Below are positions 1-64,000 of a stretch of DNA of 64,000 bases, piece after piece. The position numbers and the translations under genes were made by a program. Below the pieces are notes generated by a model. That model saw only the letters and a program-made list of their open reading frames with translations, did not search any database and had not been told where the DNA came from. This DNA is from a virus. The stretch is from IMG/VR virus record IMGVR_UViG_3300047471_000616, positions 32,021-96,020 of that record, one strand, 5' to 3'. Numbering within the stretch: the stretch's first letter is position 1; each line of letters opens with the position of its first letter.

Positions 1-1
1 C

Positions 2-160
2 CTTGTTAAGGAAACAGTGTATGCCGCAGCTACCCACTCCATTGCCATCGAAAAGGATTGGACCGTGAGGTGGGTGCATTCAGGCCCACTATATTTCTTC
101 AGCAATTTCTGGTTTGCCCATGCCCACGTACAGCACCGTAACGATCTGGTGCAGTCATGA
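2..160 (+). CDS. partial small protein (5' end outside window), FxN[FY]W paralogue family
   Basis: Frame 2 is open from the window start (LVKETVYAAATHSIAIEKDWTVRWVHSGPLYFFSNFWFAHAHVQHRNDLVQS*). Its TGA overlaps the ATG of the next gene, and the C-terminal motif matches 157..411. Confidence 0.7.
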   Translation, partial: LVKETVYAAATHSIAIEKDWTVRWVHSGPLYFFSNFWFAHAHVQHRNDLVQS

Positions 161-411
161 AACCGCTGACCCAAGATGAACTGTGGTTGCTGGATCAAAA
201 GGTGGCTGAAGGTGAGACCGTAAAGTTGTGGCTGGTTTGGGATGGACCGGACGGTTACATAACGGCTCTTCGTTTGGTGGCACCGCAATTGGCGTATGTG
301 AATGATAACCCTAAACCGATGGCCAATGTAACCCTAGAAAGTCTTACTGGTTATTATAGTTTCTTTACCAATTACTGGCACGCCTATGCTCATAACCTGA
401 AGCAGTCATGA
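157..411 (+). CDS. hypothetical protein, FxNYWHAYA paralogue family
   Basis: ATGA coupling with the upstream ORF; C-terminal FFTNYWHAYAH shared with 2..160 and 5233..5517. Confidence 0.75.
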   Translation: MKPLTQDELWLLDQKVAEGETVKLWLVWDGPDGYITALRLVAPQLAYVNDNPKPMANVTLESLTGYYSFFTNYWHAYAHNLKQS

Positions 412-420
412 GGGAGTCAG

Positions 421-1821
421 ATGCTACTAACCTCCTTGGCTGAAAATCTGCTCACAGTGCTTGCCTTTGACCCCGAAAGGGCACCCATTGTCCGTGCGGT
501 GATTGGCCCTGAACTGTTTGGTGGACCCTACAGATTATTGGCAGCCCGCATCTATGACTACCTGGACACTTTCAAGAAACCGCCTGGGGATCATCTACCT
601 GATTTGCTCAGTGACAAGCTTGAGGGCAAGGCTGCAGAAGCAGGCTATTACGCTGAGATCATTGAAAGCCTGCATGCTTCCAGGGAGCACATCAACGCTG
701 CCTATGTCATGGCGTCGCTGGAAACTTTTGTCAAAAGACAATCCATGCGCAGCATCGCCATTGACCTGCAAAAGGCTTTGCAGCGGGACACTGAAGAGGG
801 GCTTGAGGAAGCTGAGCGGCTGATAGCCGGTGCCAACCACGTCAGCCTGAGTGTCTTTGACCCCGGTACCCGTCTGTCAGACAAGAAAAAGGCACTGGAG
901 TTCCTGGACATAGGTGACGACTCATTTCCCACCGGGATCAAGGAGCTGGATGATCGTGGCTTCGGCCCGGTGCGCAAGGAGCTATGGCTGTTCATAGGCA
1001 ATGCCAAGGCCGGGAAGTCATGGGCGTTGGGGCAATTGGCCAAGTCGGCTTTAAGGCACCGCTACCGGGTAGTGCATATCACCCTGGAAATGAGTGAGAA
1101 GCGCACTTCGCAACGCTACTTCCAGTCGTTGTTTGCCATGGCCAAGCGCAAGGATGAATTTGAAATCACCAGGTTTCAGCGTGACAGCCTCAACCGGATC
1201 AACGGCTTTGACAGTAAAAAATCCAAGCCTGCGCTGTCCATGGATGACCCTCACATCCGCAAGAAACTGGAACGCAGGATTGACCGCTGGTCCGCCAGGT
1301 TGCTGGACAACATCATAGTCAAGGAATTTCCTACCGGTCACCTGACCGTGCTGCAGCTTCGCGCCTACCTGGACAATCTTGAGGCCAGTGAGAAGTTTGT
1401 ACCTGACCTGCTAATTGTGGATTACCCCGACCTGATGAAGCTGGACAAGGACAATTACAGATTGGCCCTGGATGAAGTGTTCAAGGAGCTGCGCGGGCTG
1501 GCGAAGCAGCGTAACATAGCCCTGGCAGTGGTCAGCCAATCCCATAGAAGTGCGGCCAAATCCAAGCAGGTAGGCATAGAAAATGTGGCTGAAGCCTACA
1601 GCAAAATAGCCCACGCCGACGTGGTGCTCACCTATAGCCAGACCCCGGCCGAGAACAAGCTGGGGCTGGCACGGCTGCATGTGGCAGCGGGTAGAAATGA
1701 TCGTGATAAATTTACTATCGTGATCTCACAGGCGTACAATACGGGACAGTTCGTTGTAGATTCCAGCCTCATGAGAGGCACATATTGGCAGAACCTGCCA
1801 GCTGGAGAGGAGGAACCATGA
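421..1821 (+). CDS. dnaB: DnaB-like replicative helicase
   Basis: Walker A GNAKAGKS, ITLEMS, LLIVDYPDLM, VVSQSHR; SD GAGGGAG. Confidence 0.9.
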   Translation: MLLTSLAENLLTVLAFDPERAPIVRAVIGPELFGGPYRLLAARIYDYLDTFKKPPGDHLPDLLSDKLEGKAAEAGYYAEIIESLHASREHINAAYVMASLETFVKRQSMRSIAIDLQKALQRDTEEGLEEAERLIAGANHVSLSVFDPGTRLSDKKKALEFLDIGDDSFPTGIKELDDRGFGPVRKELWLFIGNAKAGKSWALGQLAKSALRHRYRVVHITLEMSEKRTSQRYFQSLFAMAKRKDEFEITRFQRDSLNRINGFDSKKSKPALSMDDPHIRKKLERRIDRWSARLLDNIIVKEFPTGHLTVLQLRAYLDNLEASEKFVPDLLIVDYPDLMKLDKDNYRLALDEVFKELRGLAKQRNIALAVVSQSHRSAAKSKQVGIENVAEAYSKIAHADVVLTYSQTPAENKLGLARLHVAAGRNDRDKFTIVISQAYNTGQFVVDSSLMRGTYWQNLPAGEEEP

Positions 1822-2216
1822 GCGACATTGTGGAGCGGCTGCGTGACTCAAACATGCCGGATGTTCACGTTTGGATACGTCGGGGCTTGGAGGCCGCCGA
1901 CGAGATCGAGCGGCTACGGGCGGCAATCAGGGACTGTGCCCATAACTTGGGAAATGAGTTGTCGGCGACCTACGAGAGCACTGATGCTGTTATGAATAAG
2001 GTGGCCGCCGAGATCGTACACCTGCGGCGAAGGGTGCACTCAGCAGAGGCCGAGATCGAGCGTTGGAAAAATCTATACGACGCGGAAATCAACCGCGTGC
2101 TTGCTATGGAAATCGAGACCGAGCGGCTGAAGGAGGCGCTTAAACAGCGGGACGAAGATCACGCCATCATAACTCGCGACTTACGCTCCGAGATCGAGCG
2201 GCTGCGGGGAAAATAA
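1818..2216 (+). CDS. coiled-coil protein with repeated EIERL motif
   Basis: Start at ATG 1818 after AGGAGG; MSDIVERLR...AADEIERLR, a common small phage protein type. Confidence 0.7.
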   Translation: MSDIVERLRDSNMPDVHVWIRRGLEAADEIERLRAAIRDCAHNLGNELSATYESTDAVMNKVAAEIVHLRRRVHSAEAEIERWKNLYDAEINRVLAMEIETERLKEALKQRDEDHAIITRDLRSEIERLRGK

Positions 2217-2217
2217 C

Positions 2218-3765
2218 ATGATCTCTAAGCAGGCAGTCAGGGAGTTTCTAGCCAGGGACTTGGGATCCCACGACTGGCTTAAAACCATACCGATTGAGAA
2301 GCTTGACGCTGAATTGAAGATGCTCAAGCCCAGGCCGAACTTCAACGGTATCAATCTTTGGGCACATCAAAAAGCAGGACTTTTATTGGCCCTGGAACTC
2401 AAGCGGTTCATGTATTTCTGGGACATGGGCGGCGGTAAGACCCTGCTATCCTTGGCCCTGCTGAAGTACCTGAAGCAGCGTGGTGAGCGACCCAGGGCCA
2501 TTGTCTTTGTACCCTACATCACCAGTGTTGACACCTGGGTTGAGGAAGTGGCCAAACACGCCCCCGACCTGCATTGTGTAGCATTGTTGGGTAGTACCGC
2601 CGAAAACCTTGACCGCTTGCAAAATAGAGACGCCGACCTGTTTGTGATCTGCTATCAATCGGCCGTGGCCATGGTCAGTTACCCGGTGAAGACCAAAAAG
2701 GGCAAAGGGAAGTGGGACATCAATGCTACCCAGATCAGGGATTACTTCAAAGGTTTCAATATCCTGATCTGTGACGAAATCCACCGCTGCAAGAACCACA
2801 CGGCGCTGACCTACCGTATGTGCAGGGCCATTTCCTCTACCAGTGAATACGTTCTGGGGCTGACCGGGACGCCGTTTGGCCGCGACATGCAGGACCTCTG
2901 GCCGCAGTTCAACCTGATTGACTTTGGTGAGACACTAGGCCCGACGCTTGGGCTGTACCGCAGTGCTTTCTTCACTGAGAAGAAAAACTATTGGGGTGGC
3001 TTTGATTACATCTTCAAGAAACAGCTAATGCCGGACCTGCAGCGCATCATCAAGCATAGGAGCATCAGGTACACCATCGATGAATTTGCCGACATGCCCA
3101 GCAAGGAGTACTGTCGGCGCTTGCTTAGCCTCCCTGCTGACAGTGCAGGCTACGTGGCCAAGGCCCTGGTTAATCTACGGGATGCCGTGAAGGGCAAACA
3201 GTACCGGCAGGTTGAGTCCAGCTACCTGCAGCTTCGCCAGCTATCATCAGGCTTTATGACACTAAAGGGGGAAGACAATGACAAGATACAGGTCCAGTTT
3301 GACGACAACCCAAAGCTTGAGGCGGTTGTCCAGCATATTGAAGATATGCCACATGGCAGCAAGGCAGTTATCTTCCATCATTTTGTTTATAGTAACGGTG
3401 TCCTTGCTGACCGCCTTTCTAGAATGGGGGTTCCGTGCGCCCGCATCTGGAGCGGTCAAAAAGACCCTATTGGTGAACTACGAAGGTTCAGGGAAGACCC
3501 TGACTGTAAGGTGATGGTGCTGAACTGGCGCAGTGGGTCCAGTTCGCTGAACCTGCAACACGCCAACTACATGATTGTCTATGAGCAGCCGGACTCACCC
3601 ATTGACCGCAAACAGGGCGAAGCCAGGCTGTGGCGGCCAGGGCAGGCCCAACGGGTGTGGATTTATGATCTACTGGTCAAGTACACGGCGGATCAGCGCA
3701 TGCACGCTGCCAACTTGGCAGGCAAAAGTTTGCTGGAAGAACTACTCAACGGAGGTGAACTATGA
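2218..3765 (+). CDS. SNF2-family (SF2) helicase
   Basis: WDMGGGKT, CDEIH, GLTGTP, SLNLQ, QGEARLWRPGQ. Confidence 0.9.
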   Translation: MISKQAVREFLARDLGSHDWLKTIPIEKLDAELKMLKPRPNFNGINLWAHQKAGLLLALELKRFMYFWDMGGGKTLLSLALLKYLKQRGERPRAIVFVPYITSVDTWVEEVAKHAPDLHCVALLGSTAENLDRLQNRDADLFVICYQSAVAMVSYPVKTKKGKGKWDINATQIRDYFKGFNILICDEIHRCKNHTALTYRMCRAISSTSEYVLGLTGTPFGRDMQDLWPQFNLIDFGETLGPTLGLYRSAFFTEKKNYWGGFDYIFKKQLMPDLQRIIKHRSIRYTIDEFADMPSKEYCRRLLSLPADSAGYVAKALVNLRDAVKGKQYRQVESSYLQLRQLSSGFMTLKGEDNDKIQVQFDDNPKLEAVVQHIEDMPHGSKAVIFHHFVYSNGVLADRLSRMGVPCARIWSGQKDPIGELRRFREDPDCKVMVLNWRSGSSSLNLQHANYMIVYEQPDSPIDRKQGEARLWRPGQAQRVWIYDLLVKYTADQRMHAANLAGKSLLEELLNGGEL

Positions 3766-3920
3766 AGATAGACATCTACATGGACCATGTGATCATCGAA
3801 GGCCAAACCATCAGGCGGCCCAGCTACATCAGCAGGGGACATTGGATGCAGTGGTGGGAAACTACCACTGCTTTCAAGCAGAAGTACTGCAAATACTGCG
3901 GGATGACGGCTAAGGCATGA
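3762..3920 (+). CDS. small hypothetical protein (52 aa, not in ORF track)
   Basis: MKIDIYMDHVIIEGQTIRRPSYISRGHWMQWW...CKYCGMTAKA; SD GGAGGTG; ATGA overlap with the helicase stop. Confidence 0.6.
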   Translation: MKIDIYMDHVIIEGQTIRRPSYISRGHWMQWWETTTAFKQKYCKYCGMTAKA

Positions 3921-3924
3921 GCAC

Positions 3925-4296
3925 ATGAGAAGAGATATATCAAGGGTCAGGGCACTCAACTGTCTACTTCATGATAACTTTGTCATAAAAGAAAATAAGA
4001 GCAAATTGAGTGTATTCGAAGAGAGTGGTATCAACTACGGACATGATCAGTGGTATGATTTTATCTCAGAAAATTACATTGATTGGAAAAGGGTTTCAGA
4101 GGCCACAGATGCAGAGCTGTTGTGCATACCAAACTTTGGCGGGAAAAGCCTTATGTATATACAAAAAGTGCTAAGGCAGAAGGGGTACGAGACAGCCCCT
4201 GTACCGGCAAAACGCAAACCCCACTACCAGAAACTGGGGCGCATATTCTGCCCTCACTGTGGCGAACATATCAACCTACACACCTACCACTCATGA
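3925..4296 (+). CDS. RNA polymerase alpha-CTD-like domain protein
   Basis: SRVRALNCL ... TDAELLCIPNFGGKSLMYIQKVL matches the alpha-CTD pattern (SVRxxNCL...TEAELLxxPNFGxKSL); C-terminal CPHCG. Confidence 0.7.
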   Translation: MRRDISRVRALNCLLHDNFVIKENKSKLSVFEESGINYGHDQWYDFISENYIDWKRVSEATDAELLCIPNFGGKSLMYIQKVLRQKGYETAPVPAKRKPHYQKLGRIFCPHCGEHINLHTYHS

Positions 4297-5246
4297 ACTG
4301 GCAAGACTTCCTCACTGACAATCAGATAGAATGGGTTTCACGCGGGCCTAATACGGCCCGTGGTGAGATCAGCATTCAGTGTCCGTGGTGCGGCGATGAA
4401 GACCCCAGCCAACACCTGGGCATCAATCTGTCCAAGGGAAGCTGGGGTTGCCTGCGCAACCCTGAGCATCGCGGCCATTCAGCCACCTACCTGATTGGCA
4501 CCCTGCTCAGGTGTTCGCAACACCAGGCCAGAATCATAGTCGATCAGTACAGTAGAAGCGATCCGGACCAGATTGACACCAGTGACATACCAGAAGTTGG
4601 TGAGGACTGGTTCAAGAAAGCTAAATTGGTTGAACCACCTGAAGTGCTACCAACTCTACGCGCGATTGAGGCTACAGGGAGCACGGCCAAGTTCTGGCAA
4701 TATTTGCTGGTCAGGGGCTTTAACCCAGATGCCGTAATCAGGCAGTACAAGCTCCAATGCTGTATGGTGGACCGCTACAAGGACCGGCTGATCATACCGC
4801 TGTATCAGCGCAAGGCACTGATTGCCTGGACCGGCCGTGCTCTTGGTACCCCAGTAACCGCACCACGCTACCTCAGCTCCAAGCGGGTCAAGGAGACCAT
4901 TTTCAATGAGGACGACCTGATGCAGGGCGGCAGGTTGTTGTTCATCACTGAGGGGCCGTTCGACGCCATGAAGCTGGACTATCACGGCCTTGAACAGGGG
5001 GTGCGGGCCACCTGCACCTTCGGCACCAGCATACCCATTGAACAGCTGGTGCTGTTGAACAGCCGAAGAGCCCGCTTCGATAAAACCGTTATACTGTTCG
5101 ACCGTGATGCGGTAGAGCCTGCTTTCATAGCCAAGGAGTGGCTGCCGTCATCTACTGTGACGGTAGGGCAGCTGCCTGAGGGGGTCAAAGACCCAGGGGA
5201 ACTATCCAGGGAGCAAATTCAGGAGTTGATCAATGGACAGACCTGA
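4293..5246 (+). CDS. DNA primase (Zn finger + TOPRIM)
   Basis: CPWC...GC Zn finger, RLIIP, ITEGPFDA, FDRDA, KDPGE. True start is likely ATG 4293 (ATGA overlap). Confidence 0.88.
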   Translation: MNWQDFLTDNQIEWVSRGPNTARGEISIQCPWCGDEDPSQHLGINLSKGSWGCLRNPEHRGHSATYLIGTLLRCSQHQARIIVDQYSRSDPDQIDTSDIPEVGEDWFKKAKLVEPPEVLPTLRAIEATGSTAKFWQYLLVRGFNPDAVIRQYKLQCCMVDRYKDRLIIPLYQRKALIAWTGRALGTPVTAPRYLSSKRVKETIFNEDDLMQGGRLLFITEGPFDAMKLDYHGLEQGVRATCTFGTSIPIEQLVLLNSRRARFDKTVILFDRDAVEPAFIAKEWLPSSTVTVGQLPEGVKDPGELSREQIQELINGQT

Positions 5247-5517
5247 AGGTGCTGTGACGCCTGAAGAGCTTGAGGCTTTGTTGGATAAGCACAACAAGGT
5301 AAGGGTCTATATGGTGTACCCCCGTGAAATATGGGATTACTTTTGTAAGGACCCTGGTCGCCACCCCAAGTATTGGTGCATTGGGCCTGAAGGAGTAGAA
5401 TATAATTTGGATTGGAATGGCGTGTGTTATGGAATGAAGCATTGGCCCGATCACCACATATTCGTAAACTACTGGCATTTCTATGCATACGAACTCAAAC
5501 AGAGGAGAGCAAAGTGA
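5233..5517 (+). CDS. hypothetical protein, FxNYWH paralogue family
   Basis: SD AGGAG; C-terminal IFVNYWHFYAY. Confidence 0.7.
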   Translation: MDRPEGAVTPEELEALLDKHNKVRVYMVYPREIWDYFCKDPGRHPKYWCIGPEGVEYNLDWNGVCYGMKHWPDHHIFVNYWHFYAYELKQRRAK

Positions 5518-6323
5518 GTGAGATTGAGGCAGAACTGGTCAAGCTTTTGAAGTTCAAGAAACACCCTGATGACTACGAGGACCGGCAGGAGTACCTGACG
5601 GCATTAGCCGAAGCCGTGGATGGGGTTAAGGACGACACTACATTTGATAAGATGACTGAGCCTACCTATGACTGGCTGCAGGACGCAGTTGAGGCCAGGA
5701 ACAAGAAACGGGAGATAGAGGATTTCCCTGACGCAGAACCGGAGGAGGTTGAGGATGCCAGCGAGGACGATGGAGCAGTTGAGGATGCTGAAGGTAGCGA
5801 ACCCACCGAAGTGGATGCGGAAACGCCTGAAGAAACGCCTGAAGAAACACCTGAGGAAGGAGTTGCAGAGGGAGAGGAGACAGAACAACAACTTGAAGAA
5901 GTTGGTGAGGAACCAACTTCAGAAGATGTTCAGCCTGGCGATGGACAACCAGTATCTGATGCGCCACCTGCAACAAAGAAGCACAAAAACCCCAGGAAAG
6001 GGTCGGGCGGCAGGTACCTCAGGAAGAAAAAGGGTAAACCGGACATCCAGCCGAAGCACAAGCCGGGCCACGAGCCGGACTACACGAAAATAACCGGCAA
6101 GAAAGACCGCTACGGCGTCACCGAGGGCACCAAGGTCAGCATGGCTCTGAAGATGCTGGAAAAGGGCTGTACCATGCGCGACGTGCAGCTTGAACTGGGC
6201 GACACCCAGTACAACATGCTGCGGAAGCTGCACAAGCAAGGGCACCGGATTGACAAGCTGGAGAACAAAGTCCTCAAACTTATTCACAAGGACGATGTGG
6301 GAAAGAAGGTGAAGGGCAAATGA
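5514..6323 (+). CDS. acidic/basic protein with probable C-terminal HTH
   Basis: GTG start after GAGGAG; Glu-rich linker, Lys-rich segment, then an HTH-like GCTMRDVQLELGDTQYNMLRKL. Confidence 0.65.
   Translation: MSEIEAELVKLLKFKKHPDDYEDRQEYLTALAEAVDGVKDDTTFDKMTEPTYDWLQDAVEARNKKREIEDFPDAEPEEVEDASEDDGAVEDAEGSEPTEVDAETPEETPEETPEEGVAEGEETEQQLEEVGEEPTSEDVQPGDGQPVSDAPPATKKHKNPRKGSGGRYLRKKKGKPDIQPKHKPGHEPDYTKITGKKDRYGVTEGTKVSMALKMLEKGCTMRDVQLELGDTQYNMLRKLHKQGHRIDKLENKVLKLIHKDDVGKKVKGK
5820..5855 (+). repeat. 12-nt tandem repeat x3 (ETPE)
   Basis: gaaacgcctgaa gaaacgcctgaa gaaacacctgag. Confidence 0.8.
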
Positions 6324-6538
6324 CCGACCCCTTTGACTTGAAAGCACCACTGGTCACGGCCCTGTCGGCGAACGTTTACTCCGATGGGGTGAGGCTTAGC
6401 TTTGGTGAAGCCCTCCCTGCCGCTGGTAAGTCAACTTATCATACAGCAGTCTTCATACCTGCCAGGCTCTTTGTGGAGCTCAGGAAGCTGATCACCAACA
6501 TAGAGCCCAAATTGGCTGAGATGAAAGATGCTGTATAA
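6320..6538 (+). CDS. hypothetical protein
   Basis: Coupled ORF (ATGA overlap); 72 aa. Confidence 0.6.
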   Translation: MTDPFDLKAPLVTALSANVYSDGVRLSFGEALPAAGKSTYHTAVFIPARLFVELRKLITNIEPKLAEMKDAV

Positions 6539-7442
6539 AACCAAAGGCCCGTCAGGGAAAGTTATGCATAGAACCAGGCCCCTCCTTATCTCCGCTAAGG
6601 AGGGGTATTCACGTCCGGCACCGGGCAAAGCTTGGTTTCAGACTACCACCACTGTCTGGCGCGTGGATGAACTGATCCGCAGGCGGGTCAGGGACTGGCG
6701 CAGGTTGCTGGGGGAAACCGGCCATACCGGCACCCGCACTGAAACCATGAGAGCAGATCATGATAGTGTTTATACCGGTACTCACAGCGTATTCCCTGCT
6801 CCTTTGGTTGAGTGGGTACTGCTTCGCTACGGACCACCCGGCGGTCGCATTCTTGATGCTTTTGCTGGCGGCCCTCCTCGGGCCGTTGTGTCGGCCATTA
6901 TGGGCTACGAGTACGTCGGCTTCGAAATCAGGCAGGAGCAGATAGATGAAAACAAGTCCACGCTTGCTGATCTGCACCTTAGTGGTGGCAGCTTTATTCT
7001 CGGTGACGGCTGCGTACTCGGCAAAGATGTTGGCCTATTTGATATGGCATTGACTTGCCCACCTTACTGGAACTTGGAAACGTACAGTGATCTGCCCAAC
7101 GACCTCAGCAACCTGAAGACTTACAGTAGGTTTAATTCAGCCATGTTAGATTGCGCTCACGCACATCGTAAGCACATGAAGCCGGGTGCCTTTGTCTGCA
7201 TCGTGGTTGGACCGTTCAGGGATAAGAAAACTGGTGAGTTGATTGATTTCCCGGCGCACACAGTCCAGAACTTTCAGGCTGCCGATTTCATCTATTGGCA
7301 GCAGATTGTGCTGTCAAAGAATTTTGCTTCAGCTGCTAAACGCTCTACCAATGCCTGGCGCGGATTGAAGTTAGTACCGGCGCACGAATTCTTATTGGTG
7401 TTCAAAACTCCTGGTGAGAAATCAAATGTCAGAAGCAAATGA
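6528..7442 (+). CDS. DNA amino-methyltransferase (m6A/m4C)
   Basis: SAM-binding ILDAFAGG followed by catalytic TCPPY; HEFLLVF near the C-terminus. Confidence 0.85.
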   Translation: MLYKTKGPSGKVMHRTRPLLISAKEGYSRPAPGKAWFQTTTTVWRVDELIRRRVRDWRRLLGETGHTGTRTETMRADHDSVYTGTHSVFPAPLVEWVLLRYGPPGGRILDAFAGGPPRAVVSAIMGYEYVGFEIRQEQIDENKSTLADLHLSGGSFILGDGCVLGKDVGLFDMALTCPPYWNLETYSDLPNDLSNLKTYSRFNSAMLDCAHAHRKHMKPGAFVCIVVGPFRDKKTGELIDFPAHTVQNFQAADFIYWQQIVLSKNFASAAKRSTNAWRGLKLVPAHEFLLVFKTPGEKSNVRSK

Positions 7443-7987
7443 CGCTATCTCCTCCTCGTATTCAGGACACCCCAATGAGCCGTAAAAACAAGGAGGATTG
7501 GGGGCCAGGCCCCTGGCAGAATGAACCTGACGATAAGGATTGGGTTGACCCAGCCACCATGCTGGATTGTAAAATACTACGCGGCCCGTTTGGGGCTCTC
7601 TGCGGGTACGTTGGCGTACCGAAAGAGCACCCGGCTTATGGAATGAGCTACAGTTTTTATATAGAGGGCTATGTCGACGAAAATGTTGAGTGGTGGCGTA
7701 GGCACATCACCCATCGGGTAGAATACAAAATCATGGACATTGACGTGCACGGAGGGCTGACTTTCTCAGGCCCACACACAGACAGTGATCTTCACTGGTT
7801 CGGCTTTGATTGTTCACATGCCTTTGACTTTACCCCAGGATTACTTGACGGTGAGACTTTACAGCATATCCGCATGAAGGATGAAATTTACCGCGATATT
7901 GAATATGTCACCACGCAAGTCGAATCCTTGGCGAAGCAGCTGGCAGCAATAAAGAGGTTAGATGATGGACAGACAGGAACTAGTTAA
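7439..7987 (+). CDS. conserved phage hypothetical protein
   Basis: CGYVGVP..HP, VHGGLTF, WFGFDCSH motifs; start may be 7475. Confidence 0.7.
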   Translation: MTLSPPRIQDTPMSRKNKEDWGPGPWQNEPDDKDWVDPATMLDCKILRGPFGALCGYVGVPKEHPAYGMSYSFYIEGYVDENVEWWRRHITHRVEYKIMDIDVHGGLTFSGPHTDSDLHWFGFDCSHAFDFTPGLLDGETLQHIRMKDEIYRDIEYVTTQVESLAKQLAAIKRLDDGQTGTS

Positions 7988-8990
7988 GAAGCTTGGGCTG
8001 GTCAGCTTGGCGCTGGCCGACAATGACCTGATACCGATCCTTAAATGCTTCGCCTTCACCGGCGAAGATGTCATTGCCTGCAATGACACCTTGGGGGTAA
8101 CCACCCCCTGCCCCACCGAAGAAGCATTTTGTGTGCATGGGAAAACGCTCAAGGAGCTGCTTGAGAACAGTCATGCAGAAACGGTGGTCTTCAAGATTGA
8201 GGGTGACGACCTGGTGGTCAGGACCGGCAAATCCACCTTCAAGCTACCCTGGTTCCCGATTGAGGACTTTCTCTGGCTGGTGCCGGTTGACCTTGAGCCA
8301 ATCATGGAGCTTAATGAAGACCTTCTCATTGGGCTTGGTCAATGTTTGTCGACAGTCAGCAAGGACTACACACAACTGAAAATGATGGGGGTGCGCCTGC
8401 ACCAAGGCACTCTATACTCCAGTGATGGGGATGCTTTCACAAGGTATGTTACCGACACCAAGGTGACGGCAAAGGTGGACCGCCTGCTGCCAAACGATTT
8501 CTGTGCTTCGTTGATTAAAATAACAGAGCAGTCCGAGGCCAGTTCGGGTGAGATTTCCATCAATGACGAATGGGCAGCGGTAGAGTTGGACAGCGAATTC
8601 AGCATCTACGGTAGGCTGCTGGAAATTGACAACCCGCTTGACCACGAGGCGTTGATCAAGCGTACTCTGAAGGCCAAGCCACAATTCACCAAGGTGCCGG
8701 AGGGGCTGGATCACGCCCTTAGCAGGGCCAGGGTAGTGGCCGACCCTGAGTCCGCCAAAACCGTATTCACCATCAAAGGCGGCCGGTTGGGACTGCTGAC
8801 AACTGCCTCTATGGGTATCATAAAGGATAACTTGCCATTCAACGGCCATAGTGATGTGCAAGCTAACGTCTCGGCAGCACGTATCCAACGCTGCATCAGC
8901 CTGTGTGATGAAATGTCGGTCGCTGAGAACTGCTGCACGTTCCGCTCAGGCAGCAAGTTGTTTATCCTGGCATCAAATCTGGGAGAATAA
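7962..8990 (+). CDS. dnaN: DNA sliding clamp (Pol III beta-like)
   Basis: 342 aa; IPILKC, LYSSDG, YGRLL, ALSRA pattern of beta-clamps; a clamp loader lies nearby. Confidence 0.75.
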   Translation: MMDRQELVKKLGLVSLALADNDLIPILKCFAFTGEDVIACNDTLGVTTPCPTEEAFCVHGKTLKELLENSHAETVVFKIEGDDLVVRTGKSTFKLPWFPIEDFLWLVPVDLEPIMELNEDLLIGLGQCLSTVSKDYTQLKMMGVRLHQGTLYSSDGDAFTRYVTDTKVTAKVDRLLPNDFCASLIKITEQSEASSGEISINDEWAAVELDSEFSIYGRLLEIDNPLDHEALIKRTLKAKPQFTKVPEGLDHALSRARVVADPESAKTVFTIKGGRLGLLTTASMGIIKDNLPFNGHSDVQANVSAARIQRCISLCDEMSVAENCCTFRSGSKLFILASNLGE

Positions 8991-8991
8991 A

Positions 8992-9237
8992 ATGCAGGAC
9001 AGATTGAGGAATGCAAGACTGCATACATTCCAACAGCCTAAGGGGGCGTGCGCTGAATGCGGCGGGCGCGTTGTCTGCGATAGAACAACTAATTTGAATG
9101 GTGGCAGGACAATAGTTTCAAAAAAGTACTGTCTTGATTGTGGCATCCATCCAATTCCCTGGTGGAAACGGCTGAGCCCAACTGAAAGGATGATGCATTT
9201 CTTGCGTGTTGGTAAGTACGACCCAAGCAGGAGGTAG
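8992..9237 (+). CDS. small Zn-ribbon protein
   Basis: CAECGG...YCLDCG; ATG 8992 after GGAG. Confidence 0.6.
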   Translation: MQDRLRNARLHTFQQPKGACAECGGRVVCDRTTNLNGGRTIVSKKYCLDCGIHPIPWWKRLSPTERMMHFLRVGKYDPSRR

Positions 9238-9239
9238 CC

Positions 9240-11918
9240 ATTTCATTTTACTTCGCTAAGCAAGCCCGCAAGGCTGCAAAGCCTGCTGGCAAAGCCCCTT
9301 TGGGCACGCCCCGCAATGCCCGCGCCAGTGTGCAGGCGTTGCGTAGGCTTGGCTGCAAAGCCTGCCCCTTGAATAAGGCTGACGTGCAAACGCCCAAAAT
9401 GTTGCCTACGCTGGCACGCCAAACTGAAGTGTATTTTCTAGCTGAAGCACCAGGGAGGGATGAAGATGAAAACACGGGGAAACCGCTCACAGGTCCCAGT
9501 GGTACTCTTTTACGGCAGTGCATTCCTAACGGCTTTGTACCTGTATGCTCTTTTGACAACGTGTGCAACTGTCGACCCACCGATGCCAAAGGGAACCGCG
9601 CACCAACTTGGCAGGAAGTAGAATGTTGCCAGCCCAGACGGGTCAAATTCATAGAACAGGCCAAGCCCAAGCTGATTGTCGGCCTGGGGGCAGTGCCGTT
9701 GCAGGCCATACTGGGATCAGGTGACCTGGCCGGGATGCGCGGCAGGCTGTTCGCAGTCAAAATAGGCAGCCACGAATGCTGGTTCATGCCTACCTATCAT
9801 CCATCCTTCATCCTGAGGACCGCCTATGACAAGAAAAAGCCCCTCCAATCCAAACTCGGCCACTGCTTCAGGATGGATGTCCGTCGTGCTTGCGAAATGG
9901 CCGCAGAACTCAAACCCTGCAAAATTGATAGCGAAAGCGAAATCAGATCAGGAGTGCAGTGCTTTGACGGATCAGATCCCTCCCATTACGGAAAATTATG
10001 TGCGCTACTTGATCATGCTGGCCAGGCTGACACCCAGGCTGACACCATCGCAGTCGATATCGAGACCAGGGGACTCAGACCCTTCAGCGACGGCGCAGCC
10101 ATCATGTCTATCGCCATATCAACTGCAACATCTAATTTCAGCTTTGCAGTTGAACATCCAGCATCAGCATTTTCAGTTGATCAACGAAAAATCATTAGTG
10201 AGTTATGTGCAAGGATACTTGGAAGCAGCGGGCCGACTAAAGCCGCACATAACGCACCATTTGAGCTCGAGTGGTTTATCTGGCTATTTGGACGCGAGAT
10301 CGTGGACCACGCGACTTGGGAATGCACTCAGATGCAAGCCCATTTTCTGGATGAAAGGCGTGGCAAGCAGGGTCATGGGGAGGATAACTTCCGGGCTCCA
10401 TACCAAAGTCTAGACTTCCTGGTGAAGCAGCACTTCGGCATAAAATATAAGTCCATGTTCAAGCTGAACAAAAAGGACATGTCAAAGTCCGACCTAGGCG
10501 AGATGCTGATTTACAACGCCCTGGATACGAAGTATACGCTCAAGCTCCACCACGCCCAGACCAAGCTGCTGAAGGAGCGCGGGCTGCATGACGCCTACCT
10601 TGAGGCACTGCCACGGCAGTCTTCAGTAGCCTTGATGCAGACCCTTGGGGTGCTGGTGGACCAGGCTGAAGTCAAACGCAATCAGGCCAAACTAGGTAAG
10701 GAAATAGCTGGTATTGAGGCTGAGATGGACGCCCTGCCGGTTGTGCGTGAGTACAAGGCAGATCACCGTGAAGTCAACTTCGCAGCTGGCCCAGACTCCC
10801 TTGACATCTTCAAGGACTACTTGAAATGCCCAGAAGTGAGGGTCAATCCTGAACATCACGAAGTGCACGACTACAACATTGCATCCAAGGCTAAGCGCAA
10901 GTTTGATGAAGCACCAGGGAAACCCAAATATTCGGTGGATAAAAATGTGCTTGATAAGATTGACCATCCCCTCGCCAAACTTATCGGTGACTTGCGTAAC
11001 AAAACCAAACTCAAATCAACATACTGTGATGGTTTGGAATTCGGAAGGGGTGCTTTGGTGTACCCTGACGGTAGATTACACTGTAACTTCAACACCACCT
11101 TCGCAGAAACCGGGCGAACGAGTAGTGATGCTCCAAACATGCAAAATTTCCCCCAACGCAAAGACTCCTGGATCAGAAAGCAAATCGTGGCCCCAAAGGG
11201 TCATGTCTTTGTTGCGTTTGATTATGGTCAGCTAGAGGGTTGTACTGCTGCCATGTGCAGCAAGGACAAAGTGTTGGTGAAAGCCCTGTGGGAGGACTAT
11301 GACATTCACATGGAGTGGGCACAGAAGCTGGCTGCCAGGTACCCTGAGATTGGCGTAGCGGACAAAGCCCTGAGGGCACGGGTCAAAAACAAGCTAGTGT
11401 TCCCGGCCATCTTTGGGGCCAAGAATAGCTCAATTGCCGACTACCTGAAGGTGCCTGAAGACGTTATTGACGACATTATGGATTCTTTCTGGGAGACATT
11501 CGATGGCTTAGCCGAATGGCAAGATCGAATTATGAAATTTTACTACGAAGAGGGATATGTTGAAAGCCCAACTGGTAGGAGGCATCATTACCCCCTAACA
11601 AGGAACCAAGCTATCAACTTCCCCATACAAAGTGTAGCCTGTGATCTGGTCTGCTGTGCCATGAACGAGTTATCACACAAAGCAGTGTCGTCCGGCAATT
11701 GGCATCTGCATCCTATACTAAACATACATGACGATTTATCGTTCTCGATACCTGACAATGACCAAATTCTTGAGAAATCAATTGAAACTATCTACAGGGC
11801 CATGCTAGACCAACCATATGATTTTATCAATGTGCCTCTTTCCGTGAAGGCGTCGATTGGTAAGAATTGGTTTGATATGCAGGATATAGGGGCATTCTGG
11901 AGTCACAAGGATCTGTAA
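9240..11918 (+). CDS. polA: family A DNA polymerase with N-terminal uracil-DNA glycosylase (family 4-like) domain and 3'-5' exonuclease
   Basis: UDG: CKACPL, AEAPGRDED, NCRP, TYHPSF. Exonuclease: VDIET, HNAPFE, YNALD. Polymerase: TGRTSS..PNMQN, DYGQLE, NFPIQS, IHDD. Start uncertain: ATT 9240 behind AGGAGGT or TTG 9300. Confidence 0.92.
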   Translation: MSFYFAKQARKAAKPAGKAPLGTPRNARASVQALRRLGCKACPLNKADVQTPKMLPTLARQTEVYFLAEAPGRDEDENTGKPLTGPSGTLLRQCIPNGFVPVCSFDNVCNCRPTDAKGNRAPTWQEVECCQPRRVKFIEQAKPKLIVGLGAVPLQAILGSGDLAGMRGRLFAVKIGSHECWFMPTYHPSFILRTAYDKKKPLQSKLGHCFRMDVRRACEMAAELKPCKIDSESEIRSGVQCFDGSDPSHYGKLCALLDHAGQADTQADTIAVDIETRGLRPFSDGAAIMSIAISTATSNFSFAVEHPASAFSVDQRKIISELCARILGSSGPTKAAHNAPFELEWFIWLFGREIVDHATWECTQMQAHFLDERRGKQGHGEDNFRAPYQSLDFLVKQHFGIKYKSMFKLNKKDMSKSDLGEMLIYNALDTKYTLKLHHAQTKLLKERGLHDAYLEALPRQSSVALMQTLGVLVDQAEVKRNQAKLGKEIAGIEAEMDALPVVREYKADHREVNFAAGPDSLDIFKDYLKCPEVRVNPEHHEVHDYNIASKAKRKFDEAPGKPKYSVDKNVLDKIDHPLAKLIGDLRNKTKLKSTYCDGLEFGRGALVYPDGRLHCNFNTTFAETGRTSSDAPNMQNFPQRKDSWIRKQIVAPKGHVFVAFDYGQLEGCTAAMCSKDKVLVKALWEDYDIHMEWAQKLAARYPEIGVADKALRARVKNKLVFPAIFGAKNSSIADYLKVPEDVIDDIMDSFWETFDGLAEWQDRIMKFYYEEGYVESPTGRRHHYPLTRNQAINFPIQSVACDLVCCAMNELSHKAVSSGNWHLHPILNIHDDLSFSIPDNDQILEKSIETIYRAMLDQPYDFINVPLSVKASIGKNWFDMQDIGAFWSHKDL

Positions 11919-12415
11919 TGGATACTAAACAGCTAGTAACAAGGCTTAAACGTGACTATCTTTATAATCAGGAAACTGGAGATTTCTATCATCTCAAAAG
12001 AGGTAGTACTGCTGGTTACCGGCGCAAGGATGGGTACGTTGAATTGTATGTAGGAGGGATGCCATATCTGGCCCACCGCATGGCGTGGCTGTACACAACT
12101 GGGCAGTTGCCGCATGAGGTAGATCACAAGAATGGGGTCAGATCAGATAATAGATGGTCTAATCTTCGTGAAGCTTCAAGAAGCCAGAATAATGGCAACA
12201 GCAACGGTTGGTCCAAATCAAAAAGGAAGAATAATTTGCCAAGAGGGGTGTACATCAATAAGGCCCTACCTCACAGGTTTTTGGCAAGGATAGAAATAGG
12301 CCGTAGGTGCATAAGCCTGGGAAGTTTTGACACTGTGGCTGAGGCAGAAACAGCCTACAAAGAGGCGGCGCACAAACACTTCGGTGTGTTTGTCAGGAGT
12401 AATCGTGATGTATGA
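11918..12415 (+). CDS. HNH homing endonuclease with AP2-like domain
   Basis: LAHRMAW, VDHKNGVRSDNRWSNLR, LGSFDT..EA..AY. Confidence 0.9.
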   Translation: MDTKQLVTRLKRDYLYNQETGDFYHLKRGSTAGYRRKDGYVELYVGGMPYLAHRMAWLYTTGQLPHEVDHKNGVRSDNRWSNLREASRSQNNGNSNGWSKSKRKNNLPRGVYINKALPHRFLARIEIGRRCISLGSFDTVAEAETAYKEAAHKHFGVFVRSNRDV

Positions 12416-12665
12416 GGACGTAGGGGCAATTGCTTGGGTGATCTTCATCATATTGCTTGCCTGGTTGATGTTCTGCGCCTGGCGCACGTCTAGGCAACAA
12501 CGTGCTCTGATAAATGCCCTGCTTATGGTTGAAAAATCAAGGATCAGAGCCGGGTTTAAGTACAATGAAGCCTTTTTGCTTCCGTTGAGGCGTGTTGGCT
12601 TTGGTAAGCACTTCTGGCATCTGTTCACCTTCCGCAACGCAGCAGGCCTCTATGACCGCAAATAG
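12408..12665 (+). CDS. small membrane protein
   Basis: N-terminal hydrophobic helix AIAWVIFIILLAWLMFCAW; SD AGGAG. Confidence 0.6.
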   Translation: MYEDVGAIAWVIFIILLAWLMFCAWRTSRQQRALINALLMVEKSRIRAGFKYNEAFLLPLRRVGFGKHFWHLFTFRNAAGLYDRK

Positions 12666-13614
12666 CTTGCATACCCGGTACCGTCCCTTGAGTTTTGATG
12701 AAGTTCTCGGCCAAGATAATACAGTCGCTTCACTCAAACAGGCAATCAAAGGAAACCGCGCTCACAGCTACATCTTCACCGGCCCGTCCGGGACTGGTAA
12801 AACCACCCTGGCCCGCATCCTGGCCAATGAGTTTGCCGGGGTTGAGGCAACCATAGCAAACGTGGAGGAGATCGATGCAGCAACGAACTCTGGTGCTGAC
12901 GCTATGCGGAGCGTTGTCACTCGTTCAATGTACCGGGCCATTGGAGCTGGAGACGGTATCAAAAATATCATCATCGATGAAGCACACCGTCTGTCAGCAG
13001 CAGCCTGGACCATCCTCCTCAAACCGATAGAGGAACCGCCCAAGCACGTGTATTGGATGCTGTGCACTACCGAACCTGGGAGGATACCCAAAACCATTCA
13101 GACCCGTTGTCTCAAGTATGATCTAAAACCGGTAGGGGAGGAATTGATATATGAGCTACTACAATCTGTGGTCGAGGTTGAGGGGTTTGGAACCACCGAC
13201 GAAGTCATTGCGGCCATTGCCGAAGATGCAAGTGGTAGCCCTCGTCAGGCGTTGGTATGGCTGGAGGCCTGCATCCATGCGAAAAATGCCCAAGAAGCCC
13301 GTCAAATCATACGCAGTGCAACGCAAAGCCGTGAGGCGGTTGATCTGGCTAGATGGCTCCTCGGCGGGCGTGGCCAGACATGGGCTGAGGCCGTTAAGCT
13401 TGTTAAGGCCCTGGAAGGCACCGACCCTGAGAGCGTGAGAATCATGCTGATGAACTACTTCGGCAACGTGCTGCTCAATACCACTGGCGACGACAAGGCA
13501 CGGCAAGTGCTGGCACTCATAGAACCGTTCAGGGCTTCTTACAATGCCAGTGACCGCATGACCCCACTGCTGTACAGTATTGCGATGGCCATCAACCTGG
13601 ACTATCGTCCATGA
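12652..13614 (+). CDS. dnaX: clamp loader AAA+ ATPase (Pol III gamma/tau-like)
   Basis: RYRP..FDEVLGQ, GPSGTGKTTLARI, IIDEAHRLS, LLKPIEEPP, TIQTRC. Confidence 0.92.
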   Translation: MTANSLHTRYRPLSFDEVLGQDNTVASLKQAIKGNRAHSYIFTGPSGTGKTTLARILANEFAGVEATIANVEEIDAATNSGADAMRSVVTRSMYRAIGAGDGIKNIIIDEAHRLSAAAWTILLKPIEEPPKHVYWMLCTTEPGRIPKTIQTRCLKYDLKPVGEELIYELLQSVVEVEGFGTTDEVIAAIAEDASGSPRQALVWLEACIHAKNAQEARQIIRSATQSREAVDLARWLLGGRGQTWAEAVKLVKALEGTDPESVRIMLMNYFGNVLLNTTGDDKARQVLALIEPFRASYNASDRMTPLLYSIAMAINLDYRP

Positions 13615-14096
13615 CCGTAGACATTGACGAATTCAGAAAGTACCTGAAAATAGACAAGCAGGCGCTGGATGATGAAGTCATGCAGCAGCCATCCCTGTTT
13701 TTCGAGGTGTCTGAGGCTTATACTCAGGCAGTAGCAGAACGCGACGCTTTGAAGGAGGAACTGGCACTAGTTGATGGCAGCCTTTTTGGTGGGTATCGTA
13801 AACAAGATCCCAAAGCTACTGATACCCTCATTAAGAGCAAGATTAGTATTGAGAAAGGCCACCGGGCAGCATTTACTGAATACCTGGAAGCCAAGGAATA
13901 TGCAGATAAGTTGGGTGCGTTGAAGGATGCGTTTAACCAGAGGAGTGAAATGCTAAAAGCACTAGGTAGACTATACGCAAGCAACTACTTCGAGCAAATG
14001 GCACTGAAGCCAACGCAAAGCACTGATGCAATGGTCTACCGTCGTCAACGTGAACGTCTGACTTTACAACGGAAAGGAAAAGGAAATGAACGATAG
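13611..14096 (+). CDS. UvsY-like recombination mediator
   Basis: Helical 161 aa protein starting LKIDKQALDDE, ending AFNQRSEML; next to SSB. Confidence 0.6.
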   Translation: MTVDIDEFRKYLKIDKQALDDEVMQQPSLFFEVSEAYTQAVAERDALKEELALVDGSLFGGYRKQDPKATDTLIKSKISIEKGHRAAFTEYLEAKEYADKLGALKDAFNQRSEMLKALGRLYASNYFEQMALKPTQSTDAMVYRRQRERLTLQRKGKGNER

Positions 14097-15003
14097 AAGC
14101 TTTAGATACCAGTCCCGCTCCAAAGAAGATTGGCGTGAACGTGCCAACATGAAGGGCGGGCAGTTCGACAGCTACATCAAGCCTGCCTACAAGATGTACA
14201 AAGTCAAGGATGGCAAGAACCTGTTGCGCATCCTGCCGCCTACTTGGCCCAAGGCCAAGCATTACGGCTACGACATCTACGTCAACTTCGGTATTGGCCC
14301 GGACAATCAGGCTTACTTGTCATTGTCCAAGATGCAGGGCCAAGCCGACCCTATCGCTGAGGCAAGGCAGGTGGCTGAAGCCGAAGGCGATGAGACGGTG
14401 GTCAAGGCATTGCGCCCTACCTACCGGGTTCTGATGTGGGTCATTGACCGCAATGACGAGGAAGAAGGGCCGTTGCTATGGCCTTCCCCGTTCACAGTGG
14501 ACAAAGCCTTCATCAACTTGGCACGGGACCAGGATACGGGTGCCATCGTGGAGATTGATCACCCTGAGGAGGGGTGTGATATCCGCTTCTACCGTGAAGG
14601 CACTGGCATGACCACCAAGTATGATGCCAGCAAGATGCGCCTCATGGAGGCCGGGCCAATTGCAGACAATGAGAAGCAGCAGGCGAAGTGGCTGCAATAC
14701 ATTGCCGAAAACCCGGTGCCTGACTGCCTGCAGTTCTATGACTACGACCACATCAACAAGGTGTTCAGTGGCACTGCGCCGCGCCCCAAGGATGAGGAGC
14801 CGGAGCCTGCGCCACGCAAGGCGGCCAAGCCGGTTGATCCTGATCCTGAGGAGGAGTCTGACCCGGAGCCTGCACCCCGTCGCGCTAGGCCACGGGTAGC
14901 TGAGTCTGAGGAGACTGCCGATCCAGGCCCCAAAAGCGGGAGCATCAGGGACCGTATCAGGCGACGGCACCAGACGGCTAGTCAGCCCGCAGAGGAAGAC
15001 TGA
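14086..15003 (+). CDS. single-stranded DNA-binding protein (T4 gp32-like)
   Basis: GKNLLRILPP, DPIAE, VIDRND, DHPEEGCDI, TKY; disordered acidic tail. Confidence 0.75.
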   Translation: MNDRSFRYQSRSKEDWRERANMKGGQFDSYIKPAYKMYKVKDGKNLLRILPPTWPKAKHYGYDIYVNFGIGPDNQAYLSLSKMQGQADPIAEARQVAEAEGDETVVKALRPTYRVLMWVIDRNDEEEGPLLWPSPFTVDKAFINLARDQDTGAIVEIDHPEEGCDIRFYREGTGMTTKYDASKMRLMEAGPIADNEKQQAKWLQYIAENPVPDCLQFYDYDHINKVFSGTAPRPKDEEPEPAPRKAAKPVDPDPEEESDPEPAPRRARPRVAESEETADPGPKSGSIRDRIRRRHQTASQPAEED

Positions 15004-15010
15004 GCTACTA

Positions 15011-15056
15011 AAAAGGGGCGGCATCGACCCGTTACGGGGGGATCGCCGCCCCCTTT
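15011..15056. terminator. intrinsic terminator-like hairpin, possibly bidirectional
   Basis: AAAA-GGGGCGGC...GCCGCCCC-CTTT with inner CCCG-TTA-CGGG, directly after the SSB stop. Confidence 0.6.
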
Positions 15057-15100
15057 CTCAAATCCTCAATGACCACATCCCCTATGAAAGGTGGAATAAA

Positions 15101-15316
15101 ATGAGTGCTTTCAAACAGTACCGAAGGAAGCAGATAGCTGAGTTGCGGCCCTATGTGGCAGGGGAGCCGCTTGATGGGGTCAGCATAAGCGCTCCTGACA
15201 AGGAAGCTGGTTCCCCTAAGAAAGGCGACATGATAGCCCGCAACCCAAAGAATCACGCTGACCAGTGGCTGGTGGCGGCACAGTATTTCGCTGACAATTT
15301 TGAGCCAGTATCATGA
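15101..15316 (+). CDS. conserved phage hypothetical protein
   Basis: KQYRRKQIAELRPY...GDMIARNPKNH.DQWLVA..YF.DNFE. Confidence 0.75.
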   Translation: MSAFKQYRRKQIAELRPYVAGEPLDGVSISAPDKEAGSPKKGDMIARNPKNHADQWLVAAQYFADNFEPVS

Positions 15317-15516
15317 AGAAAATCATCACCTTGGCAGCTCTATCCGTATGTGTCTGCTTATTGCCCCCTGCTGCTGAAGCCAAGAAAATGAAGGAGTGGT
15401 GTTATGGGAACGGCTGCCTCAGCGGCGGCGGCATGGCAGACAGGTCCGGCTGGCATGAGTGCCATAAGGGGGAACTCAACGTCTGCCGCCAAAAGGCGGC
15501 TGAGAAGCCCCAATGA
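15313..15516 (+). CDS. small secreted Cys-rich protein
   Basis: Sec signal MKKIITLAALS...AEA; four Cys in the mature part. Confidence 0.6.
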   Translation: MKKIITLAALSVCVCLLPPAAEAKKMKEWCYGNGCLSGGGMADRSGWHECHKGELNVCRQKAAEKPQ

Positions 15517-16517
15517 TGGCAAAGCGTGAGCGCCCCAAGATAACCAAAACGTCGTACTTCGTAGGTGATAAGCCAGGGATCAACTTCGTAAGTTCCGGCT
15601 GCACGCTGCTGGATTGTGCCCTGGGCGGCGGCTATGCCATCGGCCGCATCGTCAACATTGTCGGTGACAGGTCCACTGCCAAAACCGCCCTGGCCGCTGA
15701 AGCCATGATCAACTTCTTGCTGAAGTACCCCGAGGGGGCGGTGCGCTACTGTGAGACCGAAGCTGCATTTGACTCTAGCTATGCTGCTGCCATGGGCCTG
15801 CAAATTGACAAAGTCGACTTTGGTGACAAGAACAAGCCAATCACCACAGTTGAAGAATTTGCCCGTGATTTTGACAAGTTCCTGGACGCCCAGATCAAAG
15901 CCAAGCTGCCGGGCATCTACGTAGTGGACAGCCTTGACGCCCTCAGTGACGAAGCTGAGATGGAGCGTGACGTGGGCGAAGCCAGTTACGGTATGGCCAA
16001 GGCCAAGATGTTGAGTGAATTCTTCAGGAAAACAGCCAGGAGAATTGAGCAGAGCCAGGTGTTGCTGGTAGTGGTCAGTCAGGTGCGTGAGAACATAGGG
16101 GTCACGTTTGGTGAGAAGTACCGCCGTGCAGGCGGGAAGGCCCTTGATTTCTATGCCTCGCAGATTTTCTGGCTCTCAGCTGTCAAACCGCTGAAACGCA
16201 CCATCAGTAAGATTGAGCGAACCTATGGTGTGCTGATCCTAGCTAAGGTCAAGAAGAACAAGGTCGGGCTGCAATTCAGGGAGGCATCATTTGCCTTTAT
16301 CTTTGGGTTTGGGGTTGACAATGTCGGTGCTTCGATAGGTTGGCTAAAGGATATTGGTGAATTGACTACTGAAGAGGCCAAAAATCTTATAATTGAATTT
16401 GGGGAGATGGATGATAAAGACTACAAGATTGAGCAACAAAAGCTAGATCAGCTAGTCAAGGAAAAATGGGCTACCGTAGAAACTAGCTTTTTGCCGACGC
16501 GGAGCAAGTATGCGTAA
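15513..16517 (+). CDS. recA: RecA/UvsX-like recombinase
   Basis: SSGCTLLDCALGGG, GRIVNIVG..STAKT, VVDSLDAL, SQVRENIG, GGKALDFYAS, VKKNKV. Confidence 0.92.
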   Translation: MMAKRERPKITKTSYFVGDKPGINFVSSGCTLLDCALGGGYAIGRIVNIVGDRSTAKTALAAEAMINFLLKYPEGAVRYCETEAAFDSSYAAAMGLQIDKVDFGDKNKPITTVEEFARDFDKFLDAQIKAKLPGIYVVDSLDALSDEAEMERDVGEASYGMAKAKMLSEFFRKTARRIEQSQVLLVVVSQVRENIGVTFGEKYRRAGGKALDFYASQIFWLSAVKPLKRTISKIERTYGVLILAKVKKNKVGLQFREASFAFIFGFGVDNVGASIGWLKDIGELTTEEAKNLIIEFGEMDDKDYKIEQQKLDQLVKEKWATVETSFLPTRSKYA

Positions 16518-17019
16518 AGGTGGGGGCAAGCAGAAAGGCGCGCAGTTTGAGAGGGACGTATGCCGTGAATTGTCGTTGTGGGTCAGTCACGGCAAACAGG
16601 AAGATGTGTACTGGCGTTCAGCTATGAGCGGAGGCAGGTCCACCGTTGCAGCCCTCAAAGGCAAGCGGCTGGCAGCCCAATCTGGTGATCTTTCCTGCGT
16701 GCACGAAGTGGGATATGTCTTTGCCAGCAAATTTATTGTCGAGTGCAAGTTCTACGCTGACCTGAATTTCCTGGGCTTGCTGACCGGCAAAGGCAAGCTA
16801 ATGGAATTTTGGGGGGAGTTACTGGTGCAGGCTGCCGCCTACAGCAAGCTTCCCATGCTTATTGCCAAGCAGAATCGCATGCTGACCATGGTCTGCCTAT
16901 GTAACATAGGGTCCAGGGAACTGAACCTTGAGAAACGGGCGCTGCTTATAGCGCCGCAACGCAGTTTGCGTATAATCCCCCTCCATGAGTTTACCCAGTA
17001 TGCCACGAGGCCGACATGA
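16510..17019 (+). CDS. Holliday junction resolvase (PD-(D/E)xK)
   Basis: KQKGAQFERDVC, SGDL, VECK. Confidence 0.8.
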   Translation: MRKGGGKQKGAQFERDVCRELSLWVSHGKQEDVYWRSAMSGGRSTVAALKGKRLAAQSGDLSCVHEVGYVFASKFIVECKFYADLNFLGLLTGKGKLMEFWGELLVQAAAYSKLPMLIAKQNRMLTMVCLCNIGSRELNLEKRALLIAPQRSLRIIPLHEFTQYATRPT

Positions 17020-17579
17020 GCAAAGATAGAATCACCATCAACCAGCTGATCAGGATAGCCGAAGAAAGAACCTGGGAAGATTTTGAAGCAATGCCGGATG
17101 GGCGGCTGATTCTTCAAGACCATGCCCAGACCCTGCTTCAGAGCGAGGAACCAGTAAGCCCACTATTGTGGATATTTGAAATGCGAATTGGGCTTCACTT
17201 CGAACGGCCAATGCAGGCCATCATGTCGTGCGGGCACTTCATCAGGATGCGCAGTGCCGACATATCTTGGGGGGTTGAGAGCTTGAGAAAGCTGGATCCA
17301 GCTCGGCCCAACGATTGCTTATACACTCAAATGGGCCCCCTCAACGTGGGCCCCCTCAACTGGGGCTGGCGTCCTTACATGTCCCAAGCAACGTCCAATA
17401 CGCCGTCCACTGTCTTTGTGGGGGTACCACTACAAACAACTTGTGGTGGGGCCGGGCCATATGCTACCCAGAATACAACATATCAACGCGCAGCCTTACA
17501 GGCGGCTCAACAAGCAATTAAGAGTGCCACCTCTTGGGGGCTGCAGACTCTTCAAGGCCATAGCAGCACCAAGATATGA
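17016..17579 (+). CDS. hypothetical protein
   Basis: Coupled on both sides by ATGA overlaps. Confidence 0.55.
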   Translation: MSKDRITINQLIRIAEERTWEDFEAMPDGRLILQDHAQTLLQSEEPVSPLLWIFEMRIGLHFERPMQAIMSCGHFIRMRSADISWGVESLRKLDPARPNDCLYTQMGPLNVGPLNWGWRPYMSQATSNTPSTVFVGVPLQTTCGGAGPYATQNTTYQRAALQAAQQAIKSATSWGLQTLQGHSSTKI

Positions 17580-18586
17580 CGTGGCTTGTTTCTGCCGATT
17601 TACACCTGTCAGACCGGCCAAAAGACTCATACCGCTTTGCCATCTTTGACTGGCTGGCTAAGCAGCAGCAGAAACACAACGTCAGCGCCACCTTCATTCT
17701 AGGTGACCTGACCGACCGCAAAGACAATCATTCATCGGCCCTGGTCAACCGGGTCATAGATGAACTGCTGAAGCTGCGGCCACCGGTCTACATACTTCGC
17801 GGCAACCATGACGGTATTGACCCCAACAACCCCTTTTTCCGCTTCCTGCAAACCATTGAGGGGCTGGACTTTGTGGTTGAGCCTGTAGTGATCAACGGGG
17901 TGGCTATGATCCCCCACCAGCCCGATCAGGCCGCCCTGGACCGCGCCTGTGGCATTGTTAGGCCCTCTATGGCCGGGGTCATGATGCATCAGACCCTTGA
18001 CGGGGCTATGGCTGAAACCGGCACCCGTTTGTCGGGCCTACGGTGCCCGCTGATTGAGGCAATGCAGCCCGCTATGGTATGGCAGCGGTGGCTTAGCGGT
18101 GACGTACACAAGCCCCAACGGCTCAGTGGGGGGCTAACCTACGTAGGCGCGCCCTACCATGTGCGCTTTGGTGATGACTTTGAGCCTAGGGTGTTGCTAA
18201 TTGGCAACACTATAAACTCTCAAACGGCCCTGCACTTCCCCTGCCTCAAGAAATGGGTGCTGCACACTAGGGGCATTGGTGAACTTGAATTAGTGCTTGG
18301 GCTCCCGAGGAAAGGGGATCATGTCAAAATCATCGTTACGCTATCGCCTGAGGAGGTTGTGGAGTGGGCTGCAATTAAACGTAGGATACTTGACGCCTGC
18401 CGGGCGATGGAAGTACAGGTTTTCGGTGTCGAATTGGAAATTGCAGGCAAAAAGACAAAGGGAACTACTGACCAGCAACCTGTTGTACATGACCGAACGC
18501 CGAAGGAAATATTTGGACGATTTTGCCAAGCCGAACGGGTCCCAGTAGACATCAAACAGGTAGGGGAAGAGTTTGTTTCAAATTGA
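17576..18586 (+). CDS. sbcD: SbcD/Mre11-like metallophosphoesterase nuclease
   Basis: ADLH, LGDLTD, GNHD, GDVHKPQ, YVGAP. Confidence 0.88.
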   Translation: MTWLVSADLHLSDRPKDSYRFAIFDWLAKQQQKHNVSATFILGDLTDRKDNHSSALVNRVIDELLKLRPPVYILRGNHDGIDPNNPFFRFLQTIEGLDFVVEPVVINGVAMIPHQPDQAALDRACGIVRPSMAGVMMHQTLDGAMAETGTRLSGLRCPLIEAMQPAMVWQRWLSGDVHKPQRLSGGLTYVGAPYHVRFGDDFEPRVLLIGNTINSQTALHFPCLKKWVLHTRGIGELELVLGLPRKGDHVKIIVTLSPEEVVEWAAIKRRILDACRAMEVQVFGVELEIAGKKTKGTTDQQPVVHDRTPKEIFGRFCQAERVPVDIKQVGEEFVSN

Positions 18587-20174
18587 GAGCGTTGAGTTAG
18601 AGAACTTCAGGTCCTACCGTGGCAAGCATAGTATCAAGCTACCAACTGAACCCGGCCTCTACCTGCTTACCGGCCGTAATGAAGTTGAGCCACGTCTCGG
18701 AACGAATGATGTCGGCAAGAGTACTCTCCTAGATGCCATATTTTGGTGCCTGTACGGGCGTACTTCCCGTGGCCTGAAAGCTGCCGATGTGGTCAACTGG
18801 GATGAAACCAGTTGCAGCGTCACCGTAGGGATGTGGCTCAGCGACGTGCCGTTGATAGTCAAGCGCACGCAAAGCCCTAACAGTCTGCAGCGCAGCAATG
18901 GAGCGGTGCCACTCCACCCAGTCAGCCAGGATGATCTACAGAAACGCCTAGGACTAGGCCCCGACGCCTTCCAATACGCAATGATGCTGCCGCAGTTCGG
19001 TGAGAGCTTCTTTGACCTGGCACCAGCAGCCAAGCTGACCCTGTTCTCACAGATCATGGGCCTAGATTACTGGCTGGAAAAGAGCCAGGAAGCTGCAGAG
19101 ACGGCTGGTGAAATCTGGGCTGAAATAGAAGAAGCCAATCACGAAGAGGGCAGGTGTGACGCGCAGATTGAGATGATAAATGTTGATCTGCAGCTGCTTG
19201 GCGGGAAACAGAAGGAATTTGTCGAAGCACAAAAGCGCGTAATTGCGACATTGGGCAAAGACAAAAATGAATTAAAAGCCGCCCAACGTAAGACCGCTGA
19301 GGCCATTGATTTTGCAGAAAAGGCCCTGCTGAACGCAACCAACAAGCTGGCCAAGATAGAAAAAGGCACGAAGGTGTGCCCTACGTGCCAGCAGACCATA
19401 CCAAACTCCAAAATGAAGGCTGACGAAGCAGCCCTTGAGAAAAACCGCGGGGACTTTGAGAGGCAGCTGGTCAGGCTAAGAAGTGACCAGGCTGTCGACA
19501 GTAGTAAACTCAGTCAGATTGAGAAACACATTGCAGGTGAAACCAGCCGCGCTAACCCCTACGGTGAACAAATCAGACAAAAACAGGCCAGTCTGGTTGC
19601 TTGTAAGAAGCAGCAGGCTGACCTGATTTCACAGATAGAAGCAGCTGAGCAGGATCACGCTGCAGTAGACTTTTGGGTAGGTGGCTTCAAGCGTGTCAGG
19701 CTGTTCATAGTGGAAGAAACGCTGCGCCAGCTAGAGCTGGAAGTGAACAACAACCTGAGCAATTTAGGGCTGACTGATTGGAGGATAGAATTTGATGTGG
19801 AGCGGGAAAACAAATCAGGCGGCATCACCAAGGGCTTTGTGGTGCTTGTCTACCCCCCTGGGAGACCCGAGCCGGTCAGGTTTGAAGCTTACTCTGGTGG
19901 GGCTACTCAGCGGCTGCGTATGGCCGGGGACCTTGGGCTGGCCAACCTGATCATGCTTCGCGCTGGGCTGACCAGCGCGGTTGAGTTCTTTGATGAACCC
20001 AGCAGGCACTTGAGTACAGAAGGGCAGCTGGACCTGGCTGAAACCCTGATGCAGCGTGCCCTAACTGATAAGAAGGTGATCTATCTCTGCGACCACAATC
20101 TCATAGATTTTGGCTTCACCGGCACCCTTACGGTAGTAAAAACGGCTGCGGGTTCGCGGCTTTCCTACGGATAG
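18573..20174 (+). CDS. sbcC: SbcC/Rad50-like ATPase
   Basis: NFRSY, G.N...GKS, CPTC Zn hook, YSGG signature, FFDEP. Confidence 0.9.
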   Translation: MFQIESVELENFRSYRGKHSIKLPTEPGLYLLTGRNEVEPRLGTNDVGKSTLLDAIFWCLYGRTSRGLKAADVVNWDETSCSVTVGMWLSDVPLIVKRTQSPNSLQRSNGAVPLHPVSQDDLQKRLGLGPDAFQYAMMLPQFGESFFDLAPAAKLTLFSQIMGLDYWLEKSQEAAETAGEIWAEIEEANHEEGRCDAQIEMINVDLQLLGGKQKEFVEAQKRVIATLGKDKNELKAAQRKTAEAIDFAEKALLNATNKLAKIEKGTKVCPTCQQTIPNSKMKADEAALEKNRGDFERQLVRLRSDQAVDSSKLSQIEKHIAGETSRANPYGEQIRQKQASLVACKKQQADLISQIEAAEQDHAAVDFWVGGFKRVRLFIVEETLRQLELEVNNNLSNLGLTDWRIEFDVERENKSGGITKGFVVLVYPPGRPEPVRFEAYSGGATQRLRMAGDLGLANLIMLRAGLTSAVEFFDEPSRHLSTEGQLDLAETLMQRALTDKKVIYLCDHNLIDFGFTGTLTVVKTAAGSRLSYG

Positions 20175-20625
20175 CCATAGCCGCAGTTGCATGTTCTTTG
20201 CAGTAGACCTTACCCGCAGATGGTGCCCCGCAATACTTCTTGTCCTTGGCGTCATGGTCATTCCACAGCGGCCAATGACACGTTTGGGTGGTCAACCCCA
20301 TGAGATCGCACGGATCACTGGTTGACACTTCCTTGGGTTGGGTTGCTTCGGCACACATATCATACTCTGGCGCAAAGGCCGCGTAGGTCCTGTAAATCAT
20401 CAGCCTGGGGCGTACCCGTCTAGGATTGGTAATAGCTGGTGTATATGGCTCGCCACTCATTCGCCTGCCCAGGCGGTGAACCTTGCCAACTACGGCGTTT
20501 CTGGTTGCCCCAAGGATAAGGGCTATCTGGTTGCCTGAATGCCCGGCGTCAATAAGTCGGTTCAATTCCTTTACTTTTTCTTCGGTCCACTGGTTTATAC
20601 GTCCGTTTGCATGTGCTTCAGTCAT
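20128..20625 (-). CDS. gcrA: GcrA-family transcription regulator
   Basis: WTEEKV..L...G.S..QIA..LG.TRNAVVGKVHRLG; C-terminal CHWP...YCG...YC.EH. Confidence 0.88.
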   Translation of the reverse strand: MTEAHANGRINQWTEEKVKELNRLIDAGHSGNQIALILGATRNAVVGKVHRLGRRMSGEPYTPAITNPRRVRPRLMIYRTYAAFAPEYDMCAEATQPKEVSTSDPCDLMGLTTQTCHWPLWNDHDAKDKKYCGAPSAGKVYCKEHATAAMAIRRKAANPQPFLLP

Positions 20626-20650
20626 TGTTTCTTACCCTGATTGGTTAAGC

Positions 20651-21304
20651 CTAATGCCCAATAAACCGCACACCAATGGATGCTACAAGCACAATGATGG
20701 ACCACACGGCTCCTATGGCCCAAATGCGCCCCTGGAAGTTGGAGCTGACATTTTCCAACGTGCTTATCCTAGTTTCCATCGAATTTCTCAGCTGATCCGT
20801 TGCTGTAATTCTATTGTGTTCAAGAGACGAGACCTTTTCGTCCAGATTGTTAACAATAGTGCCTAGCTCACGGCGAACCGAGTCAACGGCTGCCTGTCCT
20901 TCCTTAATGGTCCACATCAAACCAGAGAGATCAGATAGTGATTTTCTGAACTCGTTCTGCGCTTCGTTGCGAAGCTGTTGTGCACCTTCGGCTTTATCCA
21001 CCGCCTTTTCAGCGGCGATCAGCGCGGCATTCACCGCTTTCTCAGCTGCTGCTAGGGCAGCTGTAACGCCTGTCTGTTGGGCTTCATATCGTTCGCGAAG
21101 TTGCAGCGACAGGTCGCCGAACCGCTGGTTAATATACTTCTCAAAGGTGGTGAAATTCCAACCACCGGCCTCCGACGGCAAGGAGACCGTAGGCTCTGAC
21201 ATCCGCCAGTGCCCACCACGGTCTTTTACCAAGTCAACAGCTTGCCGAAGCTCCTTGATATTTTTTCTCAGGTCGTCAAGACCATTTTCCTTATCATCGC
21301 CCAT
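20651..21304 (-). CDS. coiled-coil protein with C-terminal transmembrane helix
   Basis: Ala-rich heptads; terminal IWAIGAVWSIIVLVASIGV. Confidence 0.65.
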   Translation of the reverse strand: MGDDKENGLDDLRKNIKELRQAVDLVKDRGGHWRMSEPTVSLPSEAGGWNFTTFEKYINQRFGDLSLQLRERYEAQQTGVTAALAAAEKAVNAALIAAEKAVDKAEGAQQLRNEAQNEFRKSLSDLSGLMWTIKEGQAAVDSVRRELGTIVNNLDEKVSSLEHNRITATDQLRNSMETRISTLENVSSNFQGRIWAIGAVWSIIVLVASIGVRFIGH

Positions 21305-21333
21305 GGATGCTTCTCATGCTTCATTGGAGTTTC

Positions 21334-21621
21334 TCAACGCTTTAGATGATCCATAAGCTGTTGGTGCAACCAAACGTTCTGGTCGGCGGTGCCGGTGAAC
21401 TTCCCCTGGAAGCCAAGCTGTTTCGCCATGGTTGCCCTGGCTTCAAGGCTGCTGTCCCGCCCCATGAGTTTGAGCAGGTCCACCGTAGAATTGCGCCAAT
21501 TGAGATTGCCCCCGGTGGTAGCGGCCTTGTCGTCCAAGTACTTGGCTTTTTCTTCTGCGGTAGGAGTTTTCTCAAACAGCTTCTTGAAGAACGCCGCAAT
21601 TTCAGCGAGAATGTCCATCAT
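21334..21621 (-). CDS. DUF3597-like protein
   Basis: LNWRNS.VDLLKL.G.DSSL.AR..A..LG...N.WLH. Confidence 0.7.
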   Translation of the reverse strand: MMDILAEIAAFFKKLFEKTPTAEEKAKYLDDKAATTGGNLNWRNSTVDLLKLMGRDSSLEARATMAKQLGFQGKFTGTADQNVWLHQQLMDHLKR

Positions 21622-21627
21622 AGCCTC

Positions 21628-22359
21628 CTATAGGGATGCTATGGCAGCATCCAGGTCTGCTTCCTTGACGCCTTCAGGCGAAGCACCATTGGCCAGCATG
21701 TACTCTTGGCTGAAGTAAGCCACACCACCAAGGAAGTACTTCTCCCAGAACTTGTTGGTAACGGCTTGCAACCGCCCCCAGGTCACCACAATCCTGAGGC
21801 CCTTGGAATTTCTTCCCACCAGAGGCACGTAGTGCCCACCAACGGGGGTCCCGGTAGTGGCCGACCACGGCTTTTCATTCTCAAACTCGGTCATTGCCGT
21901 GTCGGGTACATTGAACCCGCAACCACAGGCCCCAAAGATATAAGCAGCCAGGTCCAGGTCGGTGTTCCTGTCGATGCTGGCAAACGCCTTGACCTTGTGG
22001 AAGCTTCCACCAGAATCCTCAAGCCCAGTGGCAACCCGCCATTTGGCTACAGCTATAGGGTCCAGCCCCTTGTCCTCACCACCGGTCAGGGTCATGTACT
22101 GACTTACAATCGTCTGGTTGTTGAAGTCTGGCATCGGCCTTTGTGTAGCCAACGCCCAGGTCATGATCTCATGAGCAGCACCAGCCAGGACACAATCCCC
22201 GTACTGGTCATTGGCCAGCATCTGCCAGGGCACGTCGTTACCTTTGACGTGCCCATAAGTAGCGGGCACTTTAGGAAGCTGTTTCCGGTTGATGAAATCA
22301 CCAAACTTCAGCTTGATGGCTTCTTCACGCCACTCCTTCATTCCCAGTCTTAGGGTCAT
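21628..22359 (-). CDS. papain-like (C1-type) cysteine peptidase
   Basis: NDQYGDCVLAG, GGHYV, TWG. Confidence 0.7.
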   Translation of the reverse strand: MTLRLGMKEWREEAIKLKFGDFINRKQLPKVPATYGHVKGNDVPWQMLANDQYGDCVLAGAAHEIMTWALATQRPMPDFNNQTIVSQYMTLTGGEDKGLDPIAVAKWRVATGLEDSGGSFHKVKAFASIDRNTDLDLAAYIFGACGCGFNVPDTAMTEFENEKPWSATTGTPVGGHYVPLVGRNSKGLRIVVTWGRLQAVTNKFWEKYFLGGVAYFSQEYMLANGASPEGVKEADLDAAIASL

Positions 22360-22364
22360 GACAC

Positions 22365-22634
22365 TCAAGTCCTTGTTTGGACTGGTGGTTGACTTGGCGG
22401 AGGTGGGGGCGGTGGTGCGGCGTTGCGCACCTTTTCCGCAGCATTAAGTGCATCATCAACAATCTTGAGCAGGACTTGCCTGCCTTCTGGGGATTCAAGC
22501 TTCTGCTGGGCTTGTTCACGGTACATGCTGGCTGGCCACGTACCCATCCACATGTCGATCATCCTAGCAACATTGTCGTGCACAGACTTAGCAGCAGCGA
22601 TCTGCTCAGCCTGAGTAGCCTGTCCCAGTCTCAT
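22365..22634 (-). CDS. hypothetical protein with poly-Pro tail
   Basis: Coupled ORF (ATGA overlap). Confidence 0.6.
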   Translation of the reverse strand: MRLGQATQAEQIAAAKSVHDNVARMIDMWMGTWPASMYREQAQQKLESPEGRQVLLKIVDDALNAAEKVRNAAPPPPPPPSQPPVQTRT

Positions 22635-22960
22635 TGGACTGTTGCCTCCACATCCACCGGCTTGCCGTTCACGTAGACAACAAAGTGCACGGTAGTACCC
22701 TTAGTGGGCTCTGCACCAAGCTTGCCCGCCGACTTGGCGGTTTGGTAACCAGAGCAAATCAGGCTGACGATGGCGCTGATGCTCATGGTTGGGTCAAGCC
22801 CAACGATTGCAGCAATTGTTGCTGCGGTCACGGCAATGCCACAGGCAGTCTTGATGGCGTCCTGGACCTTTACCGGGTCAATGGCACAGCCACCACCCAT
22901 CCCCAGAACTGGAAGGGTAGCACCAGCTAAAAGCAATGCGCGTCTGTTGATGGGGGTCAT
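22631..22960 (-). CDS. putative lipoprotein with twin-arginine-like signal
   Basis: INRRALLLAGA...GGGC; two further Cys; SD AAGGAG. Confidence 0.6.
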   Translation of the reverse strand: MTPINRRALLLAGATLPVLGMGGGCAIDPVKVQDAIKTACGIAVTAATIAAIVGLDPTMSISAIVSLICSGYQTAKSAGKLGAEPTKGTTVHFVVYVNGKPVDVEATVQ

Positions 22961-22961
22961 T

Positions 22962-23144
22962 TCAGTCTCCTTTTAAGCGTCGTTCGACGCTATAAGTGGT
23001 CCACCATTGTGGGTGTTCACGCAGATGTTCTGCTGCATTAGTGGCATCTTCCTGGGTAGCGTAAGTCCCGAGTACCTTTGCGTAAGGCCAAGGCACCCTT
23101 TGGTAGGACACCACTACCCAGATCGTATTGTCTGGATCAGTCAT
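22962..23144 (-). CDS. small hypothetical protein
   Basis: SD AGGAG; fills the gap between neighbours. Confidence 0.55.
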   Translation of the reverse strand: MTDPDNTIWVVVSYQRVPWPYAKVLGTYATQEDATNAAEHLREHPQWWTTYSVERRLKGD

Positions 23145-23649
23145 TTAGAAACTCCTGTATGTTCTCGTGTGTCAGAAATGGGTTTAGAAGTAGCAGAGTA
23201 TCAGCTGGGGTAATACGGTTCTTCGCTACAACCAACGAGTAAGGAAAGAAATTTGCTTGCTCAAGACAGTATACAATCAATTCACTGCAAAACCAAGAAT
23301 CTGTCTGACGCCAATCCCGGTCATGGGGTTGGTCACTTAGGAAGTCCCACAAAGCACCATTGTCAAACGGCTTGCCAATTTGCTTGTGCGCCACTTCCAT
23401 GAAAGAAGTATAAATACTATCTGATACCTTGAGGCTGGCTATTTTTGGCGTCCCCTTGTACGGCCACGGTGGATTTGGCCGTATTCTTACCCCTCCTGGG
23501 TCATTTGATTTGTGATCCTCGCCGCTAACACCCAAAAGCCCCGTATCCAAGAAAATATCAACGTGGGAAAATGGTGAATGGCACAGTCTGCGGATGATGC
23601 TGCTGGCAAAAGCAGTGCTCGTAGAGTACTGAATAAGGATCTCAGCCAT
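23137..23649 (-). CDS. permuted NlpC/P60 (YiiX/YebB-like) papain-fold amidase
   Basis: FSHVD precedes QIGKPFD and WFCSEL, then ITP. Confidence 0.8.
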   Translation of the reverse strand: MAEILIQYSTSTAFASSIIRRLCHSPFSHVDIFLDTGLLGVSGEDHKSNDPGGVRIRPNPPWPYKGTPKIASLKVSDSIYTSFMEVAHKQIGKPFDNGALWDFLSDQPHDRDWRQTDSWFCSELIVYCLEQANFFPYSLVVAKNRITPADTLLLLNPFLTHENIQEFLND

Positions 23650-24003
23650 TTACCTACTATTGGCATATGGCTTGTATGGCTTAGGCCCTTCGTCCAGCTT
23701 AGTGACGTTTGGCACGTCGTCACTGTGCACCAAACTGGCAACAGCCTTGTTATACACCATCAGTTCCCTAGGAACCTGGATCTGAATTTGCGGGTCAACA
23801 TTCGCTGCTGATCTAAGCTTCGCTGCGTCGGTATGAGCTAGGAATGACCACACCACAGCAACGAGCCCAATAGCCACTGTTGTTACATCTGCAACCACCC
23901 CGGCGTCGCTGAATGCTGAAAAGCCTTTTGCTACCAGCCACGTACAGGCCATCGGGATGATTATGCGGAGAATGCCAATTACCTGCTCTTGGTTTGGGTT
24001 CAT
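23650..24003 (-). CDS. putative holin
   Basis: Two hydrophobic helices, EQVIGILR..WLVAKG start; near the endolysin. Confidence 0.65.
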   Translation of the reverse strand: MNPNQEQVIGILRIIIPMACTWLVAKGFSAFSDAGVVADVTTVAIGLVAVVWSFLAHTDAAKLRSAANVDPQIQIQVPRELMVYNKAVASLVHSDDVPNVTKLDEGPKPYKPYANSR

Positions 24004-24518
24004 GTGGTGTGCTCCATGATCCGCTTCATCTCGGCGAGGAACATATTTTGATCGTTCACGTCATAGTCGCCGGGGTGGGGAATGTGGTGTGGGGTTTTGT
24101 GGTAGCTGAGCGGGTTCATGGTCCCCAACGGCCATTTGTAAGCACCCAAGCCGGGAAACGGGAACGGGTTGTAGCTGTAGATCAGGTGGGCAAATTTTAT
24201 GTTCTTGTTTAGTGGGTAGCCCTTCGCACCGTAGATGCTTGCTTGGAAACCAAATGCCCCATCAATGGCCCGGTCGCCAACATACTGACAGACAACTGCA
24301 ACGTCACAACACCCCAAACTAGTACCACATACGAAAACACGACCAGCAGGAGGGAGCTTCTTGATAAGTACAGCAATGTTTGCGGCGTCGTAATCCTCGT
24401 AAGGGGAATCGTGCATGTTAATGCCGAGTTGTGCCATGCGCTGAGACATGACTCCTGCAGCTGGGTCGCTTCCCCATCTCCCCCACATGCCGCGCATATA
24501 GTAACCGTGCCAGTTCAT
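24000..24518 (-). CDS. small alpha/beta-hydrolase-fold protein
   Basis: YMRGMWG N-terminal strand, GTSLG nucleophile elbow, C-terminal His. Confidence 0.6.
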   Translation of the reverse strand: MNWHGYYMRGMWGRWGSDPAAGVMSQRMAQLGINMHDSPYEDYDAANIAVLIKKLPPAGRVFVCGTSLGCCDVAVVCQYVGDRAIDGAFGFQASIYGAKGYPLNKNIKFAHLIYSYNPFPFPGLGAYKWPLGTMNPLSYHKTPHHIPHPGDYDVNDQNMFLAEMKRIMEHTT

Positions 24519-25135
24519 GGCTCAACCTCACTCCAGCCTTTGGCAAAGGCCAGGGGGATCAAAGGCTCTTTGCGCTCATGTCTACCCAGCTTGGCCACAC
24601 TCGGCGGGGTCAGCAGGGTAATTGAATACTTCCTCAAATCCTGCACCCTGGCGGTCCAGCCCCTGCCAAACGTACCCCAAGTGCCCAAACCACGTAGGAA
24701 GGTCAATCGTGCATTGCACAATTGGTTGACGAATTGGGTCGGGTCCATACTGTTGATGGCTTTAAGGGACGTTGGGCCAAGTACACCATCAACTATGACA
24801 TCTGCTATCTTTTGGGCGTATTTTACTGATCGTGACGGGCCTGAATTGACGCCAAAGTCAAATACCACGCAGTCACAGCCAGCATTCAGGGCGTCGAATT
24901 GGCAGGCAGTAGCGTACTTCTTCTTGTATATTTCGTCAGCCGTGGCCAGTGTCATGGCTTTAACTCTAGGTGCCCAGGCAGACATTGAACTCATTTTCTC
25001 ACCAAGAAACTCGGCAAGATCGTAGCAAGTAATTCCGAAACGAGTTGGCCCTCCAGGATCGTTACGGATCCATCCGTAGTCTCCCTCGTAACGCATAATC
25101 ATTCGTTGAACGAATGGCTGATAGTCTTGTTGCAC
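24515..25135 (-). CDS. endolysin, glycoside hydrolase family 108 with peptidoglycan-binding domain
   Basis: EG.Y....NDPGGPTRFGIT, FDFGVNSG, DGVLGP.S, FGRGW..R. GTG start 25135 after GGAGG. Confidence 0.9.
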   Translation of the reverse strand: MQQDYQPFVQRMIMRYEGDYGWIRNDPGGPTRFGITCYDLAEFLGEKMSSMSAWAPRVKAMTLATADEIYKKKYATACQFDALNAGCDCVVFDFGVNSGPSRSVKYAQKIADVIVDGVLGPTSLKAINSMDPTQFVNQLCNARLTFLRGLGTWGTFGRGWTARVQDLRKYSITLLTPPSVAKLGRHERKEPLIPLAFAKGWSEVEP

Positions 25136-25136
25136 A

Positions 25137-25604
25137 CTAACCTCCAGCTCCGGGCATGAAACAACGGATAAAGACAGAGATGACTTCTTCACCCTGATTG
25201 CGTGTCGGGGCAGCCCAAACCAACGCAGTGCCGGAAAGGTTCGGCCCTTGCACCACGGCACCGTCGTCTACGTTCCACCATTTATTGTACAAGAACACCC
25301 GGTAGTGACATTTGCCATCAGTGCAGGTTGAGTCCCAATCCACGTCTGGGATGTGGTGCGCTTCTTCTCCGTCACAACAGGGACCCTTCGTGCTATACTG
25401 TTGCCTGAACCAACGGTCCAGGTCGGGCTGCTTGTGGTCATGAGCAGATGCAAACGCCACCATGCCAAGCAGGGCAAGCACAACCAAAAACCCCAGGATC
25501 ACATACCACCACCACTCACTATTGTCAGGTGGCCGTATGTTCCAGTGATCGTCTAGGTCATCAAGAGGTGCTTCTGGGTTTGTCATACCGTAGTTGCGTG
25601 ACAT
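25137..25604 (-). CDS. membrane-anchored/secreted Cys-rich protein
   Basis: TM or signal segment, then HDH...CCDG...YRV...PN.SG.ALVW...RCFMPG. Confidence 0.65.
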   Translation of the reverse strand: MSRNYGMTNPEAPLDDLDDHWNIRPPDNSEWWWYVILGFLVVLALLGMVAFASAHDHKQPDLDRWFRQQYSTKGPCCDGEEAHHIPDVDWDSTCTDGKCHYRVFLYNKWWNVDDGAVVQGPNLSGTALVWAAPTRNQGEEVISVFIRCFMPGAGG

Positions 25605-25608
25605 TTGA

Positions 25609-25992
25609 TCACCAGGTCGTTGTGGCAGCTGCCATGTAATAAGTGGTCGTACCAACTACCAATGGAACAATCCTGGTGGCACTGAAATTGGACGCCGTAA
25701 GTGCCACAGTTACGCCGCTAGTCACTGCGACAACAACGCTGGTTACAGATACGACGATGCCGGTTGGGGCCACCGGTATTGAAGAAGCAAAATTCCCGCA
25801 CCAATAATCCGGCTGCACCAGGGGCCAGGGATAGTTAACCGTCTGCGTACTGGCAGCGACCCCAGGTGATGCTGACCGGTATGGTTGCTCTGGTGCTGGC
25901 GCATTGAAGGAACAGCCCAAGGCACCAACAGCTACCCCAGCACTGACAGGAACCGACCTCCCATAGACACAATTGGAACACTGATCAACCAT
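25609..25992 (-). CDS. hypothetical protein: Cys motif plus Val/Thr-rich tail
   Basis: CSNC...C...P...WP.V...WCG; C-terminal fibre-tip-like IVPLVVGTTTYYM. Confidence 0.6.
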   Translation of the reverse strand: MVDQCSNCVYGRSVPVSAGVAVGALGCSFNAPAPEQPYRSASPGVAASTQTVNYPWPLVQPDYWCGNFASSIPVAPTGIVVSVTSVVVAVTSGVTVALTASNFSATRIVPLVVGTTTYYMAAATTTW

Positions 25993-25993
25993 A

Positions 25994-27088
25994 CTAAGTC
26001 CCCATCATAATAACCCAGTTGGTCCCATCCGACTGCAGAGCCGCCCAATTCCCTGCCGTACCTGCCAAGATGGCAGTGCCCGCACCGCCACCAGCCTTCG
26101 GCACCACATTGCTGGCATTGCTAACGACGGTTTGTGCCTGGATTGTCTTAACATATAGCCATTGCCCTGGGTAGGAAGCAGCAGCCAACAATGTGATGGT
26201 GACCGTCCCAGCCCGGTTGGCGATCAGCGAACTGTCGGTGGCGCTCTGTGTCTCGCTGGCATTGGTCAGCGTCCTTGGTGCCTGAGAAGCTATCGCCCCC
26301 CGGACCGTGAGCGTTGAAGTAGGTGCGGTGTTGCTGCCAATGGCAAACGTCTGGTCGACCACACCATAGGTAAAGAACTCAAATGACTGATCGCGGTAGA
26401 GCGCAAGTGAGTTGGCAACATCGTTTTCACTGAAAGTACCAACCGGCTGCGTCTTGAATACCAACCGGCCTGGAAGTGATGTTGCACTTGGCACACCATC
26501 AACGAAGCTCTCGATCATGGTGCCAACGCCCCAGGTACCGTTCCCCATGTCGCCGCCAGCACGAATCGAATTCAGTGGATCACTGTTGTGGACTATCGCG
26601 GTACCGCTGGGTGACGTAGCCCGCGACTTGCCCATGCGCAGGTCGGGCGCGACAATATCATTGGACCACTGGGCCATGCCTAGGCTGAAGTTGACGAACA
26701 GATTTGGCACTTGGCCAGTGATAAAAGTGGTACCAGATGGAATCCCTTTGAGATTAGTGCACTGGTTTGTATCTATTTGCAAAGCGGTGACTTGAGATCC
26801 GGTCTTGAGGGCAATAGAATCGGTAGTACCAGCAATACTGGTACTCTCAAGCGTAAGTGTAGAACTGGCAAGCGAACCGCCTGCGACCAATGGAGTAGTA
26901 ATTTTTGGGGTTACAACATTGGTAGGGGTAGTCGGTGCGGTTCCTATGACTTGGCCGACCGACGTGAGTGCAGTAGAAATGTCCGTAAAAATGGCGTTCC
27001 AGACCAGGGACTGAATAAGGTCCCCCGGTGCCGCAGTTTCGGCACCGGCAGCTGGTGTGTAAACACCGGTTGTCGCATTGTAAGGCAT
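25994..27088 (-). CDS. tail fibre protein
   Basis: Anchor-like N-terminus MPYN..GVYT; Thr/Ser/Gly-rich; C-terminal LQSDGTNWVI. Confidence 0.75.
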   Translation of the reverse strand: MPYNATTGVYTPAAGAETAAPGDLIQSLVWNAIFTDISTALTSVGQVIGTAPTTPTNVVTPKITTPLVAGGSLASSTLTLESTSIAGTTDSIALKTGSQVTALQIDTNQCTNLKGIPSGTTFITGQVPNLFVNFSLGMAQWSNDIVAPDLRMGKSRATSPSGTAIVHNSDPLNSIRAGGDMGNGTWGVGTMIESFVDGVPSATSLPGRLVFKTQPVGTFSENDVANSLALYRDQSFEFFTYGVVDQTFAIGSNTAPTSTLTVRGAIASQAPRTLTNASETQSATDSSLIANRAGTVTITLLAAASYPGQWLYVKTIQAQTVVSNASNVVPKAGGGAGTAILAGTAGNWAALQSDGTNWVIMMGT

Positions 27089-27089
27089 C

Positions 27090-27977
27090 TTAAACCCCTG
27101 CGAAGATTATCTTATTGAAGATGATGGCGTTGGAGAGCGTGGGCAGAGCAGTGCCAGAACCACCTGTTGGCGTGGTCCCAGTCATTGCAGGTAGAGTATT
27201 ATTTTGAAGTGTGACGGTGTTAACTGGACTTGGGGCAGCTGCCCCAGCACCCAAAACGAAACTTGCCGAGCTGGTGCCACCAATGGTGGCTCCTGCACCT
27301 CCCGCAGCATGAGTATGGGACCCCTGTCCTGATCCTATTGATGTAGACAAAGTTACAGCAGGAAAATGGGCTTGCAGTATTGTCTTGTTCTGCTGGCCGC
27401 CAGTACCACCCAGGACCGTACCGTCGAAGTTGCCCCCAGCTACCGTAATGAGACCGGCAGCAACACCACCCATATCATCCTTGCCAAAATCGGCCTTGCC
27501 ACGGCAATCGGGCAGACTGAAATTGGGTCCAGAACCACCGTAAGTGTAAGCTATTGCAGTGAATAGAGCAGGATAGGTAGCAGTCGCCAACGACTGGCCA
27601 AAACACAGCAGCCAGCCAGAGGGGGCAGAAGTACCGGCAAAACTCGCTACAACCCCGATTGGAACACCATTGACAATGCCATTGGATGTAATTTGTCCAA
27701 CGGCAACCCCACCCACGGCAATGCCAATGATATCTGCCCCAGCACTATAGAAGCCGGTATTGGTGTCAGAACCAAAGGTGTAGCTGGGCGCGGCAGCAGT
27801 CCCGGATGCGGCCTTTACCGGCCCAGTCATAGTAGTCTGGCCGTCAGCTGCCAACGAATTGGTCATCTGCGCGGCAATGTCGCTGAAGTCCGAGTTGACT
27901 GCAGACGATGATATGGTGGTGTTGGGCGTAAACGCTGCCTGTGGAAGCGTGTACACTCCACTGCCATTCCTGGGCAT
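27090..27977 (-). CDS. tail fibre with tail-collar domain
   Basis: MPRNGSGVYTLP anchor; PIGVVASFAG..APSGWLLC.GQ...YPALF..I...F.LPD.RG. Confidence 0.85.
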   Translation of the reverse strand: MPRNGSGVYTLPQAAFTPNTTISSSAVNSDFSDIAAQMTNSLAADGQTTMTGPVKAASGTAAAPSYTFGSDTNTGFYSAGADIIGIAVGGVAVGQITSNGIVNGVPIGVVASFAGTSAPSGWLLCFGQSLATATYPALFTAIAYTYGGSGPNFSLPDCRGKADFGKDDMGGVAAGLITVAGGNFDGTVLGGTGGQQNKTILQAHFPAVTLSTSIGSGQGSHTHAAGGAGATIGGTSSASFVLGAGAAAPSPVNTVTLQNNTLPAMTGTTPTGGSGTALPTLSNAIIFNKIIFAGV

Positions 27978-28005
27978 CGTTTATCTTTCCTTAGAGGAGG
28001 TAAAA

Positions 28006-28191
28006 ATGTGGTATGTGCTACAGATAATTGTGTTCTTTACCGTTGTTATTTACTACCTTGCCAATGACATGCTGGATGGCATTCCACTTGGGCACCTGGC
28101 GCTTTTTGCCGTGATAATTACTTTCTTAGTGACCGTAATCCTGTCCAAATTCCTGGATCTACTCCGTTGGCTCATTAGTTGGTGCGGGTAA
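28006..28191 (+). CDS. counter-oriented small two-TM membrane protein
   Basis: Strong SD GAGGAGGT, ATG 28006; 61 aa, two hydrophobic helices; AT-rich. Confidence 0.7.
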   Translation: MWYVLQIIVFFTVVIYYLANDMLDGIPLGHLALFAVIITFLVTVILSKFLDLLRWLISWCG

Positions 28192-29601
28192 CCGTTTCGC
28201 ACCTTCTAAGCCAGCAACCCATGATGCCGTTTCAGGGTCCATCTCAAGCCCTGGTGTTAATCTAGGGGTAGTGTTTTCTAGCCAAGGGCTTAATGCTCTG
28301 ACTATGGGCCTTTGTGCGCCCCTTATTGCGCCAGTCGTAGCGCCCCCCAGGCCAGTAGCCCCGGCTAATTCCAGCGCAATCGCCGATTCTGGGCCAAACC
28401 AGCCCAGATGATGCCCTGCATACGCCCCGGCAAGTTGGGCAAGCCCCGCAGCACCAGGGATCAACCATCCCCCACCTGTCATAGCTGGCACATCCCTTGT
28501 TACTGGGATTGCATCCCTGGCAAACCCCTTGAGAGGGGTAGTCATGGTTGGACTGTAGCCCCTTAGAACATCCTCTGGGACAATATGCTGTGCGCCGGTC
28601 GTAGCTGCGTGGCCTGTCGCTGCCTGCAAAGCATTTGCATCAGCTTCGGCTTGGTGCTGTGCCTGTGACGGGAATCTTGGTGCTAGATTCATCCTTTGAA
28701 GAGCAAGTCTGTTGGCAAGCTGGGCTGCTGCATCCTGAGGATGCACCCCCGGTGGGACGGTCAAGCCACCCTGCCTAAACATAGCTTCCTGAAGTGCTTC
28801 TGCCTGACGCGCAGGGGGGCCACCGGTAATGGACCTGAGCCAGGGGCTTTGTGTAGCCTGCTCAACCCCTACCGGGACCCCGGCAGCACGGACATTAGCT
28901 ACTTGCTGTTCGTGTAATGGGCTTACTGAACTTGGTGCTATTGCTTTTCTAGCCATATTGGGCAACCCCCACCCAAAAGCACCCCCCAACATTTCCGCTA
29001 CCTGAGGCCCCCAACTCTGCATATAACTGGGCAGCAAACTCTCACCAGCGTGTCTGCCTGCTACCGATCCACCTGCAGCAGTCAAGGCCCTGACCATGTT
29101 GGGGATCAAGGAACCAGCCCCGGTAACTGTTGCTGCTGCGGCCGATGGAATTATGTTTTCAGCAGCCTGCGCTACTTCCCCACCAACGGAAGTGGGCTGG
29201 TAACCCAAATCAGCCCCTGGGAATTTTTCCTGGAGCTTTTCCATCCTAGCAGGAGACGTATAAGGCCGGTTTTGCTCCTGCATGAATTTTGCAGCACCAG
29301 CCAAATTCTCTGAACCGGTAGCCTCACCTAGTTTCTGTACACCTTTCAGTGCCAGATCACCAAGGTTCCCAAATGTTGAACGTAGACCAGTAGCCGACTG
29401 GGCCGCCCACGGAATTAGCCCATGGCTGATGTCCTCAGCCGTGCTCTTCGGGGCTGGGGTGACCCCCTGCTGTTCATCATATACACGACGCTCTTCAGGC
29501 GTCATGTGCGCCAATAATTCAGGCGGGTACAGCTGTTCATTATAAGCACGACGCTCTTCTGGCGTCATGTACTTCAGCAATTCGGGGTCGTATTTATCCA
29601 T
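28159..29601 (-). CDS. internal virion/DNA ejection protein
   Basis: Ala/Gly-rich; position after the transglycosylase ejection gene. Confidence 0.6.
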   Translation of the reverse strand: MDKYDPELLKYMTPEERRAYNEQLYPPELLAHMTPEERRVYDEQQGVTPAPKSTAEDISHGLIPWAAQSATGLRSTFGNLGDLALKGVQKLGEATGSENLAGAAKFMQEQNRPYTSPARMEKLQEKFPGADLGYQPTSVGGEVAQAAENIIPSAAAATVTGAGSLIPNMVRALTAAGGSVAGRHAGESLLPSYMQSWGPQVAEMLGGAFGWGLPNMARKAIAPSSVSPLHEQQVANVRAAGVPVGVEQATQSPWLRSITGGPPARQAEALQEAMFRQGGLTVPPGVHPQDAAAQLANRLALQRMNLAPRFPSQAQHQAEADANALQAATGHAATTGAQHIVPEDVLRGYSPTMTTPLKGFARDAIPVTRDVPAMTGGGWLIPGAAGLAQLAGAYAGHHLGWFGPESAIALELAGATGLGGATTGAIRGAQRPIVRALSPWLENTTPRLTPGLEMDPETASWVAGLEGAKRLPAPTNEPTE

Positions 29602-29615
29602 GAACGTCGTGCCGA

Positions 29616-31901
29616 TTATGGTGTGGGTGTCAATGCAGGCATCTTCTTTTCACTTTCAGTCTTGCGGCGCATCAACTCCTCAGGAGGTGGGAGGGCAACA
29701 GCTGGCTTGCCAGCTGTTCCTTTAGGTTTTGCAGCTGCCTCTTTTTCCAGCTCGATGTCTTTCTCAAACTTCTTAGCCGTTGCTTCGTCCATCAACGGCT
29801 TTTCCTTGTAAAGCTTCACTATCTTAGCCCTAATATTAGGGTCAACGGCACCAGTGATCGGATCCCTGTTCCTGTCAATCTCTTCGCCTGCTTCAATCAA
29901 TCGATTATTCACAGCTTTCGCCATGGTTATCAACGCCTTGTTGGCAGCGACCGTGTTATTTCTGTTGGCGGATGCTGCGTTAATCATTTGGATTTCAGCT
30001 ACACGGATCTGACCCAAACCACCCAACTTGGTCTTCAGTGCACTCAAATTAATATCACTGATCAGTTTATCGGCAGTATCAGCCTTTGACGCAGCGGCGT
30101 TTGCGTCTTTATTACCTGTAAGCCAAGCATAGCCTTTGGCCAATGCAGTCCGGGGTCCGGCGGCAAAACCACTGATAATGTCTGGTGCGTTGAAAATACG
30201 TTCCAGTTCGTCCAACGGCTGCAGCTGTTCGGCAGCGGACTTTGCATTTCCCTGAACTTCATCACCGTACTTGGCAGCAGCTTCTGCGGCCTTAGAAGCA
30301 CCTTCTATTCTCCCTTTTACTTGGGCACCAAGTTCGCCCATATGATGTATAGCTTCGTCAGCTTGACGGGGGATCAGCGAACTGCCGCCACCAGTTGGAG
30401 GCGGGCCAGCAAGTTTTGTACCTTCTGGTGTCCCCGCCGTACCTTCGGGGGGTGGTGTGCCCAACATACCGGGCGACGGTGCATCAGCTGCCGTGCCTGT
30501 CTCAAGCGCCGCTGTCTTTACCCCACCGGCTGTTGGGGCGGCTTCGCTACTCTTACCGGGGGCGGGCGCAGCAACCGGAGGTGTGGCACTGGGAATTGCT
30601 GGGGTAGGAGGTGTAGGCGAGGTTGATGCAGTCGCGCTACCAGGCGTGCCAGGTGTCCCACCAACAGTGGAAGGTACCGGTTCGCCCTCACCTCTTTTAT
30701 CCGTCGGCTCAACAGGCCCCAGGATACGGTAGGTGCCATCAGCGTTGTACATCGCCTTGACCGGTATCTTGATGCCTTCAGGCCCGGCGTATTCCATTTG
30801 AAAGACGTCACCCTGGAAGACCTGGTGACCATTGGCAGTTTGGGTGATTGTCCCAAACGGCGTCTTGAATTGGACCGGTTGGCCCTGACTGTAAAAGGAT
30901 TGATCAAGGTATTGCCTCAAACTCGGATCCATGTACGGATTGGCACCCCCCATGAATTGATGCGGGGTAACGTGCTGACGCTGGGTAAAGAGCCCAGGAT
31001 CCATCCTGACACTCTCAGCAGTAGCAGGGCCTGGGACTGTAGCTGGGGCACCCAAACTGGGGGATGCTGGCGCTGCCGGGTGCAGACCCCCACCACCACC
31101 TGCCAAAGCCGTAGACATAGCCGCTGGTGCGTCAGCGGGACCGGGGGCTGCCGCAGTAGGCTCTTCAGCGTAAGCCGACGCTGAGCCGTCCCCAGGGCCT
31201 GTAGCTGGCAACCCAGGAGCATTGGAGGCCAGTTTCATGAAATTCTGGCCGTACTGCCCAACTGACGTCCCCAACTGATCCTTGCGCTCAGGATGATTGA
31301 CCCCACCAGGACCGCCAAGCCAAGCCCGTGCAGCCCCTTCTGGGCCGTACTTCTGTTCATACTGGGCAAATTTACCTTTGCGGACTATTTCCTGTGCTTC
31401 TGGGCTGTTCAGGAACTCCCCTGGGGTCATACGGTGACCAAGAAACTCCTGAGTCCACACAGGGATGTTGGACCCCATTACCTGATACTTGCCGTAGGCA
31501 CGGTCACCAGCCATCGATCCCTTTTTGATGATCGGACCAAGCGCAGTGTACTTGCCGCCGCTCTCAAGTGAAGAAAGTGCTTTACCTTCCGGGTCAGTTG
31601 CATCACTAACAGGTACTAGTCCTCCTCCCCCTGAACTGGGGCCGCCAGGGTAACCACTCTCAAGGCCGGTGGCTCGGGCCTTGAGCATGGATGCTTTCTC
31701 ACCGGCAGCAGCTTGATCCAACCCCATCCTGCCCATAAGGGCCTGGGTCATTTGTGTCCCTATGGCAAACGGGGAAACAGCCTCATGCTCCTTGCCAACA
31801 GGCGTGGTCATGCTCTGCTTCAGCAATGCTTCTGCCATTGCACGTTGGGCCAGTACTTGCCCAGGCGTGACAAAGTCCGACATTGAATAGTCATCGGCCA
31901 T
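29616..31901 (-). CDS. DNA ejection protein with lysozyme/lytic transglycosylase-like domain
   Basis: LESGGKY, AYGKYQVM, PEAQE, AARAWLGGPG; Pro/Ala linkers. Confidence 0.75.
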   Translation of the reverse strand: MADDYSMSDFVTPGQVLAQRAMAEALLKQSMTTPVGKEHEAVSPFAIGTQMTQALMGRMGLDQAAAGEKASMLKARATGLESGYPGGPSSGGGGLVPVSDATDPEGKALSSLESGGKYTALGPIIKKGSMAGDRAYGKYQVMGSNIPVWTQEFLGHRMTPGEFLNSPEAQEIVRKGKFAQYEQKYGPEGAARAWLGGPGGVNHPERKDQLGTSVGQYGQNFMKLASNAPGLPATGPGDGSASAYAEEPTAAAPGPADAPAAMSTALAGGGGGLHPAAPASPSLGAPATVPGPATAESVRMDPGLFTQRQHVTPHQFMGGANPYMDPSLRQYLDQSFYSQGQPVQFKTPFGTITQTANGHQVFQGDVFQMEYAGPEGIKIPVKAMYNADGTYRILGPVEPTDKRGEGEPVPSTVGGTPGTPGSATASTSPTPPTPAIPSATPPVAAPAPGKSSEAAPTAGGVKTAALETGTAADAPSPGMLGTPPPEGTAGTPEGTKLAGPPPTGGGSSLIPRQADEAIHHMGELGAQVKGRIEGASKAAEAAAKYGDEVQGNAKSAAEQLQPLDELERIFNAPDIISGFAAGPRTALAKGYAWLTGNKDANAAASKADTADKLISDINLSALKTKLGGLGQIRVAEIQMINAASANRNNTVAANKALITMAKAVNNRLIEAGEEIDRNRDPITGAVDPNIRAKIVKLYKEKPLMDEATAKKFEKDIELEKEAAAKPKGTAGKPAVALPPPEELMRRKTESEKKMPALTPTP

Positions 31902-31911
31902 CGAAGTAGCC

Positions 31912-32379
31912 CTATAGCTGCATTTGGCTTAGCGGGTCTGGTCTTTGCGCAACTGCACTGGGTGGCAAGCCGCCCATGGGCGGACGGCCGAACAACGCAC
32001 TGCCATTGAGGGATGGGGTAGGGGATGCACCCTGAGTGAACGGGTTCATAGGCGGACGTGGTGGGGGCATAGGAACGCCACCAGTCTGCGGCGGTGGCAT
32101 TCCTGGTGATGCCGCTGGGGGCATTGCAGGTGGCGTGACCGAACCAAGCGGGTTCGCTGGGGTCTGAATATTGCCCTCATACGTGCCAGCATTTGGGGCT
32201 AGGGTATTGGCGTTCTGAGTATTGTTGTAGCCCTGCATCAGGGCTGAGATCATGTTGTTGATCCCCCCGCCAACGCCGCCAGGGCTGGCAGGGCTGGCAG
32301 AACTTGGGGTTACCCCTTGCTGCCCGCCAAACATCTGGGCGAAGGGCTGAAGGGGTGAGATTGCAGCTGGGTTATCCAT
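31912..32379 (-). CDS. Pro/Gly/Met-rich putative internal virion protein
   Basis: Low-complexity ORF with SD AAGGA in the ejection cluster. Confidence 0.55.
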   Translation of the reverse strand: MDNPAAISPLQPFAQMFGGQQGVTPSSASPASPGGVGGGINNMISALMQGYNNTQNANTLAPNAGTYEGNIQTPANPLGSVTPPAMPPAASPGMPPPQTGGVPMPPPRPPMNPFTQGASPTPSLNGSALFGRPPMGGLPPSAVAQRPDPLSQMQL

Positions 32380-32392
32380 TTGATTTTATCCT

Positions 32393-33250
32393 TTAATAGA
32401 GTCCGCCAGTACCACCACCAGCAAAAGCAGTGCCTAGATTTTTCCCAATGGCAGAACCAACAGGCCCACCCATTATACCTCCACCAATACCGCCAAGAGC
32501 AGAGATCATCGCATTGTACTGAGCCTGCTGCGCCTGATACTGCTGGTTCTGTGCTTGGGTCATTGTGGCCAGGTCGGCGGCCGTATTCGGGGCCGTGAAG
32601 CCAGGAAGGGCACTGGTAAAACCGGTGGTTGGCGAACCCGGTGCACCAAAGCTGGCCAAAGACTCACTCATTGTCAGCGGCATCTGATACTGCTGTGCCG
32701 CAATAGCCTCAGTCTGTGGGAAGGCAGACGCAAGGAACTGGTTGACCTGCAGCCCCTGATTGGTCTGGGTTTGCCGCATGGCATTGTCGTAGGCTGGATC
32801 ACCAGGCTTGAAACCCTGGTTCTTCAGTTGTGCATCCAGTTGCGACGTTTGGGTATCAAAGAAAGGCTGCAGGAACTTTAGCTGCGTATCCATCATCTGA
32901 CCGGTCATGCCGGTCGCCATGTCACCAATGACTTTAGAGGGTTGATCAGCACCGTAACCGGCACCAGCCAGCAGTTCGCCAGCTTGCCCACCAGCCGCTG
33001 TCTGTGTGCCGGTCAACTGGTTAAGTAGGGTTTGCTGTTGCGGGGTTAGCTGGGTTTTCGCCGTGTAAATAGGCGTACCCTGCGGGGTAGTCCCGGTCTG
33101 CACATAATTCAATGATCCCAGCGGCCCCTGCTGGTTGACCATAGAAGATTGCTGGGCAGTTGCACTGAAAGGCAGTTGGCTCTGCGCAGCCGTAGTTGCC
33201 GATCCTACAGCAGCGCCAGGGGATGGGGGTGTAGGTTGGCCGAGGCTCAT
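32393..33250 (-). CDS. DNA transfer/ejection (pilot-like) protein
   Basis: VNQ.GPLGSL.Y, L.NQG..PG..AY..AM; Gly-rich C-terminus. Confidence 0.65.
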   Translation of the reverse strand: MSLGQPTPPSPGAAVGSATTAAQSQLPFSATAQQSSMVNQQGPLGSLNYVQTGTTPQGTPIYTAKTQLTPQQQTLLNQLTGTQTAAGGQAGELLAGAGYGADQPSKVIGDMATGMTGQMMDTQLKFLQPFFDTQTSQLDAQLKNQGFKPGDPAYDNAMRQTQTNQGLQVNQFLASAFPQTEAIAAQQYQMPLTMSESLASFGAPGSPTTGFTSALPGFTAPNTAADLATMTQAQNQQYQAQQAQYNAMISALGGIGGGIMGGPVGSAIGKNLGTAFAGGGTGGLY

Positions 33251-33492
33251 GCTGTTAACCCCCGCCCCAGCAGCTGGGCCATCTGCAGGGCCTGTTGCTG
33301 TTGCTTATCTAGAGGATTGACGGATGCCTGGGGCATGCCAGGTATCATGGGGTGCCCCATCCCAGTTGTATTCTGTCCTATCGTTGGTTTCCGCTGCACA
33401 CCGGGCATGGCCAACGAAGAGGATTGACCTGTTGCCTGCCGGTTCTGTGCGTGGGTGGTGTAGGAGTCACCGGGTGGTGGGTTCATTAGCAT
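33247..33492 (-). CDS. small Gln/Pro-rich protein
   Basis: Coupled ORF. Confidence 0.5.
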   Translation of the reverse strand: MLMNPPPGDSYTTHAQNRQATGQSSSLAMPGVQRKPTIGQNTTGMGHPMIPGMPQASVNPLDKQQQQALQMAQLLGRGLTA

Positions 33493-33937
33493 GTTTGTCT
33501 ACCTTAGGTGAAATTTTACCCACACGCTCAAGCACATCTCTGAACATGACCAGCCTGACGCCGGTATTTCTGTTGCAATCACGCTTGCCGTAGTAACAAC
33601 GGGAGACGCCCTCAAACTTGAAACCGGTCTTCATCAGCCCCTTGATCAGCTGCTTGTTTTTCTTGCTTGTGATCGCACTCAACCGGGAAGCGTCAAACTG
33701 AAGAATAGCATACCTGGCCAAACTTCTATAGACCCCAAGGGTCATAGTTTCTTCGCCATAATAGGCTATTTCTACGTTGCTGCCGTTCCAGCTGTGATAG
33801 AAAACCGCTCCCACCAGCATGCCGCTGGCGTCAACCAGCCCCAGGGCCTTGTCGTACTTGTAGGGCGGCCATTTGTACTTCGAGAAATGCCATTTCGCCA
33901 CTTCTTCATCACAGTCAAAGAGCAGCCCAGTAGCCAT
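33467..33937 (-). CDS. GNAT-fold protein of the podophage tail module
   Basis: LVGAVFY, KKNK.L...L.K.GFKFEG..R; sits after the nozzle gene. Confidence 0.7.
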   Translation of the reverse strand: MATGLLFDCDEEVAKWHFSKYKWPPYKYDKALGLVDASGMLVGAVFYHSWNGSNVEIAYYGEETMTLGVYRSLARYAILQFDASRLSAITSKKNKQLIKGLMKTGFKFEGVSRCYYGKRDCNRNTGVRLVMFRDVLERVGKISPKVDKHANEPTTR

Positions 33938-35577
33938 TATACCGGCCCCCCGTATTCGATGACGCTGTTGAAGGCATTAACTTGCACAACTGGCAGCGTT
34001 GGGTCGATGCTACCTGCGAATCTGCCGGTATCAAACACGGCACTGTCGAAGGCAGCCGAACCCGTGCCAACGCCAATGGCATTGACCTGCATCCTGAGTG
34101 CCAGGGCGTGTCCTTCGGCATTTACCGTGAGCCAGCTGCTGAAGTTCACGGTAGTCGACGGCCACAGGCTTTGATCCCAAAGGGCCTGATCCCACAATAC
34201 CGTCGATGTAAAGGTAGTGACCGGGGCCTGTAGGCCAGAAGTTTGAAAATCGGTATCTACCCCCAAAGTTGGGGTAATGCCGCCGCCCAAAGTCAACAGC
34301 GGCTGGACCATGGTTATCCGTTTGTTGCGTCCAGGTTCGTCGAACCAGTTGAAAGCACATTGCATATCTGCAAAGATAGCTTCAGCATTATCAGTCGACC
34401 CAACATAGCCTTGATTAACCAATCCATTGTTGCTCCCCCAGTACAGGTTGTTGTTATAAATAGCGAAAGTGTTAGCATTCCAGCCAATGAACTGACACCA
34501 GGCACCAGTCAGGGTATTCATGACGAACTGGACCTGCTGCTGATTTTCCACCATAGGAACATTAAGCAGCAGCAATTGCTGAATTGGGAAACTGGTTACT
34601 TCCCAGCCAAACAGGGACTGCCCGGTTATGGACGCCTGGGCCATCGCATTTTGAATACGGGCGGTGATGGCAATGGAACGGTCGGCACTGGGGTCAAACG
34701 GCAGGGCCTGAGAAATGGGGATAACACCCTGTTGGGTGATTATTGCAACATCCGACCCCAACCGGGTGAGGCAGCGGCGTCCTATAGGCGGGGAAATATC
34801 AAACGTGCCCACCAAATGAAAGTCACTGGCATTGGTTGGGTCAACGCCAGAATACAGACTTACCTGCCCCCGGCTGGAAATGAACATTGCGTAGTCGTTG
34901 GGGCCACTACCACCATCAACGGTCCAGCTGGACATAGAAACCAGGTAACCACCTTTGTTCCACAGCGAACCAAAGTCCAGCGTCCCAGCTATTGGCCCCT
35001 GGATGGCACCTACCGGCATGAAGGCAACAACGGTGGACTGGTTCATGACATACCACAGCCGCTGCTTCTGGGCGTGGATATTGATGATGTTGGCAGTATT
35101 ACCGCCAGGCAACCCGGTTATGGACGGGTTGGTCCAAGCACTTCCATCGTATTGGATCAGGGCGTCAATACCGTTGACAGCCTGAAGATATGATGTGGTG
35201 CTGCCGCCTGGAGTGAAATTGGTGTATTGCCAGCGGGCGCTGCCAAGTCCAGTCAGAACCGTACTTCCAGTGCTGGTTGATACGTTGATGATGTGGGCGT
35301 CTGCCGCAGCAAACATTTGTTCGCTGGACGGTGACCGGTAGACCATCAGGGACTCAACCGCTGCCATTACGCCCGTGTAGGCATAAGCAAAATACCCACC
35401 ACGCATTTCTACAAAACCGGGGCGCGGCACCCAATTATTGAGGATGGGGGCGCGCTTGGGGTCCATCTCAGCCAGCGGTGAAATGGCGTCCCAGCCGTCT
35501 ACCGGTGCCGGTATCGTCTTGGCCACCACATCGGGGGCTAGGTACGGTACCTTTTGGACGCTGGCTGATTTTCTCAT
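33937..35577 (-). CDS. tail nozzle / packaged-DNA stabilisation protein (P22 gp10-like position)
   Basis: PAPVDGW...LAEM...A..LNNW.P; beta-rich 546 aa; synteny. Confidence 0.75.
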   Translation of the reverse strand: MRKSASVQKVPYLAPDVVAKTIPAPVDGWDAISPLAEMDPKRAPILNNWVPRPGFVEMRGGYFAYAYTGVMAAVESLMVYRSPSSEQMFAAADAHIINVSTSTGSTVLTGLGSARWQYTNFTPGGSTTSYLQAVNGIDALIQYDGSAWTNPSITGLPGGNTANIINIHAQKQRLWYVMNQSTVVAFMPVGAIQGPIAGTLDFGSLWNKGGYLVSMSSWTVDGGSGPNDYAMFISSRGQVSLYSGVDPTNASDFHLVGTFDISPPIGRRCLTRLGSDVAIITQQGVIPISQALPFDPSADRSIAITARIQNAMAQASITGQSLFGWEVTSFPIQQLLLLNVPMVENQQQVQFVMNTLTGAWCQFIGWNANTFAIYNNNLYWGSNNGLVNQGYVGSTDNAEAIFADMQCAFNWFDEPGRNKRITMVQPLLTLGGGITPTLGVDTDFQTSGLQAPVTTFTSTVLWDQALWDQSLWPSTTVNFSSWLTVNAEGHALALRMQVNAIGVGTGSAAFDSAVFDTGRFAGSIDPTLPVVQVNAFNSVIEYGGPV

Positions 35578-36989
35578 TTATTGAGTGCCCTGACGTAATC
35601 CTGAACCCCAGAGGCCACAGCGGGGGCTGCGACTGCACCACCTGCCAGACCTGCAAGCAGGTTCCTGCTTTCCAGGTCTTTGAATGCCGCCCAGGGTGAT
35701 CTTAGTTGATTGGGATCAAGAGCAATGTACGAAGTATGCCCTGGATCTTCTATTTTGTTTATGTACTTTATGGAGTCGTAGCCTTTCCTGCGAATAAGGT
35801 CTCGAAGACCTTGTATTTGTTTATCCGAATCTGGTTCATACAATCCACGCGCTGGTTTACCACCCAAAGCGTAGGATACTTCCTCTTTACCAAATTGTGG
35901 GTGACTTTCCAGAAACTCACTTATTTGCTGAGGCCCCCAATTCCCCATGTCGGGGGTCTCAAGTGGATTCTGTGCACGCATCACCAATGGGTAAACTCTA
36001 GACGGTCTATCTTTTGCTAATTCAACACCACCAACGTAATTTGCTGCTTTAGGGGAACCAGCATGTACACCAATCTCTGACCTGTTACGAATCCCTTCTT
36101 CAGGCAGCTGAAATTCACCAAATGGTTCCTTTGCTCTGGTGCCGTGCGCCAAAGGAACGTTAAATCCTGCGGCAGCGGCACGTTCAGGTACTGGAGTTGG
36201 TAAATGCTCAGGTACTCCTTCATACCCTATACTTTCAGGAAAATACTCAGTGCCAGTAGTGTATGATCCCAATGGTTTCCAAGGGGAGCTCGGGCCAACA
36301 TTGCTTGATTTTGGGATCGCTGCATTTTCGTACGCCTTGTTTGTATATTCACTAAGAGTAGTACCCTTAAAGGGCCAATTTTGGTCGGTACCAATCTTTC
36401 CAATTTCCGCTAATTTTCTAGGGGGTACAGGCTTGGTACCTGGTTTGCTAGATAAAGGGGTATTTTCCTTGAAAAGGACAGGTTGGCCTGTGGCCCTATC
36501 AAAATAAGCCCCCACCTTGTGCCCAGCTTTTTCATAAGCTTCAAAGTTGCTCGGACTTAGAATTTCCATAGAGCCGGGGGTTTCAGTAAATGGATGATAT
36601 ACATCTGGGTTCCACGCAGCACCCTCTTTACCGGTTTTGGCCACCATCCGTATTCCAACTGATCCTGGATCCCATTCCTTTGCAGGGGCCAATTTCCCAC
36701 CAAGTGCCCCCAATGCACCTCTTTCAGCTGCTGGTGCACCACCACCGGCCAATGACAAGGCAGTTTCGACGTATGGAGCTGGATTATAGTCACCGGTCTG
36801 CCTAAGGTTCTCAGACTCCTCAAACATTCTCTTGGGCAGTTCAGCCATATGCCCAGCACCAAGGGCTGCAAATGCGCCAGCTCCTGGTGTCTCAAGCAAC
36901 GGTCTTGCAGGATCTATTTGCAAGGGCGGCGGCAGCCCCCCAGGATTTGGCCGCATAAGTGCGGCTATCATCTCGTCCTGGTCAGGCAT
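35574..36989 (-). CDS. protein with C-terminal ADP-ribosyltransferase-like (ART-PolyVal-type) domain
   Basis: AHGT...F.EF, GVHAG, VYPL...QNPL, GYDSIKYIN..ED, YIALDPNQLRS..A.F. Confidence 0.6.
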   Translation of the reverse strand: MPDQDEMIAALMRPNPGGLPPPLQIDPARPLLETPGAGAFAALGAGHMAELPKRMFEESENLRQTGDYNPAPYVETALSLAGGGAPAAERGALGALGGKLAPAKEWDPGSVGIRMVAKTGKEGAAWNPDVYHPFTETPGSMEILSPSNFEAYEKAGHKVGAYFDRATGQPVLFKENTPLSSKPGTKPVPPRKLAEIGKIGTDQNWPFKGTTLSEYTNKAYENAAIPKSSNVGPSSPWKPLGSYTTGTEYFPESIGYEGVPEHLPTPVPERAAAAGFNVPLAHGTRAKEPFGEFQLPEEGIRNRSEIGVHAGSPKAANYVGGVELAKDRPSRVYPLVMRAQNPLETPDMGNWGPQQISEFLESHPQFGKEEVSYALGGKPARGLYEPDSDKQIQGLRDLIRRKGYDSIKYINKIEDPGHTSYIALDPNQLRSPWAAFKDLESRNLLAGLAGGAVAAPAVASGVQDYVRALNK

Positions 36990-37460
36990 TTATTGATTTT
37001 CTGGGCGTAGAGGGACTACTGGTGCCGACGGCCACATACGTCTGAACTGGTCAACCCCAGGCTGGCCAAACCTGGATTGCACATCTGCCATAAAGTCTTC
37101 GTTTCTCATGCGGCGCTGATCGGCCACTTGTGGGGATACTGGAAATGGCACAACTTCCCCAGCCATATGCTGCAGATGCGGCTGCTGAACCATGGTACCC
37201 CATCCTCGTGGGTTTAGAATACCCTGGAAAGGTGACCCCTGCTCACCAGGTATGATTGGCCTATCTACGTTGTTGGGGTTATAGGCAGGAATATTTGGGT
37301 CCTTCAGCCGCTCCCTGCCGTGCGCCATCAAGTCTGCAGGACTTAAAATTTGGTCCAAAGGCCTCGAGAAGGTAACCCCAGCTGAGGGCTGCTGGAATAA
37401 AGCATTCATCATAGGGTCTTGTGGCCCTTGCAGGGCTGAAACCATAGGATCTTGGGTCAT
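36990..37460 (-). CDS. Pro/Gln-rich hypothetical protein
   Basis: ATG 37460 follows the upstream stop by 1 nt. Confidence 0.55.
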   Translation of the reverse strand: MTQDPMVSALQGPQDPMMNALFQQPSAGVTFSRPLDQILSPADLMAHGRERLKDPNIPAYNPNNVDRPIIPGEQGSPFQGILNPRGWGTMVQQPHLQHMAGEVVPFPVSPQVADQRRMRNEDFMADVQSRFGQPGVDQFRRMWPSAPVVPLRPENQ

Positions 37461-37461
37461 T

Positions 37462-37683
37462 TTAGCTTCCGTGAAAAGCGTTGACCGTGATCTGGCAAGA
37501 AGCACGCACCGCAACAGCGCCCTTGACGGCTATCCCCGAAGTCAGTCCACGCACATCCCATTCCCGTGCTTGCACAAAGCATTCTTCTACAGTGGGCATG
37601 CTTAGCGCCTTGTTCACATCCGGCAGGTTGCCGGGCATGACAATGGTCAGGATCAGGATGATGGGGGCAGTGATTTCTGTCAT
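37462..37683 (-). CDS. small hypothetical protein
   Basis: Hydrophobic N-terminus, ECF..A...C pattern. Confidence 0.55.
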   Translation of the reverse strand: MTEITAPIILILTIVMPGNLPDVNKALSMPTVEECFVQAREWDVRGLTSGIAVKGAVAVRASCQITVNAFHGS

Positions 37684-38387
37684 TTCAGCCTCTTGTCTAT
37701 GTTCATATCACGCACCCGATTATAAACAGACGTGTGTGAGAAGCCTGTAGCATCAACAATCTGTTGTATCGTATTTCCTGAAGTACGTAACTTCCTAATT
37801 TCCTCAGTTCTGGCTTTGAGGGCCATTGAATCCCACCTTGTATTCTTTGGTGGTGAGACTGGCCTATAATCAAGCCCATTGGCTTCAATCTCAATTATCA
37901 ATTCCTTGATACGTGCCTCAGCATCTTCCATTGTGTTGCAACCACCTAGTGAAAGTTTCACACTTTTTAGATCACCAGCACCATGCCCTCGCGACATGTC
38001 GCGGGTAATGTAAAAGCGATTATCCCTCTTATCGTTGTAGATACCGAGGCCGTAACCGTACTTGCCAGTGCCGTAGCTCCGGTAGACCTTACGACCACGG
38101 CGCTTTGCGTGATTGGCCTCAACTGTTATTTCCTGAAGGTTTGATGGCCGATTATCCAATGGATTGTCATTGATATGATCGATATGGTAGCCCTCTTTTG
38201 GCCATCTGCCATAAGTTAGAAACCAGACTAGGTTGGCGTATGTCATTGAAACTGGGCCACCATCCCACATGATGTTAAAGCCCAGATAAGCATATACATC
38301 CTTTACCTTAGCAACCCCAGTAACTGGATCTAAGGTCACCTGGTCCCGCAGAAATGCTTCAAATTCAGGGTCGTGACGCTTTGGCAT
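37680..38387 (-). CDS. HNH endonuclease with C-terminal HTH
   Basis: IDHINDNPLDNRPSNLQ; G.TIQQI.DATG.S.TSVY; ATG 38387 after GGAGGG. Confidence 0.85.
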   Translation of the reverse strand: MPKRHDPEFEAFLRDQVTLDPVTGVAKVKDVYAYLGFNIMWDGGPVSMTYANLVWFLTYGRWPKEGYHIDHINDNPLDNRPSNLQEITVEANHAKRRGRKVYRSYGTGKYGYGLGIYNDKRDNRFYITRDMSRGHGAGDLKSVKLSLGGCNTMEDAEARIKELIIEIEANGLDYRPVSPPKNTRWDSMALKARTEEIRKLRTSGNTIQQIVDATGFSHTSVYNRVRDMNIDKRLK

Positions 38388-38440
38388 TGATAAACCCTCC
38401 ATGTTGAGGAGGGCACTATGCGCACATTCACGTTCCCTTG

Positions 38441-39436
38441 TCAACTCATATTTGGGCCGACTGGCCCGGGAAAAAACCCATCTTGCACGTTGGCCGGTGA
38501 AATGAAGATCGGGTTGATCCGCTTCACCACGTTGAGCGTTGGCGAATCACCATCGCGGGCAATCAGCCGTTGAGTATAGTCCACCCACCGCTGTTGCAGG
38601 GTCACGTAACTGCCAAACCCCTTGATTTCCCAGAACATCCACTTGATGCCCAGGATGATGGCTTGATCGTCCAGCAGCGGCACGTCAGTGTCGTTGGCAA
38701 AATTCTGGGCAAAAGTGGTGTTAGTACCGCCGACGTTGACGGCAGCGCTGCTCAGGTACTCAAAGACCAACTGCAGTGGCTCGACGATCTCAGCCGGTGG
38801 CGGCCAGATCCTGAACTCATTGGAGCTGATGCCGGGGGTGCCACCTTGCCCCAACTGGCGGAAGTGTCTTCTTGGCCCCGTAACCACAATGCCTGACCGG
38901 TGCCACTGGTCCATCTGCGGGCTGTCAGGGCCTAACAGTTCCCAGCGGTTGGTGCGGTCCCACATTGTTCGGTTCTGGAACCAGTCAAAACCCACCGGCA
39001 TGGGGTAAGTATCTTTCATGAACAACAGACTGGCACCAGTAACGGCACTGGTATTGGCGTTCTCCATGGTCATGGTCACCTGGGTGGAAGAATCTACGGT
39101 CAGCACCCTGGCAGCGGCCGGGATGCCGGGGCCTGAGACCATGAAGGTATAAGCGGAGATGCCAGTGGTGTTGGGACTGATATTAGTGATGACGGCGCTG
39201 TTCGCCGCCATGTTCCCGATCACCGTCGTAGGTACACTAACCAGCAAGTTATATTCGAACTGCAGCGTAGTCCAGTCATTCATGCGCCGCAGTTCGTCCA
39301 GCACCCGGTTGGCTAGTGCCCCCATCTGCGTGCCGGTATTGTCGGTGACCCCACCATTAGTGCCATAGACCGACGTTGAAACTGGCAGGCCCAGTTCCCT
39401 CTCGGCGTTTTGCACTATTTGCAGGATAGTCTGCAT
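38441..39436 (-). CDS. head-tail adaptor (tail tubular protein A-like)
   Basis: TILQIVQ...ELGL, W..LQ, LVFEY.S, DTD..LLDD..I.LG.KW.F...KGF. Confidence 0.75.
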   Translation of the reverse strand: MQTILQIVQNAERELGLPVSTSVYGTNGGVTDNTGTQMGALANRVLDELRRMNDWTTLQFEYNLLVSVPTTVIGNMAANSAVITNISPNTTGISAYTFMVSGPGIPAAARVLTVDSSTQVTMTMENANTSAVTGASLLFMKDTYPMPVGFDWFQNRTMWDRTNRWELLGPDSPQMDQWHRSGIVVTGPRRHFRQLGQGGTPGISSNEFRIWPPPAEIVEPLQLVFEYLSSAAVNVGGTNTTFAQNFANDTDVPLLDDQAIILGIKWMFWEIKGFGSYVTLQQRWVDYTQRLIARDGDSPTLNVVKRINPIFISPANVQDGFFPGPVGPNMS

Positions 39437-39442
39437 CTAGGT

Positions 39443-40195
39443 TTACCTTGCAATACGGGGCCGCTGCCGACGCGGCTTCTCAGCTGGCCTGAGTGACTCG
39501 CCAGTGGCATTGATCATCGCAGTCTGCGAGTCAAAGCTGGGCAGCTGCTGTGGGCGTTGCATCGCCCCGGCAATCAGGTTCTGCAGCTGCTGCAGGTTTG
39601 GTGCGGCCAGGGCGTTGTTCTTGGCCTGCTCAACCACAGCCTTGAGTTCTTCAACGGTACGGGTGAGCGTAGCAATCTCACGGTCCCGCTTCTCAAGTTC
39701 GTGACGCATCTGGCTGGCGTTTCTGCCTTTGGCAGCCATTTCCAGCCACTTCTTGGCTTCGTTTACGTACTTCTGCGCACCCATACCAATGGAGTCGATA
39801 GCAATGCCCGACAGGTCGGCGCATTGCTCAATAGTCGCAACGTTGTTGGCCCGCAGCATTGCCGCGATAGACGGGTAGTCCGGGTATAGCAACTCAATAG
39901 GCGCACCGTCCGGCTGCTGCTGCTTGTTCTGCTGGAACTGCTGCCACTGGGTTGGGAACCGGCGGATGTCATTTTCATTGGCCCGACGCTCAACAATATT
40001 CAGCCGTTCGCCAGGCGGGTGAATCCTGACAAATACCTGATCTTCAAAGTAGGGATGCCCAGTCTCAACTGATTTGGCCGGGATGTGCACCGGCTTGTTG
40101 TAGAAAATGCACACCAAATTGCGGTCGGTACCGTATTCAACAGTACCAATATCACCGCGCCAGTTGATGCCGGTGGCGGGAGAAAAGTCACTCAT
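39443..40195 (-). CDS. conserved head-region protein with coiled coil
   Basis: FVRI.PPG, RFP.QW..F, G.PIE, TIEQ.ADL; SD GAGGAG. Confidence 0.7.
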   Translation of the reverse strand: MSDFSPATGINWRGDIGTVEYGTDRNLVCIFYNKPVHIPAKSVETGHPYFEDQVFVRIHPPGERLNIVERRANENDIRRFPTQWQQFQQNKQQQPDGAPIELLYPDYPSIAAMLRANNVATIEQCADLSGIAIDSIGMGAQKYVNEAKKWLEMAAKGRNASQMRHELEKRDREIATLTRTVEELKAVVEQAKNNALAAPNLQQLQNLIAGAMQRPQQLPSFDSQTAMINATGESLRPAEKPRRQRPRIAR

Positions 40196-40206
40196 TGCAC
40201 ACTCCT

Positions 40207-41316
40207 CTAGTTTAGGTCATGCAAGATCTGCTGGGCACGGTGCTTCCACAAGTGCTTATCAGCAATGATCTTGCGGCTTTCGGTTATGGCCTTGTTGCGG
40301 GCTGCATCGTCCTGCAGCCAGTACTTGGCCCGTTCTACGAAGTTGTCAGGTGTGTATTCGCCAAAGTGCACATCAGGTTCGAAGCTGGTGGTGAGCCTGC
40401 CCGCTGCCTGCGGGGCAGCACAAGAATGTGCCATGACGAAGCCACCAACTGCCATTGCTTCCAGTACCCGGCTATGCAAACCAAACCCATTCCAATTATT
40501 GTGCAGGTTGATTTTTGAATTGCGGTAAACTTGGTACAGTATCCTCTCATCCTTGATCGGCGCATAGGTGCAATTGCCAAACTGGTAGTATTTCTTCCAA
40601 TTAACACCATAAAATCCACACTTTGGTGACGCCAGGTAAGCCAATTGCGCCAATCGCAACCGATCAATATAACGTGGAAACTCAATAGCCATCCAGTTAC
40701 AAGACTTCCTCAACGTCTCATGTTCACTTTCACTGATCTTTTCGGTTGAGATTATCTTATCAACAAATTTCTGCAGATGTTCAGCCATCAGGAAGGCGTT
40801 GGAGCTACCGGTCAGAGGCCGGTACAGAAGTTCAGCCTCCTTGAAGCAGCGCCTTTCCAGCGGGTGCATATCCATCTTGCTGAAAGGCAACGTAATGTAC
40901 CCACAAATGGAAAAATCAAGTTCCCAAGAACCGTTTGCCTCATTCAGCAGTTCAGGACCAACCCCAGTCAACAGTGAGCCACGAAAATTAGGCCCTGCAT
41001 TGTTCATGCCGATCCAGGTTTCGCTGCCCAAGGTGTAGATTATGTCATTGCCCCTGGATTGCCCGGCGTAGTCCGGTGCTTCTAAAGGGCGGTAGTCCTG
41101 AACCCAGGCAATGTAAACACAATGGAAAGGCAATGCTTCTGGCCGTGGCCGGTTGACCCCCAGGACTATGTCGTAGCAACCAGCATCCCTAATGTTGTAG
41201 CTGTCAGTTGGCATGAGAACGTAAGAATGCCCGGCAGCTTCCAGGGCGCGGCCCAGTTCATGGGCTATCCTGAAGTCAAACGCCCTCTCGTATTCAGGAA
41301 TGAACAGAAATTTCAT
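40207..41316 (-). CDS. GT-B glycosyltransferase (CgeB/Glyco_trans_1_2-like)
   Basis: YRNSKINLH, SRVLEAMAVGGF, FEPD.H, KHLWKHRAQQIL. Confidence 0.8.
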   Translation of the reverse strand: MKFLFIPEYERAFDFRIAHELGRALEAAGHSYVLMPTDSYNIRDAGCYDIVLGVNRPRPEALPFHCVYIAWVQDYRPLEAPDYAGQSRGNDIIYTLGSETWIGMNNAGPNFRGSLLTGVGPELLNEANGSWELDFSICGYITLPFSKMDMHPLERRCFKEAELLYRPLTGSSNAFLMAEHLQKFVDKIISTEKISESEHETLRKSCNWMAIEFPRYIDRLRLAQLAYLASPKCGFYGVNWKKYYQFGNCTYAPIKDERILYQVYRNSKINLHNNWNGFGLHSRVLEAMAVGGFVMAHSCAAPQAAGRLTTSFEPDVHFGEYTPDNFVERAKYWLQDDAARNKAITESRKIIADKHLWKHRAQQILHDLN

Positions 41317-42055
41317 TGGTACCAGGATGCGCTAACCAGGGCATGATCAACGGCTGACGGCCCTTCCTGTACAACTCCAGCTTCTCACCCTTTTGCAGAT
41401 AGGGGTTTTCATTCATCAACCGCACTCGTATTTCAAGCCTATCCCCTTGTAAAACTAGGGGGAAGTTTAGACTGTCGTGAAACATGAAGTGTTGCGAATC
41501 CGGGGCTGGCCTGGTGCATTCAAAGGCGAACTGAGTTGCCAGGTGATTGGGTGCCCACTTGAAGCCGTGGGACTCAAGTTGTGCCCGGTACATGCGGCAG
41601 ATCAGGTGGTCCTCTTCCTTCAGGAAGAGCGGGAAGGTACCCCTGCGCTTTTCCAGGAACTGCATCAGCCGGGTTGAGCGTAGCCCACAGCCGTTGCCCA
41701 CGTTCCAGTTGTCTTCATACCACCATGGGGCACCAACGTAGTCATACTTCAGGAATTCATTGGTCCAGCACAGCGTGTTGATGATCCACGAATCCCATTG
41801 AATGAAGATGGCAAAATCAGTGGTCAGGTACTTTGGCACCCGGTACCAGAAAAACTTGTTGTAGTCTTCGTGCTCCAGCCACGGAGCAACTTCTACCCAC
41901 CGTGCCCCGCCTACCTTCAGATCAGTGTCTGAGAAAATGATGACGTCGCCAAACTCAATGCCACGAAGTGAGTCCTCAACGGCGAGCTTGGCTAGTTCTG
42001 GGCATGTAGTATCCATCATTACTAAAGAAACGCTAGGCAACTCAAGCTTTTTCAT
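41294..42055 (-). CDS. DUF5672-like protein (putative GT-A-fold glycosyltransferase)
   Basis: IQWDSWIIN...W..EFL.YDYVGAPW, VGNG.GLRS, EDHLIC, FAFE. Confidence 0.72.
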   Translation of the reverse strand: MKKLELPSVSLVMMDTTCPELAKLAVEDSLRGIEFGDVIIFSDTDLKVGGARWVEVAPWLEHEDYNKFFWYRVPKYLTTDFAIFIQWDSWIINTLCWTNEFLKYDYVGAPWWYEDNWNVGNGCGLRSTRLMQFLEKRRGTFPLFLKEEDHLICRMYRAQLESHGFKWAPNHLATQFAFECTRPAPDSQHFMFHDSLNFPLVLQGDRLEIRVRLMNENPYLQKGEKLELYRKGRQPLIMPWLAHPGTNEISVHS

Positions 42056-43455
42056 GCTGCTTTCTGCTGCTTCCACGACCTGGCAAGAAGCTGCATCTCC
42101 CTGGCCACACGCTCCATAACTTCGTCCCAGTCACCCATTTGCTTCTGGCCGAAGATGCGCATGGTTGGGTACCAGGCCGTGTCTTCACGATTGTCCAGCC
42201 AACGCCAACAATTGTCAAACCGGCTGAGCATCCACACCGGTTTGCCAAGTGCCCCAGCAAGGTGCGCGACTGACGTGTCCACGGTGATCACAAGATCCAG
42301 GTTTTCAATCATCGCAGCAGTATCAAAGAAGTCATAGAAGTCGGCCGTGAAGTCGCCAATGGCCATGTTCTTTGGGGGCTTTCGGCACTGTGGGCCAGGA
42401 AGCCCCATTTGTAGTGAGATCCAGGCAAGGTCCGGCACTGCATCAGCTACGGGGGCAAATGAATTAAGGGTCAGTGACCGCCTGCGGTCAATAGAACTGG
42501 CCAACGGGTTGTTGTCCCTATTCATGCCTGCCCAGCAGATACCCACCAGCATGCCAGGCGGCATGGCTTTGAGTTGTTCCCGGAAAATACCAACGCGGTG
42601 CTTGTCCGCGTAGACGTAGGGGCACTTCGCCGGAATTTCATCGTAAACAGACCACAAGATACGTGGCAGGGACATGAGTGGGGCAACGGCAACAATACCA
42701 TCAGGCAGCATCTCACCAAAGGAAACTACACGATCCACCCCCTCCAAAGTTTCAGCAAGACGCAACACCGGGTGACGTACTTCCAGGAAGAGTTTGCCGT
42801 GCCAAATTTCCCTGACTATGGTGACGTAGCGCATGAACTGCAGGATATCTCCCATACCCTGCTCGCCGTAAAGCAATAAAATATCATCCTTGGATTTAGT
42901 ATCCTCGCCCTGCCATTCAGGGTAGGGCAGGTTGCGCGCCGGGGATTGAGAACTTTTCCAGCGCCATTCGTACTCTTTCCAGCCCTCTTCAAACCGGCCC
43001 AGTTGCAACAAGCAGAAGCTATAACCCAGGTGGCCGTCAACGTAGTCTGGCCCTACTTCGGTGGCCGTTTTGTATTCTTTGAGTGATTCCTCAATCTTGC
43101 CCAGCCGCCTGTAGCAAGCACCCCGGTTACTGAATATTTCCGGTATTCTTCCGCCCTTGAGCATGGCCGTGGATAGATCTTCCAGCGCCCGCTCAAACAT
43201 GTCCAGGTCCATGTAGGCGGCAGCCCGATTGTTGTAGAACTCAAATGCTTCGGGGTCTACGGCAATAGCCCGGTCATAATTGACAATGGCGTCGAACGGC
43301 TGGCCAAGTTGACCGATCATGGAAGCCCGGTTGTTCCAGGCCGGGGTAAAATCGGGCTTCACCAGCAGAATCTTGTTCAGGTACTCAATCGCCGTAAACA
43401 GATCACCTTTGGCCTGGAACCGTAGGGACTCAACGAACATATCTTGCCACAGCAT
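42052..43455 (-). CDS. TPR repeats + GT9-like glycosyltransferase
   Basis: Five to six TPRs, EGW.EYEWRW, EQGMGDILQF.RY, DTAA.IENLDLVITVDTSVAHLAGALGKPVW. Confidence 0.88.
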   Translation of the reverse strand: MLWQDMFVESLRFQAKGDLFTAIEYLNKILLVKPDFTPAWNNRASMIGQLGQPFDAIVNYDRAIAVDPEAFEFYNNRAAAYMDLDMFERALEDLSTAMLKGGRIPEIFSNRGACYRRLGKIEESLKEYKTATEVGPDYVDGHLGYSFCLLQLGRFEEGWKEYEWRWKSSQSPARNLPYPEWQGEDTKSKDDILLLYGEQGMGDILQFMRYVTIVREIWHGKLFLEVRHPVLRLAETLEGVDRVVSFGEMLPDGIVAVAPLMSLPRILWSVYDEIPAKCPYVYADKHRVGIFREQLKAMPPGMLVGICWAGMNRDNNPLASSIDRRRSLTLNSFAPVADAVPDLAWISLQMGLPGPQCRKPPKNMAIGDFTADFYDFFDTAAMIENLDLVITVDTSVAHLAGALGKPVWMLSRFDNCWRWLDNREDTAWYPTMRIFGQKQMGDWDEVMERVAREMQLLARSWKQQKAA

Positions 43456-43585
43456 TACAGGCTCCCTCTGTTGGTGGCCACACTTTGTCGCTAGCATAAG
43501 TAAAAGCTAGAGCCAGGACTGCGGCTATGAATAGAGCCGCAGCAGGTTCCAGGATCAGTCTTTTCAGGGTTTTAACTCTGGTCAT
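43430..43585 (-). CDS. small membrane protein
   Basis: One TM helix; ATGA coupling. Confidence 0.5.
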   Translation of the reverse strand: MTRVKTLKRLILEPAAALFIAAVLALAFTYASDKVWPPTEGACNAVARYVR

Positions 43586-43809
43586 CGCAGCGAGTGCATA
43601 CTCATGCCGCCGATTGAACCGCCCGCCAGAATGGTCAGGATGGCGATGACGACGAGGATAAGCACAACCAGCCATATGGCCTGCACGACACGTTCGGGAA
43701 TGGCTATCCCAAGAATTTGCTGAACGACGTAGAGAACAAACCAGATGATGGCGCACAAGACCACGAGGCCAAGCAGCATCCACAGCAGGCTTATTGCCAT
43801 TGCTATCAT
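43582..43809 (-). CDS. small two-TM membrane protein
   Basis: SD AAGGAGG; two hydrophobic helices joined by IP.RV. Confidence 0.7.
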   Translation of the reverse strand: MIAMAISLLWMLLGLVVLCAIIWFVLYVVQQILGIAIPERVVQAIWLVVLILVVIAILTILAGGSIGGMSMHSLR

Positions 43810-43827
43810 AGCGTTTCCTCCTTGGGG

Positions 43828-43856
43828 AAAAAGCCCCCAGCCATTGGCGGCTGGGG
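43828..43856 (-). terminator. intrinsic terminator after head genes
   Basis: CCCCAGCC-GCCAAT-GGCTGGGG followed by GCTTTTT on the - strand. Confidence 0.75.
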
Positions 43857-43870
43857 TAGGTTGGGAGAAG

Positions 43871-44449
43871 TTACCCAGAAGAACCAACTACCGGGTAGTT
43901 GAGTACAGCGGTATTTGGCCCGGCTGTCGAGCCGGTTGCCTGACTGACCACGATGCCCAGAAGGCTGTACGTGGTGCCAGAACCACCACCGGTCGAGCTG
44001 ACACGCCCGCCAATCGTGGCGGACGAGAACAGCTGCGCTTCCTTGGTGGTGGAAGCAGCGCAGTTCAGCCCAGGAGCGTTACCAGCACGCTGGACCCAGA
44101 AGAAGCTGCCCGTTTGCGTGCCCGAAGGCGCACCGACGAACATCGTCCCCAAACTGCCACCGACCACACCAAGCAGCTGCCCGGTGGGGGCGGTGCCGAC
44201 GGTAGCGCCACCAATGAGTGCTACCGACCAGGAACCTGGCACGTCAGAGATGATGACTACGCTGCCAAGACCAATGGTGATGCTGGCAGTGCAGTACACC
44301 CAATCGGAACCATCAGTCCCAAAGCACCTGGTCCCTTTACCAAACGGTGGTGCCGGGTATTCAGGGAAGCTTTTCGTGTCGAGATAGAAGACGTTGTTTA
44401 TGTCAACACCTTCCATGTTGAGAGTAGAATAGATTGCAGCAGCGGCCAT
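43871..44449 (-). CDS. capsid decoration/cement-like protein
   Basis: GT...GTDG..WVY, FFWVQ..G; downstream of the MCP; SD AAGGAGG. Confidence 0.65.
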   Translation of the reverse strand: MAAAAIYSTLNMEGVDINNVFYLDTKSFPEYPAPPFGKGTRCFGTDGSDWVYCTASITIGLGSVVIISDVPGSWSVALIGGATVGTAPTGQLLGVVGGSLGTMFVGAPSGTQTGSFFWVQRAGNAPGLNCAASTTKEAQLFSSATIGGRVSSTGGGSGTTYSLLGIVVSQATGSTAGPNTAVLNYPVVGSSG

Positions 44450-44464
44450 GATAGGCCTCCTTAC

Positions 44465-44555
44465 TTAGGGGTTGAAGCTTTTACGCTAACGGGGAAGATT
44501 GGTTTCTTCACCCCTAACATGCTTATGGTGCAGGGGAATTGGTTTCCCCCTGCAC
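44465..44555 (-). promoter_or_regulatory. tandem hairpins with ACCAA loops and an alternative pairing next to the RBS
   Basis: GTGCAGGGGGAA-ACCAA-TTCCCCTGCAC and GGGGTGAAGA-AACCAA-TCTTCCCC; TTAGGGGTGAAG is also complementary to CTTCAACCCCTAA. Confidence 0.55.
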
Positions 44556-44562
44556 TTGAGCA

Positions 44563-44964
44563 TTACGCGAGCAGGCCGCACCACAGGGTAGTGGTAGGGC
44601 CGGTCCAGATGATTGCAGTCTTCAGTGTCGTGATTGAGAACGGGTTGGCACCCGCATACGCCGCGCCACCGATGTTGATAGTGACACCGGCAGGCGCATA
44701 GACAGTAAGTACCGGACCCGTGGCATTGTGGATGATGAAATCGTCCACAAGACCTGGCGGGTTGGCACTTGATGGCGAAGGCAGGATGTAAGCGCCGGTT
44801 CCTGAAGTTGCGGCAACAAAGCCCTGTTGGCCATAGACTTGCGCAGCAGTTGCAGGGCTATTCCCGGTTGGGACGAGAGTGACAGGCCCAACTCCAGCTT
44901 CGGCCAATTGCGCGGCCAGTCTTGGGGGCACCCCAAGACCCATGAGATCTACAGCAGTTGTCAT
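44563..44964 (-). CDS. putative minor head protein
   Basis: DLMGLG.P, ATAAQ, LP, IHN....L.VY; follows the MCP. Confidence 0.65.
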   Translation of the reverse strand: MTTAVDLMGLGVPPRLAAQLAEAGVGPVTLVPTGNSPATAAQVYGQQGFVAATSGTGAYILPSPSSANPPGLVDDFIIHNATGPVLTVYAPAGVTINIGGAAYAGANPFSITTLKTAIIWTGPTTTLWCGLLA

Positions 44965-44981
44965 GACTGTTCTCCTTCTGG

Positions 44982-46013
44982 TTATGCGACCAGCACGCCC
45001 TGAAGGAAAGCGTTGCTCAGCGTCATGTTGCCCGCCCAGCCAATCAGCCGGATCATGGCATCCTGGTTGACCGAGAAACGATCCGGGTCAAGCGGTACCA
45101 TGTTCCTGCGTGAGTGGGGCCGCCAGTGAAGGTACTTCGTGTTGAGGAAGTACATTGTCGTGGACGGCGCACCACCAACCGCAGAGCTAGACGAGCTAAC
45201 CTGCGGCGGCAGCGGGTCGGAGCTGAAGCCCTGGAAGCCACCATCCAGCACAACGTCGCTGTTCAGGTATTTCAGCGAGTTGAAGCCGTACTCGGCCATA
45301 TCCGGCGCGGCGTTCTCAGTTTGCACGCGCTGGATGGCCTGCAGTGACTGCAGGTAGTAACGATAGGTGACGTTGTCGGCGATGATCAGGTCCGGGTAAT
45401 CACGCCCGCGAACCAGCAGCGTCCACAACGAGTCCATCTGGCTGAGGATGGTAGCGGCAGTAAGCGTCGTGCTGCCGTTGGTGACAGCCGACCATGCCTG
45501 GTTCTGCCAGAAGGTCCACTGCGAACGGTCAATGCCGCCCACCGTACCGGTTGTCGGCGAAGAAGCCACCAGAAGCTGGAGGCCGCCCACCGAGTTGCTC
45601 ACCGTGCCGTCACCGTAGATACCCTGGCTGAGGCCGTTCATGAACGTATCTTCGGCGTTCATAATGCGGGACTCGAGCAGGTCGATGATGGCTTCCTCGC
45701 CGGAGTTTTGCAGTTCCTCCAACCCGCTGATGCTGACCGCAACTGCGGCCTGGCGGATCGGGTATTCAGCCGCCGTGAACACCTGCGACGGGGCAATATT
45801 CAGGGTTTGATAGCCCGAATACCACTGGAACGTCTGGTTGTCGGCGTAGTTGAGCTCTTGCACGATAGTACGGCCACCTGAGAAGGTTTTCAGGTTACCG
45901 CGCCGCGTAAGCCGCAGAAGTGCGGCGTTGTTGCGGCTCATGTTGTCGGCAAGTTCGCCAGTACGATTACGAAGCGTCGTAGTGACAACTTCCGACAGGT
46001 TCGGGAAAGCCAT
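44982..46013 (-). CDS. major capsid protein
   Basis: TTTLRNR...LADN...NNA.L, SGG..I..EL.Y, YSGY..L, SISGLEE..NSG, YFLNT.Y, NQDA; highly biased codons. Confidence 0.92.
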   Translation of the reverse strand: MAFPNLSEVVTTTLRNRTGELADNMSRNNAALLRLTRRGNLKTFSGGRTIVQELNYADNQTFQWYSGYQTLNIAPSQVFTAAEYPIRQAAVAVSISGLEELQNSGEEAIIDLLESRIMNAEDTFMNGLSQGIYGDGTVSNSVGGLQLLVASSPTTGTVGGIDRSQWTFWQNQAWSAVTNGSTTLTAATILSQMDSLWTLLVRGRDYPDLIIADNVTYRYYLQSLQAIQRVQTENAAPDMAEYGFNSLKYLNSDVVLDGGFQGFSSDPLPPQVSSSSSAVGGAPSTTMYFLNTKYLHWRPHSRRNMVPLDPDRFSVNQDAMIRLIGWAGNMTLSNAFLQGVLVA

Positions 46014-46199
46014 GACATGGCTCCTTTCTTCCCATAACCGGTTGAAGTTTGCAGCACCACTTCGCTGCGGGGTTCGCTTGGATTGTGGCCCAGGCTACTA
46101 ACGTCAGCCTACGTGCAGAATGCTACGGCTGGCAGCGGCGTTTACGCTTGTGGGCGCCCCGTGATCGCCGCGACGGGTTTTACCCTTGGTAGGGTGAAA

Positions 46200-47402
46200 T
46201 TACTCGCTCAGTTCCGCTATTGACTCGCGGAGGCTCTCAGCGACAGTCTTACCCTTCTTCCCCTTGACTGGCAAGGTGGGTGCACCGGGGGCATTACCGG
46301 TAAGCGAACCGGCCTGTGCCCTGCGCGCCTTGTTGGCTTGATCCTGCTGCGCTTTCTGCTCAGCCACTTGCTTTGCCTTTAGCTCAGCATCGGCCTTTTG
46401 GCGTTGATCGGCCAGGATTTTCTCACGGATCTCAGGCAGCGCCCACAGGGCCATGTCGTAGGCCCGGTCCAGGTCGGCCGCACCGTTGGGCAGCGGCGGC
46501 ACTTCCTGAGAAGCAATCAGGCGGGCCATGGTACGCCGTACTTCTTCAAAGTAGGGCTTACCCTTGGACCAGCTGGCCAGGATTTCCTCAGTCTTGGCCT
46601 GGGATTGCTGCTGGAAGCTGCTGCTCAGCTGACCAAGCTGGTCGGTGAAACCCTGCTTCAGACCCTGCAGTTCCTGACGCATTTCATCGATGTACTTCTG
46701 CACCCCAAGCGGGATTTCACCCGCTGGCTGTGCTTCGGTCCCTGGTTGCTGCACAGGCTGTTTCCCAGCCGCCTGCTTTTCCTGCCAGAGCTGGATCAGT
46801 TCTTGCGGGATCAACCCTGGGATGGAACGCAGGTCATACTTGAAGGACTGCGCCAGGGCCGGGAAAGCTACCTGCGGGTTGGCGCTGAGGGATTCAAACC
46901 AGGCGAACAGTTGATTGACGGCCTGTCCCGGTGTATGGCCGTGGCGGCGGATGACTTCCATCCTGGGCTGCAGAACCTGGTCAATTTCACTGTACTTTTT
47001 CTTCAGGTCCTCAACGCCCTTGGCCATGTCCACTTCGCGTTTGCTGACGGCAGCCTGGATCACGGGCGGCAGGTTTTCCCACTCAGCCTTGGCTTCCTTG
47101 GTCCAGCCTTCAGGGGCAGCAACTGCCGGTTCAGCAGCTGCTTCCTCAGCGGGGGCGGCTTCTTCACCTTCAACCGGGGCAGTCTCAGCGCCCTGCACTT
47201 CTTCACGGCGGGCGGTGCTGACGTACTTGCCTTTGGTCTTGGGTGGCGGTTCCTGCGCCTTGCGGGCCGTATCAACGCTTTTCTCAAGCTGCTTGCGCAG
47301 TTCACCACGGCCACTGCCAGGTCCATCCGCTGCCCGCTCATTCATGGGCGGCGGCGCTGCAGGTTCCGGTGCACCAGTTTCTACGTTCTGTTCTTCAGCC
47401 AC
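46200..47402 (-). CDS. scaffolding protein
   Basis: AP..W..EA..EW..LP, L..AY..A.W; Glu/Gln/Ala-rich; directly upstream of the MCP. Confidence 0.8.
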   Translation of the reverse strand: MAEEQNVETGAPEPAAPPPMNERAADGPGSGRGELRKQLEKSVDTARKAQEPPPKTKGKYVSTARREEVQGAETAPVEGEEAAPAEEAAAEPAVAAPEGWTKEAKAEWENLPPVIQAAVSKREVDMAKGVEDLKKKYSEIDQVLQPRMEVIRRHGHTPGQAVNQLFAWFESLSANPQVAFPALAQSFKYDLRSIPGLIPQELIQLWQEKQAAGKQPVQQPGTEAQPAGEIPLGVQKYIDEMRQELQGLKQGFTDQLGQLSSSFQQQSQAKTEEILASWSKGKPYFEEVRRTMARLIASQEVPPLPNGAADLDRAYDMALWALPEIREKILADQRQKADAELKAKQVAEQKAQQDQANKARRAQAGSLTGNAPGAPTLPVKGKKGKTVAESLRESIAELSE

Positions 47403-47440
47403 TGTACCAACTCCTCATTTGGGCGTGTTGTCAGGCCCGG

Positions 47441-47608
47441 TTAGTAACCACTACGAATCTTTCTCAACCAACCGAAAAAATCCAGAATAGATTTTTTGGC
47501 TGGCTTACCACTTTGCCTGATACTTCCATCCGGAAGTACCTCGACTGACGTATCATCTTCGCTGTGCAACAAAGCCTCAAGTTCTTCCACTGTTGTCCGT
47601 TTACGCAT
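47441..47608 (-). CDS. small hypothetical protein (55 aa, not in ORF track)
   Basis: MRKRTTVEELEALLHSEDDTSVEVLPDGSIRQ...; SD GAGGA; overlaps the upstream stop. Confidence 0.6.
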   Translation of the reverse strand: MRKRTTVEELEALLHSEDDTSVEVLPDGSIRQSGKPAKKSILDFFGWLRKIRSGY

Positions 47609-47903
47609 GGCCATTCCTCAGTTGGTAAATAGTTCTTTTGATGTCTTCGACCCGTTTCTCACGACTCAGCGGTACTGGTTTACGCGGGCGGGTGATGGCG
47701 GGGTCGTTGCCTACTTCTACGCAGCCCGCCGCTTTGGTTTCTGCCCTGAATGCCGCCTTTGAAGTGTGGTAGCGACCGGTGACCATATGTCGCGTCGGTT
47801 CCATTATATCGCTGATGACGTTCGGCGCGGCGCTACCACCCGCCAAAGGCGGGGCTAAGTGCTTTTCCACCAACTTCCCATTTCTGTACACGTACACTGA
47901 CAT
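47601..47903 (-). CDS. conserved small protein between portal and scaffold
   Basis: P.VISD.M.P..H..TG..HTSK..FR..TKA.GCVEVGN. Confidence 0.75.
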   Translation of the reverse strand: MSVYVYRNGKLVEKHLAPPLAGGSAAPNVISDIMEPTRHMVTGRYHTSKAAFRAETKAAGCVEVGNDPAITRPRKPVPLSREKRVEDIKRTIYQLRNGHA

Positions 47904-48008
47904 TGGCCTTGCCCTTTTTCTTCTTGAAAAACAACTCAATCATTCCAGGCCGATGATCACGATGTGGCGGAGGTCTGCGGCGTTTTCGGCCGCGTCTTAC
48001 CCTTTTCA

Positions 48009-50606
48009 TCATGCTGACTTTCCAGGTACCTGGTGTGCTGGTGCTGCCGCAGATGGCGGCGGCGGGGGCATCATTGCCATTTGCATCTCATGGTGTGCCT
48101 TGAATTTCTCAACCTGCCCTTTCAGCTCCTGAATTTGCATTTCCATTTCTTTCATCTTCAGGTCCATCTGCTTACTGGCCATGTCAGCCTGGTTCTCTTG
48201 CTGAGTATTCTGGTTTTCCATCTGCTGATTTTCTAGTTCAGCCTTGGCGGCAATGCCTTCACCCTGGGTTTTCATTTGGATAGCTTGGATCTGGGCGTCA
48301 GCCTTCTTACCCTCAATCTGCATCTTGGCTTGAATTGGGTCAGGCTGTGATGCTGCTTTCTGGGCAGCCTCCTGAGCAAACGCCTCGGCCTTTTCGGCAA
48401 ATTCCTCAATGGCCATTTCCAGGTCACGGCCAACACGATAGCCGCGCACGCCAAAAGTCAGAAGTTTGCCCAGCAAGGGAACCAGCGGCGGCAGCTGTGC
48501 ACCCAGCGGCAGCGCCTGCACCAAGAAACCGGTGACGCTGGTCATGAACTCAGTGCGGTCCTGCTTTTCTTGGGCGGCGTCAGCGAAGATTGTACTGTCG
48601 ACTTCAATGTCCACCCTGAAGCCGCGCAGCCGTTCATCACGTATCAGGTCCAGCGCCTTGGCAATGGCCTGTAGGGCGCAGAGCTTGCGCTGAAGCTCTG
48701 GGTCCATGGGTGGCAGCATGCCCGCACCAGGAGCCATTTGTGGCCCGCCTGGAGGCATCCCAGGCATACCCTGCCCTCCAGGCGGTGGGGCACCGGGCAT
48801 TTGTGGCCGCAATGGTACGACATTTGAGCCGGGGGGTGGCCCAGGAATGACACCAGGGGGCGCAGCGGATGAGGGGGAGCGCGCGCCCCCTGGCGCTGAC
48901 TGCCCCATGGATGTGGCAGGTGCCTGACTGGGAGGAGTCAGAGGCCCTTGGCCGGGGGCAGCAGGTGGTTGGTTCAGGGCCGACAAAGACGGCATATCGT
49001 CCTTGCACAACCCCTCTTCGTACAGCGCACCGCTGGCCTCAATCAGCGACTGCGGGGAAAAATGCTGGGCCATGATGTCGGCCATGATCCGCACAGTGTC
49101 ACGGGCAAACCGGGCTACTTCGTTCTGCCGGTGGGTAAGCCGGGTGCCAGTATTGTTGGATTTCAGCCTGACCCCACCCAGGGTTTCCCTGGCATCGCTG
49201 GTGCCACGCAAAATGTCGTTGATCCCGGTCAACCGGTCCATTTCTTCAATTTGCTTTTGCTTGACCATCATCAGTTCGTTGATGACGTCCTTGATCACCT
49301 GCACCGGCATCAGCGACCAGTTGCCTTCCACGCCGCCCTTTTCGGCGAAAGCCGCCCAATCGTCCACCGGTATCAGTTCGTTCTCAATGCTTTCATTGAA
49401 AAGGCGCTGAATATCCTTGGCTGCCGCATTGTAGACACCACACATCTTGCAGGCTTTGGTGAGCATGGCGATGCGCTGGGTCAGTTCGTCAACCTGAATG
49501 GCCTGATCCTGGTACTGAATGAAATCAGGAACCGGGATCAGGGTGTTGTTGCTGGGGTTGGCGTACAGCGGGCGTGGCGTGGGGTAGAAGAACTCAAGCT
49601 GGAGCGGGTCCTCCTTGCGGTCACACAGGTGATCGTAGCCCATAGCTACCCAGTACAGGCATTTGTCGGTCTTGGACCAGATTTCGTACACTTGCCCTTT
49701 ATCTTCGTCGGCCGACTGCAGCATGGTGTTCTGCACGCGGTCACCCCTGGTGTCCTTTTCCAGCGGGATGCCCTTGCCAACAACCGAACCGAACCGGCGC
49801 TTCATTTGGTCCCGCGACATGTACACGCGCTTGCCAATACCCGTAACTTCGGTCCAGTTCCTGGCGCGCACCGGGAAGGTGAAGAAGTCACACCATTCAA
49901 CGAAGTCAACCGGAGTGCTCTCTCGAATAACCCTATCCCCGGTGGCTTCCAGCTTTTCCTCTTCCGGAGTCTGTTCCGCGGACTGGTCGTCATCAATTTC
50001 CTGCTTGACTTCTTCATGGTTGATCAGCCGGGGGCGAGTACGCCCGCCAGGGGTGGTGGTCTGTGTCTCTTGTTCGGTTGGCGGGGTGTGGCGGCCCGGC
50101 AGCTCCCCCTGCGTATCCCGCATGTCGGTCTGTGACTCGGGCGGCAGGGAAACGCCTTCCTCAATCTCAGGCTCATAGCGCACCCAAACCGTACCCCGGC
50201 CAGGGAGCAAGTAGTCGGTAACCGCTGCGTTGAGGGCGTCATGGAACCCGCAAATCTCAATTTCATTGCGTAGCGCCCGCTCCAGGATCTGCGCGGCAGT
50301 GCGGCCAGCCGGGTCAGGGTCCTTGAACCTTCTTTCGGCAATGGGAAGCGGGGTTTTGCCGTACAGTGCCGGTTTCAAGATTTCAATATTGGACCACAAG
50401 GCGTTGTAGCGGCGCTGGCCTTCCTCGTCAGTACGGTTGCGTTCGTCACGGTAGCGTTTGACAATGGTTTCGCCACGCTTGACCCAATGCTTGTGCTGGC
50501 TGTTGTCCTTGACGTAGTTGATCTGATCCAGCCAAAACTTGGCCAGGCGTCGGCTTTCATCGCCGCCATCAGGTCCAGCTAGTTCGTCAAGTTGGACAGC
50601 CATCAA
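48009..50606 (-). CDS. portal protein
   Basis: YNALWSN...L.PALY, ERRF.D.DP, L.P.PDF..YQDQ, TGI.DI.RG, F..DIE.DST; follows TerL. Confidence 0.88.
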   Translation of the reverse strand: MMAVQLDELAGPDGGDESRRLAKFWLDQINYVKDNSQHKHWVKRGETIVKRYRDERNRTDEEGQRRYNALWSNIEILKPALYGKTPLPIAERRFKDPDPAGRTAAQILERALRNEIEICGFHDALNAAVTDYLLPGRGTVWVRYEPEIEEGVSLPPESQTDMRDTQGELPGRHTPPTEQETQTTTPGGRTRPRLINHEEVKQEIDDDQSAEQTPEEEKLEATGDRVIRESTPVDFVEWCDFFTFPVRARNWTEVTGIGKRVYMSRDQMKRRFGSVVGKGIPLEKDTRGDRVQNTMLQSADEDKGQVYEIWSKTDKCLYWVAMGYDHLCDRKEDPLQLEFFYPTPRPLYANPSNNTLIPVPDFIQYQDQAIQVDELTQRIAMLTKACKMCGVYNAAAKDIQRLFNESIENELIPVDDWAAFAEKGGVEGNWSLMPVQVIKDVINELMMVKQKQIEEMDRLTGINDILRGTSDARETLGGVRLKSNNTGTRLTHRQNEVARFARDTVRIMADIMAQHFSPQSLIEASGALYEEGLCKDDMPSLSALNQPPAAPGQGPLTPPSQAPATSMGQSAPGGARSPSSAAPPGVIPGPPPGSNVVPLRPQMPGAPPPGGQGMPGMPPGGPQMAPGAGMLPPMDPELQRKLCALQAIAKALDLIRDERLRGFRVDIEVDSTIFADAAQEKQDRTEFMTSVTGFLVQALPLGAQLPPLVPLLGKLLTFGVRGYRVGRDLEMAIEEFAEKAEAFAQEAAQKAASQPDPIQAKMQIEGKKADAQIQAIQMKTQGEGIAAKAELENQQMENQNTQQENQADMASKQMDLKMKEMEMQIQELKGQVEKFKAHHEMQMAMMPPPPPSAAAPAHQVPGKSA

Positions 50607-52276
50607 TGGATCCTAGAAACGTGGTATTTCCCACGGTGTTCGTTGGCTTCAAACAGGTCGTTCAAAGTCACGGTGCAGGTCAACGGATCAGTTGAAAGTA
50701 CCTTTGGCTTCTCAGGCTCTTTAGGTGCTGCCCGGCCTGAAACCATCTTATCCAAGACCTGGCCAATCAAGCCAATGGCATCAACCTGGTCGTCGTGCTT
50801 ACCCGCAGGAAACGTCATCAATTCACGCCTGAATTCCGGGTACCAGGGGGCGTGAATGGGCACATACAGGCCGTCCATAGCCATTCTGCCCCTGATGGAC
50901 TGTGCCCGCACCGCCTTGTCACCACGGGTAGGAAACTGGGCACGGGCTATGTAAAGGTGCCGTTCCCTCAGGCGCTTGGTCAGGAACGGCCCGACACCCG
51001 ACTTGACCTGCCCAGTTTCTTCCGCCCACCCCAGTGGCCGCCACTGCGCGACCATGTTGCACAGGGCCTCAACCCACTTGTCGGAAGTTGCTTGTTTGCG
51101 CCACAGGTCAAGAAGAAACACGCGGTTATTTGGGTCAATCCCCACCACCACATGCACAGTGTAGTCGCCGCCTTCGCTGGTTACGGCATAGTCACTGGCA
51201 CCGTAGACGTGCATTTCGTCCCGTTTGGGGACGGTCACTGCACCTGGAGGGTCGGAAAGCCTTGAATATGGCCGTAGCCATTCGGCGTCAAAGTAGTCAC
51301 CTGTATCGGGTGCGGGTCGCTGCTGAAATAGAGCGGACCAAGAACGCGCGTTTCGACGAAAAGGTGCAAAATGTTGTTCGGTAAACCACTCTGGCCATAG
51401 TATCTCACCGGGTTTCCGGCGTAGGGGGTCGTCGTCACGTTCAGCGACTGCGGGTAGGCAAACCACATACCAATCATTGCCATCTTGTCCTTTGATCATG
51501 CCGGATTCGCCATTGTAGTCAGCAGGCAAAATACGTCCAGCAGGGTCGTCCTCATGCCAGCGGGTGATGATCCCAACTTCCCAGGTAGTAGGCTTGCGGC
51601 GGGTTTGCAGGTCGTCCATATAGGCGTCCCAAACCTTATCCCGCTGCACCTTGCTGTCTGCAGCCTCACGGCCCTTGATCAGATCGTCCCAAATAATGCC
51701 GTCAACACGGTTGCCGGTGATACCGGTCAGGATACCAGCTGCCATCCATTCACTGCCGTTGGTGAGCGCCCATTCGTCAACGGCTGAAGAAGTTTCACTC
51801 AGTGTCGCGTCAAAGATTCGTCGGTATATTGGCTGAGTGACGATTGAACGTGCACGGCGTCCAAATTTCTTCGGGAGATCAGAGGCGTAACTCGCAATAA
51901 TGACTGATCGCTTGGGGAAACGTCCCAGAAAATGGGTTGGAAATACCACACTGGAGTAAATGCTTTTGCCGCTTCCAGGTGGCATAAGGCCCATAAGACG
52001 TGTAATTTCCCCATCCTCAATCTTCTGGAGGCACTCAAGCCACAGCAAATGGTGAGCGCCAAACGCCTTTGTGTTCGGGACGAACTTCTGTTTTTCATCA
52101 TCTTGGTCAATTGAGTGGGGTGCCGTCGGGATCTCGATCGAGCTTGCGTAAGTCAATAAGTGGTTCCTGGCGCGCAGGCGCTTTTGGCGCTCCTCGCGTA
52201 AGGCTCTCAATTCGGTCGAGAGCCTTGTCAATTCTGGTGTCAAGCTCTTTCTGTGAGATGTCGGTTGCTTTGCCAT
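50603..52276 (-). CDS. terL: terminase large subunit
   Basis: MPPGSGKS, GITG.R.D..IWDD.IKGRE.ADS, TRWHEDD, QQRP, D.A...DY, FP.G.HDDQVDA. Start uncertain (52276 ATG or 52243 TTG). Confidence 0.93.
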   Translation of the reverse strand: MAKQPTSHRKSLTPELTRLSTELRALREERQKRLRARNHLLTYASSIEIPTAPHSIDQDDEKQKFVPNTKAFGAHHLLWLECLQKIEDGEITRLMGLMPPGSGKSIYSSVVFPTHFLGRFPKRSVIIASYASDLPKKFGRRARSIVTQPIYRRIFDATLSETSSAVDEWALTNGSEWMAAGILTGITGNRVDGIIWDDLIKGREAADSKVQRDKVWDAYMDDLQTRRKPTTWEVGIITRWHEDDPAGRILPADYNGESGMIKGQDGNDWYVVCLPAVAERDDDPLRRKPGEILWPEWFTEQHFAPFRRNARSWSALFQQRPAPDTGDYFDAEWLRPYSRLSDPPGAVTVPKRDEMHVYGASDYAVTSEGGDYTVHVVVGIDPNNRVFLLDLWRKQATSDKWVEALCNMVAQWRPLGWAEETGQVKSGVGPFLTKRLRERHLYIARAQFPTRGDKAVRAQSIRGRMAMDGLYVPIHAPWYPEFRRELMTFPAGKHDDQVDAIGLIGQVLDKMVSGRAAPKEPEKPKVLSTDPLTCTVTLNDLFEANEHRGKYHVSRIH

Positions 52277-52706
52277 TGGCGTCCAGGTGTGCGTTGATGT
52301 TGGTCTGATTGGCCTTGCCGTAGGCGCGATCAAAGAGCAGCGCGGCAGCAGCAAGCGCAGCGGTTTCGTTGGGTGAAGTCTTTGCAATTTCGGCTACCCG
52401 CCGCATGGCCGCATCAGCGTTCTTGCGGGCAAGTTCCTGGATCTCCCGCGATTCTTTGGCCACGGTTTCCTGCAGCCTGAGCCGCTTGCGTTTGACTTTC
52501 GTATGGCTTGGTTTCATCACGACCTTTACCCCTTGACGTTTAAGGGACTGCAGATGCCAGAATTTGTACATGCCCCGCATGCGCTTCACGTGCGCCTCGG
52601 GCGACATTTGCCCAGGTGTTGGGGGGCCAGCAGGGGTTGGTATAGTAGTAACTGGTACTCTGCCGGGCAAAGATACCTTTAGTCTTGGACGTACAATCGG
52701 CACCAT
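52107..52706 (-). CDS. probable terminase small subunit
   Basis: ELAR...AA...LAAA..LFDRAYGKA.Q helical motif; directly upstream of and overlapping terL. Confidence 0.65.
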   Translation of the reverse strand: MVPIVRPRLKVSLPGRVPVTTIPTPAGPPTPGQMSPEAHVKRMRGMYKFWHLQSLKRQGVKVVMKPSHTKVKRKRLRLQETVAKESREIQELARKNADAAMRRVAEIAKTSPNETAALAAAALLFDRAYGKANQTNINAHLDANGKATDISQKELDTRIDKALDRIESLTRGAPKAPARQEPLIDLRKLDRDPDGTPLN

Positions 52707-53380
52707 TTCTTTGGCTCTATGTAACCTTTGACTTTTTCGCAGCTGTGCGGGTCAATGAAATGTTTACAGGCACATCTTGGCCACCGTGGTGTCCAGCCGC
52801 AGTGCGAACCTGAGTGGCCGTCGCTGTAATCAACGTCCTTTTTGTCCTGTTTTTCCTTGCCATTCCCCATAGCCTTTTCCATCCTGGCAATCAATCCTCT
52901 ATTGACCGGCGGGGCGTAGTAAGGCTGCATGTCCAGGTTGGCAGGCACTTTCTTCAGGGCCTCGTGTTCATCAGCTTTGATGAATGGCTTGAGGGCGTCG
53001 TTATAGGGGTTCCAGAACAAACCGGCTGAGATGACACCCCGCCGCTCATAACCAGTAGCGGCTTGGTGTGCGTCGGCATAGGACCAACCGCAAGCGTCCA
53101 TTACTGCCTTCTCAAACCGTTCGTGCATGGTGAGGAACCTGGATGCGTCAAAAGTCTTCTTGTGTCCGTCTTCTTCAATGGTCAGTTCCTCAGGAAAGTG
53201 ACGGTCTATGTAAATAGTTTCCCCATTCTCTGAGTAGCCACTGAGGTAAGGCAGGTCGTAGTCGCAGTTAATGTCCTGAACCCGATAAAGTAATTTGGTC
53301 ACCTCAGGGTTCTTCAGCAGCCGGTCAATGACCTGGCTGGCCTGGCCACTCCCTTCATTATGGTCGTGTCCACAGGACAT
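52679..53380 (-). CDS. HExxE-motif protein with C-terminal HiPIP-like Cys domain
   Basis: FLTMHERFEK...AH..A...E; C-terminal VDYSD...C...CKHF..P.SC..VKG.I.P..WC..Y. Confidence 0.6.
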   Translation of the reverse strand: MSCGHDHNEGSGQASQVIDRLLKNPEVTKLLYRVQDINCDYDLPYLSGYSENGETIYIDRHFPEELTIEEDGHKKTFDASRFLTMHERFEKAVMDACGWSYADAHQAATGYERRGVISAGLFWNPYNDALKPFIKADEHEALKKVPANLDMQPYYAPPVNRGLIARMEKAMGNGKEKQDKKDVDYSDGHSGSHCGWTPRWPRCACKHFIDPHSCEKVKGYIEPKKWCRLYVQD

Positions 53381-53664
53381 TACAGTTTCTTACCTGTTTT
53401 CGGCACGCCCACCTTGTGCGCATGGGGTACGCCAGACAGCCTGAGTGCCCCCTCTATCTGATGGGCTTTGTGACCGAAGCCATGAGCCTTGGGGTGTGGC
53501 TGCCTTAGAACCGGCCCCAGGGCGTGAGTACGGCCTGGGTGCAGGGGCACCGAAGTAGGCTTGAACACGCCAGGGGTCTGTACCTTACCCACGGGGTTTT
53601 CCCCGGCCACTTTCTTGGCCGGGACTGCAGGCTCAGAAGCGTAAAACGGCTTCTTACTTGCCAC
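53380..53664 (-). CDS. small basic His-rich protein
   Basis: Likely GTG start 53664 overlapping the upstream stop; C-terminal motif shared with 53654..54478. Confidence 0.6.
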   Translation of the reverse strand: MASKKPFYASEPAVPAKKVAGENPVGKVQTPGVFKPTSVPLHPGRTHALGPVLRQPHPKAHGFGHKAHQIEGALRLSGVPHAHKVGVPKTGKKL

Positions 53665-54478
53665 GATGGCCCACCCGGTGGGCACCTGAATGGCCAGACA
53701 TGCGCAGGACACCTTTACGCTGACCACCTGCATGTCCGTAGCCATGTGCCATGTTTGCAGCCGGTGGTCGGAAGCTGTGGGCTACCCCACCAAAATTCTG
53801 TCCTACGTGGTGTTCGGCAATGTCGGTGCGGCCAGCACCCAGGCTCTTGCCCTGAGGCTGGCTGTGGTTCCCAGGAGCTGGCCCCTTTTCCTGCAGTTCG
53901 CTGCCGCCCCGGTCAGCCGGGCCGTTATTCGCAACTTCGCCATGGTGCTTGCCCATACCTGAGCCTCCTTTTCCATGATGTTCAGTCAGTTCTGCGTCGT
54001 AGCTTTGGTTTGGCCTGTGGCCAGTAAATGTAGGAGCGTTGCCAATGGATTTGCCACGCGGCTGCTTGGCATGCGCCCCGGCGTTGTACTCACCATACGG
54101 CGGCTTCCCTTCACGCTTGAAGCCAGGGTTCCCTGGGAAGTGGCCGCTGCGGTCATAGCTGCCACCACCGCCATGTTTCACCGAATCCTCCTTCTTCAGG
54201 AATTTGGTATTTCTGGACTCAGTGCTTGCTCCGCCAAGAGCTGCCTTACCCATGGCATTGTCACGCTTTGCCCTGGACGCACCATATTTCTTGCCTTTGT
54301 CGGCGGCATGAAACTCTTTGGCCACCTTCTTAGGGATACCGGCTGCTTCACCAGTTGGTTGCCAGCCATGAGCAATGGCAGACATAGTCTTGGCTTGCTT
54401 GACACTGTGTGACGGCATTTTCGCTCTCCTGTTTCTGAGCGTGGTCGTGGCTAGTTCAGTCAGTCCGGGGCTGGGCAT
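53654..54478 (-). CDS. Gly/His/Lys-rich protein with MCP-like leader; second start at 54418
   Basis: MPSHSVKQAKTM.A.AH...GIP..VAKEF..ADK motif seen in phage pre-terminase proteins; SD AGGAGA before 54418. Confidence 0.7.
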   Translation of the reverse strand: MPSPGLTELATTTLRNRRAKMPSHSVKQAKTMSAIAHGWQPTGEAAGIPKKVAKEFHAADKGKKYGASRAKRDNAMGKAALGGASTESRNTKFLKKEDSVKHGGGGSYDRSGHFPGNPGFKREGKPPYGEYNAGAHAKQPRGKSIGNAPTFTGHRPNQSYDAELTEHHGKGGSGMGKHHGEVANNGPADRGGSELQEKGPAPGNHSQPQGKSLGAGRTDIAEHHVGQNFGGVAHSFRPPAANMAHGYGHAGGQRKGVLRMSGHSGAHRVGHRGK

Positions 54479-54480
54479 GA

Positions 54481-54606
54481 CTAGGAATTCTTCAATTGGC
54501 CCAGCGTAACGAAGAAGGGCAGGTTGTGCGGCTGTTCAGTGCCGCCGCCAGGTGGAGTGACACCGCCAGGATGGAAAAGCGTGCCCACCATGAGAAGTAT
54601 CGTCAT
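54481..54606 (-). CDS. 41-aa peptide
   Basis: ATGA overlap with the GT41 stop; MTILLMVGTLFHPGG...LPFFVTLGQLKNS. Confidence 0.5.
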   Translation of the reverse strand: MTILLMVGTLFHPGGVTPPGGGTEQPHNLPFFVTLGQLKNS

Positions 54607-56327
54607 TGATTTGCTACCTTCAGTTCGTCTTGTTTCGTTTCGTGGCCGCAGTAGCGCCACCACATGGATCTGTAAGCATCTTCAACTTCCCCAACATAAT
54701 CACCGCACAGCGGGGATTTAAGGAACTGATCGCGCAATTCACTGCGGGCCTTGCTCAGTTCTGTACGTTCGGCTGCCAATTTGACCGCCTTGTTCACGTA
54801 ATCGTCTATTGACTTGGCAACCCAATTATCCCGTCCCATGATGTGCAGTGCCGTGGCAGTGGTCCTGCCACCTACCTGGCCATTGTAAAGGGTGATCACC
54901 GGGACACCCATGTAGAGGATTTCCAGGGCGGTGACACCGCCAGTATGCGGGAAGGTATCAAGCACCAGGTCGACGTTCTGGTAGATCAGAAACTGCTCGG
55001 GGTGAGAGCAATCCTGCATGAACAGGATGCGCTTAGGGTCAACATCGTGCATTACTTCGCGGATGCGCTTGATAGCGTAAGGCCGACGCATCCCCAGATC
55101 TTTGACTATCAACCGGCTGTTTGGCGTGCGCAGGAGTATCTTGTGCCACGCTTCTAGCGACTGTGGGCTGTATTTCTCAAACCGGCCAAAGACCCCAAAG
55201 GTGAAAATGCCATCCCGGCCTACTGGCGGGTGGCTGGCGCTGGGCTGATTGTAGTTCGGCGGTTCGTAGGCCACCACACAGGAAATATCCCATATTTTCT
55301 CAGCGAAGAACTTGCGCTCTTCTTCAGGAATTGAATAGGGATCAGCAAAGAAGTAATCAATCTCAGGGCAGCCGCTGCCATGAGCAAAGCCCCAAGCATG
55401 GATCTGAACCGGTGCCGGTTTACGGGTGAAAAGTGGCAGACGATTGCCCCCAGTATGACCAGATAAATCAACCAGAATATCAATGCCGTCAGCCCTGATC
55501 ATGGCCTCAGCTTCTTCATCATTCTTAGCTGAAATATCACGCCAGTTGGTCTTTTCCATAAACCGCTTGGTCTGAGAATCATCAGTACTTGCTGGCATCG
55601 TCATGTAGCAGTAAGGATCATAAGCATTGCGCTCATGGTACAGGATCACCTTGCCAAAGATGAAGGCTGCCGAATGCATCTTGAAGTCACCGCCGACGTA
55701 GCCTATGCGCAGCTTGCGGTCCGGTACGCGGTCATTGGCGTGCGGTTTCTTCTCACCTTTATAGGCAAACCGCTCATACCACACCTGCCGCGCCTTGTAG
55801 TTTTCTTCCGGCGTGGTATTCTTCAGCGTGCGGACAAAAACGCTGTTGAATCCCACCATTTCCCTTGTTGAATAAGGTGGCTCGAACGGCTTGGCTATGG
55901 CCGCCTCATAAGCCTCACAAGCCTCTGCTGCCTTCGCGCAGGCAGTAAGGATCATGCCCTTGGCGCAAAATGCATCGGCACTCTCAACAAGATTGATGGA
56001 CCGGTTGATGGCTTTCAGCGCCTCGTCAGGCCGTTCTACCTCAAGCAAGGCCAATGAATAATTGTACCAAGTTGTTGAATTCTTATCGTCGAACAGTAGC
56101 GACCGCTCAAGCCGCTGAATGGCCGCCAGAAACTGACCTTGCTGCGCCGCCATGACCCCGTGGTTGGCAGTAATCGGCCCATTGTTTGGGTCGATACGCA
56201 AGCCTTTGAAGTAGGCTTGTTCGGCCTCAGCAAAGCGGCCTGCTACATGATGCTGCAGGCCAATATCTAGCCACTCCTCAGCCATTGAGGAGCCAATACG
56301 CGGAAGCAAGTGGAACGGCTGTGGCAT
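54603..56327 (-). CDS. TPR + GT41 (OGT/SPINDLY-family) protein glycosyltransferase
   Basis: N-terminal TPRs; LRIGYV.GDF..HS, DGIDILVDLSGHT..NRL, KPAPVQ, DLVLDTFP..G..T..E.L.MGVPVITL. Confidence 0.92.
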   Translation of the reverse strand: MPQPFHLLPRIGSSMAEEWLDIGLQHHVAGRFAEAEQAYFKGLRIDPNNGPITANHGVMAAQQGQFLAAIQRLERSLLFDDKNSTTWYNYSLALLEVERPDEALKAINRSINLVESADAFCAKGMILTACAKAAEACEAYEAAIAKPFEPPYSTREMVGFNSVFVRTLKNTTPEENYKARQVWYERFAYKGEKKPHANDRVPDRKLRIGYVGGDFKMHSAAFIFGKVILYHERNAYDPYCYMTMPASTDDSQTKRFMEKTNWRDISAKNDEEAEAMIRADGIDILVDLSGHTGGNRLPLFTRKPAPVQIHAWGFAHGSGCPEIDYFFADPYSIPEEERKFFAEKIWDISCVVAYEPPNYNQPSASHPPVGRDGIFTFGVFGRFEKYSPQSLEAWHKILLRTPNSRLIVKDLGMRRPYAIKRIREVMHDVDPKRILFMQDCSHPEQFLIYQNVDLVLDTFPHTGGVTALEILYMGVPVITLYNGQVGGRTTATALHIMGRDNWVAKSIDDYVNKAVKLAAERTELSKARSELRDQFLKSPLCGDYVGEVEDAYRSMWWRYCGHETKQDELKVANQ

Positions 56328-56335
56328 ACTCTACC

Positions 56336-57196
56336 TCACTGAGCTGGTATTATCAGTTTTAGATTGCCAGTTGTTTTTAGCGGGATACTGAGCGTTTGTG
56401 CGGCGAAGGACATAGTTGCACTTGCACCTGTAGGGCCAAATGCCAAGTAGGTATTCAACCGAGTGTAGAAGCTAGTGATTTGGCCAGTCGTAAGCGAGGC
56501 CCCCATGCTGGCTACAGAAATAGTATTCGGAGTGCCAAATGCTTGGGTATTGGATAGGACGGTAAAATTTCCAGAAGGAACTGCGGCAGAGGTTCCGTTA
56601 GGATTAGAAAACAAAGAGCCGCTCTGATACAGTGCAGACGCAGCCGCCCCCGTTCTATTTGCTACCCAATGCCCTATTCTCGTACCCGGTACACCTTGAC
56701 CACCCGACTCAGGGCTGTCATTGATGCGGCAATAAGCATTCCCGTCGCCAAAAAACGTCATGAACAGATTGCTGTCACTTCCAGTCTTCGACCCGATACA
56801 ACATCCACCGTTTACTGTTGCAAGATTTGTCATCATCCAGACAGAGTAATGTGCATCGTTTTGCGTATATAGACTGCTGCCGGAACCAGAATAGCCGGTG
56901 TCAATGTAAGGACCTGTACCAACACTATCCAGTCCCGCATAGCCTGTGTCGACCGTAAATGATGGACTACCCGATACAGTCGTTTGCGCTGTCGCCAGAG
57001 TGTCGCCGACAAGATCAGTCAGGGCGCTTTGCGTGTTCTCGGCGGCAAAAAGCCATAGCCGTTCGAGTTTAGCCCAGACCCCATCTGCCTTCAGGCCAAC
57101 GATCAGGTTGTCGACCAGCGTCTGACGGCCAGCGCTGACGGTGCCGCCGTTGGCAATAACCGCATTCACCCAAGCAGTAGTCGCTGGATCGGGCAT
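56336..57196 (-). CDS. putative virion structural protein (beta-sandwich-like)
   Basis: W..AV...GGTVS......D.L...LK.DG.W.KL; YIDTG; G..LT...I..FY; Ser/Thr/Gly-rich. Confidence 0.6.
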   Translation of the reverse strand: MPDPATTAWVNAVIANGGTVSAGRQTLVDNLIVGLKADGVWAKLERLWLFAAENTQSALTDLVGDTLATAQTTVSGSPSFTVDTGYAGLDSVGTGPYIDTGYSGSGSSLYTQNDAHYSVWMMTNLATVNGGCCIGSKTGSDSNLFMTFFGDGNAYCRINDSPESGGQGVPGTRIGHWVANRTGAAASALYQSGSLFSNPNGTSAAVPSGNFTVLSNTQAFGTPNTISVASMGASLTTGQITSFYTRLNTYLAFGPTGASATMSFAAQTLSIPLKTTGNLKLIIPAQ

Positions 57197-58696
57197 CTAG
57201 CCTATCCGCCAGTTAGTGCCGTCGCACCACACTGGCACTGTGCTACCAGCACCACCAGTTCCGGCAACAATTGCTCCAATGTTGGTATTGTTCGTTACTG
57301 CAACCGTGCTATCGGTCACAAACATCCTAACGCCCTTGAAGCAGGAAGCGGGCGTCGGCAAGGCCGCGACAGTGTACGCCTGCGACGTGTTTATAATGTC
57401 GTACCCCAACAGCGTGCCAATGAACCCAGTCAGCAGGGCTGTCGCATTCGACATGAAGTTGTTTCGCACAGTCAAATACGAATTGCCGTCGCTGCGGAAC
57501 ACGCCGTCAACGGATACCCCCGGCCCATCCAGGAGCGTAGCCCCTGCACCGATGCTGTTGAGAAACAGCGGGTAGGCAGTAATGCTCGCGCCAAGAGCAC
57601 CCGCCGCCGTTCTGCTCAGCGTATAGGTGCCAGTCCCCCCGCTGCTTCCTGTCAACTGAACAACTACCGTTGCCCCCGGTGCCGTGCCGCCGCCCGATGG
57701 AAACGCAGTATTATCGTAAATGACCATTCCATTCCTGAGAGCCCCAGACCCAACGGCAGAAACCGTCAATGTAGTTCCAGAAATGGTCGCGGTGCCCGTA
57801 AACTTGGACGCAGCCTGGCCGCAGTTGATGGCATAAACCGAGCCATTGTTCTTGATGAACTGAAAACTTTCCGTTCTGGAACCCTGAATTATCATTGTGC
57901 TGCCAGAGACAACATCAACATCGCAATCATTACCATCGAACGCGGTATTGATGACGACCGGCGCGGTGGCGTTGTTGTTGGTCTTGATCCCTACGGCACA
58001 TGAGCCAATCGCGCCGCCGATCACCCGCATATTCAGTGAATTAGCCCCGGAGACAAACAGGCCGTATTGCTCATGCGGCCCCATGTTGCAATTCAAATAG
58101 GTGTTTTCCGAATTTGCGGCGCTAGCGGTCGACCCGTGTACCACCCCGTTGCTGGTGGTGCTGGTAGAGCAATTGACGATCAGATTGCTATGGGCGCTGG
58201 AGCCGCCATTGACGCCATCGGGGCCAAACCACAGGCAAGCCGTGTAGTGGTTGGTCGGGTCGGTCTTCCCCTCAAAGCTGATCCCGGAAATCTCACAGAA
58301 ATTGCAACCGTCGAGCCACAGAGCAGCTATGATGTTATCCGCAGTCGGTGGCGTGGTAATCTGGCCCTGGTAGTTTATGACCGACGAAAATTGCCCGTCG
58401 CCAAATATCCTGCCGCCCCACACCGCCGTCACCCGCAGTGACGAGTTGATCAGGTACGTCCCATGCGGGAAATAGACTGGGGTATTATTAGGGCCGCCAC
58501 CGTTGCCGTGAGGAGAGGCATTGGTGCCGAATGCAGCATCGAATGCCGCTTGAATCGCAGCGGCATCGTCCGCCACTCCGTTGCCGACAGCACCGTAGTC
58601 CTTGACGTTGATGACTTGTGCGGCGCGGTCGCCAAGGCTACGCGAAGTGGTCGAGCCGGTCGATTTATACAATGCCGTGGCAATATTTACGGTCAT
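57197..58696 (-). CDS. tailspike/depolymerase with pectate-lyase-like beta-helix
   Basis: INVKDYGAVGNGVADD.AAIQAA, YFPHGTY; C-terminal PVWCDGTNWRIG. Confidence 0.85.
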   Translation of the reverse strand: MTVNIATALYKSTGSTTSRSLGDRAAQVINVKDYGAVGNGVADDAAAIQAAFDAAFGTNASPHGNGGGPNNTPVYFPHGTYLINSSLRVTAVWGGRIFGDGQFSSVINYQGQITTPPTADNIIAALWLDGCNFCEISGISFEGKTDPTNHYTACLWFGPDGVNGGSSAHSNLIVNCSTSTTSNGVVHGSTASAANSENTYLNCNMGPHEQYGLFVSGANSLNMRVIGGAIGSCAVGIKTNNNATAPVVINTAFDGNDCDVDVVSGSTMIIQGSRTESFQFIKNNGSVYAINCGQAASKFTGTATISGTTLTVSAVGSGALRNGMVIYDNTAFPSGGGTAPGATVVVQLTGSSGGTGTYTLSRTAAGALGASITAYPLFLNSIGAGATLLDGPGVSVDGVFRSDGNSYLTVRNNFMSNATALLTGFIGTLLGYDIINTSQAYTVAALPTPASCFKGVRMFVTDSTVAVTNNTNIGAIVAGTGGAGSTVPVWCDGTNWRIG

Positions 58697-58827
58697 AGCC
58701 CAAGTACCCTTCCAGCATCGTCGACGAAGGAAGTGACGCCAGCGTTGTCAACGAAAACAGAGATATTTGCATCATCAACGAGATGCACCACTACCACTAC
58801 CGGCGGCGGTTTCGGCTTCTTACCCAT
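58693..58827 (-). CDS. 44-aa peptide, DD-repeat paralogue (not in ORF track)
   Basis: MGKKPKPPPVVVVVHLVDDANISVFVDNAGVTSFVDDAGRVLGL; coupled by TGATG and ATGA overlaps. Confidence 0.7.
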   Translation of the reverse strand: MGKKPKPPPVVVVVHLVDDANISVFVDNAGVTSFVDDAGRVLGL

Positions 58828-58991
58828 CACGGACCCAATCTCACGGTAACATTAACGATCACATTGCCGGTTATGGGCAAGATCATGCCAATGTTCCCCA
58901 GCCAATCCCCTATGTCGTCCAGGAAAAAGTTAAATCCACCGTCGTCAACAAAGACCAGCACGTTGCTATCATCTATAAGCTGTGCAGCCAT
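58827..58991 (-). CDS. 54-aa peptide, DD-repeat paralogue (not in ORF track)
   Basis: MAAQLIDDSNVLVFVDDGGFNFFLDDIGDWLGNIG...; SD AGGGG. Confidence 0.7.
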   Translation of the reverse strand: MAAQLIDDSNVLVFVDDGGFNFFLDDIGDWLGNIGMILPITGNVIVNVTVRLGP

Positions 58992-59000
58992 CGCCAGCCC

Positions 59001-59255
59001 CTACGGTGCGAACATCATGAACGGCAGTATGATAGGCTGCAACGCACCTGGGAAAAGAAACTGAGTAACTGTAGTTTTACCGCTACCGTGCTGTGAAAAT
59101 GCAGGGAAGGAATTGGTATAGCGCACCGTCGGTGTTGCACCTGTTCGCGGTTGTGGGGCACCAGGGTACCGGTAGTTCTGCACCGCAGTCTGGCCGCTGC
59201 CATGCTGCGGTAACGGCCCGCCGGGGAAGGCATTGGTGTAAGATAGCTGGGTCAT
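59001..59255 (-). CDS. 84-aa protein with internal duplication
   Basis: YTN[AS]FP...QHGSG[QK]T.V...[YF]PGA.QP occurs twice. Confidence 0.7.
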   Translation of the reverse strand: MTQLSYTNAFPGGPLPQHGSGQTAVQNYRYPGAPQPRTGATPTVRYTNSFPAFSQHGSGKTTVTQFLFPGALQPIILPFMMFAP

Positions 59256-60574
59256 TTCAACCTGTAATCTTCTGTGGATTGAGCAACGTATGGATCACTG
59301 GCCAAAACGGTGTCATTTGGCCCGGCACTGAGGTTGAGGTAGTTTGTCGTGTTGTTATAGAAGACATTCCAGTCAATATATTTCCTCAACCTTTCATTGG
59401 TTGTTGCCGTGCCAGTTTGCAGCTCTACCCCGTAGGTTGACGCTGTAGTATGATTGCTGATAATGTTATTGGCTACGACGAGGCCAGAACCCCCACCAGT
59501 CTCGTCAACAATGGCACTCCCGCCATTGCCATCAAAAATATTGTTGACAACAGAGACAAACCCAGTAAGGACATCAAGGCCCCGTTTCCCATTTTTGGCA
59601 ATAATGTTGTCGTGAATTTCATAATCGCCAGACGCAGCATTAACTATTACGGCAGAGCTGACGCAATCGTGAATGTTACACCACTGAACTGCCCCTGGCC
59701 CTGAACCTATGTAGACAACAGAATTTGCAACATTAGGTGTCCCTGCAGCTGATGAAAAAAACTCACAGCCAAGACATTGAACTGCACCATCACCGTTAAA
59801 ATAGATATCATCTCCAAGTTGGTCTATTACACATCCAATATAAACATTCGGGGCGGCATTTATGGTGTTCTGAAACATAACCTGACCAGCAGTCAAGGTA
59901 CCAGACACAACCCAAATACCCCGAAACTGTATACTGGCCATGGCCTTCATGAAGGCTGAAGTATTAATCTGAACAGTTGGCATACCACCAGTCGTATCTG
60001 GCGGGGCCTTGTATCCAGGCGTGGCCGGGTCATTGAGGAAATAGATGAAACCGTTAGTACTAAGGTTCCCGTTCACAATGCTGTTGCTTGAGGCTGCTGT
60101 GTAATCGTAGACATAAGACGCTGGATTTGGCACGGCCGTCCCAAGTATGTAAATTATGTTCCCAGGTACCAATGCAGCTGCCGTAGTCGTAGCGTTGGTC
60201 CAAAAATCACGCCAGGCACCACCCATCGCACCAGTCATTGCTGCACCTGCACCCGTGGTACAGGTACGGTCCAACGTCCAGGTGCTGGCAGCGGCGGCAG
60301 TGATGAAATACCATCCGGTGATAAAGTTCGTGCCGCCGGTAATGTTCACAACATTGGCAATATCAGCAGAGCTGCCGGTGACCCCCACCAAGGTGATGAT
60401 ATTGGTTATTCCTGCCGTCGTAGCGCGGACGGTAGTGCCATTGAAGGTGACAAATGCAGCATCCTGCTGTGAACGATCAGTCCCCGGCGTAGACAGACCA
60501 GCATCGTAGCCGCCACCATTGGTGTTGCTGCCGCCAGGACGGACGCGCCAAATAGCGGTTGGTTGGATAGTCAT
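59252..60574 (-). CDS. right-handed beta-helix (tailspike-like) protein
   Basis: N-terminal W.VR..GS..NGGG; Asn ladders NNIFDGN, NNIISN, DWNVFYNN; DP.......DYRL. Confidence 0.75.
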   Translation of the reverse strand: MTIQPTAIWRVRPGGSNTNGGGYDAGLSTPGTDRSQQDAAFVTFNGTTVRATTAGITNIITLVGVTGSSADIANVVNITGGTNFITGWYFITAAAASTWTLDRTCTTGAGAAMTGAMGGAWRDFWTNATTTAAALVPGNIIYILGTAVPNPASYVYDYTAASSNSIVNGNLSTNGFIYFLNDPATPGYKAPPDTTGGMPTVQINTSAFMKAMASIQFRGIWVVSGTLTAGQVMFQNTINAAPNVYIGCVIDQLGDDIYFNGDGAVQCLGCEFFSSAAGTPNVANSVVYIGSGPGAVQWCNIHDCVSSAVIVNAASGDYEIHDNIIAKNGKRGLDVLTGFVSVVNNIFDGNGGSAIVDETGGGSGLVVANNIISNHTTASTYGVELQTGTATTNERLRKYIDWNVFYNNTTNYLNLSAGPNDTVLASDPYVAQSTEDYRLK

Positions 60575-60583
60575 TAAATCAAC

Positions 60584-60661
60584 TCAGAGCATGTTATTGG
60601 GGCCAGTGGCCAAGACAACTAGCTGCTTGAGTTGGGCTGGGGTTGCCCCGGCAACGCTCAT
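60584..60661 (-). CDS. 25-aa micro-ORF
   Basis: SD AAGGAGA then ATG; MSVAGATPAQLKQLVVLATGPNNML*. Confidence 0.45.
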   Translation of the reverse strand: MSVAGATPAQLKQLVVLATGPNNML

Positions 60662-60673
60662 TGTGTGTTCTCC

Positions 60674-63600
60674 TTACGGGAAGAGATAGCCAACAATGGA
60701 AGCTGCGTTAAGGATAGACTTGGTAGTGGCACTGACCCCAAAGGCAATGGTTATGCCAGCAGCAATATCCTGAGCCAGGCCAATGATACCGCCAGAAACG
60801 ACGGCAGCATTGACGTTGATGAAAGCGTTGGCTGCAATCGGGGCCGCAGCCACGTTCGTTGGCTGAGCCGTAGAAACAAGCACGGCTATGGTATTGAACG
60901 TGGCCACTGCCGACGTACCGACAACAGCCTGAACAGAGTTGATGCGAAGAGTTTTACCCGCTGGGATGACCCAGGCAGTTGTCGCTGCCGCTGCCTGTGT
61001 TACGCCAGTATAGACCGTGAACAGAAGGGTTGTCAGTGCCGCAGGCGGGATAGTTGTCGTGACAACTATCACCACTTGAGTTCTGGCTACATCAAAGACA
61101 CTTATGTCTCCGGTACCGACCATCACCACCAAGCCTGTGGCATTGACGGAAGGCACCCCGGTCGTCATCACCACACTGCTGATAGCAACAGTTACTGTCT
61201 GTGTGGGTGCAAGCCAAACTAACTGTCCGGTAACAGCAGCCTGAGTAGTTGTCAGCACTATGCCAGAAGCACTGATGGTGCCACTGACCAGTACCGATCC
61301 TGAGATGCCAACCGAACCTGAGACACCCACCGATCCAGTGTTAGTTACCGTTACCGTACCGGTTATGGTCGTAGTGACTGTGGCGGTAACAGTGGCCGTC
61401 AGACTGATGGTTTGAGTTGGGGCCAGCCAGACTACTGCACCTGTCACAGCGGCCTGGGTAGTCGTGGCAACAGCGGTAGAAGCAGCAAGTGCTACAGAAA
61501 GCGTCTGAGTTGGAGCCAGCCAAACGATCTGGCCAGTAACTGCGGCTTGGGTAGTTGTGTTTACTACCCCAGACATAGTGATGGTGCCGCTGACTACTGC
61601 AGAAACTGATGCACCTTGCTGGATGGTTACGGAAACACCGCTACTGACGGTGACTGTACCACTGATAGCAGCAGATACTGTCTGCGTAGGTGCCAGCCAA
61701 ACCAGTTGTCCGGTTACCGCTGCCTGGGTGGTAGTATTTCCTATTCCTGATACAGATATTGTACCAGACACTACAGCAGAAACAGAAGCACCCTGCTGAA
61801 TAGTGACTGAAACACCACTACTGACAGTGACCGTACCACTGACAACTGCAGATACGGAAGCACCCTGCTGGATAGTGACGCTTACACCGCTAGATACTGT
61901 AACCGTACCACTGACAGCAGCAGTAATCGTCTGTGTCGGTGCCAGCCAAACTAGCTGTCCAGTAGCTGCTACCTGGGTGGTAGTATTTCCTATTCCTGAT
62001 ACAGATATTGTACCAGATACTACTGCAGATACTGAAGCTCCCTGCTGAATAGTAACTGAAACGCCACTGCTGACGGTAACGGTCCCGCTGACAACTGCAG
62101 AAACTGAGGCTCCCTGTTGAATTGTTACGCTGACACCACTGCTGACAGTAACGGTCCCGCTGATAGCTGCAGATACAGTTTGTGTTGGCGCAAACCAGAC
62201 TACCGCGCCTGTGACAGCAGCCTGAGTAGTCGTAGCTACTGCGGTAGTACCAATGTTGACTGACAGTGTCTGCGTAGGTGCCAGCCAGACTACCGCACCA
62301 GTAACCGCAGCCTGAGTTGTCGTCGCTACTGCTGTAGAAGCACCTATTGCTACAGTTAGAGTTTGAGTGGGGGCCAGCCAGACAAGGACGCCAGTGGCGT
62401 TCGCTTGAGTAGTGGTCATCACCGGTCCAGACAGGGAAACTGTACCGGTGCCTACTGTGACGGTCCCACTGACAACCGCAGAAACAGATGCACCCTGTTG
62501 AATAGTGACCGAGACGCCACTGCTAACAGTGACTGTCCCAGACACAACCGCAGAAACCGAAGCTCCTTGTTGAATTGTTACCGAAACACCGCTGCTGACG
62601 GTAACCGTACCGCTCACTGCAGCCGAAATAGTTTGCGTCGGGGCCAGCCAAACCAGCTGTCCAGTTACTGCAGCCTGAGTAGTGGTGTTTACTATCCCAG
62701 ATGCAGTTATGGTCCCAGATACTACAGCAGAAACTGAGGCCCCTTGTTGAATGGTTACAGAAACACCAGAACTGACGGTTACAGTACCAGACACTACAGC
62801 AGAGACAGAAGCACCCTGCTGGATGGTAACTGATACACCAGAACTGACGGTAACTGTTCCGCTAATAGCTGCAGATACTGTCTGTGTCGGTGCAAACCAG
62901 ACTACTGCACCAGTAACCGCAGCCTGAGTAGTTGTAGCTACTGCTGTAGAAGCACCAACCGCAACATTGAGGGTTTGTGTGGGGGCAAGCCAAACTAGAA
63001 TACCAGTGGCATTGACCTGTGTTGTGGTCATCACTGGGCCAGACAGAGATACCGTACCGGTACCTACCGTAACTGTCCCGGAAACTACAGCAGAAACAGA
63101 AGCTCCCTGTTGGATGGTGACTGAAACACCAGAACTGACGGTAACTGTCCCACTGACAACCGCAGAAACAGATGCGCCCTGTTGGATAGTGACTGAAACA
63201 CCACTACTGACGGTAACCGTACCACTGATAGCAGCAGATACTGTCTGCGTAGGAGCCAGCCAAACCAGCTGTCCAGTTCCAGCTGTCTGAGTGGTGGTAT
63301 TTACTATCCCAGATGCAGTTACAGTACCAGAAACTACAGCAGAAACAGAAGCACCCTGCTGGATGGTAACCGAAACACCAGAACTGACGGTAACGGTTCC
63401 ACTGACAGCTGCCGTCAGGGTCTGTGTTGGTGCCAGCCAAACTAGTGCACCAGTCGCAGCAGCCTGAGTGGTTGTGGCTACTGCCGTAGTAGAGGCCGCA
63501 CCACTGACAGAAACAGTACCTGAGATTACAATTGTGTTAGAAACACTGACGGTACCACTGATAGCAGCAGATACTGTCTGCGTAGGAGCCAGCCAGACTA

Positions 63601-64000
63601 CAGCACCAGTGACTGCTGCTTGCGTCGTAGTAGCAAGAGCTGTCGTAGCGAAACTGGCACCACTGATCGAGACTGTGCCACTGACAGCAGCAGAAATCGT
63701 CTGCGTTGGACCCAGCCAAACTACCGCACCGGTAACCGCAGCCTGGGTAGTCGTAGCTACAGCAGTGGTGGCGAAACTGGCACCACTGATTGAGACTGTA
63801 CCACTAACAGCCGCACTAATTGTCTGCGTGGGTGCGATCCAGACTACCGCACCTGTAACAGCAGCCTGAGTGGTCGTGGCAACTGCTGTAGAAGCCCCAA
63901 TCACCACAGACAGTGTCTGGGTTGGAGCCAGCCAAACTACTGCACCGGTAACTGCCGCCTGGGTAGTCGTAGCTACTGCTGTAGTTGCGAAACTGGCTGT
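60674..64000 (-). CDS. giant Thr/Ser/Val/Ala repeat protein (5' end outside window), putative fibre
   Basis: Frame is open to base 64000 (1109 codons in window); two interleaved repeat modules; non-repetitive C-terminal domain of about 145 aa. Confidence 0.85.
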   Translation of the reverse strand, partial: TASFATTAVATTTQAAVTGAVVWLAPTQTLSVVIGASTAVATTTQAAVTGAVVWIAPTQTISAAVSGTVSISGASFATTAVATTTQAAVTGAVVWLGPTQTISAAVSGTVSISGASFATTALATTTQAAVTGAVVWLAPTQTVSAAISGTVSVSNTIVISGTVSVSGAASTTAVATTTQAAATGALVWLAPTQTLTAAVSGTVTVSSGVSVTIQQGASVSAVVSGTVTASGIVNTTTQTAGTGQLVWLAPTQTVSAAISGTVTVSSGVSVTIQQGASVSAVVSGTVTVSSGVSVTIQQGASVSAVVSGTVTVGTGTVSLSGPVMTTTQVNATGILVWLAPTQTLNVAVGASTAVATTTQAAVTGAVVWFAPTQTVSAAISGTVTVSSGVSVTIQQGASVSAVVSGTVTVSSGVSVTIQQGASVSAVVSGTITASGIVNTTTQAAVTGQLVWLAPTQTISAAVSGTVTVSSGVSVTIQQGASVSAVVSGTVTVSSGVSVTIQQGASVSAVVSGTVTVGTGTVSLSGPVMTTTQANATGVLVWLAPTQTLTVAIGASTAVATTTQAAVTGAVVWLAPTQTLSVNIGTTAVATTTQAAVTGAVVWFAPTQTVSAAISGTVTVSSGVSVTIQQGASVSAVVSGTVTVSSGVSVTIQQGASVSAVVSGTISVSGIGNTTTQVAATGQLVWLAPTQTITAAVSGTVTVSSGVSVTIQQGASVSAVVSGTVTVSSGVSVTIQQGASVSAVVSGTISVSGIGNTTTQAAVTGQLVWLAPTQTVSAAISGTVTVSSGVSVTIQQGASVSAVVSGTITMSGVVNTTTQAAVTGQIVWLAPTQTLSVALAASTAVATTTQAAVTGAVVWLAPTQTISLTATVTATVTTTITGTVTVTNTGSVGVSGSVGISGSVLVSGTISASGIVLTTTQAAVTGQLVWLAPTQTVTVAISSVVMTTGVPSVNATGLVVMVGTGDISVFDVARTQVVIVVTTTIPPAALTTLLFTVYTGVTQAAAATTAWVIPAGKTLRINSVQAVVGTSAVATFNTIAVLVSTAQPTNVAAAPIAANAFINVNAAVVSGGIIGLAQDIAAGITIAFGVSATTKSILNAASIVGYLFP

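Follow-up and report, generated by a model that had tools for sequence, protein, structure and literature searches.

The window, 64,000 nucleotides in all, covers positions 32,021 to 96,020 of record IMGVR_UViG_3300047471_000616, from an uncultured phage of ~96 kb whose record carries a 127-bp terminal repeat. Its late structural operon holds the four enzyme genes singled out by an earlier sequence-only reading, each on the minus strand (as are all window features below) and at the position first assigned to it: a TPR-GT41 gene among fibre genes and, beside the head genes, a trio formed by a TPR-GT9, a DUF5672 protein and a CgeB-like glycosyltransferase. The neighbours, too, are as that reading described them: a pectate-lyase-like tailspike (57197..58696, 499 aa; PF12708, E 1.1e-13, with matches to PHROG tail fibre and tail spike families), a β-helix protein (59252..60574, 440 aa; PF13229 Beta_helix, E 2.3e-6) that would be a fibre or spike, TerL, a portal and an Mx8-type major capsid protein (44982..46013; phrog_9953, E 1.9e-109). 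Intergenic spacing is −68, −25, −23 and +11 nt in the trio region and +8 and +124 nt on the flanks of the GT41 gene, the 8-nt gap separating it from a directly upstream fibre-module gene (56336..57196, 286 aa) that matches phrog_26223, phrog_18498 and phrog_17104, all PHROGs of unknown function. The nearest cultured relative of the capsid protein comes from a Bradyrhizobium phage (53% identity to ppBjS10J-1) and the genome encodes a GcrA homologue, which together make the alphaproteobacterial host suggested earlier plausible.

The TPR-GT41 gene (54603..56327) encodes a 574-aa protein glycosyltransferase of the SPINDLY/OGT type with no intervening domain. PF13844 (Glyco_transf_41) scores it at 146.9 bits (cut-off 25), bearing out the family first proposed; SPINDLY is the best match among solved structures (7y4i, E 2.5e-68), and Thermobaculum OGT (TtOGT; 5djs) scores E 6.5e-64. 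Both catalytic lobes are aligned, residues 117–564 pairing with residues 397–849 of 7y4i, and TPR_1, TPR_2 and related matches cover residues 16–115, amounting to only ~3–4 TPRs. Two residues do not vary across 24 homologues: H218, the histidine of the D-F-x-x-H motif, and K385 (in FEK, aligned with the lysine of the SPINDLY 'LAK'), the catalytic lysine at the position of human OGT K842. Judged from these alignments, the active site is intact and the protein is a full SPINDLY/OGT-type enzyme. It resembles SPINDLY (7y4i, 8dtf) and OGT (3pe3, 5djs, 2jlb) in placing N-terminal TPRs before a two-lobed GT-B catalytic domain, and differs from them in being phage-encoded and genetically linked with a sugar pathway of its own and a single giant putative acceptor. 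Every characterised GT41 enzyme of which we are aware (OGT, SPINDLY and HMW1C-type NGT) glycosylates proteins, and we know of none with a lipid or polysaccharide acceptor; by analogy, the phage enzyme is presumably cytoplasmic and acts on Ser/Thr of extended peptides. Its donor is probably neither UDP-GlcNAc nor GDP-fucose. A search of 50,697 deposited phage records returned no GT41 homologue.

The edge of the window (60674..64000) is occupied by the C-terminal 1,108 residues of a T/V/A/S/G repeat fibre, whose gene crosses the contig junction and continues to genome position 1921, outside the window. The Thr/Ser-rich protein of more than 1,100 aa noticed at the outset is real and, once its ORF is closed over the 127-bp terminal repeat, 1,706 aa long. 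Its composition is 20% T, 20% V, 14% A, 13% S and 10% G, with only 11 charged residues in 1,706, no cysteine and almost no proline, and the motif TGxxVWLAPTQT recurs in 26 copies. The T/V/S/A/G modules of the stalk have no Gly-X-Y periodicity (that is, they are not collagen), and AlphaFold gives the repeats no confident structure (pLDDT <50). The last ~138 residues (60677..61090) are modelled at pLDDT >90 as a TNF/C1q-like jelly-roll knob. Structural matches include 4-1BBL (6bwv, Z 11.9), a cyanophage A4 tail complex (9k09, Z 10.6), the F-BclA tip (9h38, Z 10.0), the cyanophage A-1(L) short tail fibre (8ke9, Z 9.8), BclA (1wck, Z 9.0) and PRD1 P5 (Z 8.6); matches span ~120–136 residues, at Z 9.0–11.9 for the best-scoring set. 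The knob has 108 cluster representatives in 1.84 billion proteins.

In fold, the knob matches domains at the far end of phage fibres and of the BclA hair, which is glycosylated. A repeat stalk with a terminal TNF/C1q-like knob points to a fibre and not a classical mucin, and the 'mucin-like' label is set aside on account of the near lack of proline, the conserved Trp-containing motif and the knob itself. Gene position and knob fold suggest that the fibre is mounted on the virion. Like the BclA and F-BclA exosporium and Ena tip fibrils (1wck, 9h38), it combines a long Thr-rich repeat stalk with a C-terminal TNF/C1q-like trimeric knob (Z 9–10), and its knob also resembles the C1q-type heads of giant-virus collagen-like fibrils (BFVD matches). 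The stalk of BclA bears many O-linked glycans on Thr; it differs from the phage stalk, which is non-collagenous, is built on the TGxxVWLAPTQT unit in place of Gly-X-Y and is paired with a different enzyme family. The suggestion that several other structural proteins are also Ser/Thr-rich holds only weakly, their S+T content being just 17–23%, with no poly-S/T tails.

Correlation between GT41 and the repeat protein had been set beforehand as a test, and the two do co-occur: a fibre homologue is present in all 13 of the other GT41-bearing viral records where a repeat fibre could be looked for. The fibre ends 10–30 nt before GT41 in seven of these 13. Of the loci that could be tested, 11 of the 12 distant ones and both close ones have a TSVAG-rich ORF no more than 10 kb upstream of GT41, and none has one downstream; in the single exception (L016) the fibre is 22 kb from GT41 in the same record. 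These fibres are true homologues, with a common motif (TGxxVW[LIV]APTQT) and a C-terminal knob. Conversely, GT41 was found in 7/7 informative contigs with at least two copies of the fibre motif, three others being too short. The fibre is the only GT41 neighbour kept in every record, and homologues of the β-helix protein (59252..60574) adjoin it in two of them (L006 and L012). An rSAM/SPASM enzyme (52–61% identity), the best-conserved cassette gene, and a nucleotidyltransferase were each present in 10/10 records where they were sought, and a ThDP enzyme, in split form, in all three distant loci scanned. Five cassette carriers were compared with this phage: all of them lack a homologue of its capsid protein, three lack TerL as well, and in the remaining two TerL is only 27–30% identical. 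With unrelated capsids and absent or weakly similar TerL, the gene set behaves as a mobile cassette, and its recurrence in otherwise unrelated phages suggests that the fibre is probably sugar-coated. Our literature search found no paper describing this cassette.

Directly upstream of the fibre gene, across a 53-nt gap and outside the window, a heptose-like sugar cluster of six to seven genes (genome positions 1975–9307) encodes an HldE-like nucleotidyltransferase-kinase, a GmhA-like isomerase, a sugar O-methyltransferase, a second GT1_2 protein, the rSAM/SPASM enzyme and an acetolactate-synthase-like ThDP enzyme. The GmhA-like gene reaches 96–100 bits on GmhA models against NCBIfam equivalog cut-offs of 209–276, and the HldE-like gene, whose domain order is reversed, 127 bits against a cut-off of 521. 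Neither a GmhB phosphatase nor an HldD epimerase appeared among the best 25 of 26 matched families for the cluster and 62 further ORFs; host enzymes could substitute for both. Some cassettes keep the nucleotidyltransferase alone of the sugar genes. The earlier statement that nucleotide-sugar synthesis genes are missing is correct for the window and wrong for the genome, and the host-supplied donors that it implied give way to a sugar cluster of the phage's own adjoining the fibre gene. Going by this gene content, the donor sugar need not be host-made.

The first gene of the trio (42052..43497, 481 aa) joins a TPR region (~residues 17–181) to a GT9-fold catalytic domain (196–477). Its family match is marginal, with 22.6 bits for PF01075 (cut-off 22) confined to residues 393–421 and 23 bits for TIGR02193 (cut-off 185); the AlphaFold model (pLDDT 94) upholds the GT9 assignment by fold, matching 3tov (Z 18.6, 258 residues aligned, RMSD 2.9) and WaaF (1psw, Z 17.6), and residues 196–477 also match WaaC (2h1f, Z 16.7) and TibC (4rap, Z 15.5). 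Residues invariant in 46 homologues include E212, Q213, G214, G216, D217, D407, T408 and H412, among which G216, D217 and D407, T408, H412 presumably correspond to the WaaC nucleotide-sugar motifs G-D and D-T-x-x-x-H. The DUF5672 protein (41294..42076, 260 aa; PF18922, E 2e-11) has no PDB relative by a profile of 30 homologues, which leaves the label 'glycosyltransferase-like' unverified for this gene; in some homologues it is joined to an O-methyltransferase domain (PF13578), and distant cyanophage homologues adjoin sugar-tailoring genes. The third gene (40207..41316), read from the start as CgeB-like, does encode a Glyco_trans_1_2 protein (PF13524, E 3.3e-17) and is a paralogue of the glycosyltransferase in the sugar cluster (L002:5040-6185; 34% identity over the full length, E 1e-74).

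A strong terminator-like hairpin (43835..43856; consensus match with a 9-bp stem, seven G-C pairs and a T-rich tail) follows the capsid/p133/p192 unit and precedes the trio. The 192-aa p192 (43871..44449) is a T/S/G/A-rich, low-charge head-module protein and a candidate cement or decoration protein; Phage_cement_2 is found on 22% of members of its nearest named Atlas cluster, a lead only. A p192 homologue lies directly upstream of the TPR-GT9 homologue in records L023–L025 (L026 starts too close to tell), with the order p192, TPR-GT9, p250 and tail protein conserved, although this pairing is limited to one syntenic phage lineage and is weak evidence. The trio is outside the GT41 cassette, and TPR-GT9 holds a separate conserved site beside a cement-like head protein.

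Our preferred reading, to which we give slightly better than even credence, is that the late operon carries two separate protein-directed glycosylation modules, one being the GT41–fibre cassette and the other centred on TPR-GT9. From domain identities, folds, gene order and co-occurrence we infer an acceptor, donor, linkage and virion location as follows. The first module would be a horizontally mobile cassette that unites an unusual nucleotide-activated sugar pathway (here the GmhA-like, HldE-like, O-methyltransferase, rSAM/SPASM, ThDP and GT1_2 enzymes) with TPR-GT41 and a giant, almost uncharged T/V/S/A/G repeat protein, the predicted acceptor, ending in a TNF/C1q-like trimerising knob. Late in infection, the TPR domain of GT41 would hold the extended repeat stalk in the cytoplasm while the catalytic domain O-glycosylates the stalk's many Thr/Ser, using the sugar that the phage makes; the glycan may then be lengthened by GT1_2 enzymes, and the glycosylated trimer would then be mounted on the virion as a fibre. 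Heptose is the usual GT9 donor. In the second module TPR-GT9, here accompanied by DUF5672 and the CgeB-like GT1_2 protein, would be a separate enzyme encoded after the cement-like head protein; its substrate is probably a protein of the head or neck, with p192 as the candidate, and the sugar possibly heptose. A more specific version, which we hold only tentatively and consider rather doubtful, has GT41 densely O-glycosylating the ~1,500-residue stalk of a trimeric fibre with a phage-made heptose-derived, branched and methylated sugar, and TPR-GT9 heptosylating a cement protein of the capsid; head and fibre would each have a coating system of their own. If true, GT41 would be new to bacterial viruses, and a donor of this kind new to GT41.

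The sequence-only reading had instead put all four enzymes in a single line, with GT41 attaching the first sugar to fibre or capsid residues and the trio lengthening the glycan from host-made donors. The four genes do share one co-oriented late operon, and the paralogue of the CgeB-like enzyme in the sugar cluster links both regions. However, TPR-GT9 is absent from five other cassette-bearing records, three of them 96–100% complete; its relatives in L023–L026 lack DUF5672 and GT1_2; it has its own conserved position and its own acceptor-type TPR domain, unusual in a chain extender; and the phage encodes a sugar pathway. A single four-enzyme pathway is improbable. Equally small is the chance we give to part or the whole of the enzyme set, and the trio in particular, acting on host envelope glycans (LPS core, capsule or EPS), perhaps to block superinfection or remodel the cell. 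The GT41 acceptors known to us, none of them lipid or polysaccharide, speak against this, as do the location of the genes in the head–tail morphogenesis block and not in an early or moron region, the TPR fusions, which point to protein acceptors as in OGT and FlmG, and the lack of membrane-associated flippase or polymerase genes among the ORFs scanned. In its favour, the best-scoring GT9 structures include the LPS heptosyltransferases WaaF and WaaC, cyanophage DUF5672 homologues sit beside sugar-tailoring genes without structural context, and serotype-changing phage glycosyltransferases are a known class (review cited in PMC12619734).

We think it quite unlikely that GT41 acts on something else, be it a host regulator, flagellin or a different virion protein, and that its adjacency to the fibre reflects nothing more than shared late expression in a fibre module. 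Eukaryotic TPR-GT41 enzymes have broad substrate ranges and other late proteins here contain 17–23% S+T, yet the pairing with the fibre is kept when the genes pass between phages whose capsids and terminases are unrelated, is immediate in seven loci and involves the sole universally kept neighbour. Very improbable, too, is that glycosylation is secondary or absent and that the rSAM/SPASM enzyme is a maturase acting directly on the fibre, for example by cross-links or epimerisation, which would make the latter a giant structural protein tailored after translation. SPASM radical-SAM enzymes are often peptide maturases, and the weak NCBIfam matches of this one are mostly to peptide or cofactor maturases, so it may act on the fibre rather than the sugar; its high conservation in the cassette and a repetitive, motif-bearing peptide substrate would fit. 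Against this, it always occurs with the nucleotidyltransferase and often with the kinase, isomerase and ThDP enzyme, companions that make sense only for small-molecule (sugar) chemistry, and the fibre offers no cysteine for thioether links. Glycosylation of phage DNA against restriction, the classical role of phage glycosyltransferases, is scarcely credible here: a scan of 62 other ORFs turned up no hydroxymethylase or further base-hypermodification enzyme, proteins are what GT41 enzymes and TPR fusions act on, and the genes are late and structural, outside the replication arm.

To our knowledge, phage virion glycosylation is documented only for some mycobacteriophages, which according to the sequence-only reading use other GT families. 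Under the two-module reading, a member of the OGT/SPINDLY family would move between unrelated uncultured phages, accompanied by a sugar pathway and by a single giant protein that serves as its dedicated acceptor. Were this borne out, sugar-coated fibres would be a recurrent phage strategy in Gram-negative hosts, their glycans possibly serving receptor binding, protease resistance or shielding. The compact bacterial-type enzyme–substrate pair, with its repeated acceptor motif, would be useful for GT41 substrate rules, and the cassette would add a new nucleotide-sugar pathway with radical-SAM and ThDP tailoring.

Known systems offer partial parallels. TPR-GT9 shares the GT9 fold of WaaC/WaaF and TibC/Aah in its catalytic domain (Z 15.5–18.6), and the phage GmhA-like and HldE-like genes could supply NDP-heptose; unlike the phage enzyme, none of these carries a TPR fusion. 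TibC and Aah illustrate that the same fold can heptosylate Ser in repetitive β-rich proteins, although the LPS enzymes match more strongly in structure than TibC does (Z 15.5), and no autotransporter heptosyltransferase family (TibC/Aah) is among the NCBIfam matches of TPR-GT9. In architecture, TPR plus GT-B, both phage TPR enzymes resemble Caulobacter FlmG, a soluble alphaproteobacterial flagellin O-glycosyltransferase whose TPR domain binds the protein acceptor while its C-terminal GT-B domain determines which donor is used, a nonulosonic-sugar pathway being dedicated to it (PMC7591256); the phage enzymes would act not on flagellin but on a fibre or head protein of the phage. In mycobacteriophages Che8, Corndog and Myrna, phage glycosyltransferases encoded in or near the structural genes decorate virion proteins (Freeman et al. 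2023, summarised in PMC12619734); here, too, the glycosyltransferase genes are embedded in the structural gene block. The host here is probably Gram-negative and theirs an actinobacterium. Their glycans lie on C-terminal tails of capsid and tail-tube subunits, whereas the present capsid protein (18% S+T) has an ordinary C-terminus with no Ser/Thr-rich acceptor tail; here a separate protein, the giant fibre, is the candidate acceptor, and a sugar pathway comes with the cassette.

The gene at 54603–56327 (minus strand) encodes a TPR-GT41 protein, as the sequence-only reading had proposed: PF13844 scores 146.9 bits, and alignments to SPINDLY (E = 2.5e-68) and Thermobaculum OGT span the entire catalytic domain, with H218 and K385 invariant across 24 homologues. 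At least 28 related protein clusters share 60–99% identity, many of them on contigs of 56–96 kb, and many more lie at 40–52%. Among 50,697 deposited phage records, tblastn found no homologue of the enzyme and megablast no match to the region; a literature search for GT41 in phages likewise returned nothing. Scanning genome contigs with a GT41 profile identified no prophage copy (relatives reached ≤30% identity, with one short fragment at 39%) and therefore gave no host assignment.

The proposed substrate is modular. Its ORF (60674–64000, minus strand) runs off the window and closes over the contig junction to give a protein of 1,706 residues (20% Thr, 20% Val, 14% Ala, 13% Ser and 10% Gly); 11 of its residues are charged, Cys is lacking, and its modules carry 26 copies of the motif TGxxVWLAPTQT. 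AlphaFold leaves the repeats unfolded (pLDDT <50), so they may form either a β-solenoid or a disordered, mucin-like stretch. The last ~138 residues are predicted as a TNF/C1q-type jelly roll (pLDDT >90), whose structural matches include 4-1BBL (Z 11.9), C1q heads and the heads of BclA and F-BclA. Phage fibres supply further matches in their distal domains (the tail complex of cyanophage A4, the short tail fibre of cyanophage A-1(L), and PRD1 P5), and in a viral structure library the knob resembles phage and giant-virus proteins of the collagen-like and C1q-domain kinds. Fold and matches point to a stalk-plus-knob fibre, presumably trimeric; the earlier description of a mucin-like substrate thus holds for Thr/Ser density, but a Pro-rich mucin it is not.

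GT41 and this fibre are linked in both directions. A profile search of IMG/VR with GT41 gave 18 loci, all relatives being metagenomic. Of 12 distant loci that could be tested (GT41 40–46% identical), 11 have a TSVAG-rich, nearly uncharged ORF of 365–1,855 residues in the 10 kb upstream of GT41, as do both close loci that could be tested; none of these loci has one downstream. In seven loci the fibre ORF ends 10–30 nt before GT41. The exception, L016, carries its fibre 22 kb off in the same record, beside a nucleotidyltransferase and a radical-SAM enzyme. Fibres of these records still match after low-complexity filtering, via the Trp motif and the knob, so their kinship is real homology and goes beyond compositional resemblance. 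In the reverse test, searching with a DNA pattern of the fibre motif returned 22 stretches; of the contigs with at least two motif copies, the seven informative ones all carry GT41 and three more are too short to tell. One distant cassette has two TPR-GT41 genes (L014:2942–4777 and L014:9989–11776, both plus strand), flanking its fibre and sugar genes.

Upstream of the fibre gene, outside the window, a cluster of sugar genes on the same strand (genome coordinates 1975–9307) follows across a 53-nt gap. It comprises a cytidylyltransferase-like and PfkB kinase fusion (7946–9307; both domains of HldE, their order reversed, 127 bits), a SIS/GmhA-like isomerase (7359–7961; 100 bits), a sugar O-methyltransferase (6197–7366; TIGR04371 above cut-off), a second Glyco_trans_1_2 protein (5040–6185; 34% identical to the one near the capsid gene), a radical-SAM/SPASM enzyme (3693–4850; Pfam Radical_SAM and SPASM) and an acetolactate-synthase-like ThDP enzyme (1975–3696; three TPP_enzyme domains). 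The expectation that the host has to supply the donors is therefore untrue of the genome. The nucleotidyltransferase and radical-SAM/SPASM enzyme were present in 10 of 10 records where sought, the latter at 52–61% identity, above the conservation of GT41. In distant cassettes the single ThDP enzyme gives way to a split E1-like pair, two small ORFs resembling E1_dh and Transket_pyr (L008:13383–14458, L009:11704–12802 and L019:8781–10015, plus strand), so that a ThDP step is retained, by non-orthologous enzymes.

Five cassette records, three of them 96–100% complete, have nothing homologous to the capsid protein of this phage; three of the five also lack TerL, which is only 27–30% identical in the other two. 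Judged by this distribution, the sugar genes, GT41 and knob-tipped repeat fibre appear to move as a unit between unrelated phages, and such joint transfer is the strongest available evidence that the parts work together.

We therefore favour a dedicated fibre-glycosylation pathway, in which the phage would make an unusual activated sugar late in infection. The isomerase, kinase and nucleotidyltransferase would build an NDP-heptose-like core, which the radical-SAM enzyme possibly oxidises and to which a two-carbon branch may be added by the ThDP enzyme, in the manner of YerE in yersiniose synthesis; the methyltransferase would then cap the sugar. The TPR domain of GT41 would hold the unfolded or extended stalk while the catalytic domain loads Thr and Ser, after which a Glyco_trans_1_2 protein may extend the glycan. 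TPR-mediated choice of acceptor by a soluble GT-B enzyme has experimental precedent in FlmG (PMC7591256). Trimers would assemble via the knob and be mounted with the neighbouring spike proteins. As less likely alternatives, some or all of the enzymes could modify envelope glycans, GT41 could act on other proteins, or the radical-SAM enzyme could mature the fibre directly. DNA glycosylation was rejected, there being no base-hypermodification enzymes among 62 other ORFs of the genome. Virus-encoded virion glycosylation, as fibre modification would be, is a known kind of system: literature searches found it only in mycobacteriophages, where the C-termini of capsid and tail-tube proteins bear the glycans (Freeman et al. 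2023, as summarised in PMC12619734). Compared with these, what appears new here is the enzyme family, the phage's own predicted sugar pathway and its own giant fibre.

The remaining three genes of the sequence-only reading (minus strand, 40207–43497) do overlap or stand a few bases from their neighbours, as it had observed. TPR-GT9 (42052–43497) has a marginal Pfam match, but residues 196–477 of its model (pLDDT 94) lie closest to GT9 structures (3tov, Z 18.6; WaaF, 17.6; WaaC, 16.7; TibC, 15.5), and the CgeB-like gene (40207–41316) does encode a Glyco_trans_1_2 protein. The gene between them (41294–42076) is DUF5672 as named, although its glycosyltransferase-like nature found no confirmation: the PDB gave no match to the single sequence or to a profile, the Atlas returned only DUF5672 clusters again, and the one paper found that names the domain concerns unrelated work. 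Among the DUF5672 homologues P0360–P0370, some carry a fused class-I O-methyltransferase domain (PF13578), and DUF5672 genes of cyanophages adjoin sugar-tailoring genes. Several DUF5672 homologues are apparently on the same ~90-kb contigs as TPR-GT9 homologues (sizes of 95,021, 90,363 and 88,692 nt occur in both match lists).

The comparison does not support a single four-enzyme line. The trio stands apart from the cassette, its only link to the sugar cluster being the paralogous Glyco_trans_1_2 genes, and TPR-GT9 is absent from all five cassette records compared (three 96–100% complete). Records in which only TPR-GT9 was seen are ≤70% complete and uninformative for GT41 and sugar genes. TPR-GT9 relatives at 38–40% identity keep the order p192, TPR-GT9, p250, tail protein, without DUF5672 or Glyco_trans_1_2; among the 50,697 deposited phage genomes TPR-GT9 has one distant match, in an uncultured phage. 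Given this separate distribution and synteny within one lineage, we read TPR-GT9, in a weaker case than that for GT41, as a candidate second, independent protein-directed enzyme for a head or neck protein. The product of p192 (43871–44449, minus strand), last of the capsid unit, has 192 residues, is T/S/G/A-rich and low in charge, and falls nearest, among named Atlas clusters, to a phage cement family, a lead only. Directly after the capsid, p133 and p192 genes lies a strong terminator-like hairpin (43835–43856, minus strand; 9-bp stem, seven G–C pairs, T-rich tail), which would fit high expression of head proteins with less transcription running on into the enzyme genes.

The window spans bases 32021–96020 of a 96,020-bp IMG/VR record, whose 127-bp direct terminal repeat indicates that the genome is complete. 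The right half of the window is one long minus-strand late operon: fibre/spike genes, GT41, small proteins, TerL, portal, a scaffold-like protein, an Mx8-type major capsid protein, three small proteins, the trio and tail genes. Among cultured phages, the capsid protein is nearest that of Bradyrhizobium phage ppBjS10J-1 (53% identity), with Myxococcus Mx9 and Mx8 coming next; the 25 kb around the capsid gene of the Bradyrhizobium relative hold no counterpart of p133 or p192, nor of any of the glycosyltransferases. A family scan placed PolA, RecA, DnaB, a DNA methylase, UDG and a GcrA homologue elsewhere in the genome. GcrA, a cell-cycle regulator, is typical of Alphaproteobacteria and the phages infecting them, and GcrA with an N6/N4 methylase is a hallmark of such phages; both occur here among 62 ORFs at genome 9311–67597 (GcrA as PF07750, E = 4.7e-25), making the suggested alphaproteobacterial host plausible but unproven.

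On the strand of the ~60-kb late operon, outside the window and some 2.4 kb further upstream than the sugar cluster, the phage encodes a NusG-like protein (PF02357, E = 1.6e-13; L002:11741–12223 in genome coordinates, minus strand), which may be an RfaH/NusG-type antiterminator for that operon. Downstream of GT41, a 274-residue protein (53654–54478, minus strand) has an N-terminal peptide (…LTELATTTLRNR…) that copies the N terminus of the capsid protein (44982–46013, minus strand; …LSEVVTTTLRNR…); beyond it the protein is basic and Gly- and His-rich. This capsid-like leader, which may serve targeting or protease processing, is kept in two related records (L004 and L005).

Follow-up and report, generated by a model that had tools for sequence, protein, structure and literature searches.

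An open reading frame (ORF) upstream of terS in the phage genome studied here was found to open with a 20-codon leader that copies the N-terminal arm (N-arm) of the major capsid protein (MCP) encoded by the same genome. Comparison of the leader with its counterparts in related phages shows that it shares descent with the MCP N-arm, that it is translated and under selection as a peptide, and that it is portable and optional. Whether it serves the minor long isoform of the protein as an MCP-derived tag for procapsid targeting is an even call; in that reading, binding to scaffold or capsid protein, encapsidation and an adaptor role are inferred.

The DNA analysed, here called the window, is a stretch of 64,000 nucleotides corresponding to bases 32021–96020 of a phage record of 96,020 bp, which is complete and has direct terminal repeats. 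Window DNA was present in 24 sequencing runs, all of them of soil or rhizosphere metagenome DNA and none of RNA, and metagenome contigs yielded a near-identical strain with the leader unchanged, the variation being too small to use. On the minus strand the genes are arranged in the order tail-fibre-like genes, TPR-GT41, the leader ORF, a small paralogue, a 233-aa Cys-rich protein and terS, followed by terL (Terminase_6N/6C match), portal, two small ORFs, a 400-aa presumed scaffold and MCP. The features to which the comparison of leader and MCP refers are the following.

54603–56327, minus strand: TPR-GT41 (OGT-like) glycosyltransferase gene, directly upstream of the leader gene (GT41 domain match, E 8.4e-43)
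54481–54606, minus strand: 41-codon ORF between the GT41 gene and the leader, with an ATGA overlap upstream and its TAG 2 nt before the leader ATG
53654–54478, minus strand: leader ORF of 274 aa (stop codon at 53654–53656), made up of the leader, a DUF3008-like domain, a Gly/His-rich body and a C-terminal motif; 91 homologues in the protein database
54419–54478, minus strand: leader, codons 1–20, a copy of MCP N-arm residues 1–17 plus a 3-residue basic linker
48009–50606, minus strand: portal (phrog_12082)
47441–47939, minus strand: two small ORFs between portal and presumed scaffold
46200–47402, minus strand: scaffolding protein of 400 aa, presumed from its position between portal and MCP and from conservation
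44982–46013, minus strand: MCP of 343 aa (phrog_9953 'major head protein', E 1.9e-109; alignment A3)
45963–46013, minus strand: N-arm motif copied by the leader, MCP residues 1–17
42052–43497: second TPR-transferase

The assignment of 44982–46013 as MCP can be regarded as firm from its profile match. Its nearest cultured relatives are the MCPs of Bradyrhizobium phage ppBjS10J-1 (53%), Myxococcus phages Mx9 (49%) and Mx8 (47%) and Stenotrophomonas phage BUCT555 (47%). An AlphaFold2 model of the MCP built with 26 sequences had a mean pLDDT of 53, with values below 30 in the N-arm, and is unusable for placing the N-arm; Foldseek matches of this low-confidence model were weak and all to HK97-fold capsids, pointing to a generic HK97 fold. 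Sequence searches of the PDB with MCP and scaffold gave nothing useful. The 41-codon ORF has no homologue in any related locus that was fetched and, its reality being doubtful, is at most a possible translational-coupling device. Scanning of 53300–54900 for promoters and terminators disclosed no minus-strand site.

The earlier note had drawn attention to the likeness of the two N-termini and had placed the match at the level of the peptide. Both N-termini were confirmed as described, with 11 identities between the leader and MCP residues 1–17, including T-T-T-L-R-N-R at positions 11–17 in both, and the codon comparison agrees with a match at the peptide level, 6 of the 7 codons of T-T-T-L-R-N-R being different and pN lying far below pS. 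MCP residues 2–17 were scanned without gaps against the six frames of the window, together with 500 shuffled queries. The leader scored 50 and the next-best match in the window 29, while the maxima of the shuffled queries had a mean of 28 ± 3 and rose to 44 at most; as none of the 500 reached the score of the leader, a match by chance is excluded. Six-frame translation of the whole 96,020-bp genome contains the motif twice, in MCP and in the leader, and the same scan of Mx8 and ppBjS10J-1 found no second copy (best non-self scores ≤36).

Distinct leader-bearing N-termini of non-MCP proteins, 29 in number and all from related uncultured phages, were pooled from IMG/VR loci centred on MCP, loci centred on the cargo, a degenerate DNA pattern and the protein database; the frame is open downstream in every one of them. 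Searching for loci with a single leader protein as query gave no match, and queries built from alignments A1 and A2 succeeded. Across 14 core codons in 13 loci pS was 0.5–1.0 and pN 0–0.3. The leader codons of L010 and L085 differ by 6 synonymous and 0 non-synonymous changes, those of L006 and L008 by 6 and 1, and those of the window and L010 by 8 and 2. Because synonymous sites are saturated while pN is low, the leader frame is to be taken as translated and under purifying selection, and the pattern is explained only in this way. The earlier note had asked whether the leader is kept in homologues, and had reserved a decayed MCP remnant or a chance match for the case that ATG 54418 alone was used and the upstream frame was not conserved; the 29 N-termini and the purifying selection on them answer the question in favour of a maintained peptide.

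The residues that are retained are those of the capsid protein. In an alignment of 26 MCPs (52–100% identity) T13 and R17 of the N-arm are invariant and T12 is nearly so, and in the alignment of leader proteins P4, L6, E8, T12, T13, R15, N16 and R17 are invariant, so that the leader retains what the MCP family retains. In the seven genomes that hold both, the MCP core at residues 4–17 (P-N-L-S-E-I-V-T-T-T-L-R-N-R) is essentially identical, and the leaders vary more than this nearly invariant N-arm. One longer leader (P0025) aligns without gaps to MCP residues 1–30, including R27-N28-N29-A30, and shows the module to be descended from a 5' fragment of the MCP gene that was later trimmed. Leaders form a lineage of their own, with P-G-L-T-E-I-A where the MCP has P-N-L-S-E-I-V, and at synonymous sites a leader is as distant from its own MCP as from other leaders, which makes them old duplicates and not recent gene conversions. 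The leader was seen solely in genomes with this type of MCP (seven of seven in which both could be read, and also G001); it is absent from Mx8, ppBjS10J-1 and other phages with the same cargo domains. Group I introns interrupt MCP genes of relatives immediately past the N-arm exon, and G001 has elsewhere in its genome a further, stray copy of MCP residues 2–38.

The ORF contains two in-frame starts, the second of which lies at the junction between leader and cargo.

54476–54478, minus strand: upstream ATG of the long form, 2 nt after the TAG of the 41-codon ORF
54416–54418, minus strand: internal ATG (Met21), at which the 254-aa short form, the PHROG profiles and the public gene call begin
54426–54430, minus strand: AGGAG Shine-Dalgarno (SD) site formed by leader codons 17–18 (AGG AGA), 7 nt before the internal ATG

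The second in-frame ATG with an SD of its own, as put forward previously, was found in place, and PHROG profiles as well as the public gene call P0001 begin at residue 21 of the window ORF. The cargo's own start codon at the junction is retained in 27 of the 29 leader proteins, as ATG or, in three, as GTG. Each of the 13 leader loci has an SD 5–9 nt before this second start (duplex −4.2 to −10.3 kcal/mol), made from the Asn-Arg codons of the leader itself, AAC AGG AG. Eight of 13 leaders, and none of seven MCPs, use AGG for the last Arg, and L163, in which R-S-R has replaced R-N-R, preserves the SD as AGG AGT. The tag's Asn-Arg codons thus appear to be dual coding, doubling as the SD of the untagged isoform. 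The SD of the upstream start is variable; L006 and L008 have a good one and the window has virtually none (duplex −1.0 kcal/mol), so that in the latter the long form may be rare. Two isoforms are likely to arise from the gene, given that the internal start and its SD are conserved and that leaderless orthologues start there; on this count the idea of a leaderless second form in the earlier note gains support from the sequence data. The untagged form would be the major and the tagged form the minor one, a ratio suggested by the two start sites.

Downstream of the leader the protein is composed of three parts, and a second member of the cluster follows it.

54284–54418, minus strand: DUF3008-like small domain, residues 21–65 (phrog_16759, E 2.1e-8; invariant columns in alignments A1 and A5)
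53750–54283, minus strand: Gly/His-rich basic low-complexity body, residues 66–243, with repeated Q-P-x-G-K-S-[IL]-G motifs
53657–53749, minus strand: C-terminal motif, residues 244–274, A-H-G-[YF]-G-H ... G-x-L-R-x-S-G-H-x-G-A-H-R-[IV]-G
53380–53664, minus strand: second cluster member of 94 aa, whose GTG start (53664) overlaps the stop of the first gene

The match to phrog_16759 covers profile positions 1–44 of 58, starting from residue 21, and a Pfam search of residues 21–65 at E 0.01 returned no match. A further match of the same residues is to phrog_22033 (E 7.6e-4), in the N-terminal domain of this family annotated as 'virion structural protein', and lends weak support to a location in the virion. 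The protein is basic and rich in His and Gly, as had been noticed earlier (pI 10.3, G 17.5%, H 7.3%). Two or three neighbouring genes upstream of terS, with the leader ORF in first place, encode basic Gly/His-rich proteins, and all products of the cluster end in G-x-L-R-x-S-G-H-x-G-A-H-R-[IV]-G followed by basic residues. The second member has the same C-terminal motif without a leader, and its homologues begin with M-P-K-K-x-x-F-Y. A +1 frameshift joining 53654–54478 to 53380–53745 was considered and rejected, as homologues have a separate second gene and the GTG at 53664 fits this arrangement. Neither body nor C-terminal motif was found in cultured phages, a search of the ESM Atlas gave solely unnamed viral clusters below 0.8, and the literature search for the two cargo domains (DUFs) returned no papers.

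The same leader was found in front of other proteins, and comparison of the genes indicates that it is a portable module carried by at least five cargo architectures, as listed here by type and by the loci or proteins in which they occur.

DUF3008-like domain, Gly/His-rich body and C-terminal motif: window, L010, L083, L085, L099 and others
DUF6496 domain (Pfam match) and the same Gly/His-rich body: L039, L163–L164, L265, L266, P0069 and others
Unrelated M-D-K-K-L-G-A-K protein: L006, L008
Gly/His-rich body without N-domain: P0061
Bare DUF3008-like domain of 78–80 aa: P0093, P0094
Basic peptide or tail of 46 aa: L166

In L083 and L266 an identical leader precedes different N-domains, the C-termini being almost the same, and the occurrence of one leader on different cargoes gives indirect support to the idea of a cargo tag. 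Within the Gly/His-rich cluster the leader was seen solely on the first gene. Roughly half of the close relatives are without it, and the leader is therefore not essential: L016 starts at the Met of M-D-K-K, directly after the stop of a preceding cold-shock gene, L047 starts at the Met of M-P-I-G-P-T, and the close homologues in L092 and L097 start at the second Met. No other kind of N-terminal extension was convincing on the same cargo domains in unrelated phages, and a search for the leader on large proteins gave one match, to the DUF3008-like domain alone, without leader.

A function for the leader is suggested by what is known of the N-arm in other capsids. In P22 the C-terminal helix-turn-helix of the scaffold binds the coat N-arm, coat residues D14, E15 and E18 being paired with scaffold R293 and K296, and on maturation the coat arm refolds and reaches into a neighbouring subunit (PMC9965877). 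In 80alpha the CP N-arm is bound by a C-terminal helix-and-hook of the scaffold (PMC5644958). The N-arm being a scaffold contact in the capsids studied, a copy of it would most simply be a way into the procapsid. The presumed scaffold at 46200–47402 gave no family match in Pfam, PHROG and PDB sequence searches; its homologues in the clade have a conserved C-terminal helix of the S-V-R-E-S-L type, preceded by basic residues, which is a candidate for the partner of the N-arm. Complex prediction for scaffold residues 296–400 with ORF residues 1–66, run without controls, gave a score of 0.00, which counts neither for nor against binding.

The following course of events is envisaged. The short form, translated from Met21 (54418) behind a strong SD, would represent the ancestral protein, and the long form from 54478 would add to it a 20-residue module derived from the 5'-end of the MCP gene, in which N-arm residues P4, L6, E8, T11–T13 and R15-N16-R17 are kept. 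A copy of 17–30 residues, whose source may have been the N-arm exon of MCP genes split by introns, would have come to lie before the native start codon. In head assembly the N-arm copy of the long form would occupy a site that normally binds the MCP N-arm, candidates being the C-terminal helix of the scaffold or the N-arm acceptor site on neighbouring MCP subunits; docking might alternatively take place at acceptor sites left unfilled, for instance around the portal vertex. In this way a defined, minor share of the basic Gly/His-rich protein would be carried into the procapsid or anchored inside it, and the shared C-terminal motif may also recruit the untagged short form and the leaderless paralogues. 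It is possible, and proposed here tentatively, that this clade turned the N-arm of its shell protein into a portable cargo tag, with the minor tagged isoform docking and nucleating the loading of untagged protein.

Other explanations were weighed against that of a procapsid tag. The MCP N-terminus and the leader might share a processing signal, both being pro-peptides for one protease or modifying enzyme, and in a variant of this explanation cleavage near the K|M junction would yield a product resembling the short form, targeting and cleavage being combinable as in the CTS of T4. There is a precedent in 80alpha, where CP, SP and host L27 share a Prp-cleaved motif that is also present on non-homologous phage proteins (PMC5744158), and in the phages studied here the homology stops in every case at a basic residue, a few positions short of the cargo's own Met. 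However, Pfam and PHROG searches of the head-module genes from terS to MCP, in which the ORFs at 47441–47939 and the Cys-rich protein are unassigned, found no protease family, the F|A cleavage motif of Prp is missing from the leader, MCP residues 18–40 are still highly conserved with no obvious boundary, and cleavage to the same product would leave no need for a conserved internal start with its SD; a shared processing signal is thus considered unlikely. Quite unlikely, too, is an assembly modulator or competitor, in which the N-arm copy would titrate the partner of the N-arm and time or limit assembly, or hinder co-infecting related phages, delivering no cargo. The same evidence of mimicry and the optional presence of the leader among relatives would fit this role, and SaPI1 CpmB competes with the 80alpha scaffold for a site on CP (PMC5644958), but a pure competitor needs no cargo, and the sole near-bare form is the 46-aa L166. 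Instead, the leader is always on the first gene of one basic-protein family beside packaging genes, and the cargo itself is conserved, its DUF3008-like domain heading a PHROG annotated as virion structural protein.

The arrangement of the start codons brings to mind a device acting on translation, in which the upstream start and leader would couple or tune downstream translation and the peptide would have no binding role. In all 13 loci the SD for the internal start is made up of the leader's 3' codons, and the upstream ATG of the window and of L010 adjoins or overlaps the stop codon of the ORF before it; yet positions 4–17 are conserved as a peptide despite saturated synonymous sites, and this improbable explanation does not account for the conserved residues being those conserved in the MCP N-arm. 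It is slightly more improbable that the leader is a relic of recombination, namely an MCP 5' exon fragment, moved for example by group I intron mobility, before a gene in which Met21 alone is used. The intron-split MCP genes, the stray copy in G001 and the placing of the start of the window protein at Met21 by gene callers are in keeping with a relic, which may explain the origin of the leader but not its maintenance, the frame being open in 29 of 29 proteins with pN far below pS and persisting across lineages with saturated synonymous sites. Lastly, T-T-T on MCP and leader could be a glycosylation sequon, the target of the adjacent TPR-GT41 enzyme. The motif is rich in Thr and the two genes adjoin, but no other leader-bearing locus has the GT41 gene, phages such as Mx8 conserve the MCP motif, and the second TPR-transferase (42052–43497) is uncorrelated with the presence of the leader; this very improbable explanation was rejected for want of co-occurrence of the GT41 gene with the leader.

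The searchable literature yielded no account of non-capsid proteins tagged at the N-terminus with a piece of the MCP. If the leader is a procapsid tag, it would be the first case in nature of a cargo tag that stems from the capsid protein. The loading of internal or ejected proteins into procapsids is understood for very few phages, through the CTS in T4 and with dependence on scaffold in P22, and a self-derived tag that copies the assembly arm of the shell would provide a simple evolutionary route to cargo loading. It would also offer a handle for finding internal proteins of uncultured phages, including the Gly/His-rich SGHxGAHR[IV]G family, and, for engineering, a short tag of natural origin by which proteins might be packed into shells of the HK97 fold.

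Among known systems, T4 encapsidates internal proteins via a short conserved N-terminal targeting sequence, the CTS of IPI-III and Alt, which is a portable peptide on diverse small basic head proteins and directs them into the scaffolding core (PMC3012670). One N-terminal peptide is likewise found here across diverse proteins, at least five architectures and 29 proteins. No copying of the MCP N-terminus is described for the CTS, which is removed by the prohead protease, whereas the leader is an MCP N-arm homologue, has no evident protease gene beside it, and would direct encapsidation of a protein whose untagged form is also encoded, from a conserved internal start. With the Prp leader of 80alpha CP, SP and L27 it has in common that MCP and non-homologous proteins share an N-terminal motif (PMC5744158). 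The Prp leader, unlike that described here, mimics a host ribosomal protein and contains an F|A cleavage site for a host protease; the motif of our phages is the MCP N-arm itself and lacks the F-A dipeptide. Lambda C/Nu3 and herpesvirus UL26/UL26.5 are genes with in-frame starts that give a minor long and a major short protein with a shared C-terminus, which co-assemble in the procapsid. The leader gene resembles them in its nested in-frame starts, the second of which is conserved together with its ribosome-binding site, and differs from them in that their long form adds a protease and here it adds a 20-residue address-like peptide. Encapsulin cargo-loading peptides are short terminal peptides that sit on diverse cargo and bind the interior of an HK97-fold shell. 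In most cases they stand at the C-terminus and have no sequence relation to the shell protein, whereas the leader is N-terminal and derived from the shell arm. As in SaPI1 CpmB, a copied interface motif would occupy a binding site of capsid assembly (PMC5644958); CpmB belongs to a parasite element and copies the scaffold side, in contrast to a gene of the phage's own that copies the side of the capsid protein. By analogy, the leader system, which by its sequence and processing features belongs with neither the T4 nor the Prp group, would work like a CTS joined to a nested dual-start gene.

The MCP N-arm copy and the small domain that follows it in the basic Gly/His-rich protein both recur in other combinations. 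In two leader-bearing loci (L083:16-747 and L266, leader at 7742) the leaders are identical and the C-terminal halves near-identical, but the N-domains are unlike, DUF3008-like versus DUF6496, each retaining its own Met: the segment lying after the leader and before the Gly/His-rich body has been swapped as a cassette. A third locus (L166:3818-3955) encodes a 46-aa mini-protein consisting only of the leader and a Lys/Arg/Pro/Ala-rich tail, and downstream of it, at 4357, lies a separate DUF6496 gene without a leader. The DUF3008-like domain is also found at the N-terminus of far longer leaderless proteins (P0092, P0063-P0087), so this small domain is itself an N-terminal module in wide reuse. 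P0092 (664 aa) has the domain together with an H-E-I-Q-H motif and lacks the leader, and in many of the other long DUF3008-like proteins the C-terminus is a conserved L-K-x-L-K-P-P-K-G motif.

The MCP gene is in one piece in the window, without interruption, and in pieces in several relatives.

Split MCP genes in related phages
L277-L280 (G001:C1:10952-13351), MCP residues 1-40, 39-77, 65-120 and 119-336
L261:5217-5490
L037:5085-5606
L092:18271-20551
L047

In the 95-kb relative G001 the MCP segments are separated by three matches to the Rfam Intron_gpI model (51, 44 and 33 bits), and in L261 a group I intron begins directly after MCP codon ~24, the N-arm being essentially the whole of the first MCP exon. 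G001 also carries an additional stray copy of MCP residues 2-38 (L281, G001:C1:75013-75123; 62% identity), located ~62 kb from its MCP gene, where a 138-codon open frame terminates in it, and thus MCP exon 1 seems to be a duplication-prone sequence in this phage clade. The copy stops close to where the first intron interrupts MCP, but an intron adjoining the copy itself was not detected in G001.

Two putative TPR-containing glycosyltransferases are encoded in the window. That at 54603..56327, which contains an OGT-like GT41 domain (E 8.4e-43), was found among the fetched loci in the window genome only; the other, at 42052..43497 downstream of MCP, has homologues of 36-50% identity in the same place in ~9 relatives.

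Upstream of terS are two to three tandem genes for small basic Gly/His-rich proteins of one family, followed in the window by a further gene.

Genes and gene clusters upstream of terS
53380..53664 (second gene) and 53657..53749 (C-terminal motif of the first gene's product), basic Gly/His-rich cluster, window
L006:453-1598, L008:1215-2377 and L039:538-1896, basic Gly/His-rich cluster, relatives
52679..53380, 233-aa protein between the cluster and terS

The 233-aa protein matched no family; the Cys-rich stretch of ~60 residues at its C-terminus is also conserved on its own, encoded by a separate 64-aa gene in L010 and L085-L087. The cluster proteins gave no Pfam or PHROG family, and homologues in cultured phages were not found. 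They contain internal Q-P-x-G-x-S-I-G repeats, and all share the C-terminus G-x-L-R-x-S-G-H-x-G-A-H-R-[IV]-G followed by basic residues, a motif with the look of another signal for interaction or loading, independent of the leader.
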